In this document: positions 1 to 48,335 of the stretch, piece by piece | Numbering within the stretch: position 1 is the first letter of the stretch | How the letters are laid out: each line of letters opens with the position of its first letter | IMG/VR virus record: IMGVR_UViG_3300000292_000047 | Reading direction: 5' to 3' (one strand) | From: a virus | Lineage: Duplodnaviria > Heunggongvirae > Uroviricota > Caudoviricetes | DNA: 48,335 nucleotides | Program-made: the position numbers and the translations under genes | The notes under the pieces: generated by a model | Seen by the model: only the letters and a program-made list of their open reading frames with translations | Told to the model about the DNA's origin: nothing | Database searches by the model: none

Positions 1-118
1 ATCAGATTTCTCCGGTTTAACCAGGGCGGGTATCGCTCGGTTTCGGGTATAACCTTAGGAAATTTTTTCCCACCTGTAAAGCGCTTTTTATATAAATCTA
101 TAATTATATAATTCTATG
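1..118. repeat. Copy A of ~105-bp conserved promoter/5'-leader repeat (minus-strand sense); first 54 bp identical to window end
   Basis: Near-identical to 7517-7640 and 16999-17108; contains ccggagaaatctgATG (SD + start) in minus sense and AT-rich tatataaatctataattatata block. Confidence 0.8.
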
Positions 119-701
119 CCACTTGCCAGAGAGCATCATGCAACTGGATACCTCCATTGCACTGGTTGCCCCAGCCATGCCAACCATCAGGTAAATCACC
201 GCGAGCAAACAGCTCAATACGAGGAACATCACCTAACAGCCTTACCAGCTTGTCACGAACCACATCAGGCTTCCGAGAATGCTCCAGACGAGGCGATGTA
301 AACGACTGAATGATCCCCGCATCAAGGCGGGTCGGCAATTTGCCTTTTACCGCAAACAAGCAATCTTCACTGTTTGCACGAGTCATATGCCCCATCCCCA
401 TCACCAGCTTATCTGGTTGTCGGCTACCACATTTGTTCCATGTGAAGCCCTTCATGGTCATAAGCCTGAATCCCCATGCTTTCACCACCAGCAACGCTTC
501 TTCTGGCTGAGTCGGAACCCACCACATGGCCAACAAACACGATTCAGGATTAGCAAGCTGCCAGACAGGAATACGAGCAATATCCTCAGCTTTCATCGTT
601 GGATACTTAAAACCAGCTCCACGATTCCCATCCTTACACTTATCTTTGTATTCCCAGGGGGGATCTGCATAAATCAGATTAAACAATGCAATTGCCTCCA
701 T
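114..701 (-). CDS. MT-A70 family DNA N6-adenine methyltransferase
   Basis: 195 aa; N-terminal DPPW motif (LIYADPPWEY); ATG at 699-701 checked, GGAGG upstream. Confidence 0.7.
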   Translation of the reverse strand: MEAIALFNLIYADPPWEYKDKCKDGNRGAGFKYPTMKAEDIARIPVWQLANPESCLLAMWWVPTQPEEALLVVKAWGFRLMTMKGFTWNKCGSRQPDKLVMGMGHMTRANSEDCLFAVKGKLPTRLDAGIIQSFTSPRLEHSRKPDVVRDKLVRLLGDVPRIELFARGDLPDGWHGWGNQCNGGIQLHDALWQVA

Positions 702-1008
702 GTTAGTTGTGCCTCCGGCGCTTATCTCCGGCAGTCATAACGCTGACCAGCTCTACAGCAGACACAACGAAAAGGGCACTAACCAGACTGATTAATGCCC
801 TTGCCTGTTGTGTGCCGGATATCGCCCGACAACGCTGTTTTGGTAACACGGCTACAGTTCCGTGCCGCTCCAGCTTTTACCCCTTTGCGGATAACAGGCC
901 CTGCCTGTAACTTAGCCCCACGTTCGCCCGAAATGCGCACCAGGCACGCATAAAGATGAGCACGAAGAAGTAACTCCACCGCGCTTATCTTTATGTGTGA
1001 GGGTGAAT

Positions 1009-1084
1009 TGGTGGCCCCTACCGGATTTGAACCGATGACCGTGCGATTATGAGTCGCCTGCTCTAACCACTAAGCTAAGGGGCC
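1009..1084 (-). tRNA. tRNA with CAT anticodon (Met or Ile2), CCA encoded
   Basis: Minus-strand reading GGCCCCT..CTCATAA..GGTTCAAATCC..AGGGGCCACCA; 7-bp acceptor stem, T-arm ATCGG/CCGGT, anticodon loop CTCATAA. Confidence 0.8.
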
Positions 1085-1092
1085 ATATTTGA

Positions 1093-1168
1093 TTTGTTTG
1101 TCTGGTGTGGCGCCGCGCACGAAAATCCCAGCCAATAAATTCAGGATTTTTGGGCGCGGCGGCATATC
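1093..1168. other. Long near-perfect inverted repeat / extended hairpin next to the tRNA
   Basis: tgtttgtctg...gcgccgcgc...aaaatcc // ggatttt...gcgcggcgg...cagacaaaca; three nested stem segments. Confidence 0.6.
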
Positions 1169-1253
1169 AGACAAACATGGTTGATGCGTGCGCCCATGAG
1201 AAAAGCGCATAGAATGTTGTAACTATATATTTATATAATTATAGAAATATATA

Positions 1254-1463
1254 TTACTTTCGGCAGTTGATTTCCCATGCCCTGTTATGAGCCAGAATAT
1301 CTTTCTTTGTCTGGCGGTCCATAACATCGATGTCGTGATCAGTCAGGTAGATGGGCTTTACCCAATCACAGGCGGTATCAACCACCACCGGGACGCTTCC
1401 ACGACTCCCGCAGCTCGCGATCAACATCGTCATCAGCCATATGGTTAACACTCTGCTGTACAT
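1254..1463 (-). CDS. Rz1-like outer-membrane spanin lipoprotein (overlaps Rz-like gene)
   Basis: 69 aa; signal sequence with lipobox LIAS-C; overlaps 3' end of upstream ORF in another frame; last gene of lysis cassette. Confidence 0.5.
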   Translation of the reverse strand: MYSRVLTIWLMTMLIASCGSRGSVPVVVDTACDWVKPIYLTDHDIDVMDRQTKKDILAHNRAWEINCRK

Positions 1464-1656
1464 TCCCCGCCTCTTTTGTCACTTCTATACGCCGCTCCGC
1501 AGTGGCTTTTACGGCGGCTGCATTCTCATTAATGCGCTGCTTTTCAGCTTCATCTTCGGCCTTTTCTCGCCCCTTCATACGACCAAAACCAAACGCGCCG
1601 AATGCAACCAATATAATTGTGCCAATAAATGACAAAACGGCCTTCAAACCAGTCAT
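1378..1656 (-). CDS. Rz-like inner-membrane spanin
   Basis: 92 aa; N-terminal TM helix then charged coiled-coil-like region; ATGA start/stop overlap with endolysin. Confidence 0.55.
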   Translation of the reverse strand: MTGLKAVLSFIGTIILVAFGAFGFGRMKGREKAEDEAEKQRINENAAAVKATAERRIEVTKEAGNVQQSVNHMADDDVDRELRESWKRPGGG

Positions 1657-2195
1657 ACCACCACTCGCTCTTTCATCCAGCCGTAGACAAACGACTCATT
1701 CGCCTCGCGCTTCTCCGCCAACTCCAGATAGCGTTCGCCCTGCGTACAGTTCAGCGACGTCAGCATCACCCGTTCGCCGTCTTTTCCCCGATTCCCAAGA
1801 TAAGCACGCAGCGCATTAATGGTACGTGGACCGATTCGTCCATCTGCATCCAAATCGGGATACAGCTTCCCACGCAGATTGAACACATTCAGCCAGCGTT
1901 GAAGCATTTTGGACGCCACTGTTGGCCCCATATTCACACCGGTATCACACAGCTCTGCGGCAATATCAGAGGATAATGCGGCCACCTGATCAAAGCGTGG
2001 TCCGTACCAGTAATCAGCCTCAAGGATTTCTAGTGCCTGTTCGCGGGTTAAATCGCGCATATCGCCACGGTATCCATGAGCACGGGCAGTGTTCTGAGTA
2101 ATGCCCCACTTTGTTGGGCCTCCCTTGTCGTCAGGGTGATCCACATAGCCGCCCTCTTTTCCAAGAATGCTGTTAAAAATCTCATCTTTGGTCAT
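1653..2195 (-). CDS. Endolysin, GH108-type muramidase with peptidoglycan-binding domain
   Basis: 180 aa; EGGYVDHPDDKGGPTKWGIT motif typical of GH108 lysozymes. Confidence 0.8.
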   Translation of the reverse strand: MTKDEIFNSILGKEGGYVDHPDDKGGPTKWGITQNTARAHGYRGDMRDLTREQALEILEADYWYGPRFDQVAALSSDIAAELCDTGVNMGPTVASKMLQRWLNVFNLRGKLYPDLDADGRIGPRTINALRAYLGNRGKDGERVMLTSLNCTQGERYLELAEKREANESFVYGWMKERVVV

Positions 2196-2478
2196 GATTA
2201 AATCCTAATGCGTCAACTATCCGCGCCAGATTGCCCCTGAAATACAGAACAACGATGCAGATAATCAGATTTCCAATAACCACCAGCCAGTGGGATTCTT
2301 GATAAAGACCGAACACATAACGGAAGGGAACATTGGCGTATACAATGACGTAGATATAAGCCAGAAAGGAAACAAATGGACGATGCCTGGAGTCTTTCCG
2401 TCGATAAAGCATCAGCGCCATTACTATTACTGTGCAAAGCACCGCATTAATCAGTGCTGACGGGTCACTGCTTACCAT
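2182..2478 (-). CDS. Small multi-pass membrane protein, lysis-associated (holin/antiholin-like)
   Basis: Track start at 2514 is TTG; ATG at 2476-2478 has GGAGGGGG SD; about 3 hydrophobic helices. Confidence 0.45.
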   Translation of the reverse strand: MVSSDPSALINAVLCTVIVMALMLYRRKDSRHRPFVSFLAYIYVIVYANVPFRYVFGLYQESHWLVVIGNLIICIVVLYFRGNLARIVDALGFNHDQR

Positions 2479-2860
2479 TTGAACCCCCTCCACGTAAGCG
2501 GGAAAGTATTCCAAAGATGCTACCGAGATCCTGGCTGTTTACGAACGTGAGGATTTTAATTGTCAATGCAGCCACAATAACCGCACCAAGCGCATCAAGA
2601 GGTCGATCGTTGTAGCTGGTCCATTTGGCAAGAAATGAGCCAACTAACGGCGCTCCAATCACTCCAACAATGAACGATGTAAAGAAATAGCCAATCAGCT
2701 TGAGACGGCTAATATTCACCGCTGTAGCAACATAGAAAACAGCGCCAGCAAATGCCCCGAATACAACGCCGTAATCAATACCAGTTGCAATACCAAAAAC
2801 GCTGGCACCCATCAGGCCACCAGCAGCAACGGCCGTACCGGAAATTGGTTCTGCTGACAT
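2465..2860 (-). CDS. Holin-like membrane protein
   Basis: 131 aa; multiple Gly/Ala-rich TM helices; GAGGA SD; first gene of lysis cassette. Confidence 0.5.
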   Translation of the reverse strand: MSAEPISGTAVAAGGLMGASVFGIATGIDYGVVFGAFAGAVFYVATAVNISRLKLIGYFFTSFIVGVIGAPLVGSFLAKWTSYNDRPLDALGAVIVAALTIKILTFVNSQDLGSIFGILSRLRGGGSNGKQ

Positions 2861-2873
2861 TGAAATCCTCGTT

Positions 2874-2906
2874 AAAAAAAAAGCCCCGCCGAAAAAGGCA
2901 GGGCTT
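2874..2906 (-). terminator. Candidate intrinsic terminator (hairpin + U-run on minus strand)
   Basis: agccccgcc-gaaaaa-ggcagggct hairpin followed on minus strand by T-run (plus-strand A9). Confidence 0.5.
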
Positions 2907-3050
2907 CATAAAGCAACAAATTACGCGGTAATCGCTTAACGCAGTTTTACTACGTTAAATGAAACACTACACCCAGTTACCACCTAAAACAAGGTTTCCC
3001 CATAAAAAAACCTTCAAAATGTGGTTAATCGATCAATAAAAAAACAATAC

Positions 3051-3326
3051 TCACAGTAGTGCAGAAAAGAATAGCGGCTTAACTGCTTTCCTCACCTCAC
3101 TAGCGTACATCCCCGCAGCTATCTCAGTTGTGAACAAACGCCCTCCAACTAGCCATGCAACAGGTGCAGATGCCAGGGATGCCAGTGCAATTTCATCTGT
3201 AGCAAGCTCTCTTTCAAGATATTCACGAAATCCGGGGTTAATAGTTACCGTATCCAACATTCTCTGGCGCGCTTCCTTACGTTCACGAATATGGGCAATC
3301 AATTGCTCTTTGGTAAAAGTAGCCAT
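3051..3326 (-). CDS. Hypothetical protein, member of tandem paralogous family
   Basis: Internal ATG at 3324-3326 gives MATFTKEQLI N-terminus shared with 3328-3741 and 4017-4466; IALASL motif. Confidence 0.45.
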   Translation of the reverse strand: MATFTKEQLIAHIRERKEARQRMLDTVTINPGFREYLERELATDEIALASLASAPVAWLVGGRLFTTEIAAGMYASEVRKAVKPLFFSALL

Positions 3327-3327
3327 A

Positions 3328-3741
3328 TCACTTCCCTTTCCCCTGAAGCATGGCGGCGCGGCAGGCATTCCAGCCTGTAGCGTATGCAGCCGCTTTGCTG
3401 CTGCCTTCAACTGGCGCATCCTGCCAATACATTTCTTCCGGCACTACCGGCGCTGGCAAGGCAGCGTGATAGTAGAGTGGCATAGTTTTGTACAGTGGTT
3501 CGCCAGGACTTCCGTCAACCTGATTCCATTCTTCAACCCAGGCATCAACAACCGCTTTGCTGGTTGATACATGTTCTTCTGAATCTACATTTTGTCCTGA
3601 TATACAGAACATAACTGCCTCTGCTTCCAGCGATGCCAGAGCAATTTCATAAGCCCGACGCTCAATATTGTCTCGGACGTCCAGGCTGCCTATGCGCTCT
3701 TTGATTTCTTTAATCAGTTCTTTGTCGGTAAAAGTAGTCAT
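3328..3741 (-). CDS. Hypothetical protein, paralogous family member
   Basis: 137 aa; MTTFTDKELI N-terminus, IALASLEAEAV motif, Pro-rich C-terminal region similar to 4017-4466. Confidence 0.5.
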   Translation of the reverse strand: MTTFTDKELIKEIKERIGSLDVRDNIERRAYEIALASLEAEAVMFCISGQNVDSEEHVSTSKAVVDAWVEEWNQVDGSPGEPLYKTMPLYYHAALPAPVVPEEMYWQDAPVEGSSKAAAYATGWNACRAAMLQGKGK

Positions 3742-3751
3742 GTGTTAGTCC

Positions 3752-4015
3752 TTATCCTGCTGTGCTTTCAACTGATGAGGGGAACAAAATCTTTTCATCA
3801 AACCCTGCATTCATATCATGGACAGCAACACACCAATCCATTGACGAACGATTATCAAGAGCCTCCATGATTTCATCCATGCGGCGCAGGTCATACAGGT
3901 AAATGCTTTTATCGCCAATGGTGTAAAAACCAATTTTTTTCGGTGATGGGCAGCGATCAAGAACGTCCTGTAATTCGTTCAACCATGCCCGTTCTTTTTT
4001 TGTTAAAGTTGCCAT
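3752..4015 (-). CDS. Hypothetical protein (shares MATLTKKE N-terminal motif)
   Basis: 87 aa ORF; start context gccatatcactctcctttga shared with neighbours. Confidence 0.45.
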   Translation of the reverse strand: MATLTKKERAWLNELQDVLDRCPSPKKIGFYTIGDKSIYLYDLRRMDEIMEALDNRSSMDWCVAVHDMNAGFDEKILFPSSVESTAG

Positions 4016-4016
4016 A

Positions 4017-4466
4017 TCACTCTCCTTTGATGCGAATGTTTACAGCCTGACAAGCCTCTTCGAGAACCCAGTCAACAGCGTCTTTCCATGCTCCGGTTTC
4101 GACTGGCGGATTTTCACGCTTAACCTGTTCATAGAAGCGCACTGCTTTAATCAATCCTTCTGGTATCAGTGGCACAGGCGGGGGAGTGAATAACGCCTGA
4201 ATTTCATAGCTCGGCCTGTCGTTGCAATCCTCTTTTGTCGGTACATATTTCCAGTCACCAACCCACGGCTCCCCCTGAGAGTCCGTAACGCCTTTTTTCA
4301 CGTAGCGATATCGCCACGCGACTGGCTCTGCTTCCAACGATGCCAGTGCGATACGAAACACATTGGCAAGCAGACTGCTTGAAGATTGGTTATCGTGCGC
4401 CGGGTCGCTCAGGAAGCCTGTGATGAATGATTTAATCTCCGCACGTTCTTTGGTAATAGTGGTCAT
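4017..4466 (-). CDS. Hypothetical protein, paralogous family member
   Basis: 149 aa; MTTITKERAEI, IALASLEAEPVAW motifs. Confidence 0.5.
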   Translation of the reverse strand: MTTITKERAEIKSFITGFLSDPAHDNQSSSSLLANVFRIALASLEAEPVAWRYRYVKKGVTDSQGEPWVGDWKYVPTKEDCNDRPSYEIQALFTPPPVPLIPEGLIKAVRFYEQVKRENPPVETGAWKDAVDWVLEEACQAVNIRIKGE

Positions 4467-4672
4467 TTATTAATCCTCAAAACTTTATGCCCGGGCGCAA
4501 AAGCACGCGTTTTGTCTTTGCTTATTCGCCAGCCATCCTTGCGCGCCTCTTTTGCACAGCCTGCCCATGACGTACCGATATACTCACCGAAGTCTGGCGA
4601 CTGATATTTACCATTTGTACACTGACGACAATCACAGTAGAGATGCATGGTGTAACTTGCGGCAACAGCCAT
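4463..4672 (-). CDS. Small Cys-rich hypothetical protein
   Basis: ATG at 4670-4672 with AGGAGA SD; 69 aa, HLYCDCRQC...AGC pattern. Confidence 0.4.
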   Translation of the reverse strand: MAVAASYTMHLYCDCRQCTNGKYQSPDFGEYIGTSWAGCAKEARKDGWRISKDKTRAFAPGHKVLRINK

Positions 4673-4673
4673 A

Positions 4674-4865
4674 TCACTCTCCTTTAGTACGCAAGTGGTT
4701 TTTCCAGCGGTTTTGCGCCGCGCTGCGCTTATCTTTGACTCCCTCTCTGGCAATTCCAGAAAATGAAAACAACACCACACGGCGATTGCTAACTCTCAAC
4801 CACTGGCTGGGGTAGCAAAGTCTGTATACACGGGAAATAAGCATCTTTGCTTTACGGTTTTTCAT
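4674..4865 (-). CDS. Small basic hypothetical protein
   Basis: ATG at 4863-4865 with GGGGG SD; stop forms TGATATG junction with next gene. Confidence 0.3.
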   Translation of the reverse strand: MKNRKAKMLISRVYRLCYPSQWLRVSNRRVVLFSFSGIAREGVKDKRSAAQNRWKNHLRTKGE

Positions 4866-5101
4866 CGTTTGCCCCCTGCTTTTCTGCCCTTAACACCATG
4901 CGAGAACCATCATCCAGCTCCCAATTGATTTCACCGCCTTCTGCCATGACAAGATGCCAAACGAGTTGTGCGGCCTCGTTGGTTACATCACAACCGCGAT
5001 CATTGCCTACACGGCGTTTTGTTCCGTCACCTAAATCGCGCATTTTGGCCAACACGATGGTTTTTGATAGCGGTGAAAAACCAAGCTGTAGCCGTGCGGA
5101 A

Positions 5102-5731
5102 TTACTCACTGGTTGCCCCCTGAATACGTTTAAACTCAATTACCCATACCCACGGGTTAGATAGCCAGTTCTCTTGCCCGTAAATACCGCGCCAGATATC
5201 ACCAAAGCCAACGCGATAAACAGCTTCCGGCGGTGTAATCTTGTACGTCGCCGGAGATGCGCCTTCCGCTTTAGCATCTGCCTCGCTCATGTCATGCAGC
5301 CGTTCCACACGCACGTCGGTAATTTCCAGCAAAATACGTGAAGCCCAGCGCGGCATGTGAATCGACGGGGTCCAGCCCTCAGCTGGCTTGCTACTATCTG
5401 AGTAATCAGCCTTGTAATCACACAGTTCAGAAGCCAGAGAGACACCATCTTTGATTTCCTGAATGACATCGTTATCCAGCCAAAAAGCGTTGAATGTTTC
5501 ACGGACCCATATGCGATCACCAACGTTACCGAACGGGCATAAACCATGTTCCGGTGCATCCATAACGTGGGTATAGACACCATTGCGTTTCTTTGTCGGT
5601 TTACGGATAACCAGGCAGTTATCGGCCCTGACATTTTTTACAGGTCGACGAGTCTGCGTCTTCCTGCCTTCGAGGATGGCCCTGACCATCGCATCATTAA
5701 AAATCATGCCGCGCTCTTTCATCTTGCTCAC
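5102..5731 (-). CDS. Hypothetical protein, ASCH-like (start uncertain: GTG 5731 / ATG 5722 / ATG 5707)
   Basis: MIFNDAMVRAILEGRKTQTRR and GDRIWVRETF motifs recalled from ASCH-domain proteins. Confidence 0.45.
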   Translation of the reverse strand: MSKMKERGMIFNDAMVRAILEGRKTQTRRPVKNVRADNCLVIRKPTKKRNGVYTHVMDAPEHGLCPFGNVGDRIWVRETFNAFWLDNDVIQEIKDGVSLASELCDYKADYSDSSKPAEGWTPSIHMPRWASRILLEITDVRVERLHDMSEADAKAEGASPATYKITPPEAVYRVGFGDIWRGIYGQENWLSNPWVWVIEFKRIQGATSE

Positions 5732-6093
5732 TTCAACTCCTCCCGACGACGTTCCTGAAGCTCTAGCATTGCGGCTCGGAAATCCTGCCACCATTCCTCA
5801 TCGGCTACTGGGGTGTTCCGCTCCAGCACCTTGTCCGCATCGGCGATCAGGTTTGCCAGACTCTTGTCTGAAATCTTCGTTACCGGAGTCGTTGGTTGCT
5901 CAACCTGCCCGATAGGTTTTATCGTGCTCAAAAGGAGGCGACGGCGGGAAAGTGGTGCCCCACAACGACGGCCATCTTCCTTGCGATATGTTTCTTTCGG
6001 ACCAACACACCAGGTTGTCGGCGTCTCGCGCAACTTCACTTTTTTCTCACCATCATTGGTAATGATTATTCCGGTATGTGTTTTGATGCTCAT
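5728..6093 (-). CDS. Hypothetical protein
   Basis: 121 aa; ATG 6091-6093; ATGA overlap with upstream gene. Confidence 0.45.
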   Translation of the reverse strand: MSIKTHTGIIITNDGEKKVKLRETPTTWCVGPKETYRKEDGRRCGAPLSRRRLLLSTIKPIGQVEQPTTPVTKISDKSLANLIADADKVLERNTPVADEEWWQDFRAAMLELQERRREELK

Positions 6094-6371
6094 GCCACAG
6101 CCCCTCTCAACGGCTTAACTTTGGCTAATAAGGTGTTAAACAACATGGAGTTAGGATTCATGCCAAATGGCAATTCCGGTTTAGCGGAGTAGTACAGGCA
6201 ACCATTTATTTTCCTGGTTGTTATCTGTCCTTCGGCAACCATGCTTCTCAGTCTGCAACGCATAGAGTTCTGCGACACACCAATGTGCTCCGCGATTACG
6301 TCCACTTTTGAACATGGGTGATCGGTCAGGAAATTAATCACATCTTGGGGGTTAATAATTTTGCGTTTCAT
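6090..6371 (-). CDS. Putative winged-helix DNA-binding protein
   Basis: 93 aa from ATG 6369-6371; HTH-like segment VDVIAEHIGVSQNSMRCRLRSMVAEGQI. Confidence 0.4.
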   Translation of the reverse strand: MKRKIINPQDVINFLTDHPCSKVDVIAEHIGVSQNSMRCRLRSMVAEGQITTRKINGCLYYSAKPELPFGMNPNSMLFNTLLAKVKPLRGAVA

Positions 6372-6416
6372 TGTCGAGGCGTCCTTATACATTTATATAA
6401 ATATATAATTCTATAT

Positions 6417-6438
6417 ACGGCGGGAGACATCCCGCCGT
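6417..6438 (-). terminator. Hairpin downstream of 6449-7516 gene (candidate terminator)
   Basis: acggcggga-gaca-tcccgccgt, 9-bp stem, followed on minus strand by AT-rich tract. Confidence 0.45.
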
Positions 6439-6448
6439 AGGCTTACTG

Positions 6449-7516
6449 TCAGGCTTTCAATAGCGATTCTTTCAGATATCGGGCATCAGCCAGGGCGTTT
6501 GGCGTAATCTTGCGAACCCATGCATTACGGGTTGGACTCCACTTAAAGGCGCGTGATTTAAGCAGCGAACGAATGTTTGCCTCTGGTTTGCCAGGGAAAT
6601 AAAACAGGATGCGGTTATCCTCTGGATCTATCTCCATAGAAAAGCCGTCGTATTCTTCGCGCTGTGCTCCTGTTACAGACTTGACCGATTCAAGCTCCTT
6701 AATACGGCTCTGTAGTCGTTTGATTTCGGCGTTATTGTTGCTCAGTGCGTATGAAGGGAATCCGATGCGCCCACAGAAATCTCCGGCCAGTAACTCTTTG
6801 GCTTCGCTTTCTGTAAACCTGAGATCGATTAATGCAGAAAGCTGCTGTATTTGGTCTTTTTTGTATTTGCGAATGGCCTTATTTGCGGCCTTCATTTTGA
6901 CGTGTGACTTCATGCAGCCTTGCAGCTTACGAAGCAACTTAAATAGCGCATCAGGATCATCAGACGAAATTCCATTACGACCAACACCTGCGGCTTTGCT
7001 CTCGTAGTGTGATGCTTTACTTTCGCATTCAACAAACGCTTTTCTGAATAACGCATCAGCTTTAGACAAACGGCGGCGATGGCCTTTCGCGCTATAATGG
7101 TCAACTAAAATCGGCTGGCCTAACGGGATCACATCCAACAGGTCATGCGCTCGCTTATGCGCTACCGCACCTTCTTTTCTGGCTTTTTCTGCACGAGCAA
7201 TATATCGGGCAAGACGCGCGTTCTGGCGTTCCTGATAGGTGTTTACGTAATCATCTCCGCGCTGCTGCTGTTCAAGCCATGCTTTGCGCAGATCTTCTGT
7301 TACGTCCACCAGCTCCGCAGGGATACAACCAGTTTGGGCTTCATAAGAGTAACCATCCTCATAGATACGCCCATCGTCTTCAACAAAGAAAAAGGTTTCG
7401 TGCTCATCGCTTTTGACCATACGACCATTAACATGGCGTAATAGGTAGCCAGTATCAGTGCTTAACAGGCTGTTAGGGTTGTTGATCCAGTCAGAAATAA
7501 TTACTTGTTTATTCAT
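6449..7516 (-). CDS. Conserved hypothetical protein driven by leader copy B (possibly DUF3560-like)
   Basis: 355 aa from ATG 7514-7516 (MNKQVIISDW) immediately after leader SD ccggagaaatctg; family assignment from memory only. Confidence 0.55.
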   Translation of the reverse strand: MNKQVIISDWINNPNSLLSTDTGYLLRHVNGRMVKSDEHETFFFVEDDGRIYEDGYSYEAQTGCIPAELVDVTEDLRKAWLEQQQRGDDYVNTYQERQNARLARYIARAEKARKEGAVAHKRAHDLLDVIPLGQPILVDHYSAKGHRRRLSKADALFRKAFVECESKASHYESKAAGVGRNGISSDDPDALFKLLRKLQGCMKSHVKMKAANKAIRKYKKDQIQQLSALIDLRFTESEAKELLAGDFCGRIGFPSYALSNNNAEIKRLQSRIKELESVKSVTGAQREEYDGFSMEIDPEDNRILFYFPGKPEANIRSLLKSRAFKWSPTRNAWVRKITPNALADARYLKESLLKA

Positions 7517-7640
7517 CAGATTTCTCCGGTTTAACCAGGGCGGGTATCGCTCGGTTTCGGGTATAACCATAGGAAATTTTTTCCCACCTGTAAAGCACTT
7601 TTTATATAAATCTATAATTATATATTTATAGATTTTCGAT
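7517..7640. repeat. Copy B of ~105-bp promoter/5'-leader repeat
   Basis: Near-identical to 1-118 and 16999-17108. Confidence 0.85.
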
Positions 7641-7685
7641 GTTCCCGATGTCTACACACCATCAAAACAGCTCAAAATGACACTT

Positions 7686-8063
7686 TTACTCTCTTCGCTT
7701 TTTCAAATAGTCGACAACATACGCCCTGGCTTTTGCCAGCTTCCGGCGATACTGTCTGAGGCTAAGAGAAAGGGCGTGGGCTTTATCAATATGCGGTGCA
7801 TTTATGTCGAGGCCCCGAATCTCCCACGCCCCGTATTCAATTCGGACAACCAGCGCCGCAGTCTCATCAACTACCGTGAGGGCCGTCACCGCTCCCTCTA
7901 TACTGGTTTCCAGTGAGTCATTTGGTGCGCCGCCCCCTCCGGTAAACTGGCAGCGCGTAACCATCATCATTTCTAACATCGACGCGAAACCGCTACGGGC
8001 GTTGCAGCCATTGCGCACCCACAGCGCCCATAGCTCAAACAAGCTATCCAGATCGCGTCTCAC
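7686..8063 (-). CDS. Hypothetical protein; possible Q-like antiterminator (weak)
   Basis: 125 aa, GTG start; LFELWALW motif loosely resembles Q-family N-termini; sits immediately upstream of leader copy B. Confidence 0.3.
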   Translation of the reverse strand: MRRDLDSLFELWALWVRNGCNARSGFASMLEMMMVTRCQFTGGGGAPNDSLETSIEGAVTALTVVDETAALVVRIEYGAWEIRGLDINAPHIDKAHALSLSLRQYRRKLAKARAYVVDYLKKRRE

Positions 8064-8066
8064 TGT

Positions 8067-8399
8067 TCAGATCTCCCGTATCGTGACGGGATAAAGCGCC
8101 TCTACCTGCTTTTTCTTCATGATGTAGACGTCTGTTCGCACACCTTTAGTGTCGACACAATCAATCGTCCCATCGTCATAAAACACCATGAAATCAAGTT
8201 TATAAACGACACCACCTGGCAGATGAAAAGGCACCTGCATAAGAAACGTCACAACGCGGCCAGCTTTTCTCAGTAGCTTCAGTTCGCAGTAGTAATCAGC
8301 CTCTTTTTTGCTATCAAAAGCGATATCATCGACAACCGTTTTTTTATTGCCGTATTTGCTTTTCCTGGTCGCTGGTTTGCGAAAGCCGGTATATCTCAT
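8067..8399 (-). CDS. DUF1064-like phage protein
   Basis: 110 aa; SKYGNKKTVVDDIAFDSKKEADYYCELKLL motif typical of this lambdoid nin-region family. Confidence 0.55.
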   Translation of the reverse strand: MRYTGFRKPATRKSKYGNKKTVVDDIAFDSKKEADYYCELKLLRKAGRVVTFLMQVPFHLPGGVVYKLDFMVFYDDGTIDCVDTKGVRTDVYIMKKKQVEALYPVTIREI

Positions 8400-8800
8400 T
8401 TGGTATCCCCTGGTACTTCACCAAGACTAAGATCAAACCCAATTTCGTCTTTAACTGACTGCGGCAACAGCTCCCACGTCTGCGCACACAAAAATTCATC
8501 TGTGCCATAACGCTCAACAAAGCGAGCACAATTACTCAGGGGAGGGTGACGAACGGCAATATGCGGAGGCACACGCCCACCACCAGGCACAACACCGCGA
8601 TGATGTGGTGCGCACAACCCAAAGCTATGGAAGTGGCAATTCTCATCAACGCTGCCGTAATCAGGATCGTGATGTAGCTCCGTCCACAGCTCTGGATTCT
8701 CAATTTCACGGCCATCAATAATGCAAGCTATGCAACCCACGTGAGTGAGCACCGCTTGTATATAAAGTTTCTCTTTCTTCGTTGGTGTACGTCCGTTCAT
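8396..8800 (-). CDS. Cys/His-rich putative zinc-binding protein
   Basis: 134 aa; CIACIIDG...ELHHDP...HFHSFGLCAPHHRG. Confidence 0.45.
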   Translation of the reverse strand: MNGRTPTKKEKLYIQAVLTHVGCIACIIDGREIENPELWTELHHDPDYGSVDENCHFHSFGLCAPHHRGVVPGGGRVPPHIAVRHPPLSNCARFVERYGTDEFLCAQTWELLPQSVKDEIGFDLSLGEVPGDTK

Positions 8801-9033
8801 CAGCGCCCCTTACCATTGATAAAGAGGTTGAACTCGTTGATTAACTGGACATACATGCTTCTGGCCGCGTAGTTCTTTGCCAGCTCTTTACGGGATGAGA
8901 TCCCGCAAAACTCACGCAGAATCACAGAGGCCTCAGAACTGTTTGAAACGTTCTTCCCTGTTTTACTGGTCAGAAAGCGCCAGAATTGGGGATTCTGGCA
9001 ATGCATCGCAGCACCGCGAACATAACTACTCAT
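8800..9033 (-). CDS. Hypothetical protein
   Basis: 77 aa, ATG verified, operon context. Confidence 0.4.
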   Translation of the reverse strand: MSSYVRGAAMHCQNPQFWRFLTSKTGKNVSNSSEASVILREFCGISSRKELAKNYAARSMYVQLINEFNLFINGKGR

Positions 9034-9545
9034 TGATGGCCCCCGTCATTTCTGGTGCTTTTCACCGTGCGGCTTCTTAAAAACCTGCCATCACGAACAA
9101 CAGACACTTCTCGTTTACCCAACCTCATTTCACGGCGGTAACATTCAGAAAATGCCTCGTCCGGCATCATATAAATGCGACGCTTCGCCTCCGTATCCAG
9201 AAGGGAACGGCTTGGGGTTACATATAAGAACGACTCATCAATAGGGACAAAACCACGAGCAAGAATTGCTGGCAGAATACCAGGAAGAACGCAGAAAACA
9301 GCTCCACGATGCAGCAACATCTGGTACTCCATGACCTCCGTAATCCCCGTAACGACTGTTACGGTGTCACGTCTGTTACGGCTGGCAACCAGTCGCTGCA
9401 CACCTCCAATTTTCTGCTCTACAGATAGACGTTTGCTATCGTTATCAATATGATCGATAACAAATCCTTTAATCGTTTGATCAAGGTAGTGCACCACCTG
9501 CGATTGAATCTGGTGATTATCACCAAAGAAGGCCAGAATCATCAT
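9030..9545 (-). CDS. Hypothetical protein
   Basis: 171 aa, ATG verified, ATGA coupling with upstream gene. Confidence 0.45.
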   Translation of the reverse strand: MMILAFFGDNHQIQSQVVHYLDQTIKGFVIDHIDNDSKRLSVEQKIGGVQRLVASRNRRDTVTVVTGITEVMEYQMLLHRGAVFCVLPGILPAILARGFVPIDESFLYVTPSRSLLDTEAKRRIYMMPDEAFSECYRREMRLGKREVSVVRDGRFLRSRTVKSTRNDGGHQ

Positions 9546-10036
9546 TCCTCAAGCCTCCCAAGTGCTGAACGCCGGGCGTTGCTAATCTCCTTATGAATCA
9601 GCTCGATATCGCTGGAATCTTTATTCTTAAGCTCCAGCACGGTAATCGCATCACGAACCTCTGAAACGGTTACGTGTGAGTGTTTCCAGCGAGCAATGAA
9701 TCGCGGACCGCGTAGATTGCAACGCTCCGCAGGCATCCCCAGCTCAGAGAAAACCGCTTTCAGCCTTGATAAGCAGTTAACAGGGAGATTCCCTTTGATC
9801 TTGTTCTGCCGAACCGATGTGCCATCGCTACGCTGGCGCTGACGTTCGGCAAAATCTGCCGCCCATTGCTGGACGTTAATCCGGCCTTCCGAATACGCCA
9901 CCAGCAGCGTCAGGTTATCCGCACGAGGGAATCTCTCGAAGCGATACCAGGCACCAATCAGTGATGACGTAAAGCCAAACTTTCTGGCAACACCAATTTG
10001 GCCTCCATTTTCGTCAACCCACTCCTGAAAGGTCAT
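9542..10036 (-). CDS. Putative early regulator (first gene divergent from repressor; Cro/CII position)
   Basis: 164 aa; ATG 10034-10036 with GGAG SD; N-terminal HTH-like GVARKFGFTSSLIGAW. Confidence 0.35.
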   Translation of the reverse strand: MTFQEWVDENGGQIGVARKFGFTSSLIGAWYRFERFPRADNLTLLVAYSEGRINVQQWAADFAERQRQRSDGTSVRQNKIKGNLPVNCLSRLKAVFSELGMPAERCNLRGPRFIARWKHSHVTVSEVRDAITVLELKNKDSSDIELIHKEISNARRSALGRLEE

Positions 10037-10054
10037 TTAACGAACTCCAGTTAA

Positions 10055-10172
10055 ACCACGATATGTGGTATTAAAACCACATATCGTGAGTTTTTCAATG
10101 GGCGAAACAAAAAATAACCTTCTATTTGTGGTCCACCTCTCGTCTTACCATGTGAAAACCACTAAATGTGGT
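10055..10172. promoter_or_regulatory. Immunity operator region with three ACCAC-N5-GTGGT-type sites between divergent genes
   Basis: accacgatatgtggt (10055-10069), accacatatcgtgag (10076-10090), accactaaatgtggt (10158-10172). Confidence 0.6.
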
Positions 10173-10209
10173 AATGTATAAATAACCCACCATTCACGAT
10201 TGATGAGAC

Positions 10210-10866
10210 ATGAAAAGCAACGACGAGAACATCAAGAAAGAAATAGGTCTGCGCATTCAGACTCTACGGAAACAATCCGGCATGACTGCCGGAGATCTCC
10301 AGCAAGTCACTGGAATAGGCTTAAGCACCTTGCAGAACTATGAGGCCGGATTAAGACAACCATCTATACCTGCCATCAAGAAAATCGCGCACGCCCTGAA
10401 AGCATCAGCGCCTTATATCGCGTGCTTAACAGATAACCCGTTCCCACCCCAGAATACTAACGCTCCTGTTATTCCTGGGCTTGTAGCTATAAAAAATGAC
10501 ATAGCATCGCACGCCGGAGAAAAGCCAGTGCTGGCGATAGAACAGGAGATTCTACGAAGCAAGAACATCAACCCATCGTCTCTGTCAGTTCTCCAGAGCA
10601 ACGATGAGTTAATGTCACCAACAATATCCCCTGGCTCCCAAGTCCTGATTAATACAGACGATACAGAGATTCATGAGGGGATCTATGCCCTTGAAGACAG
10701 AAATGGCCTGGTTGTTTTGAGGCACTGTAGAGTCATACCGGGTGACAATGCTGTTATGCTGTCAACCGAAAGGGATGCTGAAATGAACACTAAGCATCTG
10801 AATAACGAGGAATTTAAGCGTTATAAAGTTCTTGGCCGCGTAGTTAGTGTTGTCAACTGGTTATGA
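10210..10866 (+). CDS. CI-type phage repressor (XRE HTH + S24 LexA-like peptidase domain)
   Basis: 218 aa; N-terminal HTH (LQQVTGIGLSTLQNYEAG), C-terminal S24-like region; divergent from early operon. Confidence 0.75.
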   Translation: MKSNDENIKKEIGLRIQTLRKQSGMTAGDLQQVTGIGLSTLQNYEAGLRQPSIPAIKKIAHALKASAPYIACLTDNPFPPQNTNAPVIPGLVAIKNDIASHAGEKPVLAIEQEILRSKNINPSSLSVLQSNDELMSPTISPGSQVLINTDDTEIHEGIYALEDRNGLVVLRHCRVIPGDNAVMLSTERDAEMNTKHLNNEEFKRYKVLGRVVSVVNWL

Positions 10867-10908
10867 TACACAGCACGGCGAAAGCCGTGCATTTCTACGC
10901 TCAAAAAA

Positions 10909-10923
10909 ACCACATTTTGTGGT
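10909..10923. promoter_or_regulatory. Fourth operator-like palindrome downstream of repressor gene
   Basis: accacattttgtggt, same ACCAC-N5-GTGGT architecture; preceded by GNRA-loop hairpin 10872-10889. Confidence 0.5.
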
Positions 10924-10958
10924 TTTGACAACATGTAAAAGTATAAAAGAGGCTACGC

Positions 10959-11333
10959 ATGGAATTACATACAGCCAATAAAAACGAAACTCTGATCACT
11001 GCTGGAATCGAAATCCAAGCGTTGAACATAGCGATTGAGTGTATGTTATGCCAAATCATTGATAATGAGAAAGATATCGACTGGATAGAATCTATCCTTC
11101 ATCTGGCATCAGAACAAAAAGTCTGCCTCAAAACGGCCTTACAATACGATGTGCCAGCGATATCGAAGCTGTGCCAGCCATTGATGGCATATAACAGGGC
11201 TATTATTTCTGTATGCCTCATGATTCTTGATGAAAACACCCCTCTTAGCGACCGCTCAGAAGCTGCTCTCACCCTCTCACGTAAACAGCGACAGCTAGCA
11301 AATCAACTGATATCAACGATAGCTGACCTCTGA
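10959..11333 (+). CDS. Hypothetical protein
   Basis: 124 aa; AAGAGG SD; followed by hairpin aagcgggc-taac-gcccgctt. Confidence 0.45.
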   Translation: MELHTANKNETLITAGIEIQALNIAIECMLCQIIDNEKDIDWIESILHLASEQKVCLKTALQYDVPAISKLCQPLMAYNRAIISVCLMILDENTPLSDRSEAALTLSRKQRQLANQLISTIADL

Positions 11334-11360
11334 CTGAAAGCGGGCTAACGCCCGCTTACA

Positions 11361-11460
11361 TGATTATAGATTTATATAATTATATAAAACGCTTTTCATC
11401 CGCCAAAAAGTTGGTTATGCTTACCTCGTTCTATAAATATAGATTTATAGAATTATATAA
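11361..11460. promoter_or_regulatory. AT-rich repeat block upstream of parA (candidate centromere/operator)
   Basis: ttatagatttatataattatataa and ctataaatatagatttatagaattatataa; same motif as in leader repeats. Confidence 0.55.
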
Positions 11461-11483
11461 CCAAACACATGGAGTCTCGACAA

Positions 11484-12137
11484 ATGACTATCTCTGTAGG
11501 TATTTTCAACGGAAAAGGCGGCGTAACCAAATCAACAATTGCCCGTGCTTTAGCAGTTGCTTATGCAAAGGCCGGCTGGAATGTATGCCTGATCGATATG
11601 GATGTGCTTAACGGAACGGTAACGCGTTGGGTACAACGCAGAATGGCCAACAATATCGAACCTGCAATCGCGGCGCAGCCGTGCGGCACGCCATCACAAG
11701 TCCAGAAAATCATCGAATCAGAAGTATACGACCTGGTTATCGTCGATGGCGGTGCCTACGCATCTGAATCAGTACCGAAGCTCTCTGAATTTCTGGATAT
11801 GGTTATTTTGCCAACCAGATTCTCTACCGATGACCTAGAAACCACCGTTAACACAGCTCACGGCATCGTTAAAAAGGGTGTGCCAATCAAGAAAATTTGC
11901 ATGGTGTTCTCAGGCGCGGCTGAAAACGAAGCCGACTACATTGAAGCCCAAGAGTACCTAGCTAATACGCCATACTTTGTTGTCGATAAGTACATTCCCC
12001 ACAAGCCAGCTCTGAGCAAAGCTCAGGATAAGGGCTTAAGCCTCATTGAATGCTCATACGTTGCGCCACGCAAAAAGGCAGACGACGTTATTCAGGGGAT
12101 TATCAACCAGCTTGAGGCTCTGACTACTGCCGCGTAA
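11484..12137 (+). CDS. parA: ParA/ParF-type partition ATPase (alternative ATG at 11469)
   Basis: Deviant Walker A GKGGVTKST; MinD/ParA fold; GGAG SD before ATG 11484. Confidence 0.8.
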   Translation: MTISVGIFNGKGGVTKSTIARALAVAYAKAGWNVCLIDMDVLNGTVTRWVQRRMANNIEPAIAAQPCGTPSQVQKIIESEVYDLVIVDGGAYASESVPKLSEFLDMVILPTRFSTDDLETTVNTAHGIVKKGVPIKKICMVFSGAAENEADYIEAQEYLANTPYFVVDKYIPHKPALSKAQDKGLSLIECSYVAPRKKADDVIQGIINQLEALTTAA

Positions 12138-12168
12138 TATATAATTATAGTTTTATAGATTTATATAA
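12136..12168. promoter_or_regulatory. AT-rich repeat block between parA and parG-like gene
   Basis: atataattatagttttatagatttatata. Confidence 0.5.
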
Positions 12169-12180
12169 GAGGGGATACAC

Positions 12181-12429
12181 ATGGCCGGACCATCAAAACC
12201 ACCAAAGAAGAACAGCAAAGGCGTACCGCCATCGATCGAACAACCGCAGGTTTTCGACCCGACTGAAACGCCAACCAGAACCAAATCAGGTGGGGCACAA
12301 ATGGCGTTTAACGTCGACCCTGAATTTAAACGCGAGTACAAAACGTTCGCCAGCTCAATGGATATGTCATTGAAAGAAGTGCTGACAAAATCTTTTGAGT
12401 TACTCAAGGCTCAATACAACCAGAAGTAA
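12181..12429 (+). CDS. ParG-like ribbon-helix-helix centromere-binding protein
   Basis: 82 aa immediately after ParA; basic unstructured N-terminus then predicted beta-strand/helix segment; AGAGGGG SD. Confidence 0.55.
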   Translation: MAGPSKPPKKNSKGVPPSIEQPQVFDPTETPTRTKSGGAQMAFNVDPEFKREYKTFASSMDMSLKEVLTKSFELLKAQYNQK

Positions 12430-12491
12430 GAGAAGGTGACGGCCTCCAGCGCCAACTGTTGGCCGTCGCGACACAACAAGGGGAATTTGTT

Positions 12492-12641
12492 ATGTCCGAG
12501 CAACAATATACACGGTTACTGAAAGCTCGTCTAACCGACCTCAAACGGCTGCAAGCTGGTCGCTTATTTGCCCTGCTATCCACCAGGCCAGAATGGGTAC
12601 GTGAAGCAGTTCTGAAAGGCTTAATGCGCTCCAGCGTTTAA
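12492..12641 (+). CDS. Small hypothetical protein
   Basis: 49 aa from ATG 12492 with AAGGGGAA SD. Confidence 0.3.
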   Translation: MSEQQYTRLLKARLTDLKRLQAGRLFALLSTRPEWVREAVLKGLMRSSV

Positions 12642-12650
12642 ATTCAACCA

Positions 12651-12674
12651 TAAAAAAGGCCCCCGAAGGGGCCT
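12651..12674. terminator. Hairpin terminator, usable on minus strand (bidirectional candidate)
   Basis: aggcccc-cgaa-ggggcct perfect stem; A-run on plus gives U-run on minus. Confidence 0.6.
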
Positions 12675-12679
12675 AATCG

Positions 12680-12802
12680 CTACTTGCTGCTAATGTTTAT
12701 CGTCACATTCAGAGCGTTATCAGTAATCTTCCAACCCTCCCCATGTGGCGTAAACAAAGCCCCAGTAACAACGATAAAAATACACATACAGTATTTTTTC
12801 AT
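12680..12802 (-). CDS. Small hydrophobic peptide (40 aa), candidate type I toxin-like or exported peptide
   Basis: MKKYCMCIFIVVTGALFTPHGEGWKITDNALNVTINISSK; ATG inside track ORF 12680-12862; terminator immediately downstream. Confidence 0.3.
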   Translation of the reverse strand: MKKYCMCIFIVVTGALFTPHGEGWKITDNALNVTINISSK

Positions 12803-13200
12803 TGTATGGCCCTTACAGGCCGTTTCACGGCATCCCCACCGACGAAAACAACGCGAGAGCAAGCACGGCTGCTTGTGCTTGCATGTACGGCAACGGAGAA
12901 TCCTCCCCTAAAGTCGGTGCCCGGGTGCGAATCGGCGGGAAGGTCCACAGGTATTTTACGATTATTTTAAGATTAGTAATAGGAAAGAAATTAAACGAAA
13001 AAACTCGTTTATTTTCACAAAATCAGTAACCTACCCACAATCTGTGAGTTTGCAGGCACAACAAGAATCACAATTTTTTGAAGCATAATAGTGGACTATT
13101 ATTACCTTTTGGGTAAAATTAACTTGCTGCTTGTGCTTGCGTGGTTGTTTATACAACGACGTTATGCTGAAAGGACCGCGAATCCGATCAGCACGAAAGA

Positions 13201-13227
13201 ACCGTCCTCAATAGGGCGGTTTTTTTG
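13201..13227 (+). terminator. Intrinsic terminator (plus)
   Basis: accgtcc-tcaata-gggcggt then T7. Confidence 0.6.
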
Positions 13228-13309
13228 TTTCTGCCTACCAATAAACCCACGCTATGTGGTTGTCTCTGTTAAAATCCCGCCGTATTGACATGAATGCGCC
13301 ATTGGTGGA

Positions 13310-13392
13310 CACTTTCCGAGCCGTAGCAAAATCTACGGTCGGGATTGGAACCCCGTAGACACAATGGCGCATACCGCGTTAGCGGTTTTTTT
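13310..13392 (+). ncRNA. Candidate small structured RNA ending at intrinsic terminator, upstream of antirepressor operon
   Basis: TTGACA at 13285-13290; hairpins ccgtag/ctacgg; terminator accgc-gtta-gcggt + T7 (13373-13392); no ORF. Confidence 0.3.
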
Positions 13393-13558
13393 ATGCGTAA
13401 AGCACTGCTACACCCAAATTATGGTGGGGCGTGCGGGGGAGTCGTAAGACTCGCCGGTTCGTCATTGTGTCCGGTAGTTCCAACCCTGCACGTCTCACCA
13501 CCCAATGATTGGAACCTGACGGTGGTGAGTATCCTTAACCTTTAAGGGAATCATCACA

Positions 13559-13750
13559 ATGACAAACCTACCCCATGACTATTACGTCAACCTCGTAAAG
13601 ATCCTTCTCAAGAAAGCCTCATACGCCGATAAATTCCGCCTGGCTGAAATCATCGAGCGCGAAGCTATGCGCATCGCCAGCAACGATAACGCTGTTTCTG
13701 ACGCAAAAATCTCCCTCGTAACCAAAGTTGTTATGGGAGGTGCAAAATGA
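13559..13750 (+). CDS. Small protein translationally coupled to antirepressor
   Basis: 63 aa; stop overlaps ant start (ATGA). Confidence 0.45.
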   Translation: MTNLPHDYYVNLVKILLKKASYADKFRLAEIIEREAMRIASNDNAVSDAKISLVTKVVMGGAK

Positions 13751-14898
13751 AAACGCTTCCGATCGTTAACACCCTACAGCCTATCCTGCATAATCAGATT
13801 CCAGTAATCACAACTGAGCTACTCGCCCGCCTTTATGGAACAGAAGCAATCCGTATACAGCAAAATCACCATGAAAATAAAACTCGGTTCATTGAGGGGA
13901 AGCACTTCTTTAAAGCTGTTGGTGATGAACTCAAAAATTTGCGACTAGTTTTAAACGAGTCACAAAATGAGGTGCAAATTTCCCCCAAAACTCGCTCTCT
14001 CATCCTCTGGACAGAACGCGGGGCTGCACGTCACGCCAAAATGCTTGAAACTAACCAAGCGTGGGATGTGTTCGAACGGCTGGAAGACTGCTATTTCAAC
14101 CAGAACGCGCAAACGGCCGCGACCGTTACCGTCTCGCCAAACAATCCTCGTGAGGTTGTCGATACGCTCAACGCCAAACCGATGTTTTACATTAAGGTGT
14201 GCAACAACGAGCCACTCACAACCTCAGCCGATGTTGCCCAGGCATTCAGCACCACAAACAATTCCATCGTTATGGCCATCGATGCGTTACGCATTCCTCG
14301 TACAGCTGCGGCACGTCATTTCTTTAAAGAGCAACGACCGCTGGAAGGAAGCGACCGCGAAATAACAATCTATCGCATGACAAAAGACGGATTTACCTTG
14401 CTCATGGAAAGTATCGACGGTCCAGGCGTGAAAGATATCAAGCTGGCCTACATTGAAGCCTTTAACGCTATCAGCAGCGTGTTAAAAACACAGTACGAGC
14501 GTGATCTGGCTAAACGACTGTACCAGGAAAAAACGATTATCCGCGCGGCAACAGAGCATAATCGGCTATTAACAGAACCGAAATACAGGAAGGAACTAAT
14601 CAAGGAGTTTGACAAGGCAACAGGGAAAACCAAAGCGGCGCTAAATCTGCCAGCAATGACTCAGGAAAATGTGATATCAGCCTTACTTCTTGATCTGCTC
14701 AGAAACGCCAGAGCACTTATCAGCTTTGACGAAAACCTGAATCCTCAGCTCAAGCTACTACCACCGACAGGCAAAGTAGTCGACCAGGCTGATCACAACA
14801 GCATACTCAGCGTACTGGATGCAAACCTGCCAGCCAGGACACTACAGGATCTGATAAAAACATGTGCTGATAAGCTGGCACAGAAGAGCAGACCATAA
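13747..14898 (+). CDS. Antirepressor-type regulatory protein (ORF6N-like N-terminus + Rha domain)
   Basis: 383 aa; ITIYRMTKDGFTLLMESIDGPGVKDIKLAYIEAFN matches Rha pattern; GGAGG SD. Confidence 0.7.
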   Translation: MKTLPIVNTLQPILHNQIPVITTELLARLYGTEAIRIQQNHHENKTRFIEGKHFFKAVGDELKNLRLVLNESQNEVQISPKTRSLILWTERGAARHAKMLETNQAWDVFERLEDCYFNQNAQTAATVTVSPNNPREVVDTLNAKPMFYIKVCNNEPLTTSADVAQAFSTTNNSIVMAIDALRIPRTAAARHFFKEQRPLEGSDREITIYRMTKDGFTLLMESIDGPGVKDIKLAYIEAFNAISSVLKTQYERDLAKRLYQEKTIIRAATEHNRLLTEPKYRKELIKEFDKATGKTKAALNLPAMTQENVISALLLDLLRNARALISFDENLNPQLKLLPPTGKVVDQADHNSILSVLDANLPARTLQDLIKTCADKLAQKSRP

Positions 14899-14902
14899 CT
14901 AC

Positions 14903-14930
14903 AAGGGGCTACGGCCCCTTACTCTTTTCT
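14903..14930 (+). terminator. Intrinsic terminator after antirepressor gene
   Basis: aaggggc-tacg-gcccctt followed by actcttttctc. Confidence 0.65.
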
Positions 14931-15636
14931 CTCTTATCAACGCCAGAGACTTTCTGAAAATCCTTTCGAATAGCGTCAGCATCACGCGCTAAGCCCATAC
15001 TGGAACGTGTCGCCATATGACGAAAATGATCAACTGCCGGAAACAAAGAAATAATGGACCCAATAGCTTGCAGCAAACTCGCTTTTCTACGCATCATAAT
15101 TCCACCATAACCGATAACCACCCTTCAGACACAACCCCCCCTCCCCCCATACAGGGTGCCCTTTACCGGAGTTCCGGCCCCTTCTCAAAAGCATCAAAAA
15201 AAGCTCGAGATCGAGTACCGGAACTCATGCCACCAGATAGCTCCACATCGTTTCCAATGCTTCGCCGCCGTGTGCGCCCTGTGGCCCACAATCATGCCAT
15301 TGGTCGTCTGATATACCTTCTTCTGCTCATAGAGCACAGGCGAGTTGTCGCACTCCTACCTTTCTCAGACTCGACTTAGTTTAGATCGCTGTTCCTGGCT
15401 TGCGTCAGCACACTTTCCCCTTGTACGCATACCCGCGCGCCACTTCGCCCAAAAACACCGAACCCAACGAAGTGGCAAAGACAACGACGCGAGCGTGAGT
15501 CTGAAATGGGCACCAGTAAAAAAGGGGTTGCAGGCGCAAAAAGATTTGATTATCTTTAGACGCAAGAAAGCCGCCCCAATCAAGAGGTGTCTTTTTAAAT
15601 CCAGCCTACCAAGCAAGATTTAAATTTCAGACTGAA

Positions 15637-15660
15637 AACCGCCCGGCAAGGCGGTTTTTG
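15637..15660 (+). terminator. Intrinsic terminator closing an ORF-poor region
   Basis: ccgcc-cggcaa-ggcgg + TTTTT. Confidence 0.55.
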
Positions 15661-15719
15661 TCTTTCTGGCGCTTACATTACACCACCATAAAACGATCCG
15701 TAAAGGATCATTTGATCCC

Positions 15720-15980
15720 TTATTCCAATTCTGACGACACTTTAACCTTTTCCCATACAAGGGTTTGCAGCCTTAACAGAATCGCATCTTTATCAAGGTG
15801 TGAAAGATCCTTAACCATATCGTCAAACGACAGAACGCGAATGGCCATCTCAATGACCCTCGGCGGCTCACCCTTCTCATATCGCTTATATGTAGCCAAC
15901 GATATCCCAAACTCTTCGGCGGCTCGCTCCTGCGTCCAGTTCATCCCACGACGCCATAATTTCAATTCGTAACCCGTCAT
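15720..15980 (-). CDS. XRE-family HTH transcriptional regulator
   Basis: 86 aa; LKLWRRGMNWTQERAAEEFGISLATYKRYEKG; GAGGA SD. Confidence 0.65.
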   Translation of the reverse strand: MTGYELKLWRRGMNWTQERAAEEFGISLATYKRYEKGEPPRVIEMAIRVLSFDDMVKDLSHLDKDAILLRLQTLVWEKVKVSSELE

Positions 15981-16081
15981 TACATCCTCTACCTTTCCCT
16001 AGATATTCAATAAATTAGACATAGCCACTCACGACAAAATAAGATGTATTAACAATCCAATCTTTAGGCTTTAGGTAAAAA

Positions 16082-16507
16082 ATGAGTTCATCTGCTTTTG
16101 TCACCGTGGTCACTGGTGTAAGTGTTTTTGTTCTAGGCCAACTCATCGTCAAAGGAGCTATTGAGCCTTACATTTCATTCAGGGAACAACTAGGGAAAAT
16201 ATCCAATCTGTTATTGTGTAACCAAGCAAAAATAGTGAATCCTGGCTCGAACTTAAAGCCAGAAATCATTCATGATCTAAAAGATTCCGCAGCACAGTTA
16301 ATGGCGAAATATTCCACTTTACCTTTCTATATCAAAAAGTTACATATCGGCTTTCGTCTTGTTCCATCAGCCACCGAGATTCTTGGAGCAGCTCGAAATT
16401 TGAACTATATAGCGTCAATACATGAAGGTAAGACTGGGGAGAATCCATCTAGGCATCTCGAAGAGATTGGCCATATGCTCAAAATACCAACTACCTATTC
16501 AAGCTAA
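16082..16507 (+). CDS. Membrane-anchored hypothetical protein (N-terminal TM helix)
   Basis: 141 aa; AFVTVVTGVSVFVLGQLIV helix; divergent from HTH gene; AT-rich. Confidence 0.5.
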   Translation: MSSSAFVTVVTGVSVFVLGQLIVKGAIEPYISFREQLGKISNLLLCNQAKIVNPGSNLKPEIIHDLKDSAAQLMAKYSTLPFYIKKLHIGFRLVPSATEILGAARNLNYIASIHEGKTGENPSRHLEEIGHMLKIPTTYSS

Positions 16508-16575
16508 CCCAATGTAAGTTATCGGCTTGCCCCACAATAAGTTATCTATCTTCAAACGCCCCCTATATTAACACT

Positions 16576-16602
16576 CGCAAAGTGTCAAAATGACACTTTG
16601 CG
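16576..16602. terminator. Perfect 12-bp-arm palindrome between convergent genes (bidirectional terminator candidate)
   Basis: cgcaaagtgtca-aaa-tgacactttgcg. Confidence 0.55.
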
Positions 16603-16610
16603 CATTGTGT

Positions 16611-16991
16611 TTACTTAACGAGGAATAAAAATGGTTTATCGTTCGGCGGTGTAATCGGGGCTGGCTCGCTTTTGCTCATGCGATCAGTGTACCAGGCCAA
16701 CTCCTTGTCAAAGTAAGCCTGATTAAAATAGGCCATGAATGTGGTTTCAAATCCATAACGACCGCTAATACGCAGCATCTGATTGCCGTTCTCTGTTTCC
16801 AGATATACCTGGGCACGTTCCTGATTCTCCTTCAGCCAGGTTAAAGCCTCATCGCACGAGGACAAACGATACTCATCATCGTAGCCGTCATCGATGCGGC
16901 TTGAAGAAGAACGGCAAATCACGCCAACAGAACCAGCCAGGATAGTTTGAATTTTAAGGAAAGCGTTTTTGCGGATTTTAATCATGCTCAT
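16611..16991 (-). CDS. Hypothetical protein driven by leader copy C
   Basis: 126 aa; ATG 16989-16991 directly after leader. Confidence 0.55.
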   Translation of the reverse strand: MSMIKIRKNAFLKIQTILAGSVGVICRSSSSRIDDGYDDEYRLSSCDEALTWLKENQERAQVYLETENGNQMLRISGRYGFETTFMAYFNQAYFDKELAWYTDRMSKSEPAPITPPNDKPFLFLVK

Positions 16992-16998
16992 CGGGTTA

Positions 16999-17108
16999 TC
17001 TCCGGTTTAACCAGGGCGAGTATCGCTCGGTTTCGGGCATAACCTTAGGAAATTTTTTCCCACCTGTAAAGCACTTTTTATATAAATCTATAATTATATA
17101 ATTCTATG
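16999..17108. repeat. Copy C of ~105-bp promoter/5'-leader repeat
   Basis: 3 substitutions relative to copy A; SD-proximal end diverged. Confidence 0.85.
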
Positions 17109-17112
17109 ATCA

Positions 17113-17140
17113 CAAAAAAGCCCCTTTGCAACAGGGGCTT
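17113..17140 (-). terminator. Intrinsic terminator of higBA operon
   Basis: Minus strand: aagcccct-gttgcaaa-ggggctt + T6. Confidence 0.65.
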
Positions 17141-17154
17141 ATCATTCGTTCTGA

Positions 17155-17454
17155 TCAGATGTTAAACGCTATTCGTTTTCCTGTGGGAAGCTCAACATCC
17201 AGGCTTAATTTGCCTCCCATAGCTTCAACGTAACGCTTTAATGTCGCCAGCTTTAAATCATTTCCGCGCTGCTCCAGCTTTGTTACTGCTGGCTGGCTTA
17301 TACCCATCGCCTCAGCAACCTGTTTTTGTGATAACTGGAGTTCTTCACGCATCATCTGCAAGCCGACCTCAAGAATCATCTCATCTGCCATTTCTTTAAT
17401 TCGCGCCTGGCTTTCAGGTGAACGGCTGGCAATCACCTCATCTAATGTTCTCAT
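17155..17454 (-). CDS. higA: HigA-like antitoxin (XRE HTH)
   Basis: 99 aa; LSQKQVAEAMGISQPAVTKLE HTH; directly downstream of toxin gene. Confidence 0.65.
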   Translation of the reverse strand: MRTLDEVIASRSPESQARIKEMADEMILEVGLQMMREELQLSQKQVAEAMGISQPAVTKLEQRGNDLKLATLKRYVEAMGGKLSLDVELPTGKRIAFNI

Positions 17455-17801
17455 TACTTGCTCTCCAGTGTGTTCAGATGTGCTGCAAACTCATCCTCAG
17501 CTATACGCACCAGTTTTTCATAAAACCGTTTATCGTTACTTTTGTCTCCTGCACAAAGAACGATGGCCCGGCGAATCGGATCGAACGCATAAAAGGCTCT
17601 TATCGGACGGCCAGAAAACTGAACGCGAAGCTCTTTCATATTTTTGTACCGAGAACCTTTTACGGTATCGGCATATGGCCTGGGTAACTCAGGTCCGTAA
17701 ACCTGTAGCTTTTTCAAATCAGCCAAAACCTTTTCCTGAAGAGCGTCTTCTTGCTCATTTAGCCAGTCGTCAAATCGCTGGCTAAAAAGTACCGTCCACA
17801 T
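17454..17801 (-). CDS. higB: HigB / Gp49-family (RelE/ParE superfamily) toxin
   Basis: Track start is TTG; ATG 17799-17801 with AGGA SD; ELRVQFSGRPIRAFYAF...LCAGDKSNDKRFYEKLVRIAEDE pattern. Confidence 0.65.
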   Translation of the reverse strand: MWTVLFSQRFDDWLNEQEDALQEKVLADLKKLQVYGPELPRPYADTVKGSRYKNMKELRVQFSGRPIRAFYAFDPIRRAIVLCAGDKSNDKRFYEKLVRIAEDEFAAHLNTLESK

Positions 17802-17810
17802 GCTCAATCC

Positions 17811-17856
17811 TATAACCTGTAGTTTATATCACTAACTATATAACCTGTGGGTTATA
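17811..17856. promoter_or_regulatory. higBA promoter/operator with palindrome
   Basis: tataacctgt direct repeat and tataacc-tgtg-ggttata inverted repeat. Confidence 0.45.
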
Positions 17857-18045
17857 ATTTCAAGAAAAACGGGGCTATTTAACATAATGGACGTTATCGG
17901 CACCACCGGATCACCGTTCATTGTCGGATCTAAAAAATCCGCTCAAAAGATCATGTTTTCCTGGGCGTTTTCCACCGTTTTTTATGTTGCTTATTTGTTA
18001 ATGAAATCTCGTTTTCAGTTTCGCCTCATTTTCGACGCGAAAGCC

Positions 18046-18309
18046 CTATTTTTGTGACTTTACTCCTGGCATATGGACTTCCCAGCGACGAATCCCCATA
18101 GCTGCGCAAAAATCAGCCACATAATTCAATCCCGCCCATTCGCGGATACCACCACGGGCTTTTTCAATGAAAACGGCAATCCCTTTTTTATTGAGAGCAA
18201 AAAGCCGCCAGCTTTTTGTCACTTCGTCCTGGGTAGCCACAACACAAGTGAAAGCTCCCATGCGATACAGGTCCAAGAACTCTTTGCGTGTTTTGCGTAC
18301 AAGTTCCAT
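18046..18309 (-). CDS. Hypothetical protein (start uncertain)
   Basis: Track start TTG; ATG 18307-18309 has GAGG SD. Confidence 0.35.
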   Translation of the reverse strand: MELVRKTRKEFLDLYRMGAFTCVVATQDEVTKSWRLFALNKKGIAVFIEKARGGIREWAGLNYVADFCAAMGIRRWEVHMPGVKSQK

Positions 18310-18332
18310 AACAAACCTCATTTTTGCATGTT

Positions 18333-18620
18333 TCAAACATCTGTTTTGTTATCAATGAAGATTAACCCTAACCCAGCGAAGTAACACAGCAGCGCCCAGG
18401 CTGCATACGGAATGCTGGATCTGGATGTGGACTCCTTTAACATCTGCCAGTTGCGAACATTGCGACTATCTTTTAAGCCTAGTTTTTTGGCCAACTGCGA
18501 GCCGCTCATTCCGGTCAGGCCAATGACTGCCCGAACTTCTCCACATGTAGGAGATTCCCATTCATCCGCTTTTTTTAAACAAGCCGGATTCAACATTTTT
18601 AAAACAGTATCTTTATCCAT
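18333..18620 (-). CDS. Putative HTH DNA-binding protein
   Basis: ATG 18618-18620 with GGAGA SD; GLTGMSGSQLAKKLGL..RNVRNWQ. Confidence 0.4.
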   Translation of the reverse strand: MDKDTVLKMLNPACLKKADEWESPTCGEVRAVIGLTGMSGSQLAKKLGLKDSRNVRNWQMLKESTSRSSIPYAAWALLCYFAGLGLIFIDNKTDV

Positions 18621-18999
18621 AACCATCTCCATTTATTATATCTACGATGGTAGGAAATCTTTTCCTATGTGGCAATAGAAATTTACTACATTGCGTATAA
18701 GACAAGTTTTCTATGTCTAATAGGAAATGATGTTTCTTACATTTTATCGCGTTCTGATGGCTACTGTGTGCGTATTTATCGACGTTTATTGATAAGGCTC
18801 GCCCCTTCCTCCTGCAAAGCCCGGCCGTAGGCCTTATTTCGGCCTTATATAAATTGATTTTGTATAGTTCGAAACGTGCCGTTTCGAAAAGGATGATCAG
18901 GCTGCTCCATGCCTCCGGCAAGTGCCGGAGGAGGTATATTTGAGCGTAGCGACTCGAACCGGCGCGAGCTTTAGCTCGCTGCAAGGGCGAACATATTCA

Positions 19000-19260
19000 C
19001 AGGCAAAGCCTGCGTAAGTTAAATAAAGAAAGTCTTAATAAAAGAAAGTGATTTTGCATTTATTTGTTTAGTGCATCTATTATAAAAAACCATTTGCATA
19101 TACATATCAGAACTGTGGATAACTTTATTAGCCGATGCCTGTAAAGGCGATATTTTTGCTGTGTTCAGGTTTAGAGAAAATTAATTTAGATTGTTTTTTG
19201 AACAGATATTTTATTGCGACGTAGATAATCCTCCGGTAAAACCGGATTCATCATTCAGGT
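19000..19260. promoter_or_regulatory. Candidate replication origin downstream of repA (AT-rich, DnaA box)
   Basis: Perfect DnaA box TTATCCACA on minus strand at 19114-19122; AT-rich flanks. Confidence 0.5.
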
Positions 19261-19263
19261 GGG

Positions 19264-20112
19264 TTAATGTTGGAGTGATTTCCAGGTCTTTCTTAACCTG
19301 TTATAACGCTGCTCAACGAGGGATCGTAAATATGCAAGGTCAGCACCAGGATACATGCCATCAGCAAATTCCTGACTAACCTCTCTGGTGATTTGATGAC
19401 GAAGTTCGGCCTCTCCCTTTTCCCGAACAAGACGCGCAGCTCTCTCCGCTGCTTTCTGTTTTGCCTTTATCTCTCTGGCCGTCTTCCTCTGACGCCATAC
19501 ATTCTCCATCTGCTCCTGAATAACAATACGCTTATAATCAGCCTCCGTTATCGCTTTTTTAAGCCGTTCGCTATTCTTCGCATTGAAGTAATTAAGTTTC
19601 TGGCTAACCGCACGTCTCCATGCTTGTTCAGTAATACCAACGGTTTCCAGCAGTTGATCACGAATCTCTATTTTCGCTGGCCAATACTGTTTATTCACCC
19701 GATCCCAGCGACGTTCATAATCAATAAAACCTAACGCTTTCAGTTGCGACAACGCCCTTGTACAGCGCGTTATAGACTTGTTCCCAGCTTCGGATACGGT
19801 AGACAGGCCGCAAAAATCAGCCAACGCCTCAGCACTAGCCAGAACCCGCTTAGAAATGATGTTTACATGGTGCAAAATCGCAGCGATCACAGCATTAATC
19901 GCCCGACGACGATGCTCGTTTATCCGGCGCTTCCGCTCTGACGGTTGATTAACGTAGAACGCAACCTCACACGTAAGATCACGCCCATTAATGCGCTGTA
20001 AAGCATCAGATAACACCAGCGGCAGCTTGTGCGTATGGTGCTTTGGAGGCTGGAACTCCGGCGACAAATTACAAACGTAAGCTGAACGTAGAGACGGCAT
20101 TGGTCTATCCAT
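19264..20112 (-). CDS. repA: IncFII-type (RepFIIA-like) replication initiator RepA; in-frame upstream ATG at 20244 possible
   Basis: RRRAINAVI and GLSTVSEAGNKSITRCTRALSQLKALGFIDYE align by eye with R100 RepA1 (RRRAIDALL, GLATESAAGKLSITRATRALTFLSELGLITYQ); ATG 20110-20112. Confidence 0.7.
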   Translation of the reverse strand: MDRPMPSLRSAYVCNLSPEFQPPKHHTHKLPLVLSDALQRINGRDLTCEVAFYVNQPSERKRRINEHRRRAINAVIAAILHHVNIISKRVLASAEALADFCGLSTVSEAGNKSITRCTRALSQLKALGFIDYERRWDRVNKQYWPAKIEIRDQLLETVGITEQAWRRAVSQKLNYFNAKNSERLKKAITEADYKRIVIQEQMENVWRQRKTAREIKAKQKAAERAARLVREKGEAELRHQITREVSQEFADGMYPGADLAYLRSLVEQRYNRLRKTWKSLQH

Positions 20113-20156
20113 ATGTTCGCTCTTGCGTCCACGGAAAACCAACGTATAATGGGAGT

Positions 20157-20237
20157 TGTCGAGGCGCCCATGGATTGTTGTTGTTGGTTTTCCGTGGATG
20201 TCGCAAGAAGCCCGCAGATTTATCTGCGGGCTTTTTG
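20157..20237 (+). ncRNA. CopA-like antisense RNA countertranscript to repA leader
   Basis: TTGCGT-N16-TATAAT at 20123-20150; strong terminator gcccgcaga-ttta-tctgcgggc + T5 at 20210-20236. Confidence 0.55.
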
Positions 20238-20710
20238 TTTCCATATCTGGTCACTTTCCAACCAGACACCCACAATCATAACCACGTTACGTGGTTTTAA
20301 GAGAACTCTACCACAACACTTTCGGTCATGCACGAAGTCTCTCACTGATCGAACGATAATCCACCAGTAAAAGGATCTAAATTGGATCTCGTTTTGCGAG
20401 CATCATACTACTGGCCTAACTCCAGTCAATGATTCCCAGCCAGAAACCTGCGGTAAACTCATCGTTCAGCAATATGCTGTCCGGCTTCAAAGATAAGGTG
20501 ACATCATCCCTTAACAGCGCGGCCAGTTCAGTTAAAGGGCTGTTCTGATTTAATGCTGGCCACTCATACCTGGTAATAAGTGGTCAGTCTTAACACTCAC
20601 CATTTGATTGCACCCGTGTTGACGATTTGTTACTGGATATCAGACACGCTGGATAGCCAGTAGAAACATACCATTAAAATTATTACAATAATTGGTCACA
20701 TGATTATCTT

Positions 20711-21274
20711 ATGCTGAATAATAAAGATATGAATATTAATGAACTTAAAGACTGTATTCACTATGAAGTAATCGGTAGCGAGCGTCCTTTCTCCTGGCGA
20801 AAGGCAATTGTTCGCGCAATAAAACATAGAAGGGTTCGTTATTTATTTTGGTGGCGCATAGCCAAATACCTTTTTGATAAAGGCGGATACTGTCGGAAGA
20901 TTGCGGGAAAAATAGAACGTTTCATTCTTGATAAATATAATGTAACAGTCCCTTTAACTGTAAATATAGGGAAAGGCTTTGATATTTCTTATCTCAACAG
21001 TGTTGTTATCGGTCACAAAGTAACAATCGGTGAAAATTGTTCAATTAAGCCCGGAGTAACTATTGGACTTCGCGGGGAATTTAATGATATGGATATTGTT
21101 ATAGGGCATAATGTGACCATTGGTTGTAATGCCACCATTCTTGGTGGCAAAGTGCGTATAGGAAACAATGTCACAATAGGTGCTCATGCATTGGTATTGC
21201 ATGATATTCCTGATGATTCAACATTCATCACTAAATTTCAGTCTGAAGTTATCTGCTCGTCCTCCCGAACATAA
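20711..21274 (+). CDS. Hexapeptide-repeat (left-handed beta-helix) acetyltransferase, moron
   Basis: 187 aa; repeated [LIV]-G-x-x-x-x hexapeptides; AT-rich relative to neighbours; 3' end overlaps convergent Tfa gene. Confidence 0.7.
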
Positions 21275-21855
21275 CCCTGATTCATCAGCTCTGGCCATAC
21301 GATATCCGGAGCTGTACTGGTGTCAATTCTACTCACTAATACTCTGTATTTTCTCCAGGAATCCAGTTGTGAATTTTCCTCGTTTGTTGCTATTTCAAGA
21401 TTAACTGCATCCTGCAGAATTGCGATGTTATCTGTTGCTTCCTGGATCAACCTTGCCTTTTTCTCTTCCGCTTCCCGTATCCGAAACAGTTTTTCTGCTT
21501 CCTCATCATTCACCCAGGATACGCCGTCCCACTTCTGATACTCCCCTGCTGGCGACAACCAGGTGACATTCTCTGGTAGCGGTCCGAGTTCAGAAATAAA
21601 CAATGCGTCCCCCGACGCCACGTCATAGACCGTTTTACCACGATGGTCTTCAACAATATTCCACGATTCATTTTCACTGTTAAAAACTGCCACAAAGCCA
21701 GCAGGAATTTCCGGTGGGGCGATATCTGTAGAATTAGCTGGCAGCCCTGTATGAGGTGGAATATATGCGTCACCTTCACCAATAAACTCATTAGTTCCGG
21801 CCAGCAGGTTATAAATTTTTACGGTACGTGATTGTTCACTCATTCTGAATGCCAT
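21238..21855 (-). CDS. Tail fibre assembly protein (Tfa)
   Basis: 205 aa; [42 protein letters not shown] typical enterobacterial Tfa N-terminus. Confidence 0.8.
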
Positions 21856-24701
21856 TATGCAAGCCTCACAATATAATTAAATGCGATGTTTTTAACGGTG
21901 TTTTCCGCGTTACCAGCAGCGTTAACGGTGATGGTGTGTCCATGTGAACCAATCGCAACAGAGTGCGTATGAGCGCCAATACCAACAGTGTGTGCATGTG
22001 CCCCAGCACTTGTAGCGGTACCTGATACTGAGTGGGTATGTGCGCCAGAAGAAGGCACAGTTCCATTCCCCACCACCGTGCCACTTGATGAACCATCCAG
22101 CCAGTCGAAATTCATACCGCCACTGTTTGGTCTCCTTAATGGAACGGTATGAGTATGTGCGCCAGCACTATTTGCAGTACCAGATACATTATGGGTATGT
22201 GCACCTGTGTTATTCGTTGATTTAGTACCGTAATCAAACGACGATGTGGTTTTCGTACCCAAATCCGTATTGGATGCGCTGGCACTGTGGGTGTGCGATT
22301 TAATGCCATCCTGTTCCTGAGACAATACGGCCCGACCACTGGCGGGTTTGCCCTTGATTGTCCAGCCGCGCATATCTGGAATAACACCAGAAGGATAGGC
22401 AATAGCCAGTTTCGGATATGCTGCCTTATCAAACGTCTGCCCCTGCATGATTGCATAACCTGCAGGTGGCGTATCTGATGGCCACGGCAGCGGAACACCT
22501 GGCGGAAACGCTTCAATATTTGCCGAGCCGTCAAATTTTACGCCGTTAATTGTCCTTGCCGTTTTCAGCTTTGTTGCTGTAGCAGCATTGCCGGATAGTT
22601 CGCCTGAAAGACCACCGCTGAATGTCTGTTTCGCCATCCATGTCTGAGCTTCGTCGATAATTGGCACACGTCTTGTCGTGATCGTGCGGCTTCCCGGATT
22701 TCCTGAAATGCGAACCATAAAAAAGCGGTAGTTGGCTTTACTTACAGTGCTGCGCCATACATGCATTGAGCGTCCCGAACCAGAATCATCACTCGGACCG
22801 ACTGAGATGTTTATCAGGTTGCCATCAATGACGCCCCAGTCCATACCGTCGGGAATATTGGTCATGTTATCAAGCCGAACGGTTATCAGACTGCCCGGCA
22901 CAAAATCGTAGGTCTGCCAGTCCAGGCTGGTGAGCTTTGCCACAGCACCGCCGATACCCAGATTCAGGGGAAGTGAATACGAGGTGTAGACTTCCCGCCA
23001 TTCGCTCCATGAGCTGCCGGTAAAGACGCGCTCAAAGGTGCGGCCTTTAAGGGTTGTACCTGTTCCGGCAGTTGTATAACGCTGCCATACATTAACACCA
23101 TCAAACCGCCTCAACACTTCCAGAATGCCGAGTACAGTCACGCCGTTTCCGTCCAGTACTGGACCGTTGGTCGCTTTACCTGTAACGCTGTAAATACCTG
23201 GTGAGGTTACATCATTCAAATCACCTTCGTAATAACGACTCTCTGACTGATGACCGACTCTTAACCACGGTTCCCACTGCGGATTTGATGCATCCCAGCT
23301 TGCCGCAAGACAGCGGACATACATATTTCCACGGCGAGTGGTATAACGTTGCGTTCTTCCATAATTTCCGCCTTCGAGGATCTCAAGCATCCCCTGAGCA
23401 AAGCCGCCTTCCTCTGGATAATTGCGTTCATATGAAGCTATAGCTGAGCTACTGTTACGCCATAAACCAAGATGCTCGGCGGCTCCAAGCGTATTCAGGT
23501 CTATAGTCGTACTCAAAGGGCGGGTAGCAGATTGAGTGTGACGCCATACGCCCCACGGACCATCAGTGCCATTCCACTTATTGGCGAGTTTACGCATGTA
23601 TACATTGCCGTCTCTCGTGGTAAAGCGTTGCGTACCTGCAAAATTGCCGGCAGCAAAAACCTCAAGCACACCGACAGCATTATCTTCCGGGAAATTTTTC
23701 TCCAGTGTTGCGTTGGTGGATGTTGCTTTAGACCAGATACCTGAATAAGCCTTAACAGGACCAAACGTATTCAGATCAGCATCAAGCGGCATTTCGCCAT
23801 TGTTTTTCATAAACGTCAGGCTGGTAACGCCAACATTGTCCAGAAAAGCTGATTTATCCTGGATATCTGCACCGTTCTGATTTTTCGCCAGACGTGAATT
23901 TGCGTTGTCATTTGCTGCCTTGACCGCTTTTGGCGTTGCCGCCTGCGTTTCAGACGTACTGTTAGTGGCACTACTGAGCTGAACTATCCCTTTTTGTGCC
24001 GTGGTGGCATTCTGGGCGGTATATTTTCCGTCAGCCAGGTCATATGCAGCCTTAACAGCCTTAGGCGTCGCTGCGAGCTTTTCAGACGTGCTATTGGTGG
24101 CATTACTGAGTTGAACAATGCCTTTTGATGTTAAAGTTGCATCAGGATGATTACGTGATTGCTCATGTTTTACAATAGCTTGCTTAAGCCGCTTTGCTGA
24201 AACAGCCAGGGAATCATCTGTACCTGCATCAATTTCTTGTTCATTAGCAAATCTTGCTACTCCAACAACAGTTTCGGTTGCGGGAGGGTTAATAAACTCA
24301 ACATCACCAAATGTAATGTTTTTAGTATCAAGATTTTTAATTGCTATATCACTTGATATTAAAGCAATTGTAGAAGATGCTTTATTTATTATTACTTGTT
24401 CTTGCGAGTATACAGCAAACAATGTTCCTTTATTTGTATACAACCCTATTGTATGGACAACATACTCATCTTTACTATCATCCTTCGCAGTTACATGAAT
24501 GGTATCAGGAGAAACGACTTTGCCTCCTATTGTGGTAAGTCGCTTTATTTCATCTGTTATTTTTGTTTGTGTGGTTGATGTGGCATAATATCTACTACCT
24601 AAACCAACAGAAACGATCTCAACTTTATTTGTTCCAGTCTTGTTGGCATTAACCAGCGCCTTACGCCCGGCGTCAGTCATCGTAAATAATAATTTACTCA
24701 C
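21855..24701 (-). CDS. Tail fibre protein (P2 H-like N-terminal/central region, His-rich C-terminal repeats)
   Basis: 948 aa, GTG start with AAGGA SD; [28 protein letters not shown] repeats like P2 gpH; C-terminal GAHTH(S/N/T)V repeats. Confidence 0.85.
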
Positions 24702-24731
24702 GCTTAATTCCTTGGATTAACAAATCGCAAA

Positions 24732-25313
24732 TTAGCACTCACCAATTAATCGTACATAAGACACAGGCTGGAAAGCACCGACAATACCAACACCACCTGA
24801 AACATTGGTTGCTTGCGAAAATGTAAATAGTGTTCTTGCCGACTTTGCACTCTTGATACTTCTTAACGTATCCTCCAACATCTCTTTCGAAGGAACAGCA
24901 CCATCAAAAGAGTTAATCGAAGCAACAATTGAGGCTGTATATGGTTCGCCAGGTGGTGATGTTTCAAACCATTCTGTTATGTTTACCTCTCCACCCAAGC
25001 TATTTACTACATCTTCAACCGCTGCCCTTGTACCCTTTATTCGCTTTGTTCGTATTATTGATTTAAAAACAGAACGCTTTAACGATACAGGCCAACTATC
25101 CCTCCATGTATCAGCATTCCATTGCCAAGCTAAATGATCGAGAACAACTGAGTCCAGGTTATCAACAACGCTATATATTTCTGTCTTATATATTAAATTG
25201 TTAATTGCTTGTAGTTCATCATCAATAGCTTTCGACATAGCTATCACGTTGGGATCGCTAGCTAAGTTAGGAGGTAAAACATCCAACAAGCTAACATTAA
25301 AGATATCAGCCAT
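24732..25313 (-). CDS. Tail/baseplate protein, P2 gpI-like
   Basis: 193 aa, position between J-like gene and fibre; RTKRIKGTRAAVEDVV motif. Confidence 0.65.
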   Translation of the reverse strand: MADIFNVSLLDVLPPNLASDPNVIAMSKAIDDELQAINNLIYKTEIYSVVDNLDSVVLDHLAWQWNADTWRDSWPVSLKRSVFKSIIRTKRIKGTRAAVEDVVNSLGGEVNITEWFETSPPGEPYTASIVASINSFDGAVPSKEMLEDTLRSIKSAKSARTLFTFSQATNVSGGVGIVGAFQPVSYVRLIGEC

Positions 25314-26430
25314 CCTCTAACCCCGCATACTGGCAATTTATATTTCTCTCTCTGGCGACCTGTGTCTCTCCAACCACATTAAAAACAGGACTTGATATTT
25401 CTAATCTTTTAGCCCCAGCATTTTTTAAACGTTGAATAATTTCATCTGGATTTATATCTCTTCCCATAACCGAACGTTGCCATTGTTTATACTCATCAAT
25501 AGCTTTCTCAACCTCACTTTGAATTAAAGTTGTTCTGTTTTTGTCCGATGAGTTAATCCAGTATTTAATTATTATATCGTATTCAATGCTCTCTGGTTTC
25601 TTAACAAGAACTTTATCTGTGAATGGTCGAATATTAGTTGCAGAGAGAACGCTATTTATCTGCTCTAATAGTTCATCAGAAGGTATATCTCCGTTCTCTA
25701 ACAAAGAACGGATTTCTACAATTCCGGGCGATGGTGTATATACATTCACATCTTTTATATTCTGATTGGCTGTTCTTGTCCAATATTTATAAGAATCCTC
25801 CGGCCCTGCTGTAGACAGTTTTTCCGGCGACAGTTTTATTCTTTCAGCATAATTATCATCTGACTCCGTATCAGCACCAGAATTAGATGTTGTTACATTC
25901 CTTACGCTGGAAACATACGGCAACGGAGTCACCAACTCATTTATTTGCCCTGGTAAAAAGCCATTCCCAGATAAACCAGGTATAACAGCATATCCTGAGA
26001 CTGTACCAACTGTTTTCCCAGCAGGTATTTCCAACAAAATATCTGTTTGGAAAATAACACCATTTCCAGTTGAAACTTGAGTGCCAGCAGGTATTGTATA
26101 TATCCCCGATAATTTTGTTGACAGATTAAACTCAAATGTAGTCAAGGCAGATTGAGCTTCCAGCCTAGGCGTATCCGTCAGATAGCCTATATGGTCGAGA
26201 TATTCACCTTCACCATATGTAAGAAGGTTTTGTTTTGCAGAAAAATCGATAGCTTTTCTTTGCTGTATAATAATCTCACACAATGATAAGATGAATAATC
26301 TACGTGGATCAGCAGGTGCTAATGTTTCACCTGTTATACTCTCAAAAGCCCTGATTGAACGAGTTGTTATATCAGTCGGGTTAGAATCTGCGAAAGTAAT
26401 ATCTGGCAAACCACCACGCGGCAACGTCAT
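25306..26430 (-). CDS. Baseplate J-like protein
   Basis: 374 aa; size, order W-J-I-H. Confidence 0.7.
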   Translation of the reverse strand: MTLPRGGLPDITFADSNPTDITTRSIRAFESITGETLAPADPRRLFILSLCEIIIQQRKAIDFSAKQNLLTYGEGEYLDHIGYLTDTPRLEAQSALTTFEFNLSTKLSGIYTIPAGTQVSTGNGVIFQTDILLEIPAGKTVGTVSGYAVIPGLSGNGFLPGQINELVTPLPYVSSVRNVTTSNSGADTESDDNYAERIKLSPEKLSTAGPEDSYKYWTRTANQNIKDVNVYTPSPGIVEIRSLLENGDIPSDELLEQINSVLSATNIRPFTDKVLVKKPESIEYDIIIKYWINSSDKNRTTLIQSEVEKAIDEYKQWQRSVMGRDINPDEIIQRLKNAGAKRLEISSPVFNVVGETQVARERNINCQYAGLEDG

Positions 26431-26747
26431 TCTCTAACTCCTATCACAAGTTTTGGCCTAATAAAACCATCAGAAACGTCCGTTCTTTCAAAAGTAACAG
26501 AATGGATAATCGCTCTAGGCTCAAACTCACTAATTTTTTGAATTATTTCTCGTGTTGCTGTAGCAATAAAAATTGGACTAGGGCTATCAACAAGACTTGA
26601 ATTAATTCCTAATTTTCTGGCATATGGTACAGTGCCAATTTGAGTATTAATAATAGTAGAGACATTTTGCAAAACTTCTTCTACAACTGTTTTGGGCGAC
26701 CAATCAATCGAGTAAGAAGGTGATGATATGGTAAACGTATTATTCAT
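26427..26747 (-). CDS. Baseplate assembly protein W (gp25-like)
   Basis: 106 aa; position upstream of J. Confidence 0.65.
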   Translation of the reverse strand: MNNTFTISSPSYSIDWSPKTVVEEVLQNVSTIINTQIGTVPYARKLGINSSLVDSPSPIFIATATREIIQKISEFEPRAIIHSVTFERTDVSDGFIRPKLVIGVRE

Positions 26748-27211
26748 AATAATTTACCTAACGCACTTCTAGTTTTTGACTCTATATTGCCAGCAATATC
26801 AACTAATGCTTCTTTCAGAGAGGTCTGTCCGACTTCCTGTAATTTAATGCCGACGATAATCACTCGTGGATTCCCAGTTGGACCGAAATAAGTCCATGAT
26901 TCCTCTATATCTGTAATTATAAAATTACCAAAATACTGAATACCAATTACAACAGGATTTACTTCCTGAATTGATTGCATTGTCCTAAGTAATGAAAGCG
27001 CAGCCAATGGAACAATGCCAAGTGTTGTATCCAACCGCATATTAAAACTAACTTCATCCAGATCTGGACCTATATCCTCCAGAACAGGTTTAAGCCCAAT
27101 AACATCATGGCGCGCTACACGACGCTTTGACGTCCTTTTAAAATTGTTGAACGTATTCACCACTATTGATGAGGCAACAAAAGGCATTGTACCAAGCATA
27201 CCCACAATCAT
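26744..27211 (-). CDS. Putative baseplate/tail protein
   Basis: 155 aa between V-like and W-like genes. Confidence 0.4.
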   Translation of the reverse strand: MIVGMLGTMPFVASSIVVNTFNNFKRTSKRRVARHDVIGLKPVLEDIGPDLDEVSFNMRLDTTLGIVPLAALSLLRTMQSIQEVNPVVIGIQYFGNFIITDIEESWTYFGPTGNPRVIIVGIKLQEVGQTSLKEALVDIAGNIESKTRSALGKLL

Positions 27212-27828
27212 GCCTGAGCCTCCGTTGTCGGAGCGTATTCCCCCTGAGCTGTGTGATGGTGGCCTTTAGATTTAATCCCATCAACATCTATATCACCACC
27301 AACAACCTTAACATTCCCAGAAATTGTAGCTGCAACACCTCCAGCAGAAGATCCTTTCATTCCACCTTTGAAGGTTAGTAATCCTTCAACTGTAGCATTT
27401 CCGGTAATGATGGTTTCTGGAGCATCAATAGTTACGGTTCCTGTAGCCTTAATGGTTACATCTCCGACAGCATCAACAAGGAGTAAATTAGATTCTCTGT
27501 CTATCTCAATACGAGTTCCGTTATTAAATCTAATGACGCGTTTATTAACAGTATTAGATGGCGGCTTCTGTGTTTCATCATAAAAACTACCAAGAATAAA
27601 ACCTTGTTGCGGCCCCGCGGGATGAAAGATACACAAAACTTGCTCACCAATATCTGGCATCCAGTAATCAGCATTCTTATCTGTATTTTTCACAATAACT
27701 GATAACTTTGCCGAAGTGACGTTATCCTGATCATCGAAAGTAACTCTTGCTGTAACATCACCATCATCAATATCAGAAACAACGCCAACTCTTATAGTCT
27801 GACGTAATAATGTTTCTAAATCATTCAT
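27208..27828 (-). CDS. Baseplate spike/assembly protein V-like
   Basis: 206 aa; N-terminal OB-like region, C-terminal Gly/Val-rich beta-helix-like repeats. Confidence 0.65.
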   Translation of the reverse strand: MNDLETLLRQTIRVGVVSDIDDGDVTARVTFDDQDNVTSAKLSVIVKNTDKNADYWMPDIGEQVLCIFHPAGPQQGFILGSFYDETQKPPSNTVNKRVIRFNNGTRIEIDRESNLLLVDAVGDVTIKATGTVTIDAPETIITGNATVEGLLTFKGGMKGSSAGGVAATISGNVKVVGGDIDVDGIKSKGHHHTAQGEYAPTTEAQA

Positions 27829-27830
27829 AA

Positions 27831-28832
27831 TTAATACCCATTAATTACTCTTCGGACATCAATCGAGGTGGTATAACCACTAGTCCCAATTGAATGCACA
27901 GCTTTCGATATAAGATATTTTCCAGAAAATGAACCGAATCCCTCCAGATTTATAGTTACACCAGCTACCAATCTGGTGTCTCCAACCAATACTAAAGATC
28001 CGGTATTTTGATATCTATTTTTAAGCCGCAAAGCAGCCTTTGCCTTACGTTTTGCTTCATCTAAATTAGCTACCAGTTTTCTTATCTTAAGATTCGACCC
28101 TTCTTCTACGGATGGATCTACCCAAGTATACGAAAGCGACTTTCTTTTTTTAGGTACGCGATATTTGCACGTGCAACTTTTATACAAATCTGTAGATTGT
28201 GTGCTAAAGCTATATCTGATTATCTCATCAATACCTAACGTAAGCGTAGCGATAGGATCTTTTTGCTCAAACATCTCTTGAGCAAATATTATTAATTGGC
28301 TATCAGTGACCTTTAACGACAACCCTTCATCCTGGCAAAGTCGATGGAGAAATTTTAAATCGCTTTCCTCCATTTGATCTTCACGCGCATAATATGGATT
28401 ACTATCACCATCAATAAGAAACAACAGTTCAAGGTTAGCTAATTTAGCTATAGAAGTTGCTATATCTTTAAGAGTTGTTTTTTCCCATGCATTACTTTTT
28501 AAATCACGTCTAATGCCTGATGAAACAGGAACAGAAACAGCAGTTACCTCAACCACAGAAGGTGGTCCAGAGCAAGTTATGCCATCTACCTGGAATTTCC
28601 CGCACTCAAGGACGATTTGATTTATAGGCTTAAAGCTCAAATCAATAAAATCACCCTTTTTAGGTGTCCAGTCTCCAGACCATTTCCCATCATCATTTTT
28701 TAATATAATAGAAATATCATCGACCTGACCATCTTCATTATCTGTATAAGACATTGACAAAACATCAGGTGACATATGAGCGGTAATATTTACATTCTGA
28801 TATATAACATCAAAAAGCGTTTTACGTAACAC
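27831..28832 (-). CDS. Late control D-like tail/baseplate hub protein
   Basis: 333 aa following tape measure and X-like gene. Confidence 0.6.
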   Translation of the reverse strand: MLRKTLFDVIYQNVNITAHMSPDVLSMSYTDNEDGQVDDISIILKNDDGKWSGDWTPKKGDFIDLSFKPINQIVLECGKFQVDGITCSGPPSVVEVTAVSVPVSSGIRRDLKSNAWEKTTLKDIATSIAKLANLELLFLIDGDSNPYYAREDQMEESDLKFLHRLCQDEGLSLKVTDSQLIIFAQEMFEQKDPIATLTLGIDEIIRYSFSTQSTDLYKSCTCKYRVPKKRKSLSYTWVDPSVEEGSNLKIRKLVANLDEAKRKAKAALRLKNRYQNTGSLVLVGDTRLVAGVTINLEGFGSFSGKYLISKAVHSIGTSGYTTSIDVRRVINGY

Positions 28833-29040
28833 TATTGCGTCTCCACGGAGGAAAATTGTTTACTGATATTGGCATAACCGGAGCATCAGGAACTTTAAGA
28901 ATAATTCCCGCAGAAAAAAGCACCGTAAAGCGGTGCTCAGTATTAGCATCAATAAGAAGATAAGACAGGTACTCATTACCATACAACTTTAAAGCGATAC
29001 TATCCCATGAGTCCCCTTGAACCGTTCTATAATCATCCAA
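28822..29040 (-). CDS. Tail protein X-like (LysM-like)
   Basis: 72 aa; DSWDSIALKLYGNEYLSYLLIDAN LysM-like. Confidence 0.55.
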   Translation of the reverse strand: MDDYRTVQGDSWDSIALKLYGNEYLSYLLIDANTEHRFTVLFSAGIILKVPDAPVMPISVNNFPPWRRNSVT

Positions 29041-31825
29041 AACTTAATCTCCGTTGTTGGAACATATGAGCACTCAATTTCTTCTCAAAATCAGAATATC
29101 CCGCATCTAATGCTCTTTTAGCTGCTGCCTCAGTTTCCTTTGGTGAACCAGCCGGAAGATTGATTACAGGTGAATAGGTTATTCCACCAGTCACAGCGTT
29201 AACGTTCTGGCGAGGTCCAGAAGTCCCAGCGGCAGATATCCCGTGAGGTGATAAATTTGATTGCCCGAACTTGCTTGCTATTGCATTCTGTAAGCTGTTA
29301 TTCCTGCTAACACCTGATGCCAGAGTAGTCATTATTGCACCACCTGACTTTGTTAGCTGTGAGAATGGACCTTTTTTCGCGTCAGAGAACGGTAAATACT
29401 CACGTACAGAAGAAAAAACGCCTTTCACTTCATTAATTAAAGCATTTGCTTTTGATTTTATCCCAGTGATTAACGTCTCAATTATTTTTGCGCCTGACTC
29501 ACTCCAGTTTATTCCAGATAAATAAGTCGTTACAGATTGGAATGCTCTTATAAAGAGTCCAACTGGTGAAAAACGCATAAAAACAGATACCAGTGTATCT
29601 ATGATTTTCTTTCCTGTTTCGCTCCAGTTAATGCCAGAAAGGTAATTTGTTGTAATTTTAAATGCTTTAATTAAGAACGGAAGCGGAGACATCCATTTAA
29701 AAGCACTAATTAATGTACTGTAAATTCTTACTCCTGCCGAACTCCAGTTTATGTTGGAAAGATAATCCCATGCTTTACCAAACATAGATATAATCCATCC
29801 ATTGAGGTCAAAGTTTAAGATAAAGTTTTTTATAGCCTCAAATGATTTAACTGTATATTCCTTAACAGAAGGCCAAACTCTGACAGCATAATCTCTGATC
29901 TTATCCCAATTCTGATAGAGCAATATTCCTGCGGCAACCAGCGCAGATATAGCCATCTGAATCCACCCGAAGGGTGTTAGCTTTGTCGCTACAGATAAAG
30001 CCAGCATAGCTACCCTACACGCTATAACCACACTTTTCATGGTTAGAAACGCACCTGCCGCCATCACTATCTGAGACACAAAATTGGGGTTGTTAGCTAC
30101 AAATTCACTAATTTTTGTAATCAGCGGAACCAAAACACTAAGCGCGGCATTCAAAGCAGGTTGCAAGGCCTGACCAAAACTTAATGATGCATTGCTAGCC
30201 TGAATACGTAATTGTTTCAATCGCTCCGCATTATCTTTCGTTATGTTGGCAAAATCGCGGTCAATAACAGCACTTCCAGCTCCAAGAGATGTTGCTTTGA
30301 TTCTCTGGTATTCCTTCCAGTTTTGAATCATCGGACGAACAAAGTTCTGAACCTGCATATCGCCAAATAGTTCACCAAGTAACTTCTGATCTCCGTTCTT
30401 AGTCATTTTCATGACAGAATGCATTGCAGCTTCGAATGGATTCTTCCCTTTTTTCTGCGCTGTTGTAACAATTTTATATAAATCTACACCGAAATTTTTC
30501 TTTGCTTTTTTTAGTGTTTCAGGGGAAAGTATTTTTGCCAAAAAGTTGTTCATATTATTAGCAGCCTCATCCGAAGTTGCAGCCCCCTTGCGAGCTATCT
30601 GCAAAGCTGCACCCATCGTCGCGGCTGCTTCTTTACCTCCCATTTTTAATGCCTGGAACTGAGCACCAAGCACAGGAAGATTTTTGGCCATATCTTTAAA
30701 TTCAAAGTTCCCCTCTTTCCCTGCCTGAACCAGAATCCCCATTGCAGACTTCATTTGAGATGGATCAATCTTCAATGAGTCACTTAATGTAAATGATGCT
30801 TTCGAGACATCGAGGATATCAGAGCCAGTAGCTGTAGCTGTTCGCCCAATAGTTAGTAGATTCGCCTGAGCCTCTTTATAATCCTGCCCAGCAGCGACGA
30901 GAAAACCCTGAGCGGCCTGAATATCAGATGCAAACTGGTTGGTAGCCGTTCCGGTAACAAGCATCGCCTGCCCCATCGCCTGAACTTCTTCCGGCTTCAT
31001 ATCTGCCGTAAGACCAATCATTTTGTTTTCACGATTGAAATTTGCTGCATTGTTAGCAGCAGCAAATGCACCAGCCGCTACAGCACCAGTTTGTAATCCT
31101 GACCTTACAAGTTGACTCTTTGCCTCACCAAGATGCTCTCGCTTCAATTCACGCTGCCTTTCCAACGCGCGGTTTAACTCCTCCTGAGCACGTTTTACTG
31201 CAAGAACATTTTTCCGTGCTTCAGCCAACGCATTTTTATAGCTGTTAATTTTATCAATACGTTGTTTTTCTAATGCCCGGTTAAGTTCCTCCTGCTGTTT
31301 TTTCACTTGCTGAACATTTGCTCTGGCTAAAGCCAAAGCCGTTCTGTAGCGGTTAACCTGCTCAACGCTACGGGCCTGAGCCTCACGATTACGATCAATG
31401 CTGGCTTTAAGCTCTTTCTCTCTTGAGGCCAAAGCTCTGGCAGATGTATCAGCTCCCTGATAGGCAGACTTTAAAGCGGCCAGTTCTTCACGCTGAGAAC
31501 GTAGTGATGCTCGTAAATTTGATGAATGTGTTTTTGCCTTCTCAAAGTCACGAAGCATCGCTCTGGTTGGATTGGCCGTGTTTTTTATTTGCTTCTGTAA
31601 CTCTTCAACGCGAGCGGCAGCTTTATGATATTCGAGGGCAGTCTGTCCAACCTTTACTTTTACAGATTGTAGCTTTTGAATTTCCCCATGTTCTTTCGTT
31701 AATCCAGCAAGCTCTGCATTTAATTTAGCAACAGCCTGATTAGCTGTAGTAAAACTTTTGGGGAGAGAGGCGGCAACTTTGCCGCCAATTTCAAAAGCCA
31801 GCTTAAAGTTCTTATTGCTGGCCAT
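29033..31825 (-). CDS. Tail tape measure protein
   Basis: 930 aa, coiled-coil rich, hydrophobic central segments. Confidence 0.85.
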   Translation of the reverse strand: MASNKNFKLAFEIGGKVAASLPKSFTTANQAVAKLNAELAGLTKEHGEIQKLQSVKVKVGQTALEYHKAAARVEELQKQIKNTANPTRAMLRDFEKAKTHSSNLRASLRSQREELAALKSAYQGADTSARALASREKELKASIDRNREAQARSVEQVNRYRTALALARANVQQVKKQQEELNRALEKQRIDKINSYKNALAEARKNVLAVKRAQEELNRALERQRELKREHLGEAKSQLVRSGLQTGAVAAGAFAAANNAANFNRENKMIGLTADMKPEEVQAMGQAMLVTGTATNQFASDIQAAQGFLVAAGQDYKEAQANLLTIGRTATATGSDILDVSKASFTLSDSLKIDPSQMKSAMGILVQAGKEGNFEFKDMAKNLPVLGAQFQALKMGGKEAAATMGAALQIARKGAATSDEAANNMNNFLAKILSPETLKKAKKNFGVDLYKIVTTAQKKGKNPFEAAMHSVMKMTKNGDQKLLGELFGDMQVQNFVRPMIQNWKEYQRIKATSLGAGSAVIDRDFANITKDNAERLKQLRIQASNASLSFGQALQPALNAALSVLVPLITKISEFVANNPNFVSQIVMAAGAFLTMKSVVIACRVAMLALSVATKLTPFGWIQMAISALVAAGILLYQNWDKIRDYAVRVWPSVKEYTVKSFEAIKNFILNFDLNGWIISMFGKAWDYLSNINWSSAGVRIYSTLISAFKWMSPLPFLIKAFKITTNYLSGINWSETGKKIIDTLVSVFMRFSPVGLFIRAFQSVTTYLSGINWSESGAKIIETLITGIKSKANALINEVKGVFSSVREYLPFSDAKKGPFSQLTKSGGAIMTTLASGVSRNNSLQNAIASKFGQSNLSPHGISAAGTSGPRQNVNAVTGGITYSPVINLPAGSPKETEAAAKRALDAGYSDFEKKLSAHMFQQRRLSFG

Positions 31826-31830
31826 TAGTA

Positions 31831-32261
31831 TTAATCCTCATTAAACACGTCAATCCATGCGACGATTCGCCTCAACCGAAGCGAAAGCCAGTAGGATATA
31901 GGTGTTGATTGAGATGATTGAGATAGAGAACTCGCGGCCCTCATTATTTGCTTATCAATAGGTTTTTGTTCATCAAAACCTACGAGAGCAAAAAATTCTG
32001 TACCTTTTGACAAACTTTAACAAAGTCTTTCGCTGGTAATCCATTCAGATACTCTATTGGACGACCAATACAGCGAGCAGCCAAGGCTGCATGGACTTTA
32101 TTATCAAGTGATGTTTGAACTGAAACATGCCCTTGAGATTGCAGTAAGTCAGATACCTCTAAAATATCACTGCCTTTTAGGTTGTCTAAATCAAGGTTGA
32201 GTTCAGTCACCGGCTCAAAGTCTTCAAAACGATATTCTTTACTTAATTTAACGGTTTCCAT
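31831..32261 (-). CDS. Tail assembly chaperone pair (E-like 31980-32261; E+E'-like fusion via -1 frameshift extending to 31831)
   Basis: Slippery TTTTTTG (minus strand; plus 31989-31995) just before E-frame stop; overlapping downstream ORF in -1 frame. Confidence 0.6.
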
Positions 32262-32270
32262 TTTGTCACC

Positions 32271-32792
32271 TTATAAACCTAAATCATCACGAACGCTTTT
32301 TAATATATCTTCACCATCAAAGATACAAATAAAGTTCAACTTATCAATTTCCAGGACTTCTTTTCCATCAATAAATAATTTGATATAGAGAACTTCAAAT
32401 TCATTCTCTGAATCAGTAGCCTTTGCCACCTGTAGCGAACCTAAATCCAGTTTTTTAGGGTTTAGCTTCATTGAAGCCCGAATAGGAACCGTTTTATATT
32501 TTCCTGTTCCTGCATCATAAACCTGCTGGCTACCGCGAAAATCTACCTGATGCGATGAGGATAGAAATAATTTTGTACCAGCAGAGGTCAGAGTTCGCCA
32601 TTTAAGAGAGACAGTCATTGGTTTGAAATGCCCCAGCGTTCCGCTCTCAAGCTCTCCAGCGATACCTGCACCACTAACAGTTTCTGTCATCATCTCAATT
32701 GATGGCAGCTTTGCGTCAGCAACACCGATAATACGGTTTCCTTCACCGTATACTGTAAAGTTAATAAGTCTCTCAGGAATTTGATTGCTCAA
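32271..32792 (-). CDS. Tail tube protein (FII-like)
   Basis: 173 aa; TTG start with AGGAGG SD; between sheath and chaperones. Confidence 0.7.
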   Translation of the reverse strand: MSNQIPERLINFTVYGEGNRIIGVADAKLPSIEMMTETVSGAGIAGELESGTLGHFKPMTVSLKWRTLTSAGTKLFLSSSHQVDFRGSQQVYDAGTGKYKTVPIRASMKLNPKKLDLGSLQVAKATDSENEFEVLYIKLFIDGKEVLEIDKLNFICIFDGEDILKSVRDDLGL

Positions 32793-32808
32793 AGCAACCT
32801 CCTATTAT

Positions 32809-34272
32809 TTATTCAGAAAACAAGTTCAGCAGATAATCAGGATTATATTCCATGACGAACTCTATATCTCTGGCAGGTGAGAATGGTGTCATTTTCACAT
32901 GGAATTTAACAATCCCGTCCATCAATGACGTAATCGTGTTTTCAGACTGATCAAAGGTAACAACACCACCTGCAATATCCTGATTACCAGTGAGGCCGTT
33001 AAGCCAAATATTCGCACTAGTAACAATCGATTCAATTAATCGACGGTTTGCAGGATTGTCTATTTTTGACCAATGCGAAAGAATTAACGTATTACCCACC
33101 CAGTTAAACATACGTCGGCAAACACGAAATGCGTCTTTGGGGTCTGTAGATGTTGGATAAATAGCATTACGGTTTCCCCATGATTTCCAACCATCAAAAT
33201 TAAGGCTTGTTACAATCCCCTGTCCATTTAAGTAGTTTGCCTGGCTAATGTTAAGCCATACCTCACTGCCATCTTTACGTACAGCACCGTCCATCTGTAG
33301 TTTTATATTTGACGGAGAACGTGATGGAATATCACCATACTGACTATCCAGCAAGCATGTTGCTGCCGCTAAATGGGTTGAGTGATGGTAAATATTGTCA
33401 CCAAGTTTCACCATCGGCCAGCACACTGTCTGGTTAGCTGCCATATGATTATTGTTCTGCTTCCATTCAGGAACAGCAGAATAATCACTGATAGTAGATT
33501 TATCAGTCGGCGCATCGGTGATAGCTTCTGCTTTGAACAATTCACTAATCAGCGCAGCTTTAGCCGCCATTAGCTGGCCAACTTCACTATCAGAACTAAA
33601 TCCAGGCGCAATCACTTGTCCTGGAACTAGTTTGAAGCGGGGATAAACATCCGACAGTAACTCAAGCCCCGTATTCGCTTTAGTGTTGGAATCCACACCA
33701 CCAATAATATCGTTTTTAGTTACAGCCCCGGGATCAAGATGCGTATAACTAACCTTAAGAGTGGCGTCTTTTTCAGTAATTTTTCCTCCGCTAATAGCGG
33801 TAATGACCGTATAGCCATTATCATCCAGCGCCAGTACATAATCTGTATCAACCGTTAACCCTGGAGAATCACCATCTGCTTTTTTCACAACAACAGATTT
33901 ATATAAGACACCATCGTTAGAGAGCGTACCTTTCCCGCCAGAAAGTTTTACTACCTCATCAGTTACGTCTTTCTTATGCTTTGCTGGATCAAGCACATTG
34001 ATAAATACAACTGGCGCAACACCATATATTCCAAATGCGACTTTAATTACTTCGCTTAAAGTATATTTCTCGAAGTTTGTGCTATATCCTATTTTAGATA
34101 CGGCCTCTGCGTATGTATAAGCAATGATAGGTTTATTTACCGCTGAGGCTGGATCTTCTAACTGATTAACAGGAGTTGTACCAAATGCGACAATCAACCC
34201 AGCACTAACTTGTACTGGAGGAGTTATAGATGTAGCCAGCTCAGATATATAAATACCGTGGCGATATCCCAT
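32809..34272 (-). CDS. Contractile tail sheath protein (FI-like)
   Basis: 487 aa; position and size. Confidence 0.8.
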   Translation of the reverse strand: MGYRHGIYISELATSITPPVQVSAGLIVAFGTTPVNQLEDPASAVNKPIIAYTYAEAVSKIGYSTNFEKYTLSEVIKVAFGIYGVAPVVFINVLDPAKHKKDVTDEVVKLSGGKGTLSNDGVLYKSVVVKKADGDSPGLTVDTDYVLALDDNGYTVITAISGGKITEKDATLKVSYTHLDPGAVTKNDIIGGVDSNTKANTGLELLSDVYPRFKLVPGQVIAPGFSSDSEVGQLMAAKAALISELFKAEAITDAPTDKSTISDYSAVPEWKQNNNHMAANQTVCWPMVKLGDNIYHHSTHLAAATCLLDSQYGDIPSRSPSNIKLQMDGAVRKDGSEVWLNISQANYLNGQGIVTSLNFDGWKSWGNRNAIYPTSTDPKDAFRVCRRMFNWVGNTLILSHWSKIDNPANRRLIESIVTSANIWLNGLTGNQDIAGGVVTFDQSENTITSLMDGIVKFHVKMTPFSPARDIEFVMEYNPDYLLNLFSE

Positions 34273-34562
34273 TATTTAATCTCCATGATAGAAGAAGAAA
34301 CTCTAGAGTACATTACATACTCGACACTGGTTTTATCAGAAAGTCTTTTTTCTGCATCTGAAAAATCACTGGTTGCCACAAACAAACACTTTGCACCAGG
34401 AATATGTGATATTAATTTTTCACACTCTGGAGATAAGCCATTCTTAAATAGTTTATGCTTCAAAATTGAGAGTTGAGGGATTGTTGGCCCTATATATACA
34501 AATGTTTGAGCAACATCTTCCTTCTTTTCTATATCTTCTTTACTACTTTTCTTATTAGCCAT
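34272..34562 (-). CDS. Hypothetical structural-module protein
   Basis: 96 aa between neck genes and sheath. Confidence 0.4.
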   Translation of the reverse strand: MANKKSSKEDIEKKEDVAQTFVYIGPTIPQLSILKHKLFKNGLSPECEKLISHIPGAKCLFVATSDFSDAEKRLSDKTSVEYVMYSRVSSSIMEIK

Positions 34563-35048
34563 TTAGATAAACTCCTGAGACTGAATATTCTGAGGCTTTA
34601 ATACTAGCCACGTTCCAGTTGCTTCCGTTATCCAATATGGATATGGTTGATCATCAAACATTCGCCATCTGATATCACCCTGAAAGAGAAATTTCTCTTC
34701 AAGTAAAGGCTTCTCCTGAAAATGAAACATCATCCTTTCAAGAAGAGCCATTACCCATTCATATCCAGTATGGTCCTCACAAAAACCACCTAGAAGAAAC
34801 TTAACCTTAACTTCATCCGTTTCAGGCTGCATTCCTCCTTCCGTGGGCCTGATAATCACATGAGGAAATTCTGGCGGTTTATCTGGAGATGGTTGTGATT
34901 TAGGAGGCAAGTACCCTTTAAATATTGTTGGAACAAACAATTTAATATCGCTGTCTGTTTCATCATAAGGAGGCCCCTGCACTAATAAATCATGGAAAAC
35001 CTCATGTTCCAACCGATTTTTTATTGCATCTATCAAAAGATTAATCAA
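34563..35048 (-). CDS. Putative tail completion/neck protein
   Basis: 161 aa; position. Confidence 0.4.
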   Translation of the reverse strand: MINLLIDAIKNRLEHEVFHDLLVQGPPYDETDSDIKLFVPTIFKGYLPPKSQPSPDKPPEFPHVIIRPTEGGMQPETDEVKVKFLLGGFCEDHTGYEWVMALLERMMFHFQEKPLLEEKFLFQGDIRWRMFDDQPYPYWITEATGTWLVLKPQNIQSQEFI

Positions 35049-35389
35049 ATCGGCATTCCTCTGTTAGTATTAACAGTGAGAGTTATTTCCAATACACCAA
35101 CATTATCTGATACTTCATCAACAATATAATTTTTACCGTTGATTTTCATTGACTGGTCTTTGACAGGGAGAACAGGAAAATCTTTTCTTGAAACAAATAA
35201 TATTATTTGCCCCTGATTTATTCCCTCTGCAAACTCAGCATATGAGCGTTTATTCCGCTCATGAATAAGGTCTGTATCAATAACGGCAAGGATATCCTTG
35301 CCGTCTATGTTATATGTATCGGCAAACTCTTTTTCATTGAGGAATATTGCAGAAATATCTTGCGCTATAACCTCTTTGAAGGAGTTCAT
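35045..35389 (-). CDS. Putative head-tail connector/head completion protein
   Basis: 114 aa; position after capsid genes. Confidence 0.4.
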   Translation of the reverse strand: MNSFKEVIAQDISAIFLNEKEFADTYNIDGKDILAVIDTDLIHERNKRSYAEFAEGINQGQIILFVSRKDFPVLPVKDQSMKINGKNYIVDEVSDNVGVLEITLTVNTNRGMPI

Positions 35390-35781
35390 TACTTCTTATT
35401 ACCTTTTTTTTGCGTTGATTTTTTCGCATTACTGGTATCAGAAGTAGCTACAGATTCAGATGAATCATCAGCAACCATTTCCTCATTGCCGCCATCATCC
35501 TCAAACTCAACCTCGAATACACAGCTACCCGCCTCCGTTCGCGTAATCAACCCCGCGTCCACAGCATCATTAACAGCAGATGCGTATCCATGCTCAAAAG
35601 CTAACTTAGCAGCATCATAGCCCCCAGCCGATGCCAAATCACCATCCTCTTCGGTGGCAATAGCATGTCCTGACGCAATCAGTTCGGCAATTCTGGAGTT
35701 ATCCATTAGCCCATTAAGCAAACGGCCCGCTTTTAGCGAGCCGTGGCTTATCGTATCAATGTTTTTAATCAGTCTGGCCAT
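35389..35781 (-). CDS. Hypothetical head-module protein with acidic C-terminus
   Basis: 130 aa immediately after major capsid gene. Confidence 0.4.
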   Translation of the reverse strand: MARLIKNIDTISHGSLKAGRLLNGLMDNSRIAELIASGHAIATEEDGDLASAGGYDAAKLAFEHGYASAVNDAVDAGLITRTEAGSCVFEVEFEDDGGNEEMVADDSSESVATSDTSNAKKSTQKKGNKK

Positions 35782-36825
35782 TTAAACCACCTTAGCCACC
35801 AGATAGGCATCAGCCACACCAGGATTAGGCAGTGGAGATGACTTCATGGCAACATAACGGCCAGCCGGCTTACGAGTTACCCAAGTGTCTGGAACTCGTG
35901 GTGACTCAACAATCGTTAGAGTCTTTTCGGCGTCATCTACAAGCTCTACAGCACCATACAGCATCGTTCCTCGACCAGGAGAGCCAAAGAGGATCTTATC
36001 TTCCGGTACTAATGGTTCAGGTTTTCCTGTTTTATCATTGCGAATAAGTTCGTCGTAACCATAAAAATCGACACCTTCAAGATTGCCATAATGAGTTACG
36101 CCTTCTTCTAACTCTTTAGGCTCAATATACCCAAGCTCTTTTCGGCGATTATCAAGATATTTAGTTACTGCTTCATTTTTAACGAAGGCATCAACAACTT
36201 TTGCGCCCATTACGGCAACACGAGGTGTAAAACCTGAAGTTAGTGATACCCGACGTTTCCAGTTGCGAACATTGACTAACGGATCTGATTTTGCTGCACT
36301 CCATAAATCATCACCTGTCAGTTCAAGATATGGTTTATCTCCTTCCTCTTCAGGCCAAAAATAAACTGTGTCATCCACTCCTTCACCAACAATATCAACC
36401 TGCCCCGTAAACAAGACTTGTGCACACATCCATTCTTCACGGCGGTTAACCATTTCATCAAGCTCAAGCAAATCTTTACCTAATTGCTCGGCGGCTCGTT
36501 CTGCTGGCGATTTTGCGTTGTAAATATTCTCACCCGGAAGCCTGTTTAAAAGCAGCTCGGCTGTTGTTACCAAATCAGGTGCAACAAGTGGTGGCTCCAG
36601 AGTTCTCGTTACAAAGCCGCGTCGCTCAACGGTTTTTGAGCCAAAACCTTTACCAACAAACGGAGCCATAGTACGGCCACCGCGAACAAAATCCAGATCA
36701 ACTTTCTTTGTATTAAAGGTCTGAACACCAGGAAAAAAGGTACGAAGAAGAAAACGACGAGCCTTGAAATTCTGAATAACAGGCTCAAGCATCGTACGTC
36801 GTTCAAAAATATCAATATTCGGCAT
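35782..36825 (-). CDS. Major capsid protein (lambda gpE-like)
   Basis: 347 aa; position after protease and decoration genes. Confidence 0.8.
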   Translation of the reverse strand: MPNIDIFERRTMLEPVIQNFKARRFLLRTFFPGVQTFNTKKVDLDFVRGGRTMAPFVGKGFGSKTVERRGFVTRTLEPPLVAPDLVTTAELLLNRLPGENIYNAKSPAERAAEQLGKDLLELDEMVNRREEWMCAQVLFTGQVDIVGEGVDDTVYFWPEEEGDKPYLELTGDDLWSAAKSDPLVNVRNWKRRVSLTSGFTPRVAVMGAKVVDAFVKNEAVTKYLDNRRKELGYIEPKELEEGVTHYGNLEGVDFYGYDELIRNDKTGKPEPLVPEDKILFGSPGRGTMLYGAVELVDDAEKTLTIVESPRVPDTWVTRKPAGRYVAMKSSPLPNPGVADAYLVAKVV

Positions 36826-36845
36826 AAAAATACGACCTCTTTATA

Positions 36846-37229
36846 TTATGCAGATGGATTTTGTTGTGCGGTATTAAGGAATATTCCAACCTTCCGGCAA
36901 GCCAGATATACATCGGCAACTTTTGCTGATTCAGGAAGGATAACCGCATGTGCATTGAACATTCCGGTCAGCCATGCTGTTCCGACTTGCGCTGAATCAG
37001 TCGCATCAATATTGTGTTGAGCGATACAATACGGTTCTTTTGCCTCCCCTTCACCAGAGAGATTTATTGGCGCCACAGTGACAACATTTGTTGTCTGATC
37101 AATACTGACAAAAGCAAGTAACTCACCCCGTTTTACTTTACCGCTGGCAAGTTTAATACTTGTCGGAATTGCTGGCATACCACCAGAAATAATCAGATTA
37201 TCTGGTTCAAATGAAAAAGACTCTCGCAT
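36846..37229 (-). CDS. Head decoration-like protein
   Basis: 127 aa between protease/scaffold and major capsid. Confidence 0.45.
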   Translation of the reverse strand: MRESFSFEPDNLIISGGMPAIPTSIKLASGKVKRGELLAFVSIDQTTNVVTVAPINLSGEGEAKEPYCIAQHNIDATDSAQVGTAWLTGMFNAHAVILPESAKVADVYLACRKVGIFLNTAQQNPSA

Positions 37230-37238
37230 AAACTCACC

Positions 37239-38327
37239 TTAATTTTTATCGCGGTTTTTAAATACTGACCCAATAACATTTTTTACTGCTTCAGCCTGTT
37301 TGTTGCCGTTGTTTTCTGGTTGATTAACATCAACTGAATCATTCACCTCACTTGCGTCTTCTTGCCGTTGATTAAGAAAGTTTTTGTTACGCGCTCGCTC
37401 TGCATTCATAATTTCCAAAGCAAGTTCAGCCGCAGAAACTCCTGTTTTGAATTTTGCATTCTTAACCAGGTCGTCATGACCAGGAATCACGCTATTCTCG
37501 ATTGTTTCAATGCGCTCGCGTTCTGATTTAACGCCCTCGTCTTTACCAGCATTAAAAACCTGATTGTATAATTCTGGATATTTATTTTTTAATTCATCAA
37601 GAGTCACAATATCGTCCTCATTTTGTTCATTTGATTCAGTAGATAACTCATTTTTATTTTGCGGCAACTTTGCGAGTGAATCAGGTAATTTTGAAAACCT
37701 TGATGCTTCAAAAGTTATTCCATTAAGCGAAAGCATCCCTTCCTTTATAGAAGCGGATAAGCGTATTGGTTTTTCAACTTCGTCAGCAAATCCAAGCTCT
37801 ACAGCCTCTTCTGCATTTAGCCATGTTTCCTGATCCATTAGTTCAATTAATTTATCCTCAGAAAGCCCTGTTTTCTCCTTATATGCAGATAAAATACTAT
37901 TGCGTATCTTATCCATCATCTCAGCAATATCACGCAATTCATCCGCATCGCCAGCAGCAAATATCCACGGATTATGGATCATCATCATAGCATTAGATGG
38001 GATAATAATTTTATCACCCGCCATTGCAATAATAGTTGCAGCCGATGCAGCAATCCCGTCGATATAAACCGTAATATTCGCCTTATGACGCTTTAATGAT
38101 GAAAGAATAGCTTGAGCAGTAAAAACAGAACCACCATAACTATTAATTTTTACGTTGATAGTATTTGATGAAATATCCTTTAATTTATTAACTATGTCAG
38201 AAGAAGAAACCTCATCAAATTCACCAATATACCCGTAAATTAAAAGTTCAGCCGGAGAGTCATCTTCACCCGTGCTATTTTTTATTTCCCACCAATTAGG
38301 CATCATCAGTCTCCATATTTTGTTCAT
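37239..38327 (-). CDS. Head maturation protease (ClpP/S49 fold) with C-terminal scaffold-like domain
   Basis: SYGGSVFTAQAILSSL..GIAASAATIIAMAGDKIIIPSNAMMMIHNP; acidic coiled-coil C-terminus. Confidence 0.8.
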   Translation of the reverse strand: MNKIWRLMMPNWWEIKNSTGEDDSPAELLIYGYIGEFDEVSSSDIVNKLKDISSNTINVKINSYGGSVFTAQAILSSLKRHKANITVYIDGIAASAATIIAMAGDKIIIPSNAMMMIHNPWIFAAGDADELRDIAEMMDKIRNSILSAYKEKTGLSEDKLIELMDQETWLNAEEAVELGFADEVEKPIRLSASIKEGMLSLNGITFEASRFSKLPDSLAKLPQNKNELSTESNEQNEDDIVTLDELKNKYPELYNQVFNAGKDEGVKSERERIETIENSVIPGHDDLVKNAKFKTGVSAAELALEIMNAERARNKNFLNQRQEDASEVNDSVDVNQPENNGNKQAEAVKNVIGSVFKNRDKN

Positions 38328-39870
38328 TTACCTCAGAAACAGGAGGTGTAATAAGCCCCAACTCACGGCGAGCATTCTCTTCTCTGCCACAGATTTGTGC
38401 GGTTTCTTCCCAGTTAAGACCTGACATTTCAGCCGCTTCTTTTTCACGGGTAGAGAATGTTTCCTCAACACGCAGTTTTGCAGCTTTGACTTCTTTAAGG
38501 GGATCTAATTGGCCTTGTGATGGGCCATACCATTGAGCGCCACTCCATGCAGCGCGATATTCAGGCCCATAAAAAAAACCAGGGGCAATAACACGACCTT
38601 TAGCAACGGCTTCGGCCAACCATTCCTCATAGATCGGTTGGCAAAATGACTGAACCATCCAGTCACGTCGCATACGGAACATTTTCCAGGCTTCAAGTAA
38701 TGCGGCCCTGCTTGCGCTATAACTTGCTGTAAAATGCTTTACCAAGAGTTCGTAAGGGAGTTCTAAAGCAGCCCCAATTTGACGGCATATGGCGACAACA
38801 AAACCATCAAATGCCGTATTTGGTCGCCCGGGATTTGCTGTATCTATCGACTCACCTTCACCCAAACTTACTATGGAGCCATTCCCCATTTCTTGGGTGT
38901 TATTATCATGGTTATCGATCTGCTCGTACTGAGGGATACCCGATTCACCGACTGGCCCATCAGGAGCGTCTGTTTTAATAAAGACAGTAAACATCCCTGA
39001 CACAACCGCAGCAACCAATTCAGCATCGGTGTATCGTCCTAACTGCTTCAATGCTTCAATTACAGGAGCAAGGACAGGAACGCCACGGCGTTGCCCAGGC
39101 CTTTCAAAATCCTGCATGACATGCAGAATATTTCTTCTTCCTGTTTTACTCCCATATGCGGGAATACGTTCCCACTTGCGGGTTACAAAACCAGAAGTCC
39201 CGGCTGGGTGATGTTTTGCAACCCAGTACGCCACAGGCTCGCTAAATTCACCAACCTCTACGCCACCGTAAAGATTTGGTATAAAACGATCCTCTGGATT
39301 GCAAACACGATCACCTTCAATTAAATAGACGCACAAATCATATATAACACCCTTACGCTTAATAACTGGTAGCGCAGCAAATATATCGCCAGATGTTAAC
39401 GCAGATATTTGGACCAATGATTGCAATTGTCCAAAAGTACACATTCTTGATGCATCACAATTTGGAGAATCAGCCCATAATCTAAACTCACGCTCAACAT
39501 GCTTTTCCCATGCTCGCGCTTCTTCCTGCGTCATCCCCAAGAAATCGGCATCAATGTTCGCATTTAGTTTTAAACCGGAACCAACAACGTTTGTCCTGAT
39601 AGTTTTTATTGCGCCAACAGATAGCGGGTTTCCCATGAAGAGATCACGAGAACGCTCACGCAATTTATCTATATTTTTAACAATATCATCATCAGGAGAA
39701 CCAGCTTTACTAAACCAACCCCTTAATGATTTTTTATGAGTGCTTGCACCATGACGTGAATATCCAAGGTTATTAATACCTTCAAGTGCTTCTAACCGTT
39801 TTCTTGCCAAAGCTCGATTTAATGCCCTCTGAGGTGAAAACGGCGCAATAACTCGATCAAGAATATTCAT
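38296..39870 (-). CDS. Portal protein
   Basis: 524 aa between gpW-like gene and protease. Confidence 0.8.
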   Translation of the reverse strand: MNILDRVIAPFSPQRALNRALARKRLEALEGINNLGYSRHGASTHKKSLRGWFSKAGSPDDDIVKNIDKLRERSRDLFMGNPLSVGAIKTIRTNVVGSGLKLNANIDADFLGMTQEEARAWEKHVEREFRLWADSPNCDASRMCTFGQLQSLVQISALTSGDIFAALPVIKRKGVIYDLCVYLIEGDRVCNPEDRFIPNLYGGVEVGEFSEPVAYWVAKHHPAGTSGFVTRKWERIPAYGSKTGRRNILHVMQDFERPGQRRGVPVLAPVIEALKQLGRYTDAELVAAVVSGMFTVFIKTDAPDGPVGESGIPQYEQIDNHDNNTQEMGNGSIVSLGEGESIDTANPGRPNTAFDGFVVAICRQIGAALELPYELLVKHFTASYSASRAALLEAWKMFRMRRDWMVQSFCQPIYEEWLAEAVAKGRVIAPGFFYGPEYRAAWSGAQWYGPSQGQLDPLKEVKAAKLRVEETFSTREKEAAEMSGLNWEETAQICGREENARRELGLITPPVSEVNEQNMETDDA

Positions 39871-40106
39871 AAATCTCTTATCACCACTCGTTTAATTCGT
39901 GGGCCTCGGCGTACACCTGCTGATAATCTTTCTACTTCATTACGCCAGTAATCCATCTCTTTTCTGACTTCTGATAAATCCGCACGAGTTAACTGCCGCG
40001 TACCAAATTTATATGACTGACCGCCAATAGCAATAGCGCGATATGCTTCCCGCCAGACAGATAACATCTCTCTGGCTTCAGTCAGAGAAAATGCTTCATT
40101 GTTCAT
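39867..40106 (-). CDS. Head-tail joining protein (lambda gpW-like)
   Basis: 79 aa between terminase large subunit and portal. Confidence 0.55.
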   Translation of the reverse strand: MNNEAFSLTEAREMLSVWREAYRAIAIGGQSYKFGTRQLTRADLSEVRKEMDYWRNEVERLSAGVRRGPRIKRVVIRDL

Positions 40107-40117
40107 TTATATTTCCT

Positions 40118-41974
40118 CTATATGGTTACGCCTTTACTTATAACTCTACGGCGTCTTCTACGTATACCTGACGAGTTCTGCACATACACATTACCTCGCA
40201 TTTCCTGTTCGGCAAGCCAGTTAAAATTAGGGTTCAGAATTTCCATCGCGGCAGTTGCATAGTTACGGCAATCAAGAGGCTCGTTACGCTCGTAGACTTT
40301 CACCCACTTTTCTTTTGTCTGCCCATTTTTATATTCAAATATTTTTTTCTCTGATAATAATCCTTTAAAGTATTCGGTATCATATCCTCTGTCAGAATCT
40401 AATGGGAAATGCATATAACCAGGACCAGGATCATGTAGTTTAATTCTTGCCATGATGGTCCCTTTACCATCATCAACCCCCAAATTAAACAACATAGCAC
40501 CCACACGGTTATTATTACTTGGCTTTCCTATAAATGGTAAACCTACCCCACCACGCCCCCTGATAGAGTATATTCGCCTTGATTCTCTCGGCTTAGTAAA
40601 GCGATATACCTCTGTCGTAAAATGCCCACCAGAGTCAATACAAACGGAAGAAATCTGTAATTTTCGACCGTCACGGAATGACCAGCTACGGAGTAAGTAT
40701 TCATCAAGTTGTTTCCAGACAACATCTTGTGCGGGATCACCTGGGAATATTTTATATTCTATCCCCCATGACTCCTTACCTTTTCCCCAACCGACCAATT
40801 CACAAACTAAATACGTGTCCTGTACGTCAACACCAGCACTTAACAATAAAACATCATCTGGTAAAAACTCTTCAAACCTTATTCTGCGTTGCAACAAGTA
40901 TTCAGGATCGATATCGTCTTTAGCATCCTCTTTCCATGGCTCACCCAGCTTAAGGTTAATAAACTCCATTAATCCATTTTTATCGCGGTTTCTGGTTGCT
41001 TCCGTAAATTCTTCAACCAGCTCTGACAATGCAACCCACGGGGAGTAAAGACTGTTAATATGAAAACCAACAATACCTTTAACTCCAGTATGTTCAGCTA
41101 TCCATACCCCCTTCGCCAACCAATCAACGTCTGGTTTACCAGATCCGCGCATAATCCCGCCGCACTCACAGCACTCATATCTGGCCGTTTCCGGTAACGC
41201 CTCACCTGAATCGCTCTTATCCCATCTGACTTGCGACCATTTCATCACCTGCATGGTGCCACAACATGGGCAAGGAACATGGTAGTAACGCTGATCGGAG
41301 AGCTTAAACCACTTGTGGATTTTGCTTGTTTCCTCCAAAACAGGAGTAGAAACAAAAACTTTCTTACGATTATGAAAGTTGGTAGTACGCTGAATACCTA
41401 GTTTTAGTGGGTCGCCCTCCTGCGTCACACCGTAACGATCAATCTCATCAGCTAACAGTATTCGAATTGGCCTGGATGCAAGACCTGCTGGGGAATTAGC
41501 ACCAACAAGTGCTATATATCCACCAGCGTAATGCTTCATACGTATAGTCGTGCTGGACTTTTTGGCTGCACCGCGCCCCTCTTTCCCTTCATGCAGCTTG
41601 TGTTTCAAACCAGGGGAATATTTGAACGTCGGATCAATACGCTCTTTTGAAAAAGCCTCAGCCGCCTCTACCGTTGGATAAATCATCAACTGAGGAGATG
41701 GCTCCTGATCTGCAAAGTAACCCATAACATTTAGCTGTAATTCGGATTTACCAATTTGCGAGCTACATTGCATCACTACTGTTTCTGTATCAGCGTCACC
41801 AATAACATCCATTGGTTCACGCAAATATGGCACTCGGCTTGTACGCCACGGCCCTGGCTCTGGAGACGTTCCCGGCGCTACATGACGATACTTATCAGCC
41901 CATTCGGAAACAGTTAGCCGTGATTTAGGGCGAAGCGCACGGAAAAAAGCGGTGCTCCATACTGTTTCGCCCAT
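40118..41974 (-). CDS. Terminase large subunit
   Basis: 618 aa; ATPase N-terminal region and nuclease C-terminal region; position. Confidence 0.85.
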   Translation of the reverse strand: MGETVWSTAFFRALRPKSRLTVSEWADKYRHVAPGTSPEPGPWRTSRVPYLREPMDVIGDADTETVVMQCSSQIGKSELQLNVMGYFADQEPSPQLMIYPTVEAAEAFSKERIDPTFKYSPGLKHKLHEGKEGRGAAKKSSTTIRMKHYAGGYIALVGANSPAGLASRPIRILLADEIDRYGVTQEGDPLKLGIQRTTNFHNRKKVFVSTPVLEETSKIHKWFKLSDQRYYHVPCPCCGTMQVMKWSQVRWDKSDSGEALPETARYECCECGGIMRGSGKPDVDWLAKGVWIAEHTGVKGIVGFHINSLYSPWVALSELVEEFTEATRNRDKNGLMEFINLKLGEPWKEDAKDDIDPEYLLQRRIRFEEFLPDDVLLLSAGVDVQDTYLVCELVGWGKGKESWGIEYKIFPGDPAQDVVWKQLDEYLLRSWSFRDGRKLQISSVCIDSGGHFTTEVYRFTKPRESRRIYSIRGRGGVGLPFIGKPSNNNRVGAMLFNLGVDDGKGTIMARIKLHDPGPGYMHFPLDSDRGYDTEYFKGLLSEKKIFEYKNGQTKEKWVKVYERNEPLDCRNYATAAMEILNPNFNWLAEQEMRGNVYVQNSSGIRRRRRRVISKGVTI

Positions 41975-41979
41975 GAGGT

Positions 41980-42531
41980 TTATTCTTCCTGCTTAATAAA
42001 TCGGGATTCCTGGAGCGCCTGAAGCGCAAAATTAATCTCGTCTTCAATAATGCGCTCGATCTCCCTGGCTGTTTTGCCTTCACAACGGGGAGCTGCTCTT
42101 GGAGCAATACTAAATAAGCGGCTACGCAATTCATTAGCTGCCAGAAATGCATCATCCCTGACCGCATCTTTAGCGATGAGAGAGCCTTCCTTTTCTTCAA
42201 ATTCAAGGCGTTTCAGCTTTGCCTGATAAATTTTTTCTGCGGTCTTAGCCTTGTTGAATTGCACCGCAACACCGGAAGTACCACCAGCTAATCCGGCATC
42301 ATCAGCGGGTAACTCTGGTTGTTCCGAAGATATCCCATGCCCTCTTTTTCCATTTTCAGCAGATACCTCACGACCAACCTGTCGGCTCGCTTCATAAGCC
42401 GCACTGGCTTTATCAAAATCCAGCTTGCCGCTTTTCAGCACTGGAATGCGACCGGAACGACAGAGCTTCGTAACCATTGCCGGAGAAATACCTTTCCGGC
42501 GGGCAAACTCTGACTTACTGACGATGGCCAT
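41980..42531 (-). CDS. Terminase small subunit (HTH)
   Basis: Track start TTG; ATG at 42529-42531; N-terminal HTH SKSEFARRKGISPAMVTKL. Confidence 0.55.
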   Translation of the reverse strand: MAIVSKSEFARRKGISPAMVTKLCRSGRIPVLKSGKLDFDKASAAYEASRQVGREVSAENGKRGHGISSEQPELPADDAGLAGGTSGVAVQFNKAKTAEKIYQAKLKRLEFEEKEGSLIAKDAVRDDAFLAANELRSRLFSIAPRAAPRCEGKTAREIERIIEDEINFALQALQESRFIKQEE

Positions 42532-43121
42532 TACTTGCAACCATTAGCAAGATACTGAACAAATCCCTCATGCGTTTCATGCGCGTCGTGGTACTGACGA
42601 TAAACATCCAGCAACAATGCAATTTCCATATCCGTCGCGGGAATACGTTCTTTATCAATAGCCAGGTACTTAATTTGAACAACAGGGGAAGAATTATCGT
42701 CTTCTTCCTGCGGCTGTTCATCGCTTAACATTTCGTCAAGCTCTGCATCATTAAACCCAAGCAGATCAATATCAAAATCATCATCCATTAACTCTTTGAC
42801 TTCTTCGGCCAGAAGCTGCATATCCCAGCCAGCATTTAAGGCCAGCTTGTTATCTGCAATCCTGTAAGCCTTCTTCTGTTTTTCAGAAAGGTTACTCAAC
42901 CGAATCGCCGGAACTTTATCCATTTCCAGAATTTCGGCTGCTGCAAGCCGACCATGCCCCGCAATCAGTTCATTCTTTTCATCGATCAGCACAGGATTAG
43001 TGAAACCGAACTCACGGATACTGTTCACCAACTGTTCAACTTGCTCATCTGAATGAGTCCGTGAATTTTTGGCATATCTGAGCAGCTTACCGACTGGTAA
43101 ATATTCGATTTTTAGAGTCAT
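42531..43121 (-). CDS. ParB-like nuclease domain protein
   Basis: 196 aa; ParB N-terminal fold motifs (LIAGHGRLAAA); paralog of 45788-46411. Confidence 0.7.
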   Translation of the reverse strand: MTLKIEYLPVGKLLRYAKNSRTHSDEQVEQLVNSIREFGFTNPVLIDEKNELIAGHGRLAAAEILEMDKVPAIRLSNLSEKQKKAYRIADNKLALNAGWDMQLLAEEVKELMDDDFDIDLLGFNDAELDEMLSDEQPQEEDDNSSPVVQIKYLAIDKERIPATDMEIALLLDVYRQYHDAHETHEGFVQYLANGCK

Positions 43122-43678
43122 TTTTTAACCACCATAACACAACAGGTTAAAGAAAACTGTTTAACTTATTGATACTAAAAGAGAAAAATGACGATCTTTT
43201 TACTCATAAAAAATCACACAAACCAGCATAATTATCTGATTTTATTAAGTTTTTATAAGTAAAAAGGATCTTGCGATGGTGTTTTGGTTAAAAGATTGGA
43301 TGTATTTGCATGATTTATAACGATTTTTATCAGAACAACATCACATTGGTTAAAGATCTGCGCGTATCTTGATGATCTAAAAGAAAATTTTCTACTTTCT
43401 TTTTACCAGCACAAATACAGCAAAAAATCACGTTTTCCCGATATTTTTCAATGAGATGAGTAAATTTCTTTTACCGCAACTTTTAACCTAACTTTTTTCA
43501 CGTTTAGCTAGCCGAACATCGGGGTTCGAATGACCCGCATCCAACGCTTTTGGCCAGAAGGACCCAATTCTGCCGGACGATGAAACGATGCTCGTGCTCA
43601 CCCACAGACAGCCAGCGAGCGACGCTACAGAACACAGTGAATACACCCTGCATAACAACACCATCAACCACACGATGA

Positions 43679-44398
43679 TTAACGAGAGAACGTCTTAGAA
43701 AGAATGTCATCAATAGCCTTTGTGACTTCATCAGCAAACGCATCCTCACCAGCACGTAGCGCCACGCCATGCCAATCAAGACGCTGCGAATAGTTAGGTT
43801 GCTGGATAAACGTAAGGATCAACGTAGGACGCCGCCCAACGCGCTGCCAGACGCCTGGTTGAAGCGGGTTACTTGTACCAGGTCGAACAACAAAAAACTC
43901 CGTAGGCTTGCCCTGACGGCGATTTTGATGCGCATCTCGCTGAACTCTTAGGCCAGATAAGACCTGCTGTAATTGCCCCCGCGAAATATTCCCGTATTTG
44001 TCCAGCTTTGCGCCGGGACCAGGAGCAAGCTGCCAGCCGTTAGGCAAATATCCACCAGCCCTTAGCGCCCCTTCTGAGCGTTTGTACTGTCGTTGGCCAC
44101 CTTCGATTTGCGGAGTCAACGTTACAGGGGCTGGCGTTCCTCCCCATTCACGAGCATACACAATGGCTGTAGGATCACTCTTCTTTGCGGCCAAAACGTA
44201 AGTAGAGTTCTGAATCCACGGCGTGGGCCTGTCAAATACCCGATTAATTTCATTCTTAATCGCAGCCTGAGAAGCCTTTGCCGTTCTGGTTGCCGCAAGC
44301 GCCATTGCGAATGGCAATTCACGTTCTTCAAGGCGCTGGAGTTGTCGTTGAATATCCTGAGAAGAAAAATCCATCTTTATCTCAATTCTGTCAGCCAC
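43679..44398 (-). CDS. Hypothetical protein
   Basis: 239 aa; GTG start with AGGAGG SD. Confidence 0.45.
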   Translation of the reverse strand: MADRIEIKMDFSSQDIQRQLQRLEERELPFAMALAATRTAKASQAAIKNEINRVFDRPTPWIQNSTYVLAAKKSDPTAIVYAREWGGTPAPVTLTPQIEGGQRQYKRSEGALRAGGYLPNGWQLAPGPGAKLDKYGNISRGQLQQVLSGLRVQRDAHQNRRQGKPTEFFVVRPGTSNPLQPGVWQRVGRRPTLILTFIQQPNYSQRLDWHGVALRAGEDAFADEVTKAIDDILSKTFSR

Positions 44399-44414
44399 CA
44401 GCGCCTCCTACACA

Positions 44415-45788
44415 CTACTTAATCAACGGCCGGAAAGCCGCCAGCACATCATCAGATCGTCCGATTGTTGAACCACCAGGCAACGGCAACTCAAACTCAA
44501 AACGAACAGCTTTCTCCAGACTCTCCCAGCGAAGAGAATCATCGTTAATAACGTGCAAATACCAGCTCTTACAGTTGAATATTGACCGCTTAATCCTGAA
44601 ACCATGTACACGACACAACTGCTTCACTTCATCATCAGAGTGAAACTTCTGGTAAAACCAGTGCCCCTTCCGGTACAACGCGGTAAAACCGTTATGATCA
44701 ATAAAATAAAGCCGGCTTTTGGAACTCGCCGCTTGTGTTTGCTTCAGGACTGTTTCCAGCTCTCCACGGCTACGACCAGAAAAGAATATTGACCCACCAG
44801 CTTTACACAGGCCTTTCAGAACCGTCAGAACAGACCATTCAGCCTCGACACTATCGACCGAGTTCAAAACGCTATCGCAAATCACGTAGTCGTAACGCCC
44901 TCGCGTTTTTAAGTCGTCCACCAGCGTATCAATCATCCGGTTTGTTGCGGTCCTATCCAGAGTGTTTCCAGCGCCCTTACGGCGGAAAAGCTCGAGATCA
45001 TGCAGGTTATATCCCTTTGCCCTGAGCATTCGCGCGTAGTCTCCCTGCCCCGAACCAAAATCAATTCCTCTTGGCGTCTTGGCAATGATCGGGAGGATCA
45101 ACGACTCATACAGGTTTGATTTCAGGCTGCCACCATTACGCAACCGCATAAGCTGCGCATACGTCTGGATGTATGTTGTTTTCTCCAGATGAGAATACTC
45201 AAATACACCATAAGTTTTATTCAGATAACTTTGGTATTTTTCCTTCTCAACATCAGGGATCACAAACACCGTTAGCGGTGTGCGCGTCATTTTCGCTGCT
45301 AATGCATACTGAGCACAGTGAATAACCTCACCAGACTGAGTAGCAACACAACCACCCCACGGACCATACTTGATAACCAGTTCCGCTATGTTCTTTCGAA
45401 CATATGCCATTTTCGCGCGCATATTGCCTGAGATCTGGCTTGCCGATACCTGAACAAAACCATGCTTATCTTCCAGACCGGACACCCTGCAACGCTCATC
45501 TCCGCTATCAAAATCCGTTCCGTTATGCAGTTGGTTAAACCGTACTTCGTCGTATACCGTCGTTTCACAGGGCAACACATACACCGCAGCACGCGTTATT
45601 CCCAACTTACGTAGCGCCTTCGTCCTTTGGTGTCCCGCCACCAGCAAATCGCCGCGCACTATCAATGGCTTCACAAGCCCCAGCTCCCTGACGCTTTCCG
45701 CCAGCCTCGCAAGATCATCCTCACCGATAAAACGCGGGTTATATTCCGCGCCGCGTAGGTGCGTTATGTCGTAATTCAGGTGAAGCAT
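44415..45788 (-). CDS. ParB-like domain fused to class I SAM-dependent methyltransferase
   Basis: N-terminal ParB-like region (LVAGHQRTKAL); C-terminal GIDFGSGQGDYA motif I; ATG 45786-45788 with GGAGG SD, TGATG coupling to upstream gene. Confidence 0.7.
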   Translation of the reverse strand: MLHLNYDITHLRGAEYNPRFIGEDDLARLAESVRELGLVKPLIVRGDLLVAGHQRTKALRKLGITRAAVYVLPCETTVYDEVRFNQLHNGTDFDSGDERCRVSGLEDKHGFVQVSASQISGNMRAKMAYVRKNIAELVIKYGPWGGCVATQSGEVIHCAQYALAAKMTRTPLTVFVIPDVEKEKYQSYLNKTYGVFEYSHLEKTTYIQTYAQLMRLRNGGSLKSNLYESLILPIIAKTPRGIDFGSGQGDYARMLRAKGYNLHDLELFRRKGAGNTLDRTATNRMIDTLVDDLKTRGRYDYVICDSVLNSVDSVEAEWSVLTVLKGLCKAGGSIFFSGRSRGELETVLKQTQAASSKSRLYFIDHNGFTALYRKGHWFYQKFHSDDEVKQLCRVHGFRIKRSIFNCKSWYLHVINDDSLRWESLEKAVRFEFELPLPGGSTIGRSDDVLAAFRPLIK

Positions 45789-46411
45789 CAGCACACCTCC
45801 CCAGCCAGCAATGCGGATACAAATCCGATATAGCTGCCATTATCATCAACATAACGAGACACCGCGCAGTCAAAACGATCCGCTTCCTCATCCGTTGCCG
45901 GGATTTTATGACCTCCAAATGACAGGTACTGAACTTTTACGCCTGATTTGGCCTCATCCTTCTCAAATGGGATATCCATACCCTCTGTGTCATCGTAGAC
46001 CGCCGCACTCAATAAGTTATCCAGTTCGCGCTGAGTAAAACCAATTGAGTCCAGAGCAAAATCATCGGCCGCAAGATCTGCAAGCTCCGCGCTTAACAAC
46101 TCTTCATCCCAACCAGCATTCAGCGGAATACGGTTGTCGGCCAGACGATATGCCTTCTTCTGATTCTCCGTTAGCCCAGCCAGAACAATGCAGGGAACAT
46201 CATCCATCCCCAACTGAGTGGCCGCAGCAATTCGACCATGACCAGCAATTACAACGTTGTTCTCGTCTATCAGGATCGGATTAGTCCATCCGTACTCCTG
46301 TATGCTGGCAACAATCTGATCTACCTGCTCCACGGAGTGTGTGCGAGCGTTCTTTTCATAACCAATCAACACAGAAAGTGGTAAAGAAACCACATTAAGA
46401 TGTTTTGTCAT
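45788..46411 (-). CDS. ParB-like nuclease domain protein
   Basis: 207 aa; VIAGHGRIAAA; shares C-terminal region with 42531-43121. Confidence 0.7.
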   Translation of the reverse strand: MTKHLNVVSLPLSVLIGYEKNARTHSVEQVDQIVASIQEYGWTNPILIDENNVVIAGHGRIAAATQLGMDDVPCIVLAGLTENQKKAYRLADNRIPLNAGWDEELLSAELADLAADDFALDSIGFTQRELDNLLSAAVYDDTEGMDIPFEKDEAKSGVKVQYLSFGGHKIPATDEEADRFDCAVSRYVDDNGSYIGFVSALLAGEVC

Positions 46412-46645
46412 GCCGTTTATCCGCTAAAATCCCCTCGCTTGTGCAAGCAAGTGGGCCTCGGTTTGTATCCACGGCACCCTGTGGGTATGAATGACTGTCG
46501 TCAGGTCGCAACTGACGGCGGTCGCCCACCTTCCAGTAATAAAAAAGCCACCAGCATTAACTCCACAGCGAGCTGGAGTTAATGAGGCAGCTTTGGTTTG
46601 CGCATTATCGCAGCCCCTGGTAAGCACAAGAGCTGCTGTAATGCG

Positions 46646-47056
46646 TTACGCAGGGATCAAACGGATGCGGCCGTTATTTACCTCAATACGAGAGTATTCC
46701 GGCTTACCATCAACGATTCCAGTAATGACAAGTTCGCCATCAGACGAGCATTCTTCTTTGTCGTCTTCAAGTACCGCGCCTTCTGGCAAATCAACACAGG
46801 CAAAAACAGGGCAGCCTGGATAACGATCATCTTCCATCGCAATCAACATCGATTCACCGAACCACTCTGTGGTAGCACGACCATCAGCCGCCTGATAGTG
46901 AATCAAATACTGGTTTTCGCCATTTGCATACTGAGCACGGGCTTGAACTTCTCCCCACTCTTCACTGATACGCATTGTTACCAGTTGGGATAATTCAAAC
47001 TTAAACGGAACAGACTCTGCACCAATGGCAATCGGTTTATCTTCTTTCTTTTCCAT
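46646..47056 (-). CDS. Hypothetical protein (internally duplicated domain?)
   Basis: 136 aa, ATG verified. Confidence 0.45.
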   Translation of the reverse strand: MEKKEDKPIAIGAESVPFKFELSQLVTMRISEEWGEVQARAQYANGENQYLIHYQAADGRATTEWFGESMLIAMEDDRYPGCPVFACVDLPEGAVLEDDKEECSSDGELVITGIVDGKPEYSRIEVNNGRIRLIPA

Positions 47057-47103
47057 AACATCACCTGAAAATAAAAGCCCCGCGACACGCGAGGCTGTAA
47101 GAG

Positions 47104-47256
47104 TTACTTTCGATAGAAATCAAGGCGCATTTGCTCCCGCTTAAGCCGAAAAGCTCTCTGCGCCACTAAGATGCGCCACAGGACACCAGCAATAACCACC
47201 AGCGAGATACAAAAACACACAGCCACAACCATCAGAAAAATGCCAAGACCATTCAT
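47104..47256 (-). CDS. Unannotated small membrane peptide (50 aa)
   Basis: Hand translation: MNGLGIFLMVVAVCFCISLVVIAGVLWRILVAQRAFRLKREQMRLDFYRK; ATGA overlap with stop of 47253-47465; below track size cut-off. Confidence 0.4.
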   Translation of the reverse strand: MNGLGIFLMVVAVCFCISLVVIAGVLWRILVAQRAFRLKREQMRLDFYRK

Positions 47257-47465
47257 GAAACTATCCATTTTTCAATGAATACCTCCAGTAATATCAAGAG
47301 ATACGCCGTACCCAGCGCGGTTCCTACCGATATAGCTAAGACAAACCTCAAAGATAACGAGGTATCTTTCGCTTTTCTCCAGACGTAAGCGCCAGCCAGA
47401 AATACCAACAAATCTCTTATTGGAAGCGGAAACCAGAACAAATCACTCGGCATAAGCACGATCAT
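47253..47465 (-). CDS. Small two-helix membrane protein
   Basis: 70 aa, hydrophobic. Confidence 0.4.
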   Translation of the reverse strand: MIVLMPSDLFWFPLPIRDLLVFLAGAYVWRKAKDTSLSLRFVLAISVGTALGTAYLLILLEVFIEKWIVS

Positions 47466-47742
47466 CTTCCGCTGCTGATTTACACGCCGCAGTTACTGAT
47501 ATATTGATAACCGGTGCGCTAATCGTGATGGACGACTCTGTCGGTTGACGCGATATAACTGAACGATGGTTATCAATGAAGTCCACAATCTCATTCAGGC
47601 ATTCTTTAGCTGCCTCATCGTGACTTTTTCCGTATGCTTCACGGAGGACTTTCATCCTCATCATTGCTCCGTCACATATAGTCGAAAGCGCGTAAAGCAC
47701 ATCACTAACCGCCATTTCTTTTTTGGTGCTTGTCGAAGGCAT
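47443..47742 (-). CDS. Hypothetical protein
   Basis: 99 aa; AGGAGA SD. Confidence 0.45.
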   Translation of the reverse strand: MPSTSTKKEMAVSDVLYALSTICDGAMMRMKVLREAYGKSHDEAAKECLNEIVDFIDNHRSVISRQPTESSITISAPVINISVTAACKSAAEDDRAYAE

Positions 47743-47816
47743 CCCATGTTCTCCTTTGTCTGGATGTAAAAAAGCCCCGGCAATTGCCGAGGCTCGTTGT
47801 TCGTTATCGTTACGGT

Positions 47817-48014
47817 TTAATGCTCGCGTCGTCCGGCGACAACTTCGGATTTGTATTTCAGGTCGCCCAGCAAGAATTGCAGTTTAAGCATCTTTGCCGC
47901 CGTGTAGTTCCCTGATTCCACAACCTCTTTCATGAGGTCATAAACGGCCGCTACATCATCAGCCAGGAACTCTTTGCGTTGCTGCTCAGTCGCACGTTTG
48001 AAGGAAATACGCAT
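47817..48014 (-). CDS. Hypothetical protein
   Basis: 65 aa from ATG 48012-48014; TGATG coupling to upstream gene. Confidence 0.4.
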   Translation of the reverse strand: MRISFKRATEQQRKEFLADDVAAVYDLMKEVVESGNYTAAKMLKLQFLLGDLKYKSEVVAGRREH

Positions 48015-48283
48015 CACTCATCATCTCCTGCCGCACATACAACCTCACAAAAAAAATCAGCAGAATGTTTCTCCTTGAACGAATGACGCTCAAAACCGCA
48101 CTCAATATCAGGCGCAAAAACATCCACCACATACGGTCTTTCAGAATGTTTGTTTTCCCAACGATAAACCGTAGTGACGTTGAAATGTTTTAACGCTTCA
48201 CGGAACTCAACGCTGCCCGTCAGGTTTTTTGAGGTCAGGTATTGCAGGAGGTTTTTTACTACTTCACGGTCTTGTACTTTCAT
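48014..48283 (-). CDS. Hypothetical protein, first gene behind leader copy A/D
   Basis: 89 aa; ATG 48281-48283 directly after ccggagaaatctg. Confidence 0.5.
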   Translation of the reverse strand: MKVQDREVVKNLLQYLTSKNLTGSVEFREALKHFNVTTVYRWENKHSERPYVVDVFAPDIECGFERHSFKEKHSADFFCEVVCAAGDDE

Positions 48284-48335
48284 CAGATTTCTCCGGTTTA
48301 ACCAGGGCGGGTATCGCTCGGTTTCGGGTATAACC
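48282..48335. repeat. Copy D of leader repeat, identical to window positions 1-54
   Basis: 54/54 identity with window start. Confidence 0.9.

Follow-up and report, generated by a model that had tools for sequence, protein, structure and literature searches.

The prophage of phage P1 is a circular plasmid, endowed with a Rep protein, partition of the ParA type and an addiction module; it carries an immI-like C4 antisense RNA beside an antirepressor, and short operator-like sites, the C1 operators, are scattered over many of its promoters; N15, by its side, is a linear plasmid prophage. Pfeifer et al. 2021 sorted enterobacterial phage-plasmids into the groups P1, N15, SSU5/pHCM2, pKpn, pSLy3 and pMT1, with pSLy3, pKpn and pMT1 being members of the SSU5 supercommunity (PMC7969092). 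The window analysed here, the whole 48,335-nucleotide stretch of the viral contig IMGVR_UViG_3300000292_000047, encodes an element to which the same phage-plasmid concept applies and which has very likely been counted in such censuses. It resembles P1 in the features named above, the dispersed sites included and with a ParA ATPase on the side of partition, but differs in size (48 kb versus ~93 kb), in its gpA cos-type terminase (versus pac/headful packaging), in its IncFII-type RepA (versus P1-type RepA) and in having no annotated Cre (versus Cre-lox). Compared with the P1-like group (90-100 kb, P1-type RepA of IncY/p0111, Cre-lox, pac headful), only the C4/antirepressor module is P1-like. An N15-like assignment, which would call for a protelomerase and a linear plasmid with hairpin ends, was likewise discarded, as the relatives' annotation contains no protelomerase and the closed relatives are circular records, and an assignment to pSLy3 was rejected, that group lying within the SSU5 supercommunity.

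The original prediction held that the two ends overlap by 54 bp and that the window is probably a complete circular replicon of ~48.28 kb. Self-comparison bore out the overlap: positions 48282-48335 are base-for-base identical to 1-54, 54 being the longest suffix that equals a prefix, and the chance of such a match (~4^-54) is negligible. The right copy (48282-48335) is redundant and leaves a unique circle of 1-48281, and the left copy (1-54) is part of a promoter-leader module (module A, see below). It had also been stated that, at both ends, the junction cuts a leader repeat at the identical point, which is true with the refinement that this module exists in three genomic copies, the terminal 54-mer being present three times in the window (starts at 1, 7515 and 48282). 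An exact 57-bp repeat is common to leader copies A and B (48279-48335 and 7512-7568); its last base is the final base of the window and its last 54-mer is the overlap. The two copies diverge at position 55 (T in A, A in B), and the window starts 54 bases before this divergence point, i.e. k-1 for k=55. The window ends are the last 54-mer common to A and B, as expected from a branching node in a k=55 de Bruijn graph, and they are set by a repeat node of the assembly graph rather than by a physical DNA end. GC skew is uniform, with the same value on either side of the join. Since the 54-mer in question is repeated internally, with three copies in all, the overlap alone does not prove closure; it is weaker evidence than it appears, and it is comparative evidence that closes the circle. 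More generally, a terminal overlap within an internal repeat needs comparative or read support before circularity is accepted.

Such comparative evidence comes from the ECOR 39 plasmid RCS82_pI (NZ_LT985302.1), a closed circular plasmid of 47,789 bp that differs in size from the window by 492 bp and has the same circular order, with 46,375 of 48,281 bases (46.4 of 48.3 kb) aligned at 99.1-99.8% identity in five ordered blocks round the whole circle. In RCS82_pI the two sides of the join 48281|1 lie next to each other, at record bases 26641|26640. Both elements carry RepA, ParA, terminase, tail genes, a hexapeptide transferase and three leader modules, and they differ in a 1.4-kb accessory cassette (window 3054-4453, Ea22-like region) and in ~150 bp near 13.9 kb. 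The plasmid of E. coli ATCC 25922 (NZ_CP009073.1, 48,488 bp) is also collinear with the window, with the join at adjacent bases 32647|32646, and this plasmid and ~60 other plasmids of 46-57 kb from complete E. coli genomes have the same backbone and gene order, a contiguous join and three leader modules. Unlike the window, the ATCC 25922 plasmid bears a further HTH gene of 0.8 kb upstream of C4, and a Hin-like invertase with alternative tail-fibre segments where the window has the hexapeptide transferase; this invertase is the only recombinase in the two closed relatives.

A synthetic 4-kb junction was found in one piece, at 98-99.4% identity, in 65 E. coli records and 55 PLSDB plasmids (47-50 kb). 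When 5,426 complete E. coli genomes were searched with a 1.2-kb junction probe (threshold E<=1e-100), 69 places lay on plasmids and one on a chromosome; the 60 top-ranking records measured 46-57 kb, the exception being a 94-kb record that holds two copies. An unbroken join occurs in 61 plasmid-sized records of these complete genomes (in NZ_CP020518.1 the junction lies near record position 46563), Yersinia phage vB_YpM_39 crosses it without an indel, vB_YpM_41 and vB_YpM_44 are also intact there, and an IMG/VR contig of 68.5 kb spans it intact as well. An exact junction pattern that is valid on the ATCC 25922 plasmid gave no match in IMG/VR and in GTDB representative genomes, though a protein-based search did yield IMG/VR relatives. 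The predicted complete circle is thus supported, at 48,281 bp and by collinear closed plasmids, while the overlap that had been offered as its basis proved insufficient alone. We infer closure of the window's own molecule from these relatives and conclude that the window is, with high probability, a complete, circularly closed phage-plasmid of Enterobacteriaceae of ~48.3 kb, written linearly with a 54-bp overlap and cut at a point that is an assembler artefact.

Three other readings of the ends have to be weighed. The terminal copies might be different genomic leader copies, and the contig a repeat-broken piece of something larger, either an integrated prophage or a bigger plasmid, as could be suspected from ends that lie exactly on a k=55 repeat node within a three-copy 54-mer; the complete relatives, however, all have three modules, never four, each before the same gene, and the left and right flanks of the window adjoin in over 60 closed plasmids that match it in size. 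The one chromosomal place that carries the junction region among the 5,426 genomes would fit an integrated form; the other 69 of the 70 strong junction places are on plasmid records. The prediction had found no integrase and had proposed a search for host flanks: the two closed relatives have no annotated integrase, the window-specific ORFs are without a recombinase domain in Pfam, and no host gene was found. The 68.5-kb IMG/VR contig does bear additional phage DNA, yet this DNA departs at window 3.0-5.5 kb and not at the ends, and the join is intact. The contig is rejected as evidence of a host flank: the extra 20.7 kb is a lambdoid prophage linked to the backbone via the shared Ea22-like cassette, which shows that recombinants or chimeras exist. 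We consider an origin from a larger molecule very improbable.

Slightly less probable still is a linear virion genome with the 54 bp as its genuine direct terminal repeat, that is, physical ends with terminal redundancy. Although such repeats often account for matching contig ends in viral assemblies, the terminase is of the lambda gpA type, which we take to be a cos enzyme, and the ends lie on a graph node inside a promoter-leader, where they separate an operon from its first gene. The related phage records open ~4.8 kb away, beside the packaging genes, and the closed plasmid relatives are circular with a single copy of the segment at that locus. Equally remote is a mis-resolved repeat that hides either two smaller circles, of ~7.5 kb and 40.8 kb, or a different order of segments, produced by an exchange of partners at the exact 57-bp repeat of copies A and B. 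This repeat (7512-7568 and 48279-48335) permits other graph paths, but the window order matches that of independently closed circular relatives round the whole circle and the 7.5-kb segment has no replication gene.

The complete circular phage-plasmid was said to carry phage structural, immunity, replication and partition genes, and matches in Pfam, Rfam and PHROG, together with annotation transferred from the relatives, bear this out, with a ParA ATPase as the partition gene. A plasmid replication initiator RepA of the IncFII_repA family is encoded at 19264-20244 on the minus strand (Pfam PF02387, E=1.3e-43; also annotated by PGAP in the relatives). CopA-like antisense control of an IncFII-type repA was considered and set aside, with no Rfam match at gathering score and sub-threshold unrelated ones at 18-21 kb, and no convincing iterons were found near repA. 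A ParA partition ATPase (11469-12137, plus strand; Pfam CbiA/ParA/MipZ) is flanked by AT-rich arrays of 8-bp periodicity at 11358-11459 and 12139-12167 and is followed by an 82-aa ORF (12181-12429), which is a candidate ParA partner and for which searches gave no Pfam match and no PDB sequence match. An addiction module of a HigB/RelE-like toxin and an HTH antitoxin lies at 17155-17807 (minus strand), as annotated in relatives in which the segment is 99% identical and in which the toxin bears the names 'RelE/ParE family toxin' and 'higB2'. There is strong support that the element persists as a circular plasmid by means of an IncFII-type RepA and a ParA ATPase, and that it has a HigBA-like addiction module.

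The immunity genes are P1-like in part. A candidate CI/XRE-type HTH repressor gene (10210-10866, plus strand; Pfam HTH_3 E=4.5e-11; PGAP 'XRE family transcriptional regulator') is divergent from the early operon, and a P1 immI-like secondary immunity region (13320-14898, plus strand) was recognised by Rfam (RF01394, 67.7 bits; RF01695, 77.8 bits) and Pfam matches. On the plus strand, this region comprises an isrK-like RNA (13320-13392), a C4 antisense RNA (13417-13505) and an ORF6N/Rha antirepressor (13747-14898; Pfam ORF6N and Phage_pRha). There is strong support for a CI-type repressor in combination with a P1-like C4 RNA/antirepressor circuit.

The virion and packaging genes lie on the minus strand. 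A gpA-type terminase large subunit is encoded at 40118-41974 (Pfam GpA_ATPase, 7e-76; GpA_nuclease, 1e-84) and the small subunit at 41980-42540 (phrog_57, 7e-42), while the virion module (21238-38327) was annotated from closed plasmids at 98-99.8% identity and comprises head protease, decoration protein, major capsid, sheath, tube, tape measure, baseplate, tail fibre and fibre assembly genes. By the annotation of these 98-99.8% identical closed relatives, portal, holins and endolysin are present too and the virion, packaging and lysis set is complete. The virion module is 99.7% identical to the record vB_EcoM-613R2; this record and 473R2 are PHASTER-cut pieces of draft contigs and are uninformative on topology. 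The gene set strongly suggests that the element encodes a complete myovirus virion with a lambda-like head, a gpA terminase and a contractile tail.

Close relatives are deposited as phages infecting Yersinia pestis (vB_YpM_39/41/44, OR545053-55, ~49 kb, host Y. pestis EV76-CN). They are 96-99% identical to the window over ~41.8 kb and collinear with it, the join included, and differ from it in the accessory cassettes and the tail-fibre/invertase region. Their deposition as phage isolates at this degree of identity suggests that the family may form infectious virions; a search of the available literature on the three phages found no publication. The phage records open at window position 43535 (GGTCATTCGAACCCC...), 414 nt upstream of the first gene of the packaging cluster, ParB_N, and this opening point marks a candidate cos region at 43480-43600 (minus strand). 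Upon induction, the gpA-type terminase would cut concatemers at cos near 43.5 kb, and virion DNA would probably be linear, unit-length and recircularising on entry; we infer both the cos position and the form of the virion DNA from the terminase type and the openings of the phage records.

The family is common, as it is present in 74 of 5,426 complete E. coli genomes (~1%), including that of the quality-control strain ATCC 25922, on whose plasmid as a phage-plasmid a literature search found nothing specific. The element is ordinary and already known, and its topology holds nothing new. For the contig itself, the proper class is a plasmid prophage rather than an integrated prophage or a fragment, and the contig is usable as a complete genome of 48,281 bp after trimming of the 54 redundant bases.

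The module that contains the window ends is a promoter-leader of 116 nt present as a three-copy direct repeat on the minus strand, copies B (116-nt unit at 7515-7630) and C (16991-17106) being 97% and 92% identical to A (1-116), respectively. Module A (1-118, with the copy at 48282-48335) serves, across the join, the 89-aa gene at 48014-48283 (minus strand; ORF list and PHROG match to phrog_6143), whose ATG spans the start of the overlap; module B (7515-7632) lies upstream of a DUF3560 gene (6449-7516) and module C (16991-17108) upstream of a 126-aa gene (16611-16991). That leader 1-118 belongs to gene 48014-48283 had been anticipated and is upheld by the relatives, every one of which has this gene (MKVQDREV...) right after this module copy; the homologue of its product in the ATCC 25922 plasmid is WP_000867916.1, at the same location. 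The gene is therefore to be annotated jointly with the promoter-leader. An MT-A70 family DNA methyltransferase gene (114-701, minus strand; an ORF annotated from the ATCC 25922 plasmid at ~99% identity) ends just upstream of leader A. Module A is made up of four AT-rich 8-bp units in an array (89-118), a weak sigma70-like motif (TTTACA-17-TAAGGT) recognised by eye only, a 5'UTR of ~54 nt and a GGAG ribosome-binding site; a strict sigma70 promoter scan of 1-1400 found none.

The 5'UTR core of the leader is retained even where the relatives' RepA is only 81-85% identical, which points to a possible additional post-transcriptional control. Pairing of the C4 RNA with the three leaders was considered and dismissed, as no complementary k-mer of at least 7 bases was found and the duplex energies (-41 to -45.5 kcal/mol) lie inside those of shuffled controls (mean -42.2, sd 5.6). 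Likewise, a conserved and stable RNA fold of the 5'UTR is unsupported, folding z-scores being -0.8 to -2.9 and the structures unlike between copies, and variation among the 31 leader copies compared is too small for covariation analysis.

Including the three within the strictly conserved promoter-leader modules, eight AT-rich arrays (ATAKAWTT x4, 8-bp units) are dispersed over the element, at the promoters of parA, of the 82-aa ORF after parA, of the tRNA/methyltransferase operon and of other operons. It is conceivable, albeit rather unlikely, that the eight arrays form one regulon of a single small protein, such as the putative ParA partner, which would then be both a centromere binder and a global switch. 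Such a regulon would couple plasmid maintenance with phage gene expression, and the same dual role is played in plasmids by the omega protein of pSM19035 and by ParG/parH of TP228.

Direct comparison of the two ends confirmed the overlap on which the original prediction of a complete circular replicon was based, as positions 48282-48335 equal 1-54, the longest suffix of the window that is also a prefix is exactly 54 bases and the probability of such a match by chance is negligible. The terminal 54-mer occurs three times in the window because the overlap sits in a 116-nt promoter-leader module present in three copies (A, B and C). Copies A and B have an exact 57-bp stretch in common (48279-48335 = 7512-7568); the window starts exactly 54 bases before they diverge and stops at the final base of this stretch, since copy A has T at position 55 and copy B has A. 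This is the pattern expected when a contig path both begins and finishes at one branching (k-1)-mer node of a k=55 de Bruijn graph. The ends are therefore assembler-defined and without physical meaning, and the overlap alone is no proof of closure, because any contig starting and ending on a repeated node shows it.

We joined the window ends in silico (48281|1, with the 54-bp overlap trimmed) and searched other records for the junction. A 4-kb query (2 kb either side of the join) aligned as a single piece at 98-99.4% identity to 65 records of complete E. coli genomes and to 55 PLSDB plasmids, nearly all of them 47-50 kb. A tighter 1.2-kb probe that leaves out the tRNA matched 74 of 5,426 complete E. 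coli genomes, with 69 plasmid places and 1 chromosomal place at E<=1e-100 in this set; its best 60 records measure 46-57 kb each, except for one 94-kb ATCC 25922 record with two copies. In the latter (NZ_CP032086.1, 94,204 bp), the junction region occurs twice at about twice the unit size; the record represents a dimeric plasmid or an artefact of assembly.

In a whole-circle alignment, the unique sequence of 48,281 bp followed E. coli ECOR 39 plasmid RCS82_pI (closed circular, 47,789 bp) in collinear order all the way round; five ordered blocks covered 46,375 bases at 99.1-99.8% identity, and the join fell on adjacent bases of that record (26641|26640). The 48,488-bp plasmid of ATCC 25922 is likewise collinear round the circle (join at 32647|32646), the join is crossed without indel in Yersinia phage vB_YpM_39 (49,027 bp, deposited as circular) and a metagenome-derived IMG/VR contig crosses it within one 6.3-kb alignment. 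GC skew is uniformly negative and the same at either window end. Three relatives leave only 3054-4453 and 13828-13974 uncovered; the former is a cassette swap rather than a flank, because backbone lies on both sides, and its segment 3433-4331 matches Ea22-like cassettes of lambdoid phages. With the join contiguous in closed plasmids, in phage vB_YpM_39 and in the IMG/VR contig, these comparisons support the reading of the whole window as one circular replicon, and we consider it very probable that this replicon is complete at 48,281 bp.

A possible counter-example is this same IMG/VR contig (IMGVR_UViG_3300029841_000009, L026), which at 68.5 kb is longer than the circle and tiles in the window order 5498 -> 48281|1 -> 2998. 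Its window-like part is preceded by 20.7 kb without window match, a lambdoid prophage that has a terminase and a portal of its own and is joined to the phage-plasmid backbone via common Ea22-like genes (L026 12020-21065, contig positions 11692-20737). Whether it arose by natural recombination or as a chimera of metagenome assembly, this contig does not contradict closure, because the extra DNA leaves within a variable accessory block, away from the window ends. The Ea22-like block (window ~3.0-5.7 kb) is a hotspot of exchange with lambdoid phages.

The replication, partition, immunity and structural genes that had been predicted are all present according to Pfam, Rfam and the annotation of relatives. 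They include RepA (19264-20244, minus strand; IncFII_repA family, E=1.3e-43), a ParA ATPase (11469-12137, Pfam), a RelE/HigB-like toxin with HTH antitoxin (17155-17807, annotated in 99% identical relatives), a CI/XRE-type HTH protein (10210-10866, Pfam) and a P1-immI-like set of isrK-like RNA, C4 antisense RNA and ORF6N/Rha antirepressor (13320-14898, Rfam and Pfam). The immunity region varies within the family: immediately upstream of the isrK/C4 region, the ATCC 25922 plasmid has ~0.8 kb (19495-20299) with a gene for an additional HTH protein, and the window has only 10 bp (13233-13242). Directly downstream of the partition genes lies a full-length Rfam match to ryfA (12652-12948, minus strand; 141.8 bits versus a gathering score of 80). 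RNAs of this type code for TimP, the small toxin in a type I toxin-antitoxin pair, and the locus may be a second addiction module. ARAGORN and the Yersinia phage record call a tRNA gene with CAT anticodon (1009-1084, minus strand) tRNA-Met, but the PGAP annotation of the plasmid relatives has it as tRNA-Ile; it may encode a lysidine-modified tRNA-Ile2. The annotations of both closed relatives (ECOR 39 and ATCC 25922 plasmids) lack an integrase; the sole recombinase is a Hin-like invertase, carried by the ATCC 25922 plasmid and by the Yersinia phages. The window-specific ORFs are short and without Pfam hits.

The large terminase (40118-41974, lambda gpA ATPase and nuclease domains) and small terminase (41980-42540, PHROG hit) are followed by portal, ClpP-like protease, decoration protein, capsid, sheath, tube, tape measure, baseplate and fibre genes, as annotated in relatives. 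The host-range block (20458-23906) is variable: where the ATCC 25922 plasmid and Yersinia phages have the Hin-like invertase and alternative fibre segments, a hexapeptide-repeat transferase and one tail-fibre/assembly set are found in the window (transferase at 20711-21274, Pfam) and in the ECOR 39 plasmid. Three separate ParB_N-domain proteins are encoded upstream of the terminase genes (42531-43121, 44415-45794 and 45788-46411, minus strand), and one of them carries a fused methyltransferase domain; since none is adjacent to parA, they are unlikely to be the partition partner.

As sequence and comparison show, the ~48-kb circular plasmid form, seen in many closed genomes, combines replication, partition and addiction functions with a full virion gene set; the element is a phage-plasmid, a temperate myovirus kept as a circular plasmid. 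A gpA-type terminase suggests lambda-like packaging at a cos site, such that virion DNA would be a unit-length linear molecule cut at cos that recircularises after injection. The records of Yersinia phages vB_YpM_39 and 41 open exactly at window position 43535, and that of 44 within ~12 bases. The minus-strand sequence there is GGTCATTCGAACCCC; the site lies in a GC-rich patch followed by AT-rich repeats, 414 nt upstream of the ParB_N gene heading the packaging cluster. With modest confidence, we propose 43480-43600 (minus strand) as a candidate cos site, and the TTTTAACCAA-like motifs in the adjacent repeats could be small-terminase binding sites. The window ends lie ~4.8 kb away and are unrelated to packaging.

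The element is already known, being a close variant of RCS82_pI (>99% identity across 96% of the window length) from a family that about 1.4% of complete E. coli genomes carry, reference strain ATCC 25922 among them. The closure finding is correct, ordinary and of use in annotation. The element resembles P1 in lifestyle and in the C4/antirepressor module, but differs in size, Rep type, packaging type and Cre, which places it outside the P1 group; an N15-like identity is ruled out, the relatives being circular and without protelomerase. It lies outside the SSU5/pSLy3 supergroup (PMC7969092), and no census name for the family emerged from the phage-plasmid papers searched.

The leader module comprises an array of four 8-bp units, a weak sigma70-like element, a ~54-nt 5'UTR and a GGAG ribosome-binding site. 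Copy A (48282-48335 into 1-116), copy B (7515-7630, 97% identical) and copy C (16991-17106, 92% identical) precede the MKVQDREV... gene (48014-48283), the DUF3560 gene (6449-7516) and the MSMIKIRKNAF... gene (16611-16991), respectively. Every complete relative has exactly three modules, always before the same genes, so the leader at 1-118 indeed serves 48014-48283, as predicted. The UTR core is kept even where RepA of relatives is only 81-85% identical; no convincing conserved fold was detected in the leader, and pairing of C4 RNA with it was tested and rejected. AT-rich arrays, each of about four 8-bp units (ATAKAWTT) in tandem, occur in eight intergenic places: 89-118, 1217-1253, 6386-6415, 7603-7632, 11358-11393, 11430-11459, 12139-12167 and 17079-17108 (31 pattern matches versus 0.03 expected by chance). 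The arrays sit at promoter regions; three belong to the leader modules, two lie upstream of parA and one is between parA and an 82-aa ORF, with others elsewhere. They may be dispersed operators or centromere-like sites for some regulator.

Follow-up and report, generated by a model that had tools for sequence, protein, structure and literature searches.

Orphan methyltransferases that methylate GATC in phage DNA are carried by several phages, among them the Dam enzymes of T4, P1 and VT2. These belong to other families (alpha-class D12 or phage 'Dam') than the enzyme described here, and the likeness to it is one of proposed role only. METTL3 (mRNA m6A) and the ciliate MTA1/AMT1 (DNA 6mA) have their fold and catalytic motifs in common with it. 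However, they are obligate heteromers (METTL3 with METTL14, and MTA1 with MTA9, p1 and p2) and carry extra RNA- or DNA-binding modules, whereas our enzyme has neither RNA-/DNA-binding domains nor a co-encoded paralogue. Beta-class methyltransferases generally act as dimers, and the class includes M.EcoGII, a non-specific adenine methyltransferase from a prophage (PMC7544214). M.EcoGII is a beta-class prophage orphan like the enzyme described here, but it is a fusion of ParB_N and N6_N4 rather than an MT-A70 protein.

The closest described enzymes are M.EcoGV and M.EcoPA8orf6770P (gp5 of Stx2 phages, P13374 and phiPA8 among them), which share with ours the subfamily, the size class, the DPPW motif and the state of a phage-borne orphan. 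M.EcoGV is entered as a GATC 'Dam homolog' in a REBASE-based list (PMC6602927, Table 3), and its overproduction resulted in GATC methylation in vivo according to the account in PMC10810198, which cites Fang 2012 for it. On dam- DNA, purified M.EcoPA8orf6770P alone was hardly more active than background. It binds PNB-2, the product of an overlapping upstream gene, at a ratio of 1:1, and the resulting complex showed a preference for 16S rRNA (PMC10810198). Short-tailed variants of M.EcoPA8orf6770P exist without PNB-2, the presence of which is linked to the last ~27 aa of the methyltransferase tail, and the homologues in Stx phages have weak expression and, on their own, almost no activity (PMC10810198).

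The window, that is, the whole stretch of 48,335 nucleotides analysed here, begins and ends with the same sequence. This exact 54-nt overlap (1-54 and 48282-48335) shows that the assembly is circular, at 48,281 bp; leader copy A and its first gene are cut apart by the window ends. It is 98% identical to the Yersinia phages vB_YpM_39/41/44 and ~99% identical to plasmids of 47-50 kb in 68 complete E. coli genomes, including that of ATCC 25922; a literature search found no methylome paper on ATCC 25922 or the 48-kb plasmid. PGAP annotated RepA, ParA, a RelE/ParE toxin, an XRE repressor and a lysis cassette in a 48,282-bp twin, together with terminase, portal, capsid and a sheath, tube and baseplate tail set. 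The ryfA, isrK and C4 group (12652-13505) is a P1-like immunity RNA set beside the partition region. Since plasmid and phage genes occur together with these RNAs, the element is a phage-plasmid. The pSLy3 group and vB_YpM_HQ103 were rejected as relatives, both being unrelated elements. The features of the window are listed in Table 1.

Table 1. Coordinates of features discussed in the text
Feature	Position	Strand	Remarks
Leader copy A	1..85	minus	Promoter-like TTTACA 75-80, 17-nt spacer, TAAGGT 52-57, 5' UTR, GGAG
AT-rich array, four 8-bp repeats CATAGAAT TATATAAT TATAGATT TATATAAA	86..119	minus	Holds MT-A70 stop codon
MT-A70 family methyltransferase ORF	114..701	minus	195 aa from ATG 701; TAG stop 114-116
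Catalytic motif IV DPPW (GAT CCC CCC TGG)	654-665	minus	Residues 13-16, aligned to Tetrahymena MTA1 DPPW
Conserved non-coding stretch, 205 nt	702..906	minus	Directly upstream of MT-A70; contains GGAGG Shine-Dalgarno sequences
tRNA, anticodon CAT	1009..1084	minus	ARAGORN; 307 nt upstream of MT-A70 gene, same strand
Conserved long hairpin	1096..1176	minus	MFE -41.9 kcal/mol, z = -3.4; between AT-rich array and tRNA
Upstream AT-rich array of 8-bp repeats, then GTTACA	1214..1262	minus	Rz1-like lysis ORF ends inside
ryfA	12652-12948	minus	Rfam, 141.8 bits, above gathering score
isrK	13320-13392	plus	Rfam, above gathering score
C4 antisense RNA	13417-13505	plus	Rfam, above gathering score
Stand-alone ParB_N protein	42531..43121	minus	PADLOC PDLC03229 E=3.6e-40; phrog_498
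ParB_N + Methyltransf_23 fusion, 459 aa	44415..45794	minus	Leader-A operon, upstream of terminase genes
Stand-alone ParB_N protein	45788..46411	minus	PADLOC PDLC03229 E=3e-37; phrog_498
89-aa gene, first after leader A	48014..48283	minus	Crosses circular junction

A sequence-only reading of this DNA had proposed that ORF 114..701 encodes an MT-A70 protein with a DPPW motif, and the DPPW at 654-665 and a full-length Pfam match bore this out. The match to Pfam MT-A70 (PF05063; E=3.4e-23, 82.9 bits, cut-off 23.9) places residues 7-180 on profile positions 1-172 of 172, and no other Pfam match was found in the protein. The protein was also matched by phrog_359, 'DNA methyltransferase' (E=1.2e-102), and by MTase_II of PADLOC, a REBASE-derived Type II methyltransferase model (E=1.8e-68). 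These matches confirm, at the level of sequence, that the ORF is a genuine gene that is conserved and encodes an MT-A70 family adenine methyltransferase. The identity of the gene is already known: the identical protein WP_000387271.1 is named 'MT-A70 family methyltransferase' by RefSeq/PGAP, dozens of E. coli plasmids carry this standard annotation, and earlier work on the family exists. The finding as first stated is therefore ordinary. In the GenBank records of the Yersinia phages the product is called hypothetical, and its start is placed at TTG 686 (190 aa), whereas PGAP uses ATG 701 (195 aa). Because the ATG of the Salmonella homologue aligns with 686, and the upstream ATGGAGG is out of frame there, the true start may be 686, in which case GGAGG would serve as its Shine-Dalgarno sequence.

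By sequence, the solved structures closest to the protein were Tetrahymena MTA1 (E=4.9e-13) and human METTL3 (E=1.8e-6), with identities of 22-25%. A Foldseek search with an AF2 model of the protein (pLDDT 77, pTM 0.80) gave the catalytic domains of METTL3 and MTA1 as the top matches (E=2e-13, TM 0.65-0.70). The protein is the catalytic core alone, without a target-recognition domain, because these alignments span 184-193 of the 195 columns and leave no extra domain. SRKP (residues 142-145), ELFAR (163-167) and WGNQ (177-180) were found in alignment with MTA1, and the motifs follow the order of the beta class, with DPPW near the N-terminus and the SAM-binding elements C-terminal to it. All 55 columns defined as invariant on a family alignment of 35 sequences, including those of DPPW, SxKP, ELFAR and WGN, were kept in the window protein. 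Motifs and alignments together identify the product as a minimal (190-195 aa) beta-class SAM-dependent adenine-N6 methyltransferase of predicted activity.

The orthologue on the Salmonella phage-plasmid showed 76% amino acid identity (72% nucleotide identity in the CDS), and the dN/dS between the two genes was 0.14, with synonymous sites near saturation. The locus was present in 61 PLSDB plasmids, compared with 62 enterobacterial plasmids carrying the terminase gene, and the order of lysis genes, gap, MT-A70, small genes, ParB_N and ParB-methyltransferase was kept in the Salmonella relatives. Judged from these comparisons, the MT-A70 gene is a core gene of the lineage and is under purifying selection. 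No restriction endonuclease gene was detected adjoining the MT-A70 gene, whose neighbours are the tRNA, the lysis cassette and small late-operon genes, and by gene content the methyltransferase is an orphan.

A search for the family gave 6,457 matches at E<=1e-5, mainly in Enterobacterales prophages, and homologues were found in 515 phage records, more than 100 of them Stx2 phages. The O104:H4 Stx-phage methyltransferase P13374 gp37, a close M.EcoGV-type relative, was 73% identical over residues 7-181, and phiV10 p33 was 78% identical overall. The identities were distributed unevenly along the protein. Over residues 7-87 the protein shared 91% identity with its counterpart on the Salmonella phage-plasmid and 75% with that of phiV10, whereas over residues 88-150 it shared 57% with the former and 90% with the latter (79% with P13374 gp37); in residues 151-181 the values were 81% and 68%, respectively. 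By these identities the gene is a mosaic, with a central third of the phiV10/Stx-phage type and both ends of the Salmonella phage-plasmid type. With an offset applied to the loop numbering of METTL3, we take residues 88-150 to correspond approximately to the interface loop and gate loop 2, which face the substrate. The least confident stretch of the AF2 model (residues 98-108) also lies within this swapped segment. If the loops in 88-150 set the specificity, the window enzyme would be expected to behave like the phiV10/M.EcoGV type.

The genes surrounding the methyltransferase differ from those of the described relatives. The Stx enzyme has 208 aa with a 31-residue tail after WGNQC, is translationally coupled to PNB-2 (4-nt overlap) and lies beside int/xis, whereas the window enzyme has a 14-residue tail and no PNB-2, is preceded by ~300 nt of conserved non-coding sequence and a tRNA, and lies between lysis and late genes. 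Both the partner gene and the long C-terminal tail of the PNB-2 holoenzyme are thus absent. The phiV10 p33/epsilon15-type 'putative adenine methylase' is similar in sequence, but has an overlapping PerC-like gene upstream. P13374 PNB-2 and the PerC-family gene of phiV10 (PF06069, E=5e-7) each overlap the methyltransferase start, and PerC is fused to the methyltransferase in some relatives (P0009). When PNB-2 (P13374 ORF08) and the PerC-like phiV10 p34 were compared with the window by tblastn, no match was better than E=0.5, and a Pfam search of the two small ORFs upstream of the MT-A70 gene gave nothing. Among 45 homologous loci from different species, most had an upstream ORF overlapping the methyltransferase start, as is usual in packed phage operons. 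These ORFs were mutually unrelated, the largest cluster being PerC-like (7 loci) and PNB-2 a singleton. The module that holds the methyltransferase gene also varied: some copies adjoin int, others follow a lambda-P-like gene in the nin region, and that of the window separates the lysis genes from the late genes. On this evidence the MT-A70 gene behaves as a one-gene mobile module that has no partner common to the whole family.

The sequence-only reading had also placed a second, distinct methyltransferase on the element, a fusion with ParB, and this too stood up: the protein of 44415..45794 contains ParB_N (E=3.2e-5) and Methyltransf_23 (E=7.9e-8) by Pfam, and no similarity to the MT-A70 protein was detectable by BLASTP (E=1.9). 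It corresponds to phrog_5475, whose function is unknown in PHROG, and its sequence matches in the PDB were only ParB/Spo0J proteins. The fusion is flanked in the late operon by two stand-alone ParB_N proteins without a methyltransferase domain, both of which match the first ~150 of the 436 positions of the ParB-methyltransferase model PDLC03229. It is these two proteins, and not the MT-A70 protein, that resemble the N-terminus of M.EcoGII in the window.

The leader-A operon consists of the 89-aa gene, small genes, ParB_N, ParB_N-Methyltransf_23, a minor-tail-like gene, ParB_N and terminase. The 116-nt repeat at its head (1-116) occurs again at 7515-7630 and 16991-17106. In minus-strand order it comprises the AT-rich array of four 8-bp repeats in tandem, then TTTACA separated by a 17-nt spacer from TA(A/T)GGT, and finally a conserved 5' UTR, GGAG and ATG. 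As had been proposed, the MT-A70 gene ends inside the AT-rich part of leader copy A; its TAG falls within the array's first octamer, as it also does in Salmonella, and at the edge of the 116-nt repeat. On the other hand, the accompanying proposal that the gene is convergent with the leader-driven operon or insulated from it was not borne out. Convergent transcription was rejected on strand, since both are on the minus strand, head to tail, and insulation was unsupported, as a sequence scan for terminator-like sites found none from the stop to the leader.

The MT-A70 gene is the last gene of a small unit consisting of an AT-rich array, a hairpin, the tRNA(CAT), the conserved non-coding leader and the methyltransferase. 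The gene is flanked by the lysis cassette on one side and the leader-A late/packaging operon on the other, all on the same strand. The array at 1214..1262 is the putative promoter or operator of the tRNA/MT-A70 unit. A promoter scan of the strand of the MT-A70 gene found nothing, and the transcription signals assigned near the gene are consensus-level predictions. Arrays of 3-4 tandem 8-bp repeats (TATAGATT/TATATAAT-like) were seen at 86-119, 1214-1262, 6383-6424, 7600-7635, 11354-11387, 11427-11460, 12136-12162 and 17076-17111, before operons on both strands, parA included. An 8-bp period recalls the arrays bound by ribbon-helix-helix partition or repressor proteins, and the arrays of this element may serve a global regulator as operators in addition to acting as promoters.

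The tRNA next to the MT-A70 gene, which the sequence-only reading had noted, was found there by ARAGORN. It was called Met by ARAGORN and tRNA-Ile by PGAP in near-identical plasmids. We take it to resemble E. coli ileX (tRNA-Ile2, which reads AUA), and it is probably a tRNA-Ile2. ATA accounts for 25% of the Ile codons of the element (15.3 per 1000 codons), and none is present in the MT-A70 gene. A conserved pairing of tRNA and methyltransferase was rejected because the Salmonella relatives keep the methyltransferase without the tRNA. In the hairpin upstream of the tRNA (1096-1176), inspection of the alignment by eye showed paired changes that distinguish the E. coli type from the Salmonella type, and no T-run follows the hairpin.

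The non-coding 702-906, which adjoins the MT-A70 gene on its upstream side, was more conserved than the gene itself. Outside a hairpin tip, the E. coli and Salmonella types were 94% identical in 806-906 and 702-771, compared with 72% in the CDS, and the synonymous sites of the adjacent N-terminal codons (residues 7-87) differed at 56%. Folding is strong in the 5' part of the stretch (z = -4.06), whereas the conserved 3' 70 nt show no notable structure (z = -0.6). A long hairpin at about 772-802, extended by CACAACAG/CUUUUCGUUGUG, remains paired in Salmonella despite 4 double changes and 36 nt inserted at its tip; this comparison is between the only two sequence types present in the collections searched. 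Rfam at gathering thresholds gave no family for 702-906. Below threshold, a hairpin resembling rydB (704-759, minus; 26.8 bits, cut-off 50) was found, with 19 identical bases, UGCCGGAGAUAAGCGCCGG, and its 3' arm overlaps the GGAGG before ATG 701. An upstream ORF at 779..979 (66 aa) was rejected as a gene on the grounds that it lacked 3-base periodicity, that its substitutions relative to Salmonella were mostly non-synonymous and that 94% of its nucleotides were conserved. The ten IMG/VR loci with the element were all of the same two sequence types, a pattern scan of genome contigs gave no distant copies, and a distant blastn search against phages retrieved only three Yersinia phages. On these comparisons the stretch is the most unusual feature nearby, and its role may be that of an sRNA or of a leader with regulatory function.

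As for the substrate, the reading that we prefer, with a probability of about 0.5, is that the MT-A70 enzyme acts on the DNA of the element itself and methylates adenine there, GATC being the most probable site. A promoter at the upstream AT-rich array would drive the gene, either together with the tRNA or following it, possibly with read-through from this unit into the late operon, and the enzyme would act as a homodimer, as is general for the beta class. Methylation of adenine, most probably in GATC, would keep the rapidly replicating phage-plasmid DNA fully methylated, and this in turn would protect it against restriction of unmethylated GATC, serve Dam-dependent functions of the replicon, or both. 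GATC is named as the probable target because REBASE assigns it to the 73%-identical M.EcoGV, and stand-alone action is favoured because the upstream neighbours of the 45 homologues are heterogeneous. The GATC reading is weakened because purified M.EcoPA8orf6770P, of the same subfamily, was near background on dam- DNA and because the GATC result for M.EcoGV came from overproduction; in addition, such an enzyme would be partly redundant because the hosts (E. coli, Yersinia and Salmonella) already carry Dam. An N6-adenine motif in DNA as the function is accordingly plausible, not secure.

GATC, with 134 sites observed and 216 expected (ratio 0.62), ranked second among the element's 4-bp palindromes by depletion. 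This depletion would be a poor fit to reliable self-protection at GATC, and such counts are uninformative for deciding the specificity. Despite the depletion, GATC clusters were seen at 15695-15714, 17909-17949, 20347-20385 and 43193-43374, one of them just upstream of repA (19264..20244, minus) and another in the gap of 557 nt that precedes the ParB gene on the terminase side. The clusters are possible methylation-sensitive origin or packaging sites.

Alternatively, the enzyme could be a 16S rRNA adenine methyltransferase like the M.EcoPA8orf6770P-PNB-2 complex, which would alter host translation and hence induction or lytic growth. Its 73% identity to the Stx-phage enzyme is consistent with such a role, but the rRNA preference of that enzyme needed PNB-2, and no PNB-2 or PerC homologue was found in the window by tblastn; nor did the small upstream ORFs have a Pfam match, and partner genes are not conserved across the family. 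The window enzyme has 14 rather than 31 residues after WGNQC, in which it resembles the short-tailed variants that occur without PNB-2 (PMC10810198). The nearest solved structures include an mRNA enzyme, METTL3, beside the DNA enzyme MTA1, and the neighbourhood of the gene is rich in RNA (tRNA and structured leader). However, the modified rRNA base was never identified in PMC10810198, and we regard an rRNA target as unlikely here.

It is similarly doubtful that the enzyme methylates adenine in DNA at some other very short target, or non-specifically, giving the progeny DNA broad cover against restriction. GATC is the only specificity reported for a close relative (PMC6602927, PMC10810198), which argues against this, whereas a protein that consists of the catalytic core only, with no recognition domain, argues for it. 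Although M.EcoGII demonstrates that prophage beta-class enzymes can be non-specific (PMC7544214), it comes from a different family (ParB_N and N6_N4, not MT-A70). The gene adjoins the late operon, which fits action before packaging, and the mosaic central segment would be expected if specificity loops had been swapped.

We consider it rather improbable that an RNA context has replaced the PNB-2/PerC partner, so that the 205-nt element regulates the enzyme or is its substrate or guide, and RNA, not DNA, is acted on. If this were true, the targets would be rRNA, the co-transcribed tRNA-Ile2 or the leader. Finally, that the element carries the gene as a remnant, decaying or without function, as the weak expression and near inactivity of the Stx-phage homologues alone (PMC10810198) might suggest, is very hard to reconcile with the low dN/dS at near-saturated synonymous sites, the retention of all invariant residues and the presence of the locus in essentially every member of the lineage.

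The window enzyme, for which methylation of GATC in the element's DNA is the preferred reading, is a clean test case, being naturally partner-less and short-tailed in a subfamily whose substrate is disputed (GATC DNA or 16S rRNA). Its carrier, a small phage-plasmid, is widespread and infects Yersinia pestis as well, and the conserved stretch at 702-906 could reveal how stand-alone MT-A70 enzymes are regulated.

Follow-up and report, generated by a model that had tools for sequence, protein, structure and literature searches.

A predicted tRNA-Ile2 gene and a neighbouring inverted repeat with strand-biased pairing in a family of Escherichia coli phage-plasmids

The phiX174-type pas, the G4-type ssi and the ssiA/ssiB elements of the RSF1010 oriV are orientation-specific, imperfect hairpins of 70-100 nt that lie beside AT-rich repeats, and in the pas/ssi systems structure is conserved above sequence. 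The hairpin that we describe here, from an E. coli phage-plasmid, resembles them in these respects (we compare architecture), although no cognate primase was found in the element, the plasmid origin is 18 kb away, and priming by the hairpin is only putative. The oriT regions of RSF1010, R1162 and RP4 have a short inverted repeat, with arms of ~10 nt, that ends ~8 nt 5' of the nick; our locus is like the MOBQ oriT of RSF1010 and R1162 in that one strand has a GTGCGCCC core 3' of an inverted repeat, flanked by AT-rich DNA. The R sites of phage T7 and the sib element of phage lambda are long, mismatched stems that lack a U-tract and lie between cistrons of a polycistronic phage transcript, as does our hairpin; here, however, pairing is biased to the strand opposite the transcribed sense strand, and cleavage is only hypothetical. 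Lastly, the tRNA gene beside the hairpin has counterparts in the tRNA-Ile genes of P1 and P7 and in ileZ, which in Stx phages is located in the late/lysis region. Like these, it is found in the late/lysis region of an AUA-rich temperate phage; unlike them, it belongs to a non-coding island from which the tRNA has been lost in Salmonella relatives.

The window, by which we mean the whole 48,335-bp stretch of DNA that was analysed, is the source element, and records of such elements are circular. The family is present in 70 of 5426 complete E. coli genomes (~1.3%), its carriers include the reference strain E. coli ATCC 25922, and members are also found in Salmonella, Klebsiella, E. albertii/fergusonii and phages isolated on Yersinia. 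(A paper on vB_YpM_HQ103 was set aside as a source on the family, the 32-kb phage described there being unrelated, and the pSLy3 group is SSU5-related and not the same family.) As the sequence-only reading had placed it, the locus lies between a lysis cassette (two holin-family genes, a GH108 endolysin gene and spanin-like ORFs; 1254-2860, minus strand) and an MT-A70 family methyltransferase gene (114-701, minus strand), an order that RefSeq also annotates in a plasmid of 97-99% identity; Salmonella relatives have a different lysozyme/spanin set in place of this cassette. Directly upstream of the first holin gene is a strong intrinsic terminator with an 11-bp stem and a T-run of at least 8 (2880-2907, minus strand). 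The genes around the hairpin are all co-directional, on the minus strand, and in the annotated relative pECO-b75 every CDS within 7852-44372 is on one strand, with no plus-strand gene around the hairpin locus. Just 3' of the tRNA is a second hairpin (945-999, minus strand), what is left of the closing stem of a structured element of ~135 nt, which the Salmonella and L030 relatives have in intact form; it is followed by a conserved non-coding stretch (772-944, minus strand) that closes with a terminator-like hairpin (802-772) and then TTTTCGTTGTGT, at the end of the tRNA/ncRNA island. Mosaic exchange is seen at this non-coding junction.

A canonical tRNA with anticodon CAT and an encoded CCA had been read from the sequence, with the choice between Met and Ile2 identity left to further checks. 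ARAGORN reports a single gene at exactly 1009-1084 (minus strand) with anticodon CAT, the Rfam tRNA model matches the same interval at 65.8 bits (E = 3.6e-13; gathering score 29), and comparison of the sequence bears out the tRNA and its CCA. Over its full length the tRNA is 88.2% identical to that of E. coli ileX, a tRNA-Ile gene that is chromosomal in all 5426 E. coli genomes; identity is 93.4% to the tRNA-Ile of P1-like plasmids and 72.7% to elongator tRNA-Met (metT). Its CAU anticodon, anticodon stem-loop and GGCCCCU acceptor stem are those of ileX, whereas its T-arm and variable region are unlike and the 27:43 pair is G.A rather than G.U. The identity elements for E. coli TilS are positions 4:69 and 5:68 (PMC11947777), which are C:G and C:G in ileX, and U:A and A:U in tRNA-Met; the acceptor stem of the window tRNA, GGCCCCU/AGGGGCC, gives C4:G69 and C5:G68, so that both determinants are kept. 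PGAP/RefSeq labels the gene tRNA-Ile in relatives, and among the BLAST matches listed all are annotated tRNA-Ile, bar one weak plasmid match over a hypothetical protein. From the ileX identity, the acceptor-stem determinants and the RefSeq annotation, we conclude that the gene very probably encodes a lysidine-type tRNA-Ile2 and not a tRNA-Met, an assignment that corrects the common Met mis-call of anticodon-only tools. Host TilS would convert the CAU anticodon to lysidine, and the tRNA would then read AUA. This codon makes up 16.1 per 1000 codons in the element (25% of Ile codons), 3.3 times the E. coli frequency of 4.9 per 1000 (PMC12514573), and in certain tail and baseplate genes it rises to 36-61 per 1000. 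The tRNA-Ile2 is a long-standing cargo of a phage-plasmid family whose genes, those for tail and baseplate above all, run about threefold above E. coli in AUA, and this part of the locus is routine: another temperate element that supplies its own AUA decoder. The window allele has U13 (U13.G22), most relatives having C13. In phage D6, a seeming 11-nt extension of the similarity beyond the tRNA is not a shared hairpin.

Upstream of the tRNA lies a long imperfect inverted repeat (1095-1177), with arms of 34 nt each (1095-1128 and 1144-1177) that are 85% Watson-Crick paired around a 15-nt loop. The sequence-only reading had recognised a ~76-bp nested inverted repeat at 1093-1168; the hairpin is real, but that interval leaves the distal arm 9 nt short. 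The repeat is the longest in the whole window and is present in a single copy per element. Folded as plus-strand RNA it has a minimum free energy of -53.5 kcal/mol (z = -8.6) and helices of 15, 8 and 9 bp parted by single mismatches, in agreement with the three nested stem segments described earlier; as sense-strand (minus) RNA the values are -40.3 kcal/mol and z = -7.0, with 0 of 200 shuffles as low, and the helices are 10, 8 and 9 bp, with internal loops. The hairpin had been judged not to be a terminator for want of a U-tract. Indeed, no T-run follows the stem on either strand, and a scan that does flag 802-772 and 2907-2880 detected no terminator at the hairpin on either strand, nor was a sigma-70 promoter found there. 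A search of the window and three relatives with Rfam 15 detected no hairpin family above its gathering threshold; sub-threshold matches on the plus strand were to generic hairpin precursors (mir-249, 30.7, threshold 70; MIR1432, 29.3, threshold 90). Sequence is conserved at the base of the stem (GTTTGnCTG) and at its top (CGAAAAtCC) but variable in between, and the half-site motifs of the stem were not found elsewhere in the element.

The implied link between hairpin and tRNA does not hold up among relatives. Three Salmonella plasmids and one metagenome contig (L105) have the hairpin with no tRNA, and in the L030 relative a tRNA is found at the homologous site, yet 320 nt from the hairpin; in the E. 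coli type the two are only 10 nt apart because of a deletion. Since the Salmonella relatives keep the hairpin without the tRNA, it is not an accessory of the tRNA. The hairpin is found in 71 places among 5426 E. coli genomes, 70 of them on this plasmid family, once per plasmid, and none of the host tRNA loci carries it. The ~70 plasmids of the E. coli group are 95-100% identical over a 116-nt query, and those E. coli-type copies that were examined show no variation in the hairpin. No matches were found in other phages or plasmids, no hairpin module is present in more distant relatives, be they loci whose ParB-methyltransferase is 70% or 53% identical or ~40-kb prophages with a 78% identical MT-A70, and a structure-based pattern scan of viral contigs yielded no further lineages. 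Within the family the hairpin is kept, with compensatory changes, across lineages that are 72-80% identical and in which both flanks have been replaced. The sequence-only reading would have been refuted by a hairpin missing from relatives and showing no conservation, which is not what is seen. We are confident that the hairpin does not depend on the tRNA and that its pairing is under selection.

The hairpin is the distal part of a conserved non-coding module of ~160 bp (1095-1254), located at the junction of the swappable lysis cassette and the variable non-coding tRNA/ncRNA island. In the sense direction the module consists of an AT-rich array of 8-bp repeats, GTTACAACATTC, a GC motif and the hairpin. 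The array (1223-1254; units TTATAKAW, forming a near-palindrome) is identical in the E. coli and Salmonella lineages and is the constant partner of the hairpin. The invariant GTTACAACATTC (1212-1223, minus strand) is unique in the element; on the sense strand it includes GTTACA, a weak -35-like hexamer. In the spacer (1178-1211) a GC motif, (G/T)GCGCC(C), is conserved at 1188-1195, and the small local hairpins of the spacer are not conserved in structure between lineages; inspection of the spacer by eye revealed no convincing or conserved match to XerCD dif/cer-like, IHF, or Mu C / P2 Ogr-type dyads. We regard the hairpin module as an unannotated, selected cis element of this phage-plasmid family, of modest interest.

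Pairing was analysed over 34 pairs in 8 alleles from 3 lineages. Compensatory changes on both sides have occurred at 8 of the 34 pairs, with 89.7% of cells paired; none of 500 shuffles matches these values, and slid controls give 33-47%. The salamae allele has four changes that render its arms fully complementary across 23 bp. All alleles form the stabler hairpin on the plus strand, the one antisense to each of the neighbouring genes: for four alleles, plus- and minus-strand energies are -53.5/-40.3, -48.2/-44.8, -59.1/-56.0 and -54.9/-45.7 kcal/mol as RNA, and -33.4/-24.6, -37.6/-25.4, -41.3/-34.0 and -33.4/-26.9 kcal/mol as DNA. The plus strand has 15 G.U cells, at 8 pair positions (~9 independent events by our count), and the minus strand has 1, in the L117 allele, the one exception in which the wobble is on the sense strand. 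The bias of ~9:1 events corresponds to a two-sided binomial p of ~0.02 by our calculation, statistics that are thin because they come from only 8 alleles of 3 lineages. The remaining mismatches, judged by eye in the aligned alleles, are purine-purine on the plus strand and pyrimidine-pyrimidine on the minus strand; the sense strand has A.C, C.C and C.U, the least tolerated kinds, where the plus strand has G.U, G.G and G.A. The neighbouring ~135-nt structured element, in which the sense strand alone is folded, serves as an internal control, and its G.U pairs are on the sense strand. GC skew on the plus strand is uniformly negative, so mutational bias would be expected to produce the opposite of the observed asymmetry.

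The bias towards the plus strand argues against a processing or terminator role in the sense RNA, and favours either a strand-specific signal at the DNA level or selection against a hairpin in the sense RNA. Since pairing is under selection and is better on the plus strand in all alleles, we infer a strand-specific DNA structure. Our best overall explanation, which we put forward tentatively, is that the tRNA-Ile2 gene and the hairpin module are two independent features and that the hairpin is a plus-strand DNA signal; a function of the hairpin at the DNA level on the plus strand is, taken by itself, possible but less likely than not. The plus strand would fold when the easily melted AT array opens, or when it is single-stranded during replication, and the folded strand could act as a signal of the recognition or priming type (ssi/origin-like, or a site for a structure-specific protein); the hairpin would then not be a tRNA-processing, leader or terminator element in the sense transcript. 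A more specific form, in which the hairpin is a single-stranded DNA signal, either a novel mimic of an origin of transfer, by which the prophage-plasmid would hitch-hike on conjugative systems, or a dedicated priming/loading site coupled to a protein-bound AT array, is distinctly unlikely. If a single-stranded DNA signal were nonetheless present, a double-stranded DNA phage would gain a second, single-stranded DNA-based step in its life cycle, and the strand bias is a handle on this question. Against a plus-strand DNA role, the plasmid origin (~18.5-19.3 kb, with repA, a perfect DnaA box at 19114-19122 and AT repeats) is ~18 kb from the module, no DnaA boxes are present near the module, and neither Pfam nor PHROGs detected a primase, relaxase or HUH nuclease.

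The strongest alternative, though still a rather unlikely one, is that the hairpin acts in the sense-strand RNA, as an RNase III/RNase E site, a pre-tRNA 5' leader, or a 3' element that stabilises or retro-regulates the lysis mRNA, in a late polycistronic RNA or in an island transcript that starts in the AT-array module. Because the neighbouring genes are all co-directional on the minus strand, hairpin RNA would be made whenever the operon is read; a sense transcript over the hairpin almost certainly exists, and its predicted fold is still -40 kcal/mol, with 34 bp that are mostly double-stranded and of the size expected of an RNase III substrate (at least ~two helical turns of dsRNA in the transcript). 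The hairpin is also suitably placed, straight after the stop codon of the last lysis gene and, in E. coli, 10 nt upstream of the tRNA. The terminator-like hairpin at 802-772 and the strong terminator before the holin gene make discrete transcription units plausible, and by eye a perfect TATAAT (1243-1238) can be made out in the conserved upstream block, along with the hexamer GTTACA, although the promoter scan found no sigma-70-type site. A structure selected in the sense RNA should pair best on that strand, whereas pairing is consistently worse there, and the hairpin persists in relatives with no tRNA to process. The suggestion that this is a processing site is weakened accordingly by the systematically poorer pairing of the transcribed strand; the other suggestions made from the sequence alone, a recombination or protein-binding site, may still apply.

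Less likely again is a palindromic site in double-stranded DNA, or a cruciform, for an oligomeric protein encoded by the element, with the arms homogenised by gene conversion within the palindrome. The same strand asymmetry would also be expected if a double-stranded palindrome were needed and too stable a hairpin in the sense transcript were selected against. The hairpin adjoins a dispersed, operator-like AT array, its base and top are conserved in sequence with a variable middle, and the salamae allele looks homogenised, all of which suit a double-stranded site; on the other hand, 34-bp arms far exceed usual operators, the half-site motifs recur nowhere else in the element, and 8 covarying pairs across lineages would need repeated co-evolution or conversion.

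A small RNA transcribed antisense, from the plus strand, with the hairpin as its body or 3' end, is very improbable. The G.U pairs favour plus-strand RNA equally with plus-strand DNA, and the sub-threshold Rfam matches are on that strand. However, the sequence upstream on the plus strand is unconserved (in E. coli it is the complement of the tRNA, in Salmonella something unrelated), so there is no conserved sequence to hold an antisense promoter; neither a promoter-like site nor a U-tract was found, and the surrounding region has no plus-strand genes in the pECO-b75 annotation.

We are more doubtful still of a mimic of a MOBQ (RSF1010-like) oriT, with the plus strand as the transferred strand, the repeat 5' of a putative nick at GTGCG/CCC, and mobilisation in trans by a co-resident relaxase. 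The exact 8-mer GTGCGCCC, which is the core of the MOBQ consensus NWACCNNTAAGTGCGCCCTYNN (PMC3832669), is present on the plus strand at 1188-1195, 10 nt 3' of the repeat and beside the AT-rich tract, and the plus-strand bias would fit a hairpin on the transferred strand. Nonetheless, the match to the nick-region consensus TAAGTGCGCCCT is only 9 of 12 over the core 12-mer, a level that occurs 20 times in the window where chance predicts 33; relatives have altered forms of the motif, which is thus unconserved (GTGGGCGCCC in Salmonella, GTGGGCGCCA in L030); the repeat is 15 nt rather than 8 nt from the putative nick; and the arms, at 34 nt, exceed the usual ~10 nt. A relaxase is absent from the unannotated proteins and from the RefSeq annotation, MOB-suite classes the family plasmids as non-mobilizable, and a systematic survey of E. 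coli phage-plasmids did not find known oriTs (PMC10123127).

We give almost no weight to a neutral relic (a chance palindrome, a decayed MITE/REP-like insertion or a duplication remnant): such an origin would suit a hairpin with no assignable function in a non-coding junction subject to mosaic exchange, but not the compensatory changes, retention across 72-80% identical lineages despite replaced flanks, invariance in the E. coli-type copies examined, or restriction of 70 of 71 E. coli places to this plasmid family.

Other identities were considered and rejected. A MITE/REP/ERIC-type repeat would be dispersed, whereas the hairpin occurs once per element. Integron attC sites have R'' (RYYYAAC) and R' (GTTRRRY) core sites at the base of the stem and are used by an integron integrase; the stem base here, 5'-GTTTGYC...GRCAAAC-3', has the reverse arrangement, and pECO-b75 has no annotated integrase. 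A small ORF through the hairpin, for a peptide that begins MGA..., varies in length from 18 aa in E. coli to 41 aa in Salmonella, is out of frame in L030 and, by eye, has no Shine-Dalgarno sequence; a plus-strand 85-aa ORF that ends at the Salmonella hairpin has substitutions with no bias to third codon positions and is cut off by the tRNA in L030. A telomere-resolvase site is incompatible with the non-palindromic loop and the circular records.

The AT array beside the hairpin is not confined to this module. The motif has 17 matches in the element against 0.21 expected, in arrays with an 8-bp period whose ~8 positions are shared by the E. coli and Salmonella elements; two of these sites are upstream of parA, one is between parA and a gene for an 82-aa protein (12181-12429), and others lie close to promoters at several points of the phage genome. 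A scan of genome contigs for the motif gave chance matches only (Brachyspira, Synergistia). In type Ib partition systems, short-repeat arrays that act as centromere or operator lie upstream of a small parA gene, and the protein that binds them is a small one of the ribbon-helix-helix type, encoded downstream. The layout here is as expected for this type, with short-repeat arrays placed around parA, and the identity of ParA is confirmed; the putative binder, the 82-aa protein encoded after parA, has no significant family, PDB or fold match. Its AF2 monomer has a disordered, basic N-terminus and only two confident helices, both C-terminal, a model compatible with a putative ribbon-helix-helix fold. 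We propose that the array in the hairpin module may be one of ~8 operator- or centromere-like sites for a DNA-binding protein encoded by the element, with the 82-aa protein as the candidate. Short-repeat arrays are likewise found in the dispersed, sopC-type centromeres of N15, in TP228 ParG-parH and in the omega heptads of pSM19035, although in our element the binder is only a candidate. The dispersed 8-bp-repeat arrays suggest a regulon linked to the partition protein, like that of N15.

The inverted repeat at 1095-1177 is the longest of the entire element, with arms (1095-1128 and 1144-1177) of 34 nt that are 85% Watson-Crick paired and enclose a 15-nt loop. The sequence-only reading, which described a ~76-bp nested inverted repeat at 1093-1168 beside a tRNA(CAT), holds up as an observation; the repeat it reported is real, although its end at 1168 drops 9 nt of the arm that ends at 1177. 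Folding is far better than that of shuffled sequences on either strand (z = -7.0 and -8.6). The hairpin is kept in relatives from three lineages, among which we distinguished eight alleles. The E. coli-type hairpin is invariant among the E. coli-type copies examined, besides two single-site variants (alleles L117 and ECOR39); Salmonella-type hairpins (serovars Concord and Weltevreden, subsp. salamae and metagenome contig L105) are 76-80% identical, and the third type, from IMG/VR contig L030, is 72% identical. Both sides have changed at 8 of the 34 pairs, and 89.7% of cells across the eight alleles are paired, a level reached by 0 of 500 shuffles; sliding the partner by 1-3 columns lowers pairing to 33-47%. 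In the salamae allele, four substitutions bring the arms to full complementarity over 23 bp. Sequence is conserved at the stem base (GTTTGnCTG) and the stem top (CGAAAAtCC), and the stem middle covaries. On this comparative evidence, the hairpin is very probably under selection. A weak promoter-like pair, TTGnCT-N17-(G/A)AAAAT, is present on both arms, directed into the loop (1169-1174/1146-1151, minus; 1098-1103/1121-1126, plus), and coincides with the conserved stem base and top; it matches at 8 of 12 positions, below the scan threshold, and may be a coincidence of the palindrome.

The most informative result is an asymmetry between the strands. All alleles fold more stably on the plus strand, the antisense strand for the tRNA and for every neighbouring gene. 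Plus/minus folding energies (kcal/mol) are -53.5/-40.3 with RNA parameters and -33.4/-24.6 with DNA parameters for the E. coli allele, -48.2/-44.8 and -37.6/-25.4 for Concord, -59.1/-56.0 and -41.3/-34.0 for salamae, and -54.9/-45.7 and -33.4/-26.9 for L030. This advantage arises from the kinds of mismatch: there are 15 G.U/G.T cells at 8 pair positions on the plus strand (about nine independent events by our own count) versus one on the minus strand, and the other mismatches, in an alignment read by eye, are purine-purine (G.G, G.A) on the plus strand and hence C.C and C.U on the minus strand. Thus, all mismatches on the plus strand are of the best-tolerated kinds, and all those on the sense strand of the worst-tolerated. 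As an internal control, a neighbouring ~135-nt structured element has G.U pairs on its sense strand, the only strand of it that was folded. From the negative GC skew of the plus strand one would, if anything, expect mutational bias in the other direction. Statistical support is thin (about 9:1 events, two-sided p about 0.02, three lineages), with the same direction in each lineage.

By analogy, the hairpin would work most like an orientation-specific DNA hairpin signal: the plus strand would fold on melting of the adjoining AT array or while it is itself single-stranded, and could then act as an ssi, an origin-linked site or a site for a structure-specific protein. We favour such a plus-strand DNA hairpin, as a tentative choice, over the other DNA-level form, in which the palindrome acts as duplex and selection opposes its hairpin in the sense RNA. 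A processing, leader or retro-regulation hairpin in the sense transcript would still fold to -40 kcal/mol, but a structure selected in that transcript would be expected to have its G.U pairs on the sense strand, with A.C on the opposite one; the G.U distribution is the reverse, which weakens all three of these readings. The case against a MOBQ-type oriT on the plus strand is stronger than that for it: GTGCGCCC, which forms the core of the MOBQ consensus (PMC3832669), is located 3' of the repeat at a distance of 10 nt, but the 12-nt core is matched at 9 of 12 positions, no better than chance in the window, the motif is altered in other lineages, the spacing and arm length are wrong, no relaxase was found among the encoded proteins, and E. 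coli phage-plasmids yielded no known oriTs in a systematic survey (PMC10123127). The plasmid origin probably lies elsewhere, at repA, near a perfect DnaA box (19114-19122). An antisense RNA from the plus strand is unlikely, since upstream on that strand nothing is conserved, a promoter-like site is absent and the surrounding region has no plus-strand genes. With a sense RNA weakened and an antisense RNA unlikely, a DNA-level role is what is left. The hairpin fits none of the classes tested, namely Rfam families, intrinsic terminators, MITE/REP repeats, attC sites and MOBQ oriTs.

The constant partner of the hairpin is the AT-array side, opposite from the tRNA. Similarity between lineages runs from the hairpin foot (1096) to 1254, where the last lysis gene has its stop codon, and the lysis genes upstream of 1254 are unrelated, encoding GH108 in E. 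coli and a lysozyme in Salmonella; a ~160-bp module has thus been kept through exchange of the flanks on either side. After the hairpin come a spacer with a (G/T)GCGCC motif and the invariant GTTACAACATTC, and then a 32-bp AT-rich near-palindrome (1223-1254). The motif TCTATAATTATATAA occurs 17 times at up to two mismatches versus 0.21 expected, and matches to the 16-mer TTATAGATTTATATAA form runs at 8-bp spacing, that is, arrays of 3-4 TTATAKAW octamers. These arrays (88-113, 1223-1254, 6385-6416, 7602-7633, 11364-11387, 11437-11460, 12145-12168 and 17078-17109) occupy the same ~8 intergenic positions in the E. coli element and the Salmonella Weltevreden plasmid: a pair immediately upstream of parA, another between parA and the next gene, which has an 82-aa product, one before each of three genes with a common ~120-bp repeat, one after the DUF3560 gene, and the array next to the hairpin. 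Components of the ~120-bp repeat are an AT array, TTTACA-N17-TAAGGT, an identical ~70-nt leader, GGAG and ATG, and its three minus-strand copies (1-118, wrapping to 48279-48335; 7512-7629; 16988-17110) precede different genes: an 89-aa ORF that follows MT-A70, the gene for DUF3560 and an ORF of 126 aa. The AT arrays look like putative dispersed operator or centromere sites for one element-encoded protein, a set reminiscent of N15, with its dispersed centromeres, and of the ParG/omega systems. For the 82-aa protein, prediction gives two confident helices at the C-terminus and a basic N-terminus that is disordered; searches of Pfam, PDB sequences and folds give no match. What is new is a selected hairpin, strand-biased and confined to a narrow clade, together with the dispersed repeat array to which it is coupled, a module that merits a small wet-lab test and is not a major surprise.

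The connection between tRNA and hairpin implied by the sequence-only reading is not supported. None of the three Salmonella plasmids has a tRNA in this region, though all three keep the hairpin. In a three-way alignment (E. coli type, Salmonella and L030) of the whole region from the lysis genes to MT-A70, the E. coli and L030 tRNAs lie at a homologous site, with a second stem directly downstream. In L030, about 320 nt of further non-coding sequence separates hairpin from tRNA; Salmonella has part of this sequence, with ~60 nt of non-tRNA filler at the tRNA site (about 2790-2860, minus, in the Salmonella relative L003), and the E. coli type has lost it, which is why its tRNA is 10 nt from the hairpin. 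Judged from this alignment, the hairpin is most probably not a tRNA accessory, and the adjacency an accident of deletion. The Salmonella filler is possibly a decayed tRNA, and a ~165-nt segment upstream contains CCGAGCGGATTGCAGCGCCGGTC, which by our own reading resembles a class II tRNA D-arm. The L030 tRNA (1986-2061) is a different Ile2-like tRNA, sharing the acceptor stem but not the anticodon and T stems. Immediately 3' of the tRNA site lies the ~135-nt structured non-coding element (L030 2067-2203; L003 about 2635-2780, minus), whose 18-bp closing stem has 4 compensatory pairs and which has no match in Rfam; the E. coli type retains the closing stem alone (945-999). A ~170-nt non-coding stretch (772-944, minus) is conserved in all three lineages and ends with a terminator-like hairpin whose stem sequence differs between lineages yet is maintained. 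The MT-A70 leader (704-759, minus) gives repeated sub-threshold matches to rydB (26-29 bits against a gathering score of 50).

The tRNA(CAT) with an encoded 3' CCA was borne out: ARAGORN finds a single tRNA, exactly at 1009-1084(-), and the Rfam tRNA model scores it at 65.8 bits. ARAGORN labels it Met because it reads the anticodon alone. By every feature testable here, the gene belongs to the lysidine-type tRNA-Ile2 family, settling between Met and Ile2 the identity that the sequence-only reading had left undecided. It is 88.2% identical across all 76 nt to a chromosomal tRNA-Ile gene found in each of 5426 E. coli genomes (at a median of 2 places), whose K-12 copy between mug and nfeF we take to be ileX, and 93.4% identical to the tRNA-Ile of P1-like plasmids, versus 72.7% to elongator tRNA-Met (a sequence 100% identical to annotated tRNA-Met in 5424 genomes). 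Its acceptor stem, GGCCCCU/AGGGGCC, gives C4:G69 and C5:G68, where tRNA-Met has U4:A69 and A5:U68; pairs 4:69 and 5:68 are major identity elements for E. coli TilS (PMC11947777). These features, together with the PGAP label tRNA-Ile in the near-identical E. coli plasmid pECO-b75 and its relatives, indicate tRNA-Ile2; the assignment, already present in RefSeq relatives, is not new. Position 13 (window 1072) is U, giving a U13.G22 wobble in the D stem; it is C in pECO-b75, most relatives and ileX, and U in a minority of metagenome and IMG/VR copies. Codon usage makes the rationale for a tRNA-Ile2 visible: in the 65 annotated CDSs of pECO-b75, AUA stands at 16.1 per 1000 codons (25% of Ile codons), peaking at 36-61 per 1000 in several tail and baseplate genes, against 4.9 per 1000 in E. 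coli (PMC12514573). This is the usual, unsurprising job of phage-borne rare-codon tRNAs.

The window is a complete circular phage-plasmid of 48,335 bp, co-linear with pECO-b75 (NZ_CP009861) at 97-99.8% identity. Its ends (1-57 and 48279-48335) share the same ~50 nt and map to identical pECO-b75 coordinates, which fits an overlap in a circular contig better than a true tandem duplication. In its RefSeq annotation, pECO-b75 is a temperate phage of the myovirus type (terminase, portal, ClpP protease, capsid, sheath, tube, P2-like baseplate and tail fibres) that also has the plasmid functions RepA, ParA and a RelE/ParE toxin-antitoxin pair. Of 5426 complete E. coli genomes, 70 carry a near-identical copy, nearly always as a plasmid of 46-52 kb; such copies also occur in E. 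coli ATCC 25922 and in plasmids of E. albertii, E. fergusonii and Klebsiella aerogenes, and the Yersinia phages vB_YpM_39/41/44 are further examples. The early operon, the tail genes and all genes between them run in one direction, on the minus strand, and the tRNA and hairpin sit between the lysis cassette (two holins, GH108 endolysin and spanin ORFs; 1254-2860) and the MT-A70 methyltransferase gene (114-701). Plus-strand GC skew is negative in every 2-kb bin of the whole window, without a switch point, consistent with near-total gene co-orientation and/or unidirectional replication. The probable plasmid origin is at 18500-19300, next to repA and not at the hairpin; besides its perfect DnaA box, this region has two near-matches (18537 and 18613) and tandem AT-rich 15-mers (19019-19049). 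A strong intrinsic terminator (2880-2907, minus; an 11-bp stem, then a T-run) lies immediately before the first holin gene, with ~130 nt of non-coding sequence upstream of it, to about 3040. No antiterminator for the lysis and late genes was identified; given the terminator's position, these genes would need read-through or antitermination, a layout similar to that of lambda PR'-tR'.

Follow-up and report, generated by a model that had tools for sequence, protein, structure and literature searches.

The small genes at positions 3051-4672 of the window (the whole 48,335-nt stretch of DNA analysed here, a 48-kb Escherichia coli phage-plasmid) are best read as the contents of a variable accessory slot at the end of a long leftward (early) operon, in which the genes were assembled by homologous exchange at short conserved joints and not by duplication in place. 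This joint reading, which includes the proposal that the carrier is a temperate myovirus maintained as a circular plasmid, is given a probability of about 70%. The array is a new member of a kind of locus that is already known, namely that of the mosaic accessory genes of the Ea22/DUF551 type, and its modular pattern is widespread among enterobacterial prophages.

Gene content and boundaries of the slot

All genes of the region are located on the minus strand. The first two, g1 (3051..3326, 91 aa) and g2 (3328..3741, 137 aa), are members of a family recognised by a conserved hinge, g2 carrying all of the joints described below and g1 being the last gene before a conserved spacer. They are followed by g3 (3752..4015, 87 aa), a single-domain protein unrelated to its neighbours, g4 (4017..4466, 149 aa), which is the third member of the hinge family, and g5 (4463..4672, 69 aa), a Cys-rich protein of PHROG 926, likewise unrelated to its neighbours. 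The start of g4 overlaps the stop of g5 (ATGA), and g5 is in turn preceded by an ORF of 63 aa (4674..4865, minus strand; C-terminus RTKGE-stop), of which the last codons, the stop codon and one further base form the junction preceding g5.

The slot is bounded by a conserved spacer of 190 nt (2861..3050, minus strand), which is near-identical in all nine relatives and in these begins directly after the stop codon of whichever gene is last. The spacer ends with a strong intrinsic terminator (2907..2880), located 20 nt before the start of the holin gene. Early expression from a repressor-controlled promoter is suggested by the orientation and close packing of the genes and by where this terminator lies. 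The slot is best pictured as holding tightly packed and translationally coupled small genes, which would be drawn from a pool common to enterobacterial temperate phages.

A modular protein family built around a hinge

On sequence evidence g1, g2 and g4 constitute one modular protein family. Each of the three matched PHROGs 5117, 660, 60 and 3323 (E 4e-54 to 7e-4), the match of g4 to PHROG 660 having an E value of 4e-54 and that of g1 to PHROG 5117 one of 1e-22; neither g3 nor g5 matched any of these four PHROGs in the same search. Additionally, pairwise alignment related g2 to g4 (28% identity over 125 aa, E 2e-6) and g1 to g2 (E 2e-5), while hhalign related g1 to a profile of 104 hinge-bearing genes (96% probability, E 1.6e-9). 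Residues 1-74 of g1 are 38% identical to a hinge gene of the sister plasmid L001, the alignment stopping at KPLF. A further hhalign comparison, of sets A2 and A3, was used solely to show that the motif order aligns; its score is inflated because 12 sequences in A2 came from the search with g2 and because chimeras are present in both.

From N- to C-terminus, the family displays a helical hairpin, the hinge IALASLEAEPVAW, a small beta module that closes with PL[YF], and a Pro-rich linker, with helices carrying WNACRAAML as an optional last module, so that the proteins would resemble a string of beads to which further modules may be added. The hairpin of the family begins M-[TS]-T-[IF]-T-[KR]-E or, in the broader form that g1, g2 and g4 fit, M-x-T-[IFL]-T-[KRD]-[EK]. 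The earlier note had described common N-termini in four genes, and these are indeed present (MATFTKEQ in g1, MTTFTDKE in g2, MATLTKKE in g3 and MTTITKER in g4). The IALASLEAE-PVAW-type motif that it had seen in three genes corresponds to the hinge, which in the family lies at about residue 35-60, after the N-terminal start and the hairpin, and does so in g1 (3153..3191, minus strand; variant IALASLASAPVAW, ASAPVAW), in g2 (3607..3645, minus strand; variant IALASLEAEAVMF, EAEAVMF) and in g4 (4314..4352, minus strand; the codons for IALASLEAEPVAW, repeat family D2). The Pro-rich segments noted in two genes were also recovered, in g2 (3433..3480, minus strand; PLYYHAALPAPVVPEE) and in g4 (4155..4196, minus strand; ALFTPPPVPLIPEG).

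The three members differ in their extent. After its hinge, g1 has a short module that terminates at the PLF joint. The joint series of g2 runs from the MTTFTDKE start through IALASLEAEAVMF, PLYYHAALPAPVVPEE and GWNACRAAMLQG to the ending KGK-stop, which contains the ribosome-binding site for g1. In g4, the hairpin and IALASLEAEPVAW are followed by a beta module (RYRYVKKG...EIQALF), the Pro-rich linker and two helices, the protein ending NIRIKGE-stop.

When 1.84 billion representatives were searched with a profile of the N-terminal hairpin and hinge, 497 clusters (50% identity) matched; the proteins are 48-340 aa long, and the match nearly always falls at residue 1. The exact hinge motif is narrowly distributed, because a search of one genome per species gave only seven matches to the exact peptide, all from Enterobacterales bar one; the exception is a short contig of a Segatella metagenome bin and is probably a binning error. 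More than 2000 homologue clusters were found for g4, with at least ten different N-termini joined at the hinge to the same C-terminal part, and modules of g2 turn up again, at 90-99% identity, within Ead/Ea22 and DUF551 proteins encoded by other prophages.

AF2 models of g2 and g4, for which 121-133 homologues were available, reached pLDDT values of 50.5 and 55.1, respectively, and the domain picture of these proteins is tentative because of these values; the low confidence probably stems from alignments that are too shallow and too chimeric. At this low confidence, the models place helices at residues 2-20 and 29-44, up to the hinge; strands then span W51 to F93, and further helices follow the Pro-rich linker. 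When the g4 model was compared with the PDB by Foldseek, no match fell below E 0.26, a result that is meaningless at the confidence of this model. The oligomeric coiled coil with an independent C-terminal domain, a trait of Ea22-like proteins, was considered on AF2 monomer models of pLDDT 50-55.

Mosaic boundaries coincide with the joints

Among the 104 unique hinge-bearing genes, 19 N-terminal and 22 C-terminal clusters are distinguished, which occur in 42 combinations. The invariance of amino acids at the hinge in this set is no evidence in itself, because the scan that yielded it fixed the peptide by design. Chimeras caused single-linkage clustering of the C-terminal parts in the homologue lists to merge everything into one cluster, and a stricter clustering on an independent set was used instead. 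In most gene pairs (4194 of 5356), neither the part before the hinge nor that after it is related, and in these pairs the hinge DNA is nonetheless 86.8% identical, against 76.3% predicted from codon usage alone. Furthermore, the breakpoints are sharp: homology is lost 0 nt after the hinge in the 298 pairs that are homologous upstream of it, and 0 nt before the hinge in the 446 pairs that are homologous downstream. A dATP/dGTP pyrophosphohydrolase domain is present in one hinge-bearing relative, and relatives also occur with an Ead/Ea22 N-terminus joined at the hinge to the C-terminal part of g4 or g2.

The remaining joints display the same behaviour. At the Pro-rich joint, 13 and 20 clusters meet in 27 combinations. 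At the start joint, the same 3' end of g5 and the sequence ATGACCACT(A/T)T(T/A)ACC are followed by four different hinge-family N-modules in the sister plasmids (eight relatives). The intergenic junction consists of the last codons of the upstream gene (K-G-E, within which lies the ribosome-binding site), followed by TGA, a single base and the ATG of the next gene, and it was found as an exact copy of AAAGGAGAGTGATATGGC before g5 (4668..4685, minus strand) and between g4 and g3 (4011..4028, minus strand), and with two mismatches, as AAAGGGAAGTGATATGGC, between g2 and g1 (3322..3339, minus strand). Three copies of this 18-mer with at most three mismatches compare with 0.05 expected, a 60-fold enrichment over shuffled sequences, none of 100 shuffles having reached three. 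In this motif scan AAAGGAGAGTGATATGGC was not present upstream of g2 or g4, whose start contexts differ, and the earlier claim that the upstream DNA is nearly the same thus stands for g3 and g1, extends to g5, and falls for g2 and g4. Across phages, 94 junction contexts combine 19 upstream with 24 downstream clusters in 48 combinations, and most of the upstream proteins, lambda Ea22 among them, end GIRIKGE.

Ea22 proteins are reported to end in K/RGE, a feature described as being of unknown significance (PMC7093339), and in the present sequences this ending coincides with the conserved gene-end/ribosome-binding-site junction. Both g4 and the ORF at 4674-4865 end in KGE, g2 ends in KGK, and g1 and g3 lack a K/RGE ending. 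K/RGE as a general ending of the hinge family was ruled out, as it occurs in just 5 of the 104 hinge genes; most of these have a different ending, QEVK-stop, which likewise carries a ribosome-binding site.

At the hinge, the junction, the start codons and the Pro-rich joint alike, a short conserved block of DNA thus has unrelated sequence on either side, and homology stops where the block does. Since the joints are the sole DNA common to unrelated partners and homology breaks at their edges, homologous exchange at the joints is the explanation that we favour. The full series of joints would comprise the first seven codons, the 39-nt hinge, the PLY/Pro-rich linker, WNACRAAML, and the gene end (GIR)IKGE-stop-one base-ATG, and phage or host recombinases may use them as crossover sites. 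Exact identity of 23-27 nt is needed for Redβ and of 31-34 nt for RecA (PMC3945230). Hinge pairs with unrelated flanks share at least 23 nt of exact identity in 17% of cases and at least 31 nt in 6% (median 14 nt); some partner pairs would therefore suffice for Redβ, as in the relaxed homologous recombination of Rad52-like proteins (PMC3945230).

That exchange takes place at short conserved boundary sequences is well established as a proposal (PMC3029335, citing Susskind & Botstein 1978 and Clark et al. 2001), and the short conserved DNA and unrelated flanks observed here fit that account. The present case is unlike it in that several joints are intragenic, lie between protein modules and form a fixed recurring series. 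Such boundary sequences are not findable at most mosaic boundaries in phages (PMC3029335), and the locus represents a clean natural case in which mosaic boundaries coincide with short conserved sequences that are usually invisible. Should the joints drive exchange, it would offer a tractable model for the diversification of accessory proteins by temperate phages.

Conservation of the joints and what may be selected

The alternative that fares best, and to which we give slightly less than even odds, is that the joints are conserved purely for the needs of the protein or of the ribosome-binding site, and that recombination at them is an incidental by-product. The start would serve as a helix N-cap (T-x-x-E), the hinge as a helix end and first strand, the Pro-rich segment as a flexible linker, and the gene end as the ribosome-binding site of the next gene. 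The AF2 models agree with this, as in them the hinge falls where a helix gives way to a strand and PL[YF] sits at the final strand; additionally, a start of this type is also kept in distant phages by the g3 family, which is unrelated to the hinge genes, the hinge shows some synonymous variation, and these operons often have other gene ends with a ribosome-binding site, such as QEVK. However, protein needs do not readily explain why hinge DNA exceeds the identity expected from codon usage, with non-preferred codons prevailing (GCA in 94 and TCG in 83 of the 104 genes), nor why lambda Ea22 retains ATCAAAGGAGAGTGA despite having no following gene for 191 nt. Moreover, they account for the conservation and not for the amount of reassortment. 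This alternative is compatible with exchange at the joints as regards the events themselves, and the two differ only in what is selected. Sharp boundaries would also be expected if the joints were structurally conserved and crossovers elsewhere were selected against.

Relationship to known systems and possible functions

Searches of g1-g5 gave no Pfam match at E 0.1 or better, save chance-level ones, and no NCBIfam match. PADLOC identified no match among the eight proteins from 3051-5794, nor did sequence and profile searches of the PDB with g2, g3, g4, g5 and the family profiles. The Ead/Ea22-like signature (PF13935 / IPR025153) was not matched by the window genes and DUF551 (PF04448) was not matched by g1, g2 and g4, though 53 of the 104 hinge-bearing relatives carry a DUF551 domain, at the C-terminus.

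The g1/g2/g4 family is akin to the N-terminal portions of Ead/Ea22-type and DUF551 proteins. The Ead/Ea22 genes (PF13935) of the lambdoid exo-xis region are also small, non-essential early genes of temperate enterobacterial phages, lambda ea22 itself being non-essential (PMC10695390), and they are also mosaic, with a shared N-terminal part and unrelated C-terminal domains (PMC10834534). Furthermore, the end of g4 (NIRIKGE-stop) resembles that of lambda Ea22 (GIRIKGE-stop), with the identical DNA ATCAAAGGAGAGTGA. Conversely, the window proteins are shorter, a helical hairpin replaces the long coiled coil, and their genes are flanked by the early operon and the lysis cassette of the phage-plasmid, not by exo and xis. 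The hinge-bearing DUF551 proteins (an example of the DUF551 family is YfdS of E. coli CPS-53) have the architecture of g2 and g4 in their N-terminal two-thirds, whereas g1, g2 and g4 are the N-terminal modules alone, without the DUF551 domain. The analogy with Ea22 is drawn from modules common to relatives, the window genes themselves having no PF13935 match.

By this analogy, the proteins may be non-enzymatic, host-binding accessory factors, whose helical N-terminal part would oligomerise or scaffold, whose swappable C-terminal part would pick the target, and which would tune host physiology or the decision between lysis, lysogeny and maintenance. In practical terms, "hypothetical proteins" of this type become readable as a few modules at fixed joints, which permits their rational annotation and dissection.

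That these small early proteins inhibit host immunity, their diversity reflecting an arms race, appears unlikely. The slot is hypervariable and lies within the early operon, and its proteins are small, bear no enzymatic signatures and have swappable C-terminal modules, which speaks for such a role; the relative with a pyrophosphohydrolase domain belongs to a class mentioned in the context of restriction evasion (PMC10834534). However, the proteins resemble no named family, Ea22, the one relative that has been characterised, is reported to be pro-lysogenic and not anti-defence (PMC7093339, PMC10834534), and the g3 family is present in virulent phages of several genera as well.

We consider it quite unlikely that the joint series represents a standardised recombination grammar, selected for evolvability, by which phage recombinases assemble combinatorial libraries of host-targeting and possibly anti-defence proteins throughout enterobacterial temperate phages and phage-plasmids. 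If true, it would correspond, by way of homologous recombination, to exon shuffling or integron cassettes, and its signatures would be the excess synonymous conservation of the hinge and the junction kept in lambda without a following gene.

Variability of the slot and origin of the array

Ten phage-plasmids share 99% identity in their holins and 97-100% in neighbouring genes, yet hold eight different gene sets in the slot, which measures 1430-3367 bp; the locus is thus accessory and hypervariable, as had been proposed. Related phages are known as virions, namely Yersinia phage vB_YpM_39 and vB_EcoM-613R2. Coverage of the array reaches 80% in no record of PLSDB or of 5,426 complete E. coli genomes, while pieces of it match 3,267 of these genomes. 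Within approximately 12 kb around the slot in the relatives, the RefSeq annotation contains no integron integrase or reverse transcriptase.

The earlier note had described the array as a tandem family of four paralogous genes. On such a reading, one ancestral gene would have been duplicated in place and the copies have diverged while keeping their starts and a few motifs. Three adjacent genes of one family with the same motif order might be taken to indicate this, but the neighbouring copies are not each other's closest relatives: g1, g2 and g4 are 93-99% identical to genes in other phages and just 28-36% identical among themselves, and therefore cassette exchange, not local duplication, is indicated. 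Moreover, the unrelated g3 and g5 are interleaved with these genes, the choice and order of members differ between sister plasmids despite 97-99% identity elsewhere, and the same N-module occurs with different C-modules in sisters, as does that of g2 in L001. Duplication in place is thus very improbable, and a family of four genes is not tenable.

The chance that the similarities are short and meaningless, or confined to the start context, is negligible for the array: it describes g3 and g5, but is refuted for g1, g2 and g4 by significant pairwise and profile matches, because similarity there extends beyond the start context, and by the abundance of the junction relative to shuffled sequences.

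Comparison of g3 with the hinge-family profile aligned eight residues at 2.5% probability, and g3 matches PHROG 1714 only, resembling its neighbours solely in its first eight residues (MATLTKKE) and in the upstream junction. A start of the form MAxLTxxE is conserved throughout the g3 family, in Chivirus, P22-like phages, a Serratia phage and a Vibrio phage, and is intrinsic to that family because it is kept family-wide in unrelated phages. Acquisition of this start by recombination with a hinge gene was ruled out, as distant g3 homologues keep the same start. The likeness of g5 to its neighbours is that of the junction alone; g5 falls inside 3051-4672, though it lies outside the family.

Genomic setting and organisation of the array

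The window is an essentially complete 48-kb temperate myovirus that is maintained in E. coli as a circular plasmid. Near-identical plasmid records of 47-51 kb encode ParA and a repressor of the XRE type, and the structural genes are 98.5-99.7% identical to those of Yersinia phages vB_YpM_39/41/44 and Escherichia phage vB_EcoM-613R2. Every gene from 10036 to 114 is located on the minus strand; in order of transcription, the array is preceded by early genes and those for a Ref-family nuclease, DUF1064, DUF3560, a small HTH protein and an ASCH-like protein, and is followed by a 190-nt spacer, holins, endolysin, spanin, a tRNA and an MT-A70 methylase. This gene order places the array at the 3' end of a long leftward operon, directly upstream of the lysis cassette, a layout from which early expression would be expected. 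The Ref-family recombination-enhancement nuclease (8396-8800, minus strand) is encoded approximately 4 kb upstream of the array in the same operon. The tRNA (1009-1084, minus strand; anticodon CAT), between the spanin and methylase genes, is assigned to Met by ARAGORN and to Ile in the RefSeq annotation of relatives.

The array comprises five minus-strand genes, g5 (4463-4672, 69 aa), g4 (4017-4466, 149 aa), g3 (3752-4015, 87 aa), g2 (3328-3741, 137 aa) and g1 (3051-3326, 91 aa), separated by a 4-nt overlap (ATGA), 1 nt, 10 nt and 1 nt, respectively; these tight spacings indicate translational coupling. Upstream of g5, a 63-aa ORF (4674-4865, minus strand) has two forms among the window and three relatives (L003, L006 and L009), which have the first ~9 residues (MKNRKAK…) and the last ~16 (…SAAQNRWKNHLRTKGE) in common and differ in the middle; judged by its sequence, this ORF looks like a miniature of the mosaic pattern described below.

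A hypervariable slot between conserved flanks

The proposal that the array is a hypervariable accessory locus was borne out. In ten phage-plasmids the slot is bordered by a holin gene that is 99% identical and, on the other side, by a gene that is 97-100% identical, and between these flanks it measures 1430-3367 bp and holds eight different gene sets. Its right edge is the stop codon of whichever gene is last, beyond which the spacer is kept in all relatives. Fragments of the array are matched in 3,267 of 5,426 E. coli genomes, and no record among these genomes or in PLSDB covers at least 80% of it. Phage vB_YpM_39, which was isolated as a virion, displays yet another arrangement. Truncated genes, at least some of the hinge family, are present in the slots of sister plasmids (L002 3838-4275; L003 4305-4439 and 5035-5161; L004 5259-5381; L008 3571-3705; L009 3413-3703) with the RefSeq flag 'partial in the middle of a contig', and are probably scars of exchanges or deletions.

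Three of the five genes belong to one family

The observations of the earlier note were confirmed in part and its interpretation was supported in part. Similar N-termini in four genes, the hinge (a short LASLEAEPVAW-type motif) in g1, g2 and g4, and Pro-rich segments in two genes are as it described, and repeat finding at the DNA level recovers the motifs, the hinge among them, as families D1-D3. Three copies of the 18-mer AAAGGAGAGTGATATGGC (≤3 mismatches) are present where 0.05 would be expected; the upstream DNA that the earlier note called nearly the same is common to g3, g5 and g1 (2 mismatches) but not to g2 and g4. The claimed four-gene paralogous family holds for g1, g2 and g4, each of which matches PHROGs 5117, 660, 60 and 3323, but not for g3, of which only 8 residues align to a profile of 104 hinge-bearing genes (2.5% probability). 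The corresponding match of g1 spans 78 columns at 96% probability. By BLASTP, g2 and g4 are 28% identical over 125 aa (E 2e-6) and g1 matches g2 at E 2e-5, while the g1-g4 match is limited to the 13-aa hinge. PHROG 1714 is the sole match of g3, and PHROG 926 that of g5. The g3 family, an 87-aa protein of a single domain, occurs at full length in Chivirus, P22-like, Serratia, Klebsiella, Aeromonas and Vibrio phages; as its MAxLTxxE start is conserved throughout, this start is intrinsic to g3 and no sign of paralogy.

The hinge is a module boundary

At 90% identity, the homologues of g4 and those of g2 each make up over 2000 clusters; nearly all are unnamed and come from E. coli prophages. Many of the homologues are chimeras: the C-terminal part of g4 is preceded, exactly at LASLEAEPVAW, by at least 10 unrelated N-termini, among them one of Ead/Ea22 type (PF13935), and DUF551 and Ead/Ea22 proteins contain g2 segments at 90-99% identity. 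An independent IMG/VR scan for DNA encoding the hinge peptide yielded 104 unique genes (63-527 aa) that combine 19 N-terminal with 22 C-terminal clusters in 42 ways; as the peptide is fixed by design, amino-acid invariance in this set is not evidence. Among 5356 gene pairs, 4194 are unrelated on both sides, and in these the hinge DNA is 86.8% identical compared with the 76.3% that codon usage predicts for a fixed peptide. Homology is lost 0 nt after the hinge in pairs homologous upstream (n=298) and 0 nt before it in pairs homologous downstream (n=446). Single codons dominate, including non-preferred ones (GCA in 94/104, TCG in 83/104), with some synonymous variation left. A hinge written in the commonest codons (e.g. 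4314-4352, minus strand) includes GCCGGTGG, which differs at one position from the octamer of E. coli Chi, GCTGGTGG; from codon frequencies, GCCGGTGG is estimated to occur in roughly half of the copies.

A profile of the N-terminal hairpin plus hinge matched 497 clusters (50% identity) among 1.84 billion representatives, nearly always from residue 1, in proteins of 48-340 aa. DUF551 is the C-terminal domain in 53 of the 104 hinge genes, and an Rv2179c-like exonuclease and a dATP/dGTP pyrophosphohydrolase domain occur once each. Among 185,579 species representatives the exact peptide is confined to Enterobacterales, one contig aside; this 3274-nt contig (L240) comes from a Segatella copri metagenome bin, and its presence in a Bacteroidota bin is most likely a binning error.

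Further joints within and between genes

In 60/104 hinge genes a second joint, consisting of PL[YF] and a Pro-rich run after it, is found 24-42 residues past the hinge; this joint connects 13 x 20 module clusters in 27 combinations; g1 ends directly after its PLF. A WNACRAAML helix is present in 40/104. The third joint is the gene start: in eight sister plasmids, four different N-modules come after one common stretch, which comprises the 3' end of g5 and the initial ~15-20 nt of the gene behind it (ATGACCACT…). The intergenic junction CAAAGGAGAGTGATATG was found in 94 unique IMG/VR contexts, in which 19 C-terminal clusters upstream and 24 protein families downstream are paired in 48 ways. The upstream proteins are unrelated, yet most end GIRIKGE; the downstream families include those of g3 and g5, hinge genes and a 171-aa protein. 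The last is encoded in vB_YpM_39 (L247:4485-5000) and in 16 IMG/VR contexts, and its residues …PDAMGF…IEAKCSRAD… look like a putative PD-(D/E)XK nuclease motif.

According to Dydecka et al. (PMC7093339), all Ea22 proteins end K/RGE, the significance of which they described as unknown. In the window, AAGGAG at the KGE tripeptide is the ribosome-binding site for the gene that follows, suggesting that this ending is part of a conserved cassette end that carries that site. Lambda Ea22 ends …GIRIKGE* with identical DNA (ATCAAAGGAGAGTGA), though the next 191 nt hold no gene. This reading is not universal in the hinge family, in which …QEVK*, also with a ribosome-binding site, is the commoner ending.

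Interpretation and possible function

The best-supported reading is that the array is a cassette slot stocked from a common phage gene pool, in which g1, g2 and g4 are short members of a modular family. Modules and whole genes of this family would have been reassorted at a constant set of short, conserved joints. Such exchange fits the boundary-sequence model (PMC3029335) and the short stretches of identity that phage recombinases require (PMC3945230), although exact identity of at least 23 nt is reached by just 17% of hinge pairs with unrelated flanks. The joints may be retained because they serve protein structure, translation or the exchange itself.

In AlphaFold2 (AF2) models of g2 and g4 a helical hairpin ends at the hinge, followed in g4 by a small sheet (W51-F93), a Pro linker and two helices; as both models are poor (pLDDT 50.5 and 55.1, respectively), this domain picture is tentative. 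Searches by fold or sequence found no relatives of solved structure. The only relatives with functional data are the Ea22 proteins of lambda and Stx phages, which are non-essential, pro-lysogenic, tetrameric and mosaic (PMC7093339, PMC10834534, PMC10695390). By analogy, the likeliest role of the array proteins, assigned at low confidence, is that of host-binding accessory factors without enzymatic activity, in which the N-terminal part would serve as a scaffold and an exchangeable part would bind the target. The putative anti-defence role suggested in the earlier note is no more than a possibility.

The spacer between the array and the holin gene

The 190-nt spacer ends in a strong intrinsic terminator (2907..2880, minus strand), with an 11-bp stem containing 7 GC pairs and a nine-T run, located 20 nt upstream of the holin start. 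A match to the GcvB sRNA Rfam model (2875-3032, minus strand) is sub-threshold (32.4 bits, where the gathering score is 42; E 4.5e-4 in 12 kb) and takes in this terminator as well as a stretch rich in G and U that lines up with the seed region of GcvB; it may be due to chance, since several other sRNA models match the terminator part too. The region 2875-3032 may represent an sRNA of the phage or the leader of a late promoter. Given the position of the terminator, expression of the lysis genes needs readthrough or a start within the spacer, an arrangement that recalls pR'/tR' of lambda.

Follow-up and report, generated by a model that had tools for sequence, protein, structure and literature searches.

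The closest known counterparts of the locus studied here include the klcA, kleA and kleC promoters of RK2/RP4, which form the KorC branch of the kil-kor regulon in IncP-1 plasmids. In fresh RP4 transconjugants, klcA was up 224-fold and the kle genes 22–50-fold, which was ascribed to the absence of repressor; the KorC-repressed operons showed the strongest zygotic induction and had basal levels among the lowest (PMC7314908). In RA3, klcA is still transcribed under KorC (PMC7414963). Circuits of comparable design are found in R388, where maintenance promoters that overshoot on entry are jointly repressed by ArdK, a helix-turn-helix (HTH) protein, and StbA, a partition protein (PMC3937220), and in the leading region of the IncN plasmid pKM101, which carries a CUP-repeat/ArdK regulon (PMC6289460). 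Our literature search found no paper tying KorC to phage-plasmids in the manner described below.

Here we describe three near-identical leaders in an Escherichia coli phage-plasmid which, judged by homology, are copies of a KorC-type promoter-operator-5'UTR cassette related to the klcA/kleA (kilC/kilE) promoters of IncP-1. The same replicon encodes a 99-aa protein that is, by homology, a KorC-family repressor.

The phage-plasmid and its three leader cassettes

Phage-plasmids are increasingly recognized in clinical Enterobacteriaceae. The window, which is the whole stretch of DNA analysed (48,335 nucleotides), is a circular 48,281-bp myovirus-type phage-plasmid, an E. coli virus of 48 kb that also lives as a plasmid. 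Positions 1–54 are identical to 48282–48335 and represent the overlap of a circular assembly. The same three junctions were present in two complete relatives, plasmid NZ_LR130559 and Yersinia phage OR545054, and the join across the window ends is therefore real. A near-identical plasmid that also has the cassettes, NZ_CP009073 (48,488 bp), is present in E. coli ATCC 25922, and carriage of this phage-plasmid was found in 74 of 5,426 complete E. coli genomes. The phage-plasmid group pSLy3 was rejected as a match, since it belongs to the ~100-kb SSU5 supergroup. The genome encodes an IncFII-type RepA and a contractile tail. A long minus-strand array runs from early genes to lysis, terminase, head and tail genes and contains two of the leaders (L1 and L3), while the remaining leader (L2) and the korC-like gene are placed in a plasmid-maintenance block beside RepA and HigBA. 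An Rfam search of the window identified C4, isrK, ryfA and one tRNA, none of them at the leaders.

The original prediction placed three leader copies ahead of genes for 355 and 126 aa and of an operon starting at 48014–48283, and near-identical minus-strand cassettes of ~116 nt were found at all three places. Their 39-nt core lies at 7523–7561, 16999–17037 and 48290–48328 on the minus strand (expected by chance, 0); a match at 9–47 is the same copy as 48290–48328, owing to the overlap of the window ends. The cassettes align over ~116 nt with 92–97% identity, and the 3' end of each consists of GGAGA, a spacer of 5–7 nt and the ATG of the ORF.

7517..7634, minus strand: leader cassette L1 (from alignment, promoter scan and UTR fold), with an AT-rich 8-bp repeat array (7601-7634), -35 TTTACA (7594-7589), KorC-type palindrome (7570-7586), -10 TATGGT (7571-7566), a 5'UTR of ~45 nt with a stem-loop, and Shine-Dalgarno GGAGA
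16992..17108, minus strand: leader cassette L2, with array (17077-17108), -35 (17070-17065), palindrome (17046-17062) and -10 TAAGGT (17047-17042), then the 5'UTR
17140-17118: terminator of the HigA gene, preceding L2
1..118, minus strand: leader cassette L3, with array (87-118), -35 (80-75), palindrome (56-72), -10 TAAGGT (57-52) and a 5'UTR that runs on to the ATG at 48283

Each cassette contains a sigma-70 promoter with a -35/-10 spacing of 17 bp, which is the optimal length. The -10 boxes are weak, with TAAGGT of L2 and L3 matching at 3 of 6 positions, and L1 alone passed the promoter scan (9 of 12 matching). A 373-aa ORF starting at 7570 was rejected as the gene behind L1, because its start falls inside the -10 box; the gene is that for 355 aa. 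No obvious terminator was found upstream of L1 or L3, both of which lie within long co-directional lytic arrays, so that their cargo may also be expressed by read-through in lytic growth.

When a genome collection was scanned with the leader core, only chance matches in unrelated phyla were obtained. Two other kinds of leader regulator were rejected. For an antisense RNA acting in trans on the shared 5'UTR, no complementary stretch of at least 12 nt was found elsewhere in the window; for the cI-like repressor, the switch region has other operators (ACCAC...GTGGT).

KorC-type operators, the repressor gene and the AT-rich arrays

Between the cassettes and the promoter-leader regions of IncP-1 klcA and kleA, 60–68 of ~95 nt were identical (z = 6.8–9.3), and none of 500 shuffles reached the score. 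The klcA and kleA promoters of pAKD15 read OA-GTGCTTGACAGGT-TAGGGCATTTTGCCCTA-ATAT...hairpin...ACCGGAGAAAGTCCGATG. Homology covers the promoter core (AAAGTGCTTGACAGGT vs AAAGTGCTTTACAGGT), the stem-loop of the 5'UTR and the start region (ACCGGAGAAA...GATG). As in IncP-1, one replicon carries several near-identical promoter copies, a 17-bp palindrome with TAGG...CCTA ends lies in the spacer and overlaps the -10, and a second operator, here putative, lies directly upstream of the -35.

The operator is the palindrome T(G/A)GGAAA-N3-TTTCCTA, which fills the -35/-10 spacer and has its last two bases in common with the -10. Allowing up to two mismatches, TAGGAAA-N3-TTTCCTA matched four times in the window (0.17 expected), once in each leader and once ahead of the 99-aa HTH gene, within its promoter, always at an identical -35/-10 register. 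Compared at the sequence level, TGGGAAAAAATTTCCTA in all three leaders and TAGGAAAAGATTTCCTA in the korC-like gene promoter stand in the same register as TAGGGCATTTTGCCCTA of pAKD15 klcAp and kleAp.

18333..18632, minus strand: korC-like repressor gene (99 aa, XRE-type helix-turn-helix), between RepA and the HigBA module
18647..18675, minus strand: promoter of the korC-like gene, TTGCCA-17-TACCAT, with the perfect palindrome TAGGAAAAGATTTCCTA at 18651-18667 in the spacer

In tblastn searches the 99-aa protein matched annotated KorC of IncP-1 plasmids with 50–51% identity, and in BLASTP it was 51% identical to pAKD15 KorC over 80 aa (E 6e-22). An IncP-like contig carries, at the place of korC (klcA-klcB-(gene)-kleE-korA-incC-korB), a homologue with 52% identity to it. 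The repressor thus resembles that of the KorC branch at 51–52% identity.

The two systems also differ. The carrier here, which encodes an IncFII-type RepA, is a phage-plasmid with a contractile tail, whereas in IncP-1 it is a conjugative plasmid, and the inner operator bases are GGAAA here vs GGGCA in IncP-1. In IncP-1, korC lies within the klcA operon, while the gene studied here has its own promoter with an operator and would be autoregulated. The cargo has no relationship to KlcA/B or KleA-F: BLASTP of the cargo proteins against KlcA, KlcB, KleA, KleE and KleF gave no similarity, and Pfam found no Antirestrict or KleE match in them.

A further difference is that an AT-rich 8-bp repeat array stands in place of the KorA operator. 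The KorA operator GTTTAGCTAAAC gave 2 two-mismatch matches in the window vs 2.2 expected, neither near a leader, and no Pfam KORA match turned up in the subset of ORFs whose proteins were scanned. A second layer of control over the leaders is therefore conjectural. The arrays consist of TATAKAWT repeats just upstream of each leader -35, which is the position of the KorA operator in IncP. Arrays of at least three 8-mers occur 8 times in the window vs 0 in shuffles. They accompany all three leaders, surround parA and its partner and occupy two further intergenic sites, positions that are kept in a diverged relative.

11363..12429, plus strand: partition module with the same AT-rich 8-bp arrays as the leaders (11363-11388 and 11438-11461, flanking the parA promoter, and a third at 12138-12169)
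11469-12137, plus strand: ParA, with ParA domains
12181-12429, plus strand: 82-aa ParG-like protein, candidate second repressor of the leaders

The arrays probably serve as sites for a second repressor, one linked to partition, for which the 82-aa ParG-like protein is the leading candidate. The module is a candidate type Ib partition system; sequence searches matched the 82-aa protein to no family. In a single-sequence AF2 model, residues 1–46 had no regular secondary structure and helices spanned 47–59 and 62–81 (pLDDT ~91–92 over residues 51–80), with no strand assigned in the monomer; a disordered tail followed by two helices is consistent with a ribbon-helix-helix fold. The proteins omega and ParG are ribbon-helix-helix proteins that act as centromere binders as well as repressors, and in the phage-plasmid N15 dispersed partition sites affect phage gene expression. 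The present genome resembles these systems in that a single type of short repeat array accompanies the par operon as well as several promoters elsewhere, and, as modelled, its ParA partner is, like omega and ParG, a small protein whose disordered tail adjoins a helix-helix core. Unlike in those systems, array binding by the 82-aa protein is a candidate role.

The leader-driven units and the DUF3560 family

6449..7516, minus strand: cargo 1, DUF3560 protein of 355 aa (Pfam, AF2)
6417..6438, minus strand: probable terminator closing the L1 unit, a GC-rich hairpin ACGGCGGGAGACATCCCGCCGT followed by an A/T-rich tract, directly 3' of the DUF3560 stop
16611..16991, minus strand: cargo 2, 126-aa protein with no known domain
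16576..16602, no strand assigned: probable bidirectional terminator closing the L2 unit, a palindromic hairpin with a 12-bp stem between the convergent 126-aa and 141-aa genes
47817..48283, minus strand: cargo 3, an 89-aa gene (48014-48283) and an overlapping 66-aa gene (47817-48017), no known domains
47772..47795, minus strand: strong intrinsic terminator closing the L3 unit (10-bp stem, 7 GC pairs, T-run), before genes for 99, 70 and 54 aa
47096-47076: strong intrinsic terminator 3' of the 54-aa membrane gene

As read from these features, each cassette drives a short, terminator-bounded unit: DUF3560 behind L1, the 126-aa gene behind L2, and the 89-aa and 66-aa genes behind L3. The hairpin at 6417..6438 was not listed by the terminator scan because its T-run is interrupted, and it was read from the sequence. 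The operon behind the third copy had been thought to extend through small membrane proteins into ParB/methyltransferase genes, an extension that was not confirmed, as strong terminators intervene at 47795–47772 and 47096–47076; on sequence grounds, the unit driven directly by L3 comprises the 89-aa and 66-aa genes only. Calling the set accessory suits the first gene behind L3, which varies among relatives, but not the DUF3560 and 126-aa cargos, which are fixed across diverged relatives.

Profile searches of the cargo assigned the 355-aa protein, which had been suggested to be possibly DUF3560-like, to DUF3560 (PF12083) well above the cut-off (108.2 vs 27.2 bits, E 3.7e-31, residues 94–216), and found no known domain in the 126-aa, 89-aa and 66-aa proteins. 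The AF2 model of the DUF3560 protein (pLDDT 90.9) has an N-terminal beta domain, long helical hairpins and a C-terminal alpha/beta domain, and its 732 homologues share a conserved core at residues ~93–355; a GQPILVGHHS...R loop is invariant. Neither Foldseek nor a sequence-profile search against the PDB returned a match for this protein, and a viral library gave uncharacterised homologues only. The family of the 126-aa protein comprised 36 representative clusters in a HMMER profile search, none with a Pfam domain, and is largely confined to this phage-plasmid group. We rejected this protein as a lipoprotein or exclusion factor, since Cys26 is replaced by Ser in most relatives and its N-terminus is a conserved non-signal motif. 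NCBIfam was uninformative on all cargo, and Pfam found nothing in ten further early/maintenance ORFs.

Hundreds of conjugative plasmids encode a DUF3560 protein, and in many cases the gene neighbours ssb or ardC, or the protein is fused to ArdC-N. Among plasmids with DUF3560 homologues, 231 of 422 were conjugative. Full-length relatives were located in the leading/establishment regions of such plasmids. The DUF3560 gene of IncW pMAK3 is flanked by ardC and ssb, and an F-like leading region with psiB, psiA, ssb and an antirestriction gene has a full-length homologue (54% identity) at its SLT/tra-proximal end. Other relatives are fused to ArdC-N and to the polyvalent-protein domains LPD29/LPD30. 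DUF3560 is probably a DNA-binding establishment factor, and the most likely targets of the cargo, at the establishment stage, are the DNA that enters or the defences of the host.

A predicted entry burst and its alternatives

In the explanation that we favour, the 99-aa KorC homologue would bind the 17-bp palindrome and repress the three cassettes as well as the promoter of its own gene. A genome injected into a KorC-free cell would then fire the three promoters together until new KorC accumulates, a burst that would be the phage counterpart of zygotic induction, while in the established plasmid prophage the three promoters would be kept low. Since the KorC-repressed operons of RP4 are those most induced on entry, a burst followed by KorC shut-off is likely here too. 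We regard this explanation as a whole as likely, with repression and timing predicted by homology.

The idea that a shared promoter makes the cargo act at the same stage, right after entry or in plasmid establishment, is likewise the best reading, given the common operator register, the klcA/kleA homology, the induction in RP4 and the contexts of DUF3560; it does not extend to the membrane and ParB/methyltransferase genes behind the terminators. The predicted circuit resembles the R388 ArdK/StbA and pKM101 CUP-repeat/ArdK regulons, where several strong promoters with a common operator are kept under tight repression by an HTH protein of the plasmid and overshoot on entry, and the pMAK3 DUF3560 gene lies in the maintenance/establishment block that corresponds to that of IncW R388. 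No homology of repressor or operator sequences was found with R388 or pKM101, which are conjugative plasmids, and the connection is one of analogous circuit design together with a common cargo family.

The alternative that survives best, though we consider it unlikely, is that the cassettes are lysogeny-phase promoters of the moron type, at which KorC sets a steady low level and the cargo serves the lysogen, for example in superinfection exclusion or host modulation. The maintenance block that holds L2 and the korC-like gene would fit this, as would the variable first gene behind L3, a feature often seen with morons, and autoregulated repressors give a non-zero steady state, as for klcA under KorC in RA3 (PMC7414963). 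But the homologous RP4 promoters combine basal levels among the lowest with the largest entry bursts (PMC7314908), and DUF3560 relatives lie in leading/establishment regions. Moreover, the 126-aa protein is no lipoprotein or evident membrane protein, its Cys26 not being conserved, and no PADLOC defence model matched the leader-driven proteins.

It is considerably less probable that the cassettes are middle or late lytic promoters, with a phage activator on the AT-rich arrays and cargo acting during virion production. L1 and L3 do lie in the long minus-strand early-to-tail array, the arrays sit at class I/II activator positions, and weak -10 boxes would suit an activator. However, an operator inside an optimally spaced 17-bp promoter is the arrangement of a repressor and is common to the korC-like gene's promoter, the cassettes are homologous to repressed plasmid promoters, and the arrays flank the parA promoter too. 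L2, in addition, lies in the maintenance block, and a terminator ends each unit.

Slighter still is the chance that the repeats are passive duplications under gene conversion, sharing merely a good promoter and ribosome-binding site and no common regulation. Concerted evolution is seen, in that lineage-specific variants are common to all copies in one genome. Yet the cassette is conserved across lineages far above its ~70%-identical proteins; the korC promoter, which is not repeated, has the operator as well, and there it co-varies, relatives at that distance having TAGGAAA(ATA/TAT)TTTCCTA in the leaders and in the HTH-gene promoter alike; and the homology reaches IncP-1 promoters with known operators. 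A single-strand promoter function like that of F-plasmid Frpo/ssi, with activity confined to ssDNA as it enters, is highly improbable for the cassettes despite the thematic parallel of repeated promoters ahead of leading-region-type genes (DUF3560, ParB-methylase), because phage DNA enters double-stranded, an ordinary double-stranded sigma-70 promoter is present, and ssDNA folds of both strands gave short local hairpins only (-15 kcal/mol; z -2.2, -2.6), with no long stem bringing -35 and -10 together.

With the KorC-controlled entry burst as the favoured explanation, a KorC-type regulon in a phage-plasmid would mean that establishment circuitry of conjugative plasmids is common to an injecting virus, as is at least one leading-region gene family, and may reveal the requirements of any replicon during its first minutes in a new cell. 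With three short units, one repressor and phages isolated on Yersinia pestis, it offers a compact system for DUF3560, a widespread protein. On a more tentative reading, judged less likely than not, a tailed phage may have taken over the zygotic-induction circuit of conjugative plasmids in order to switch on a few effectors of the entry phase, DUF3560 may represent a new DNA-binding class with anti-defence or establishment roles, and the partition protein may also silence through the arrays. If this were true, partition-protein silencing at scattered centromere-like 8-bp arrays would couple segregation complexes to gene silencing. As a minor observation, in the PADLOC search the ParB-domain proteins alone matched a model, that of a methyltransferase.

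The element and its leader cassettes

Positions 1–54 of the window are identical to positions 48282–48335, and the contig is therefore circular with a length of 48,281 bp. The assembly was closed within a repeated leader, and the end join was corroborated by complete relatives. Yersinia phages vB_YpM_39, vB_YpM_41, and vB_YpM_44 are 99% identical to the window, and over 60 E. coli plasmids of ~48 kb, all non-mobilizable, are near-identical to it. The RefSeq annotation of one such plasmid (NZ_LR130559), together with our own scans, revealed virion and lysis genes (contractile tail, head, terminase, lysis), control genes (a cI-like repressor and a C4-RNA/antirepressor module), and plasmid-type genes (IncFII-type RepA, ParA, and a HigBA toxin-antitoxin pair). 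Because of this gene content and the near-identical phages and plasmids, the element is a phage-plasmid. It was found in 74 of 5,426 complete E. coli genomes, nearly always plasmid-borne, and the number of leader copies per genome had a median of three.

A 39-nt leader core occurs on the minus strand at 7523–7561, 16999–17037, and 48290–48328 (0 expected by chance), and the copies are alignable across ~116 nt with 92–97% identity; an extra match at 9–47 is a duplicate from the assembly overlap. Each leader ends with GGAGA and, after 5–7 nt, the ATG of the 355-aa, 126-aa, or 89-aa ORF, and the three junctions recur in complete relatives. These matches and junctions bore out the original prediction of leader copies ahead of the three genes.

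Anatomy of the leader cassette, 5' to 3'
5' end: AT-rich array of three or four tandem 8-bp units, TATAKAWT type
−35: TTTACA, preceded by AAAGTGC
Spacer: 17 nt, holding the palindrome TGGGAAAAAATTTCCTA
−10: TAWGGT, its first TA being the palindrome end
5'UTR: ~45 nt, then GGAGA and ATG

The cassette is ~90% conserved in Klebsiella, Enterobacter, and metagenome relatives with proteins only ~70% identical. Lineage-specific variants, such as TAGGAAAATATTTCCTA and AACCAGAAACC, are common to all copies of one genome, which indicates that the copies evolve concertedly and are constrained. In relatives, the first leader (L1) invariably precedes the DUF3560 gene and the second (L2) the 126-aa gene, while the first gene behind the third (L3) encodes 89, 97, or 76 aa, or a 73-aa deletion-fusion in Yersinia phages. 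In vB_YpM_41 (44143; window 47817–48283), this fusion joins the first residues of the 89-aa protein to the 66-aa protein. A viable phage can thus do without most of the 89-aa gene.

Terminators and neighbouring genes
6417–6438: GC hairpin 3' of the DUF3560 gene
16576–16602: 12-bp-stem hairpin 3' of the 126-aa gene
47795–47772: strong terminator 3' of the 66-aa gene
47096–47076: terminator 3' of the small membrane genes
42531–43121, 44415–45794, 45788–46411, and 114–701: ParB/Srx-domain genes and MT-A70 methyltransferase region

Judged from sequence, each cassette drives a short terminator-closed unit. An operon had been predicted to run from the third leader into the membrane proteins and ParB/methyltransferase genes, but the terminators at 47795–47772 and 47096–47076 intervene, so by a simple reading these genes are not leader-driven. 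Three separate ParB/Srx N-terminal-domain proteins, one fused to a methyltransferase, are encoded just upstream of the terminase genes, and the MT-A70 methyltransferase gene abuts the L3 cassette at its end. This gene content resembles leading regions; no such gene lies downstream of a leader without an intervening terminator.

A KorC-family repressor and its predicted operator

With ≤2 mismatches allowed, the leader palindrome is present at four sites in the window, compared to 0.17 expected. The fourth occurrence, a perfect TAGGAAAAGATTTCCTA, lies in the spacer of a TTGCCA-17-TACCAT promoter (18675–18647) in the same register as in the leaders. This promoter serves a 99-aa helix-turn-helix gene (18333–18632) between RepA and HigBA. 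In L024, a diverged relative, the promoter of the orthologue contains TAGGAAATATTTTCCTA, and the leaders carry the matching variant. The 99-aa protein has few close homologues (16), the most distant being on an IncP-like contig with the order klcA-klcB-[gene]-kleE-korA-incC-korB. A tblastn search against plasmids recovered 50–51% identical genes annotated korC/KorC, and BLASTP gave 51% identity over 80 residues to KorC of the IncP-1 plasmid pAKD15 (E 6e-22). The 99-aa protein is thus assigned by homology to the KorC family of repressors. An operator inside the spacer of a promoter whose 17-bp spacing is optimal is the arrangement of a repressor, not an activator.

Overlapping the korC-like gene at its stop is a 96-aa ORF (18046–18336, minus), which probably belongs to the same transcript; it gave no family match and is missing at the corresponding position in L024. 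The divergent switch at 10036–10210, between the cI-like repressor (10210–10866) and the early leftward operon, has three AAACCAC-N5–6-GTGGT-type palindromes, an operator set distinct from that of the leaders.

Blocks before klcA and kleA of pAKD15
Block 1: KorA operator GTTTAGCTAAA
Block 2: GTGCTTGACAGGT
Block 3: TAGGGCATTTTGCCCTA, then ATAT
Block 4: short hairpin
Block 5: ACCGGAGAAAGTCCGATG

Between these regions and the window leaders, 60–68 of ~95 positions are identical (z = 6.8–9.3), and none of 500 shuffles reached the observed alignment score. Both have in common the −35 context, the palindrome position and its −10 overlap, the 5'UTR stem-loop, and the translation-start region; two stem-loop pairs changed on both sides between lineages, which is suggestive only. 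The sole non-corresponding block is the KorA operator, which was not found in the window and in whose place the AT-rich array stands. The alignments place both repressor and cassette in the KorC/klc-kle family. Compared to every KorC regulon description found, the window differs in its host element (a tailed phage-plasmid), in the repeat arrays replacing the KorA operator, and in its entirely different cargo, and our literature search found no paper tying KorC to phage-plasmids in this way.

An unrelated element, Dickeya sp. contig AOOH01000057 (9860–11240), has a DUF3560 gene and a neighbouring LPD29 gene, each with its own copy of a different repeated promoter-leader. Both copies hold ACATATTAWAATATGTAT as the spacer palindrome and have a common GGGCCGGTCGGCCAGGAG start region, the same design principle with another operator.

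AT-rich arrays and partition genes

The 8-mer motif (TATAKAWT) has 32 matches in the window, compared to 2.2 expected. Arrays of at least three 8-mers (3–4 tandem units) occupy eight intergenic sites and were absent from shuffles.

Arrays in the window
87–118, 7601–7634, 17077–17108: at the leaders
11363–11388, 11438–11461: flanking the parA promoter
12138–12169: between parA and its 82-aa partner gene
6386–6415: before a 100-aa gene
1222–1255: before a tRNA

Array positions are kept in L003, a diverged relative with ~70% protein identity. Besides the parA promoter flanks, arrays stand at five other promoters or terminators. They may constitute a dispersed centromere/operator set. The 82-aa protein had no match in family-profile scans; its structural model shows two helices behind a disordered N-terminal half, a layout that would fit a ParG-like ribbon-helix-helix centromere binder. 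The arrays may instead act via host nucleoid proteins or as a simple UP-element. We propose, with moderate confidence, the 82-aa protein as a second repressor.

A full-length match to the ryfA RNA family (12652–12948, minus; 141.8 bits) lies just downstream of the partition genes and could function on a phage-plasmid as a type I toxin-like stabilisation locus.

Cargo and proposed mode of action

The suggested DUF3560-like identity of the 355-aa protein was confirmed (PF12083, E 3.7e-31). Its AF2 model is confident (pLDDT 90.9) and has a beta domain at the N-terminus, long helical hairpins, and an alpha/beta domain at the C-terminus. Invariant loops, e.g. GQPILVGHHS, occur in the family core (residues ~93–355). 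Relatives are fused to ssDNA-binding ArdC-N and LPD29/LPD30 polyvalent-protein domains (PMC5512222). Homologues occur in 422 plasmids, 231 of them conjugative. The DUF3560 gene lies between ardC and ssb in IncW pMAK3 and comes after kleA in a PromA-type plasmid. An F-like leading region that also has psiB, psiA, ssb, a ParB-like gene, and an antirestriction gene encodes a full-length 54% homologue at its SLT/tra-proximal end, and a set of pO157 genes listed with ssb, a DNA methylase, and an antirestriction protein likewise includes a DUF3560 protein (PMC11125564). We infer that DUF3560 may be a DNA-binding factor for establishment or anti-defence.

The family of the 126-aa protein is small (36 clusters among 1.84 billion representatives), and no known domains were found in it; the protein is not a lipoprotein. 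For the 89-aa and 66-aa proteins, the sole matches were to PHROGs of unknown function, and no cargo protein resembles Klc/Kle proteins.

In RP4, KorC- and KorA-repressed operons have very low basal levels and show the strongest induction of all genes in fresh transconjugants (klcA 224-fold, kle genes 22–50-fold), which the authors ascribed to the new cell lacking repressors (PMC7314908). In R388, tight negative feedback causes a transcriptional overshoot on entry, and the same maintenance promoters are co-repressed by a helix-turn-helix repressor and the partition protein StbA (PMC3937220). By homology, the three cassettes would most likely fire together after injection until the KorC homologue builds up, and would then remain repressed in the plasmid prophage. 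The KorC-type operator and promoter homology thus supports in substance the predicted co-regulated entry- or establishment-stage set, although the operon extent was overstated.

A P1-like immI-type module is located at 13320–14898 (plus).

RNAs of the module (Rfam)
13320–13392: isrK
13417–13505: C4 antisense RNA

A 63-aa ORF comes next, and then a 383-aa protein with ORF6N and Rha domains, which is a likely antirepressor.
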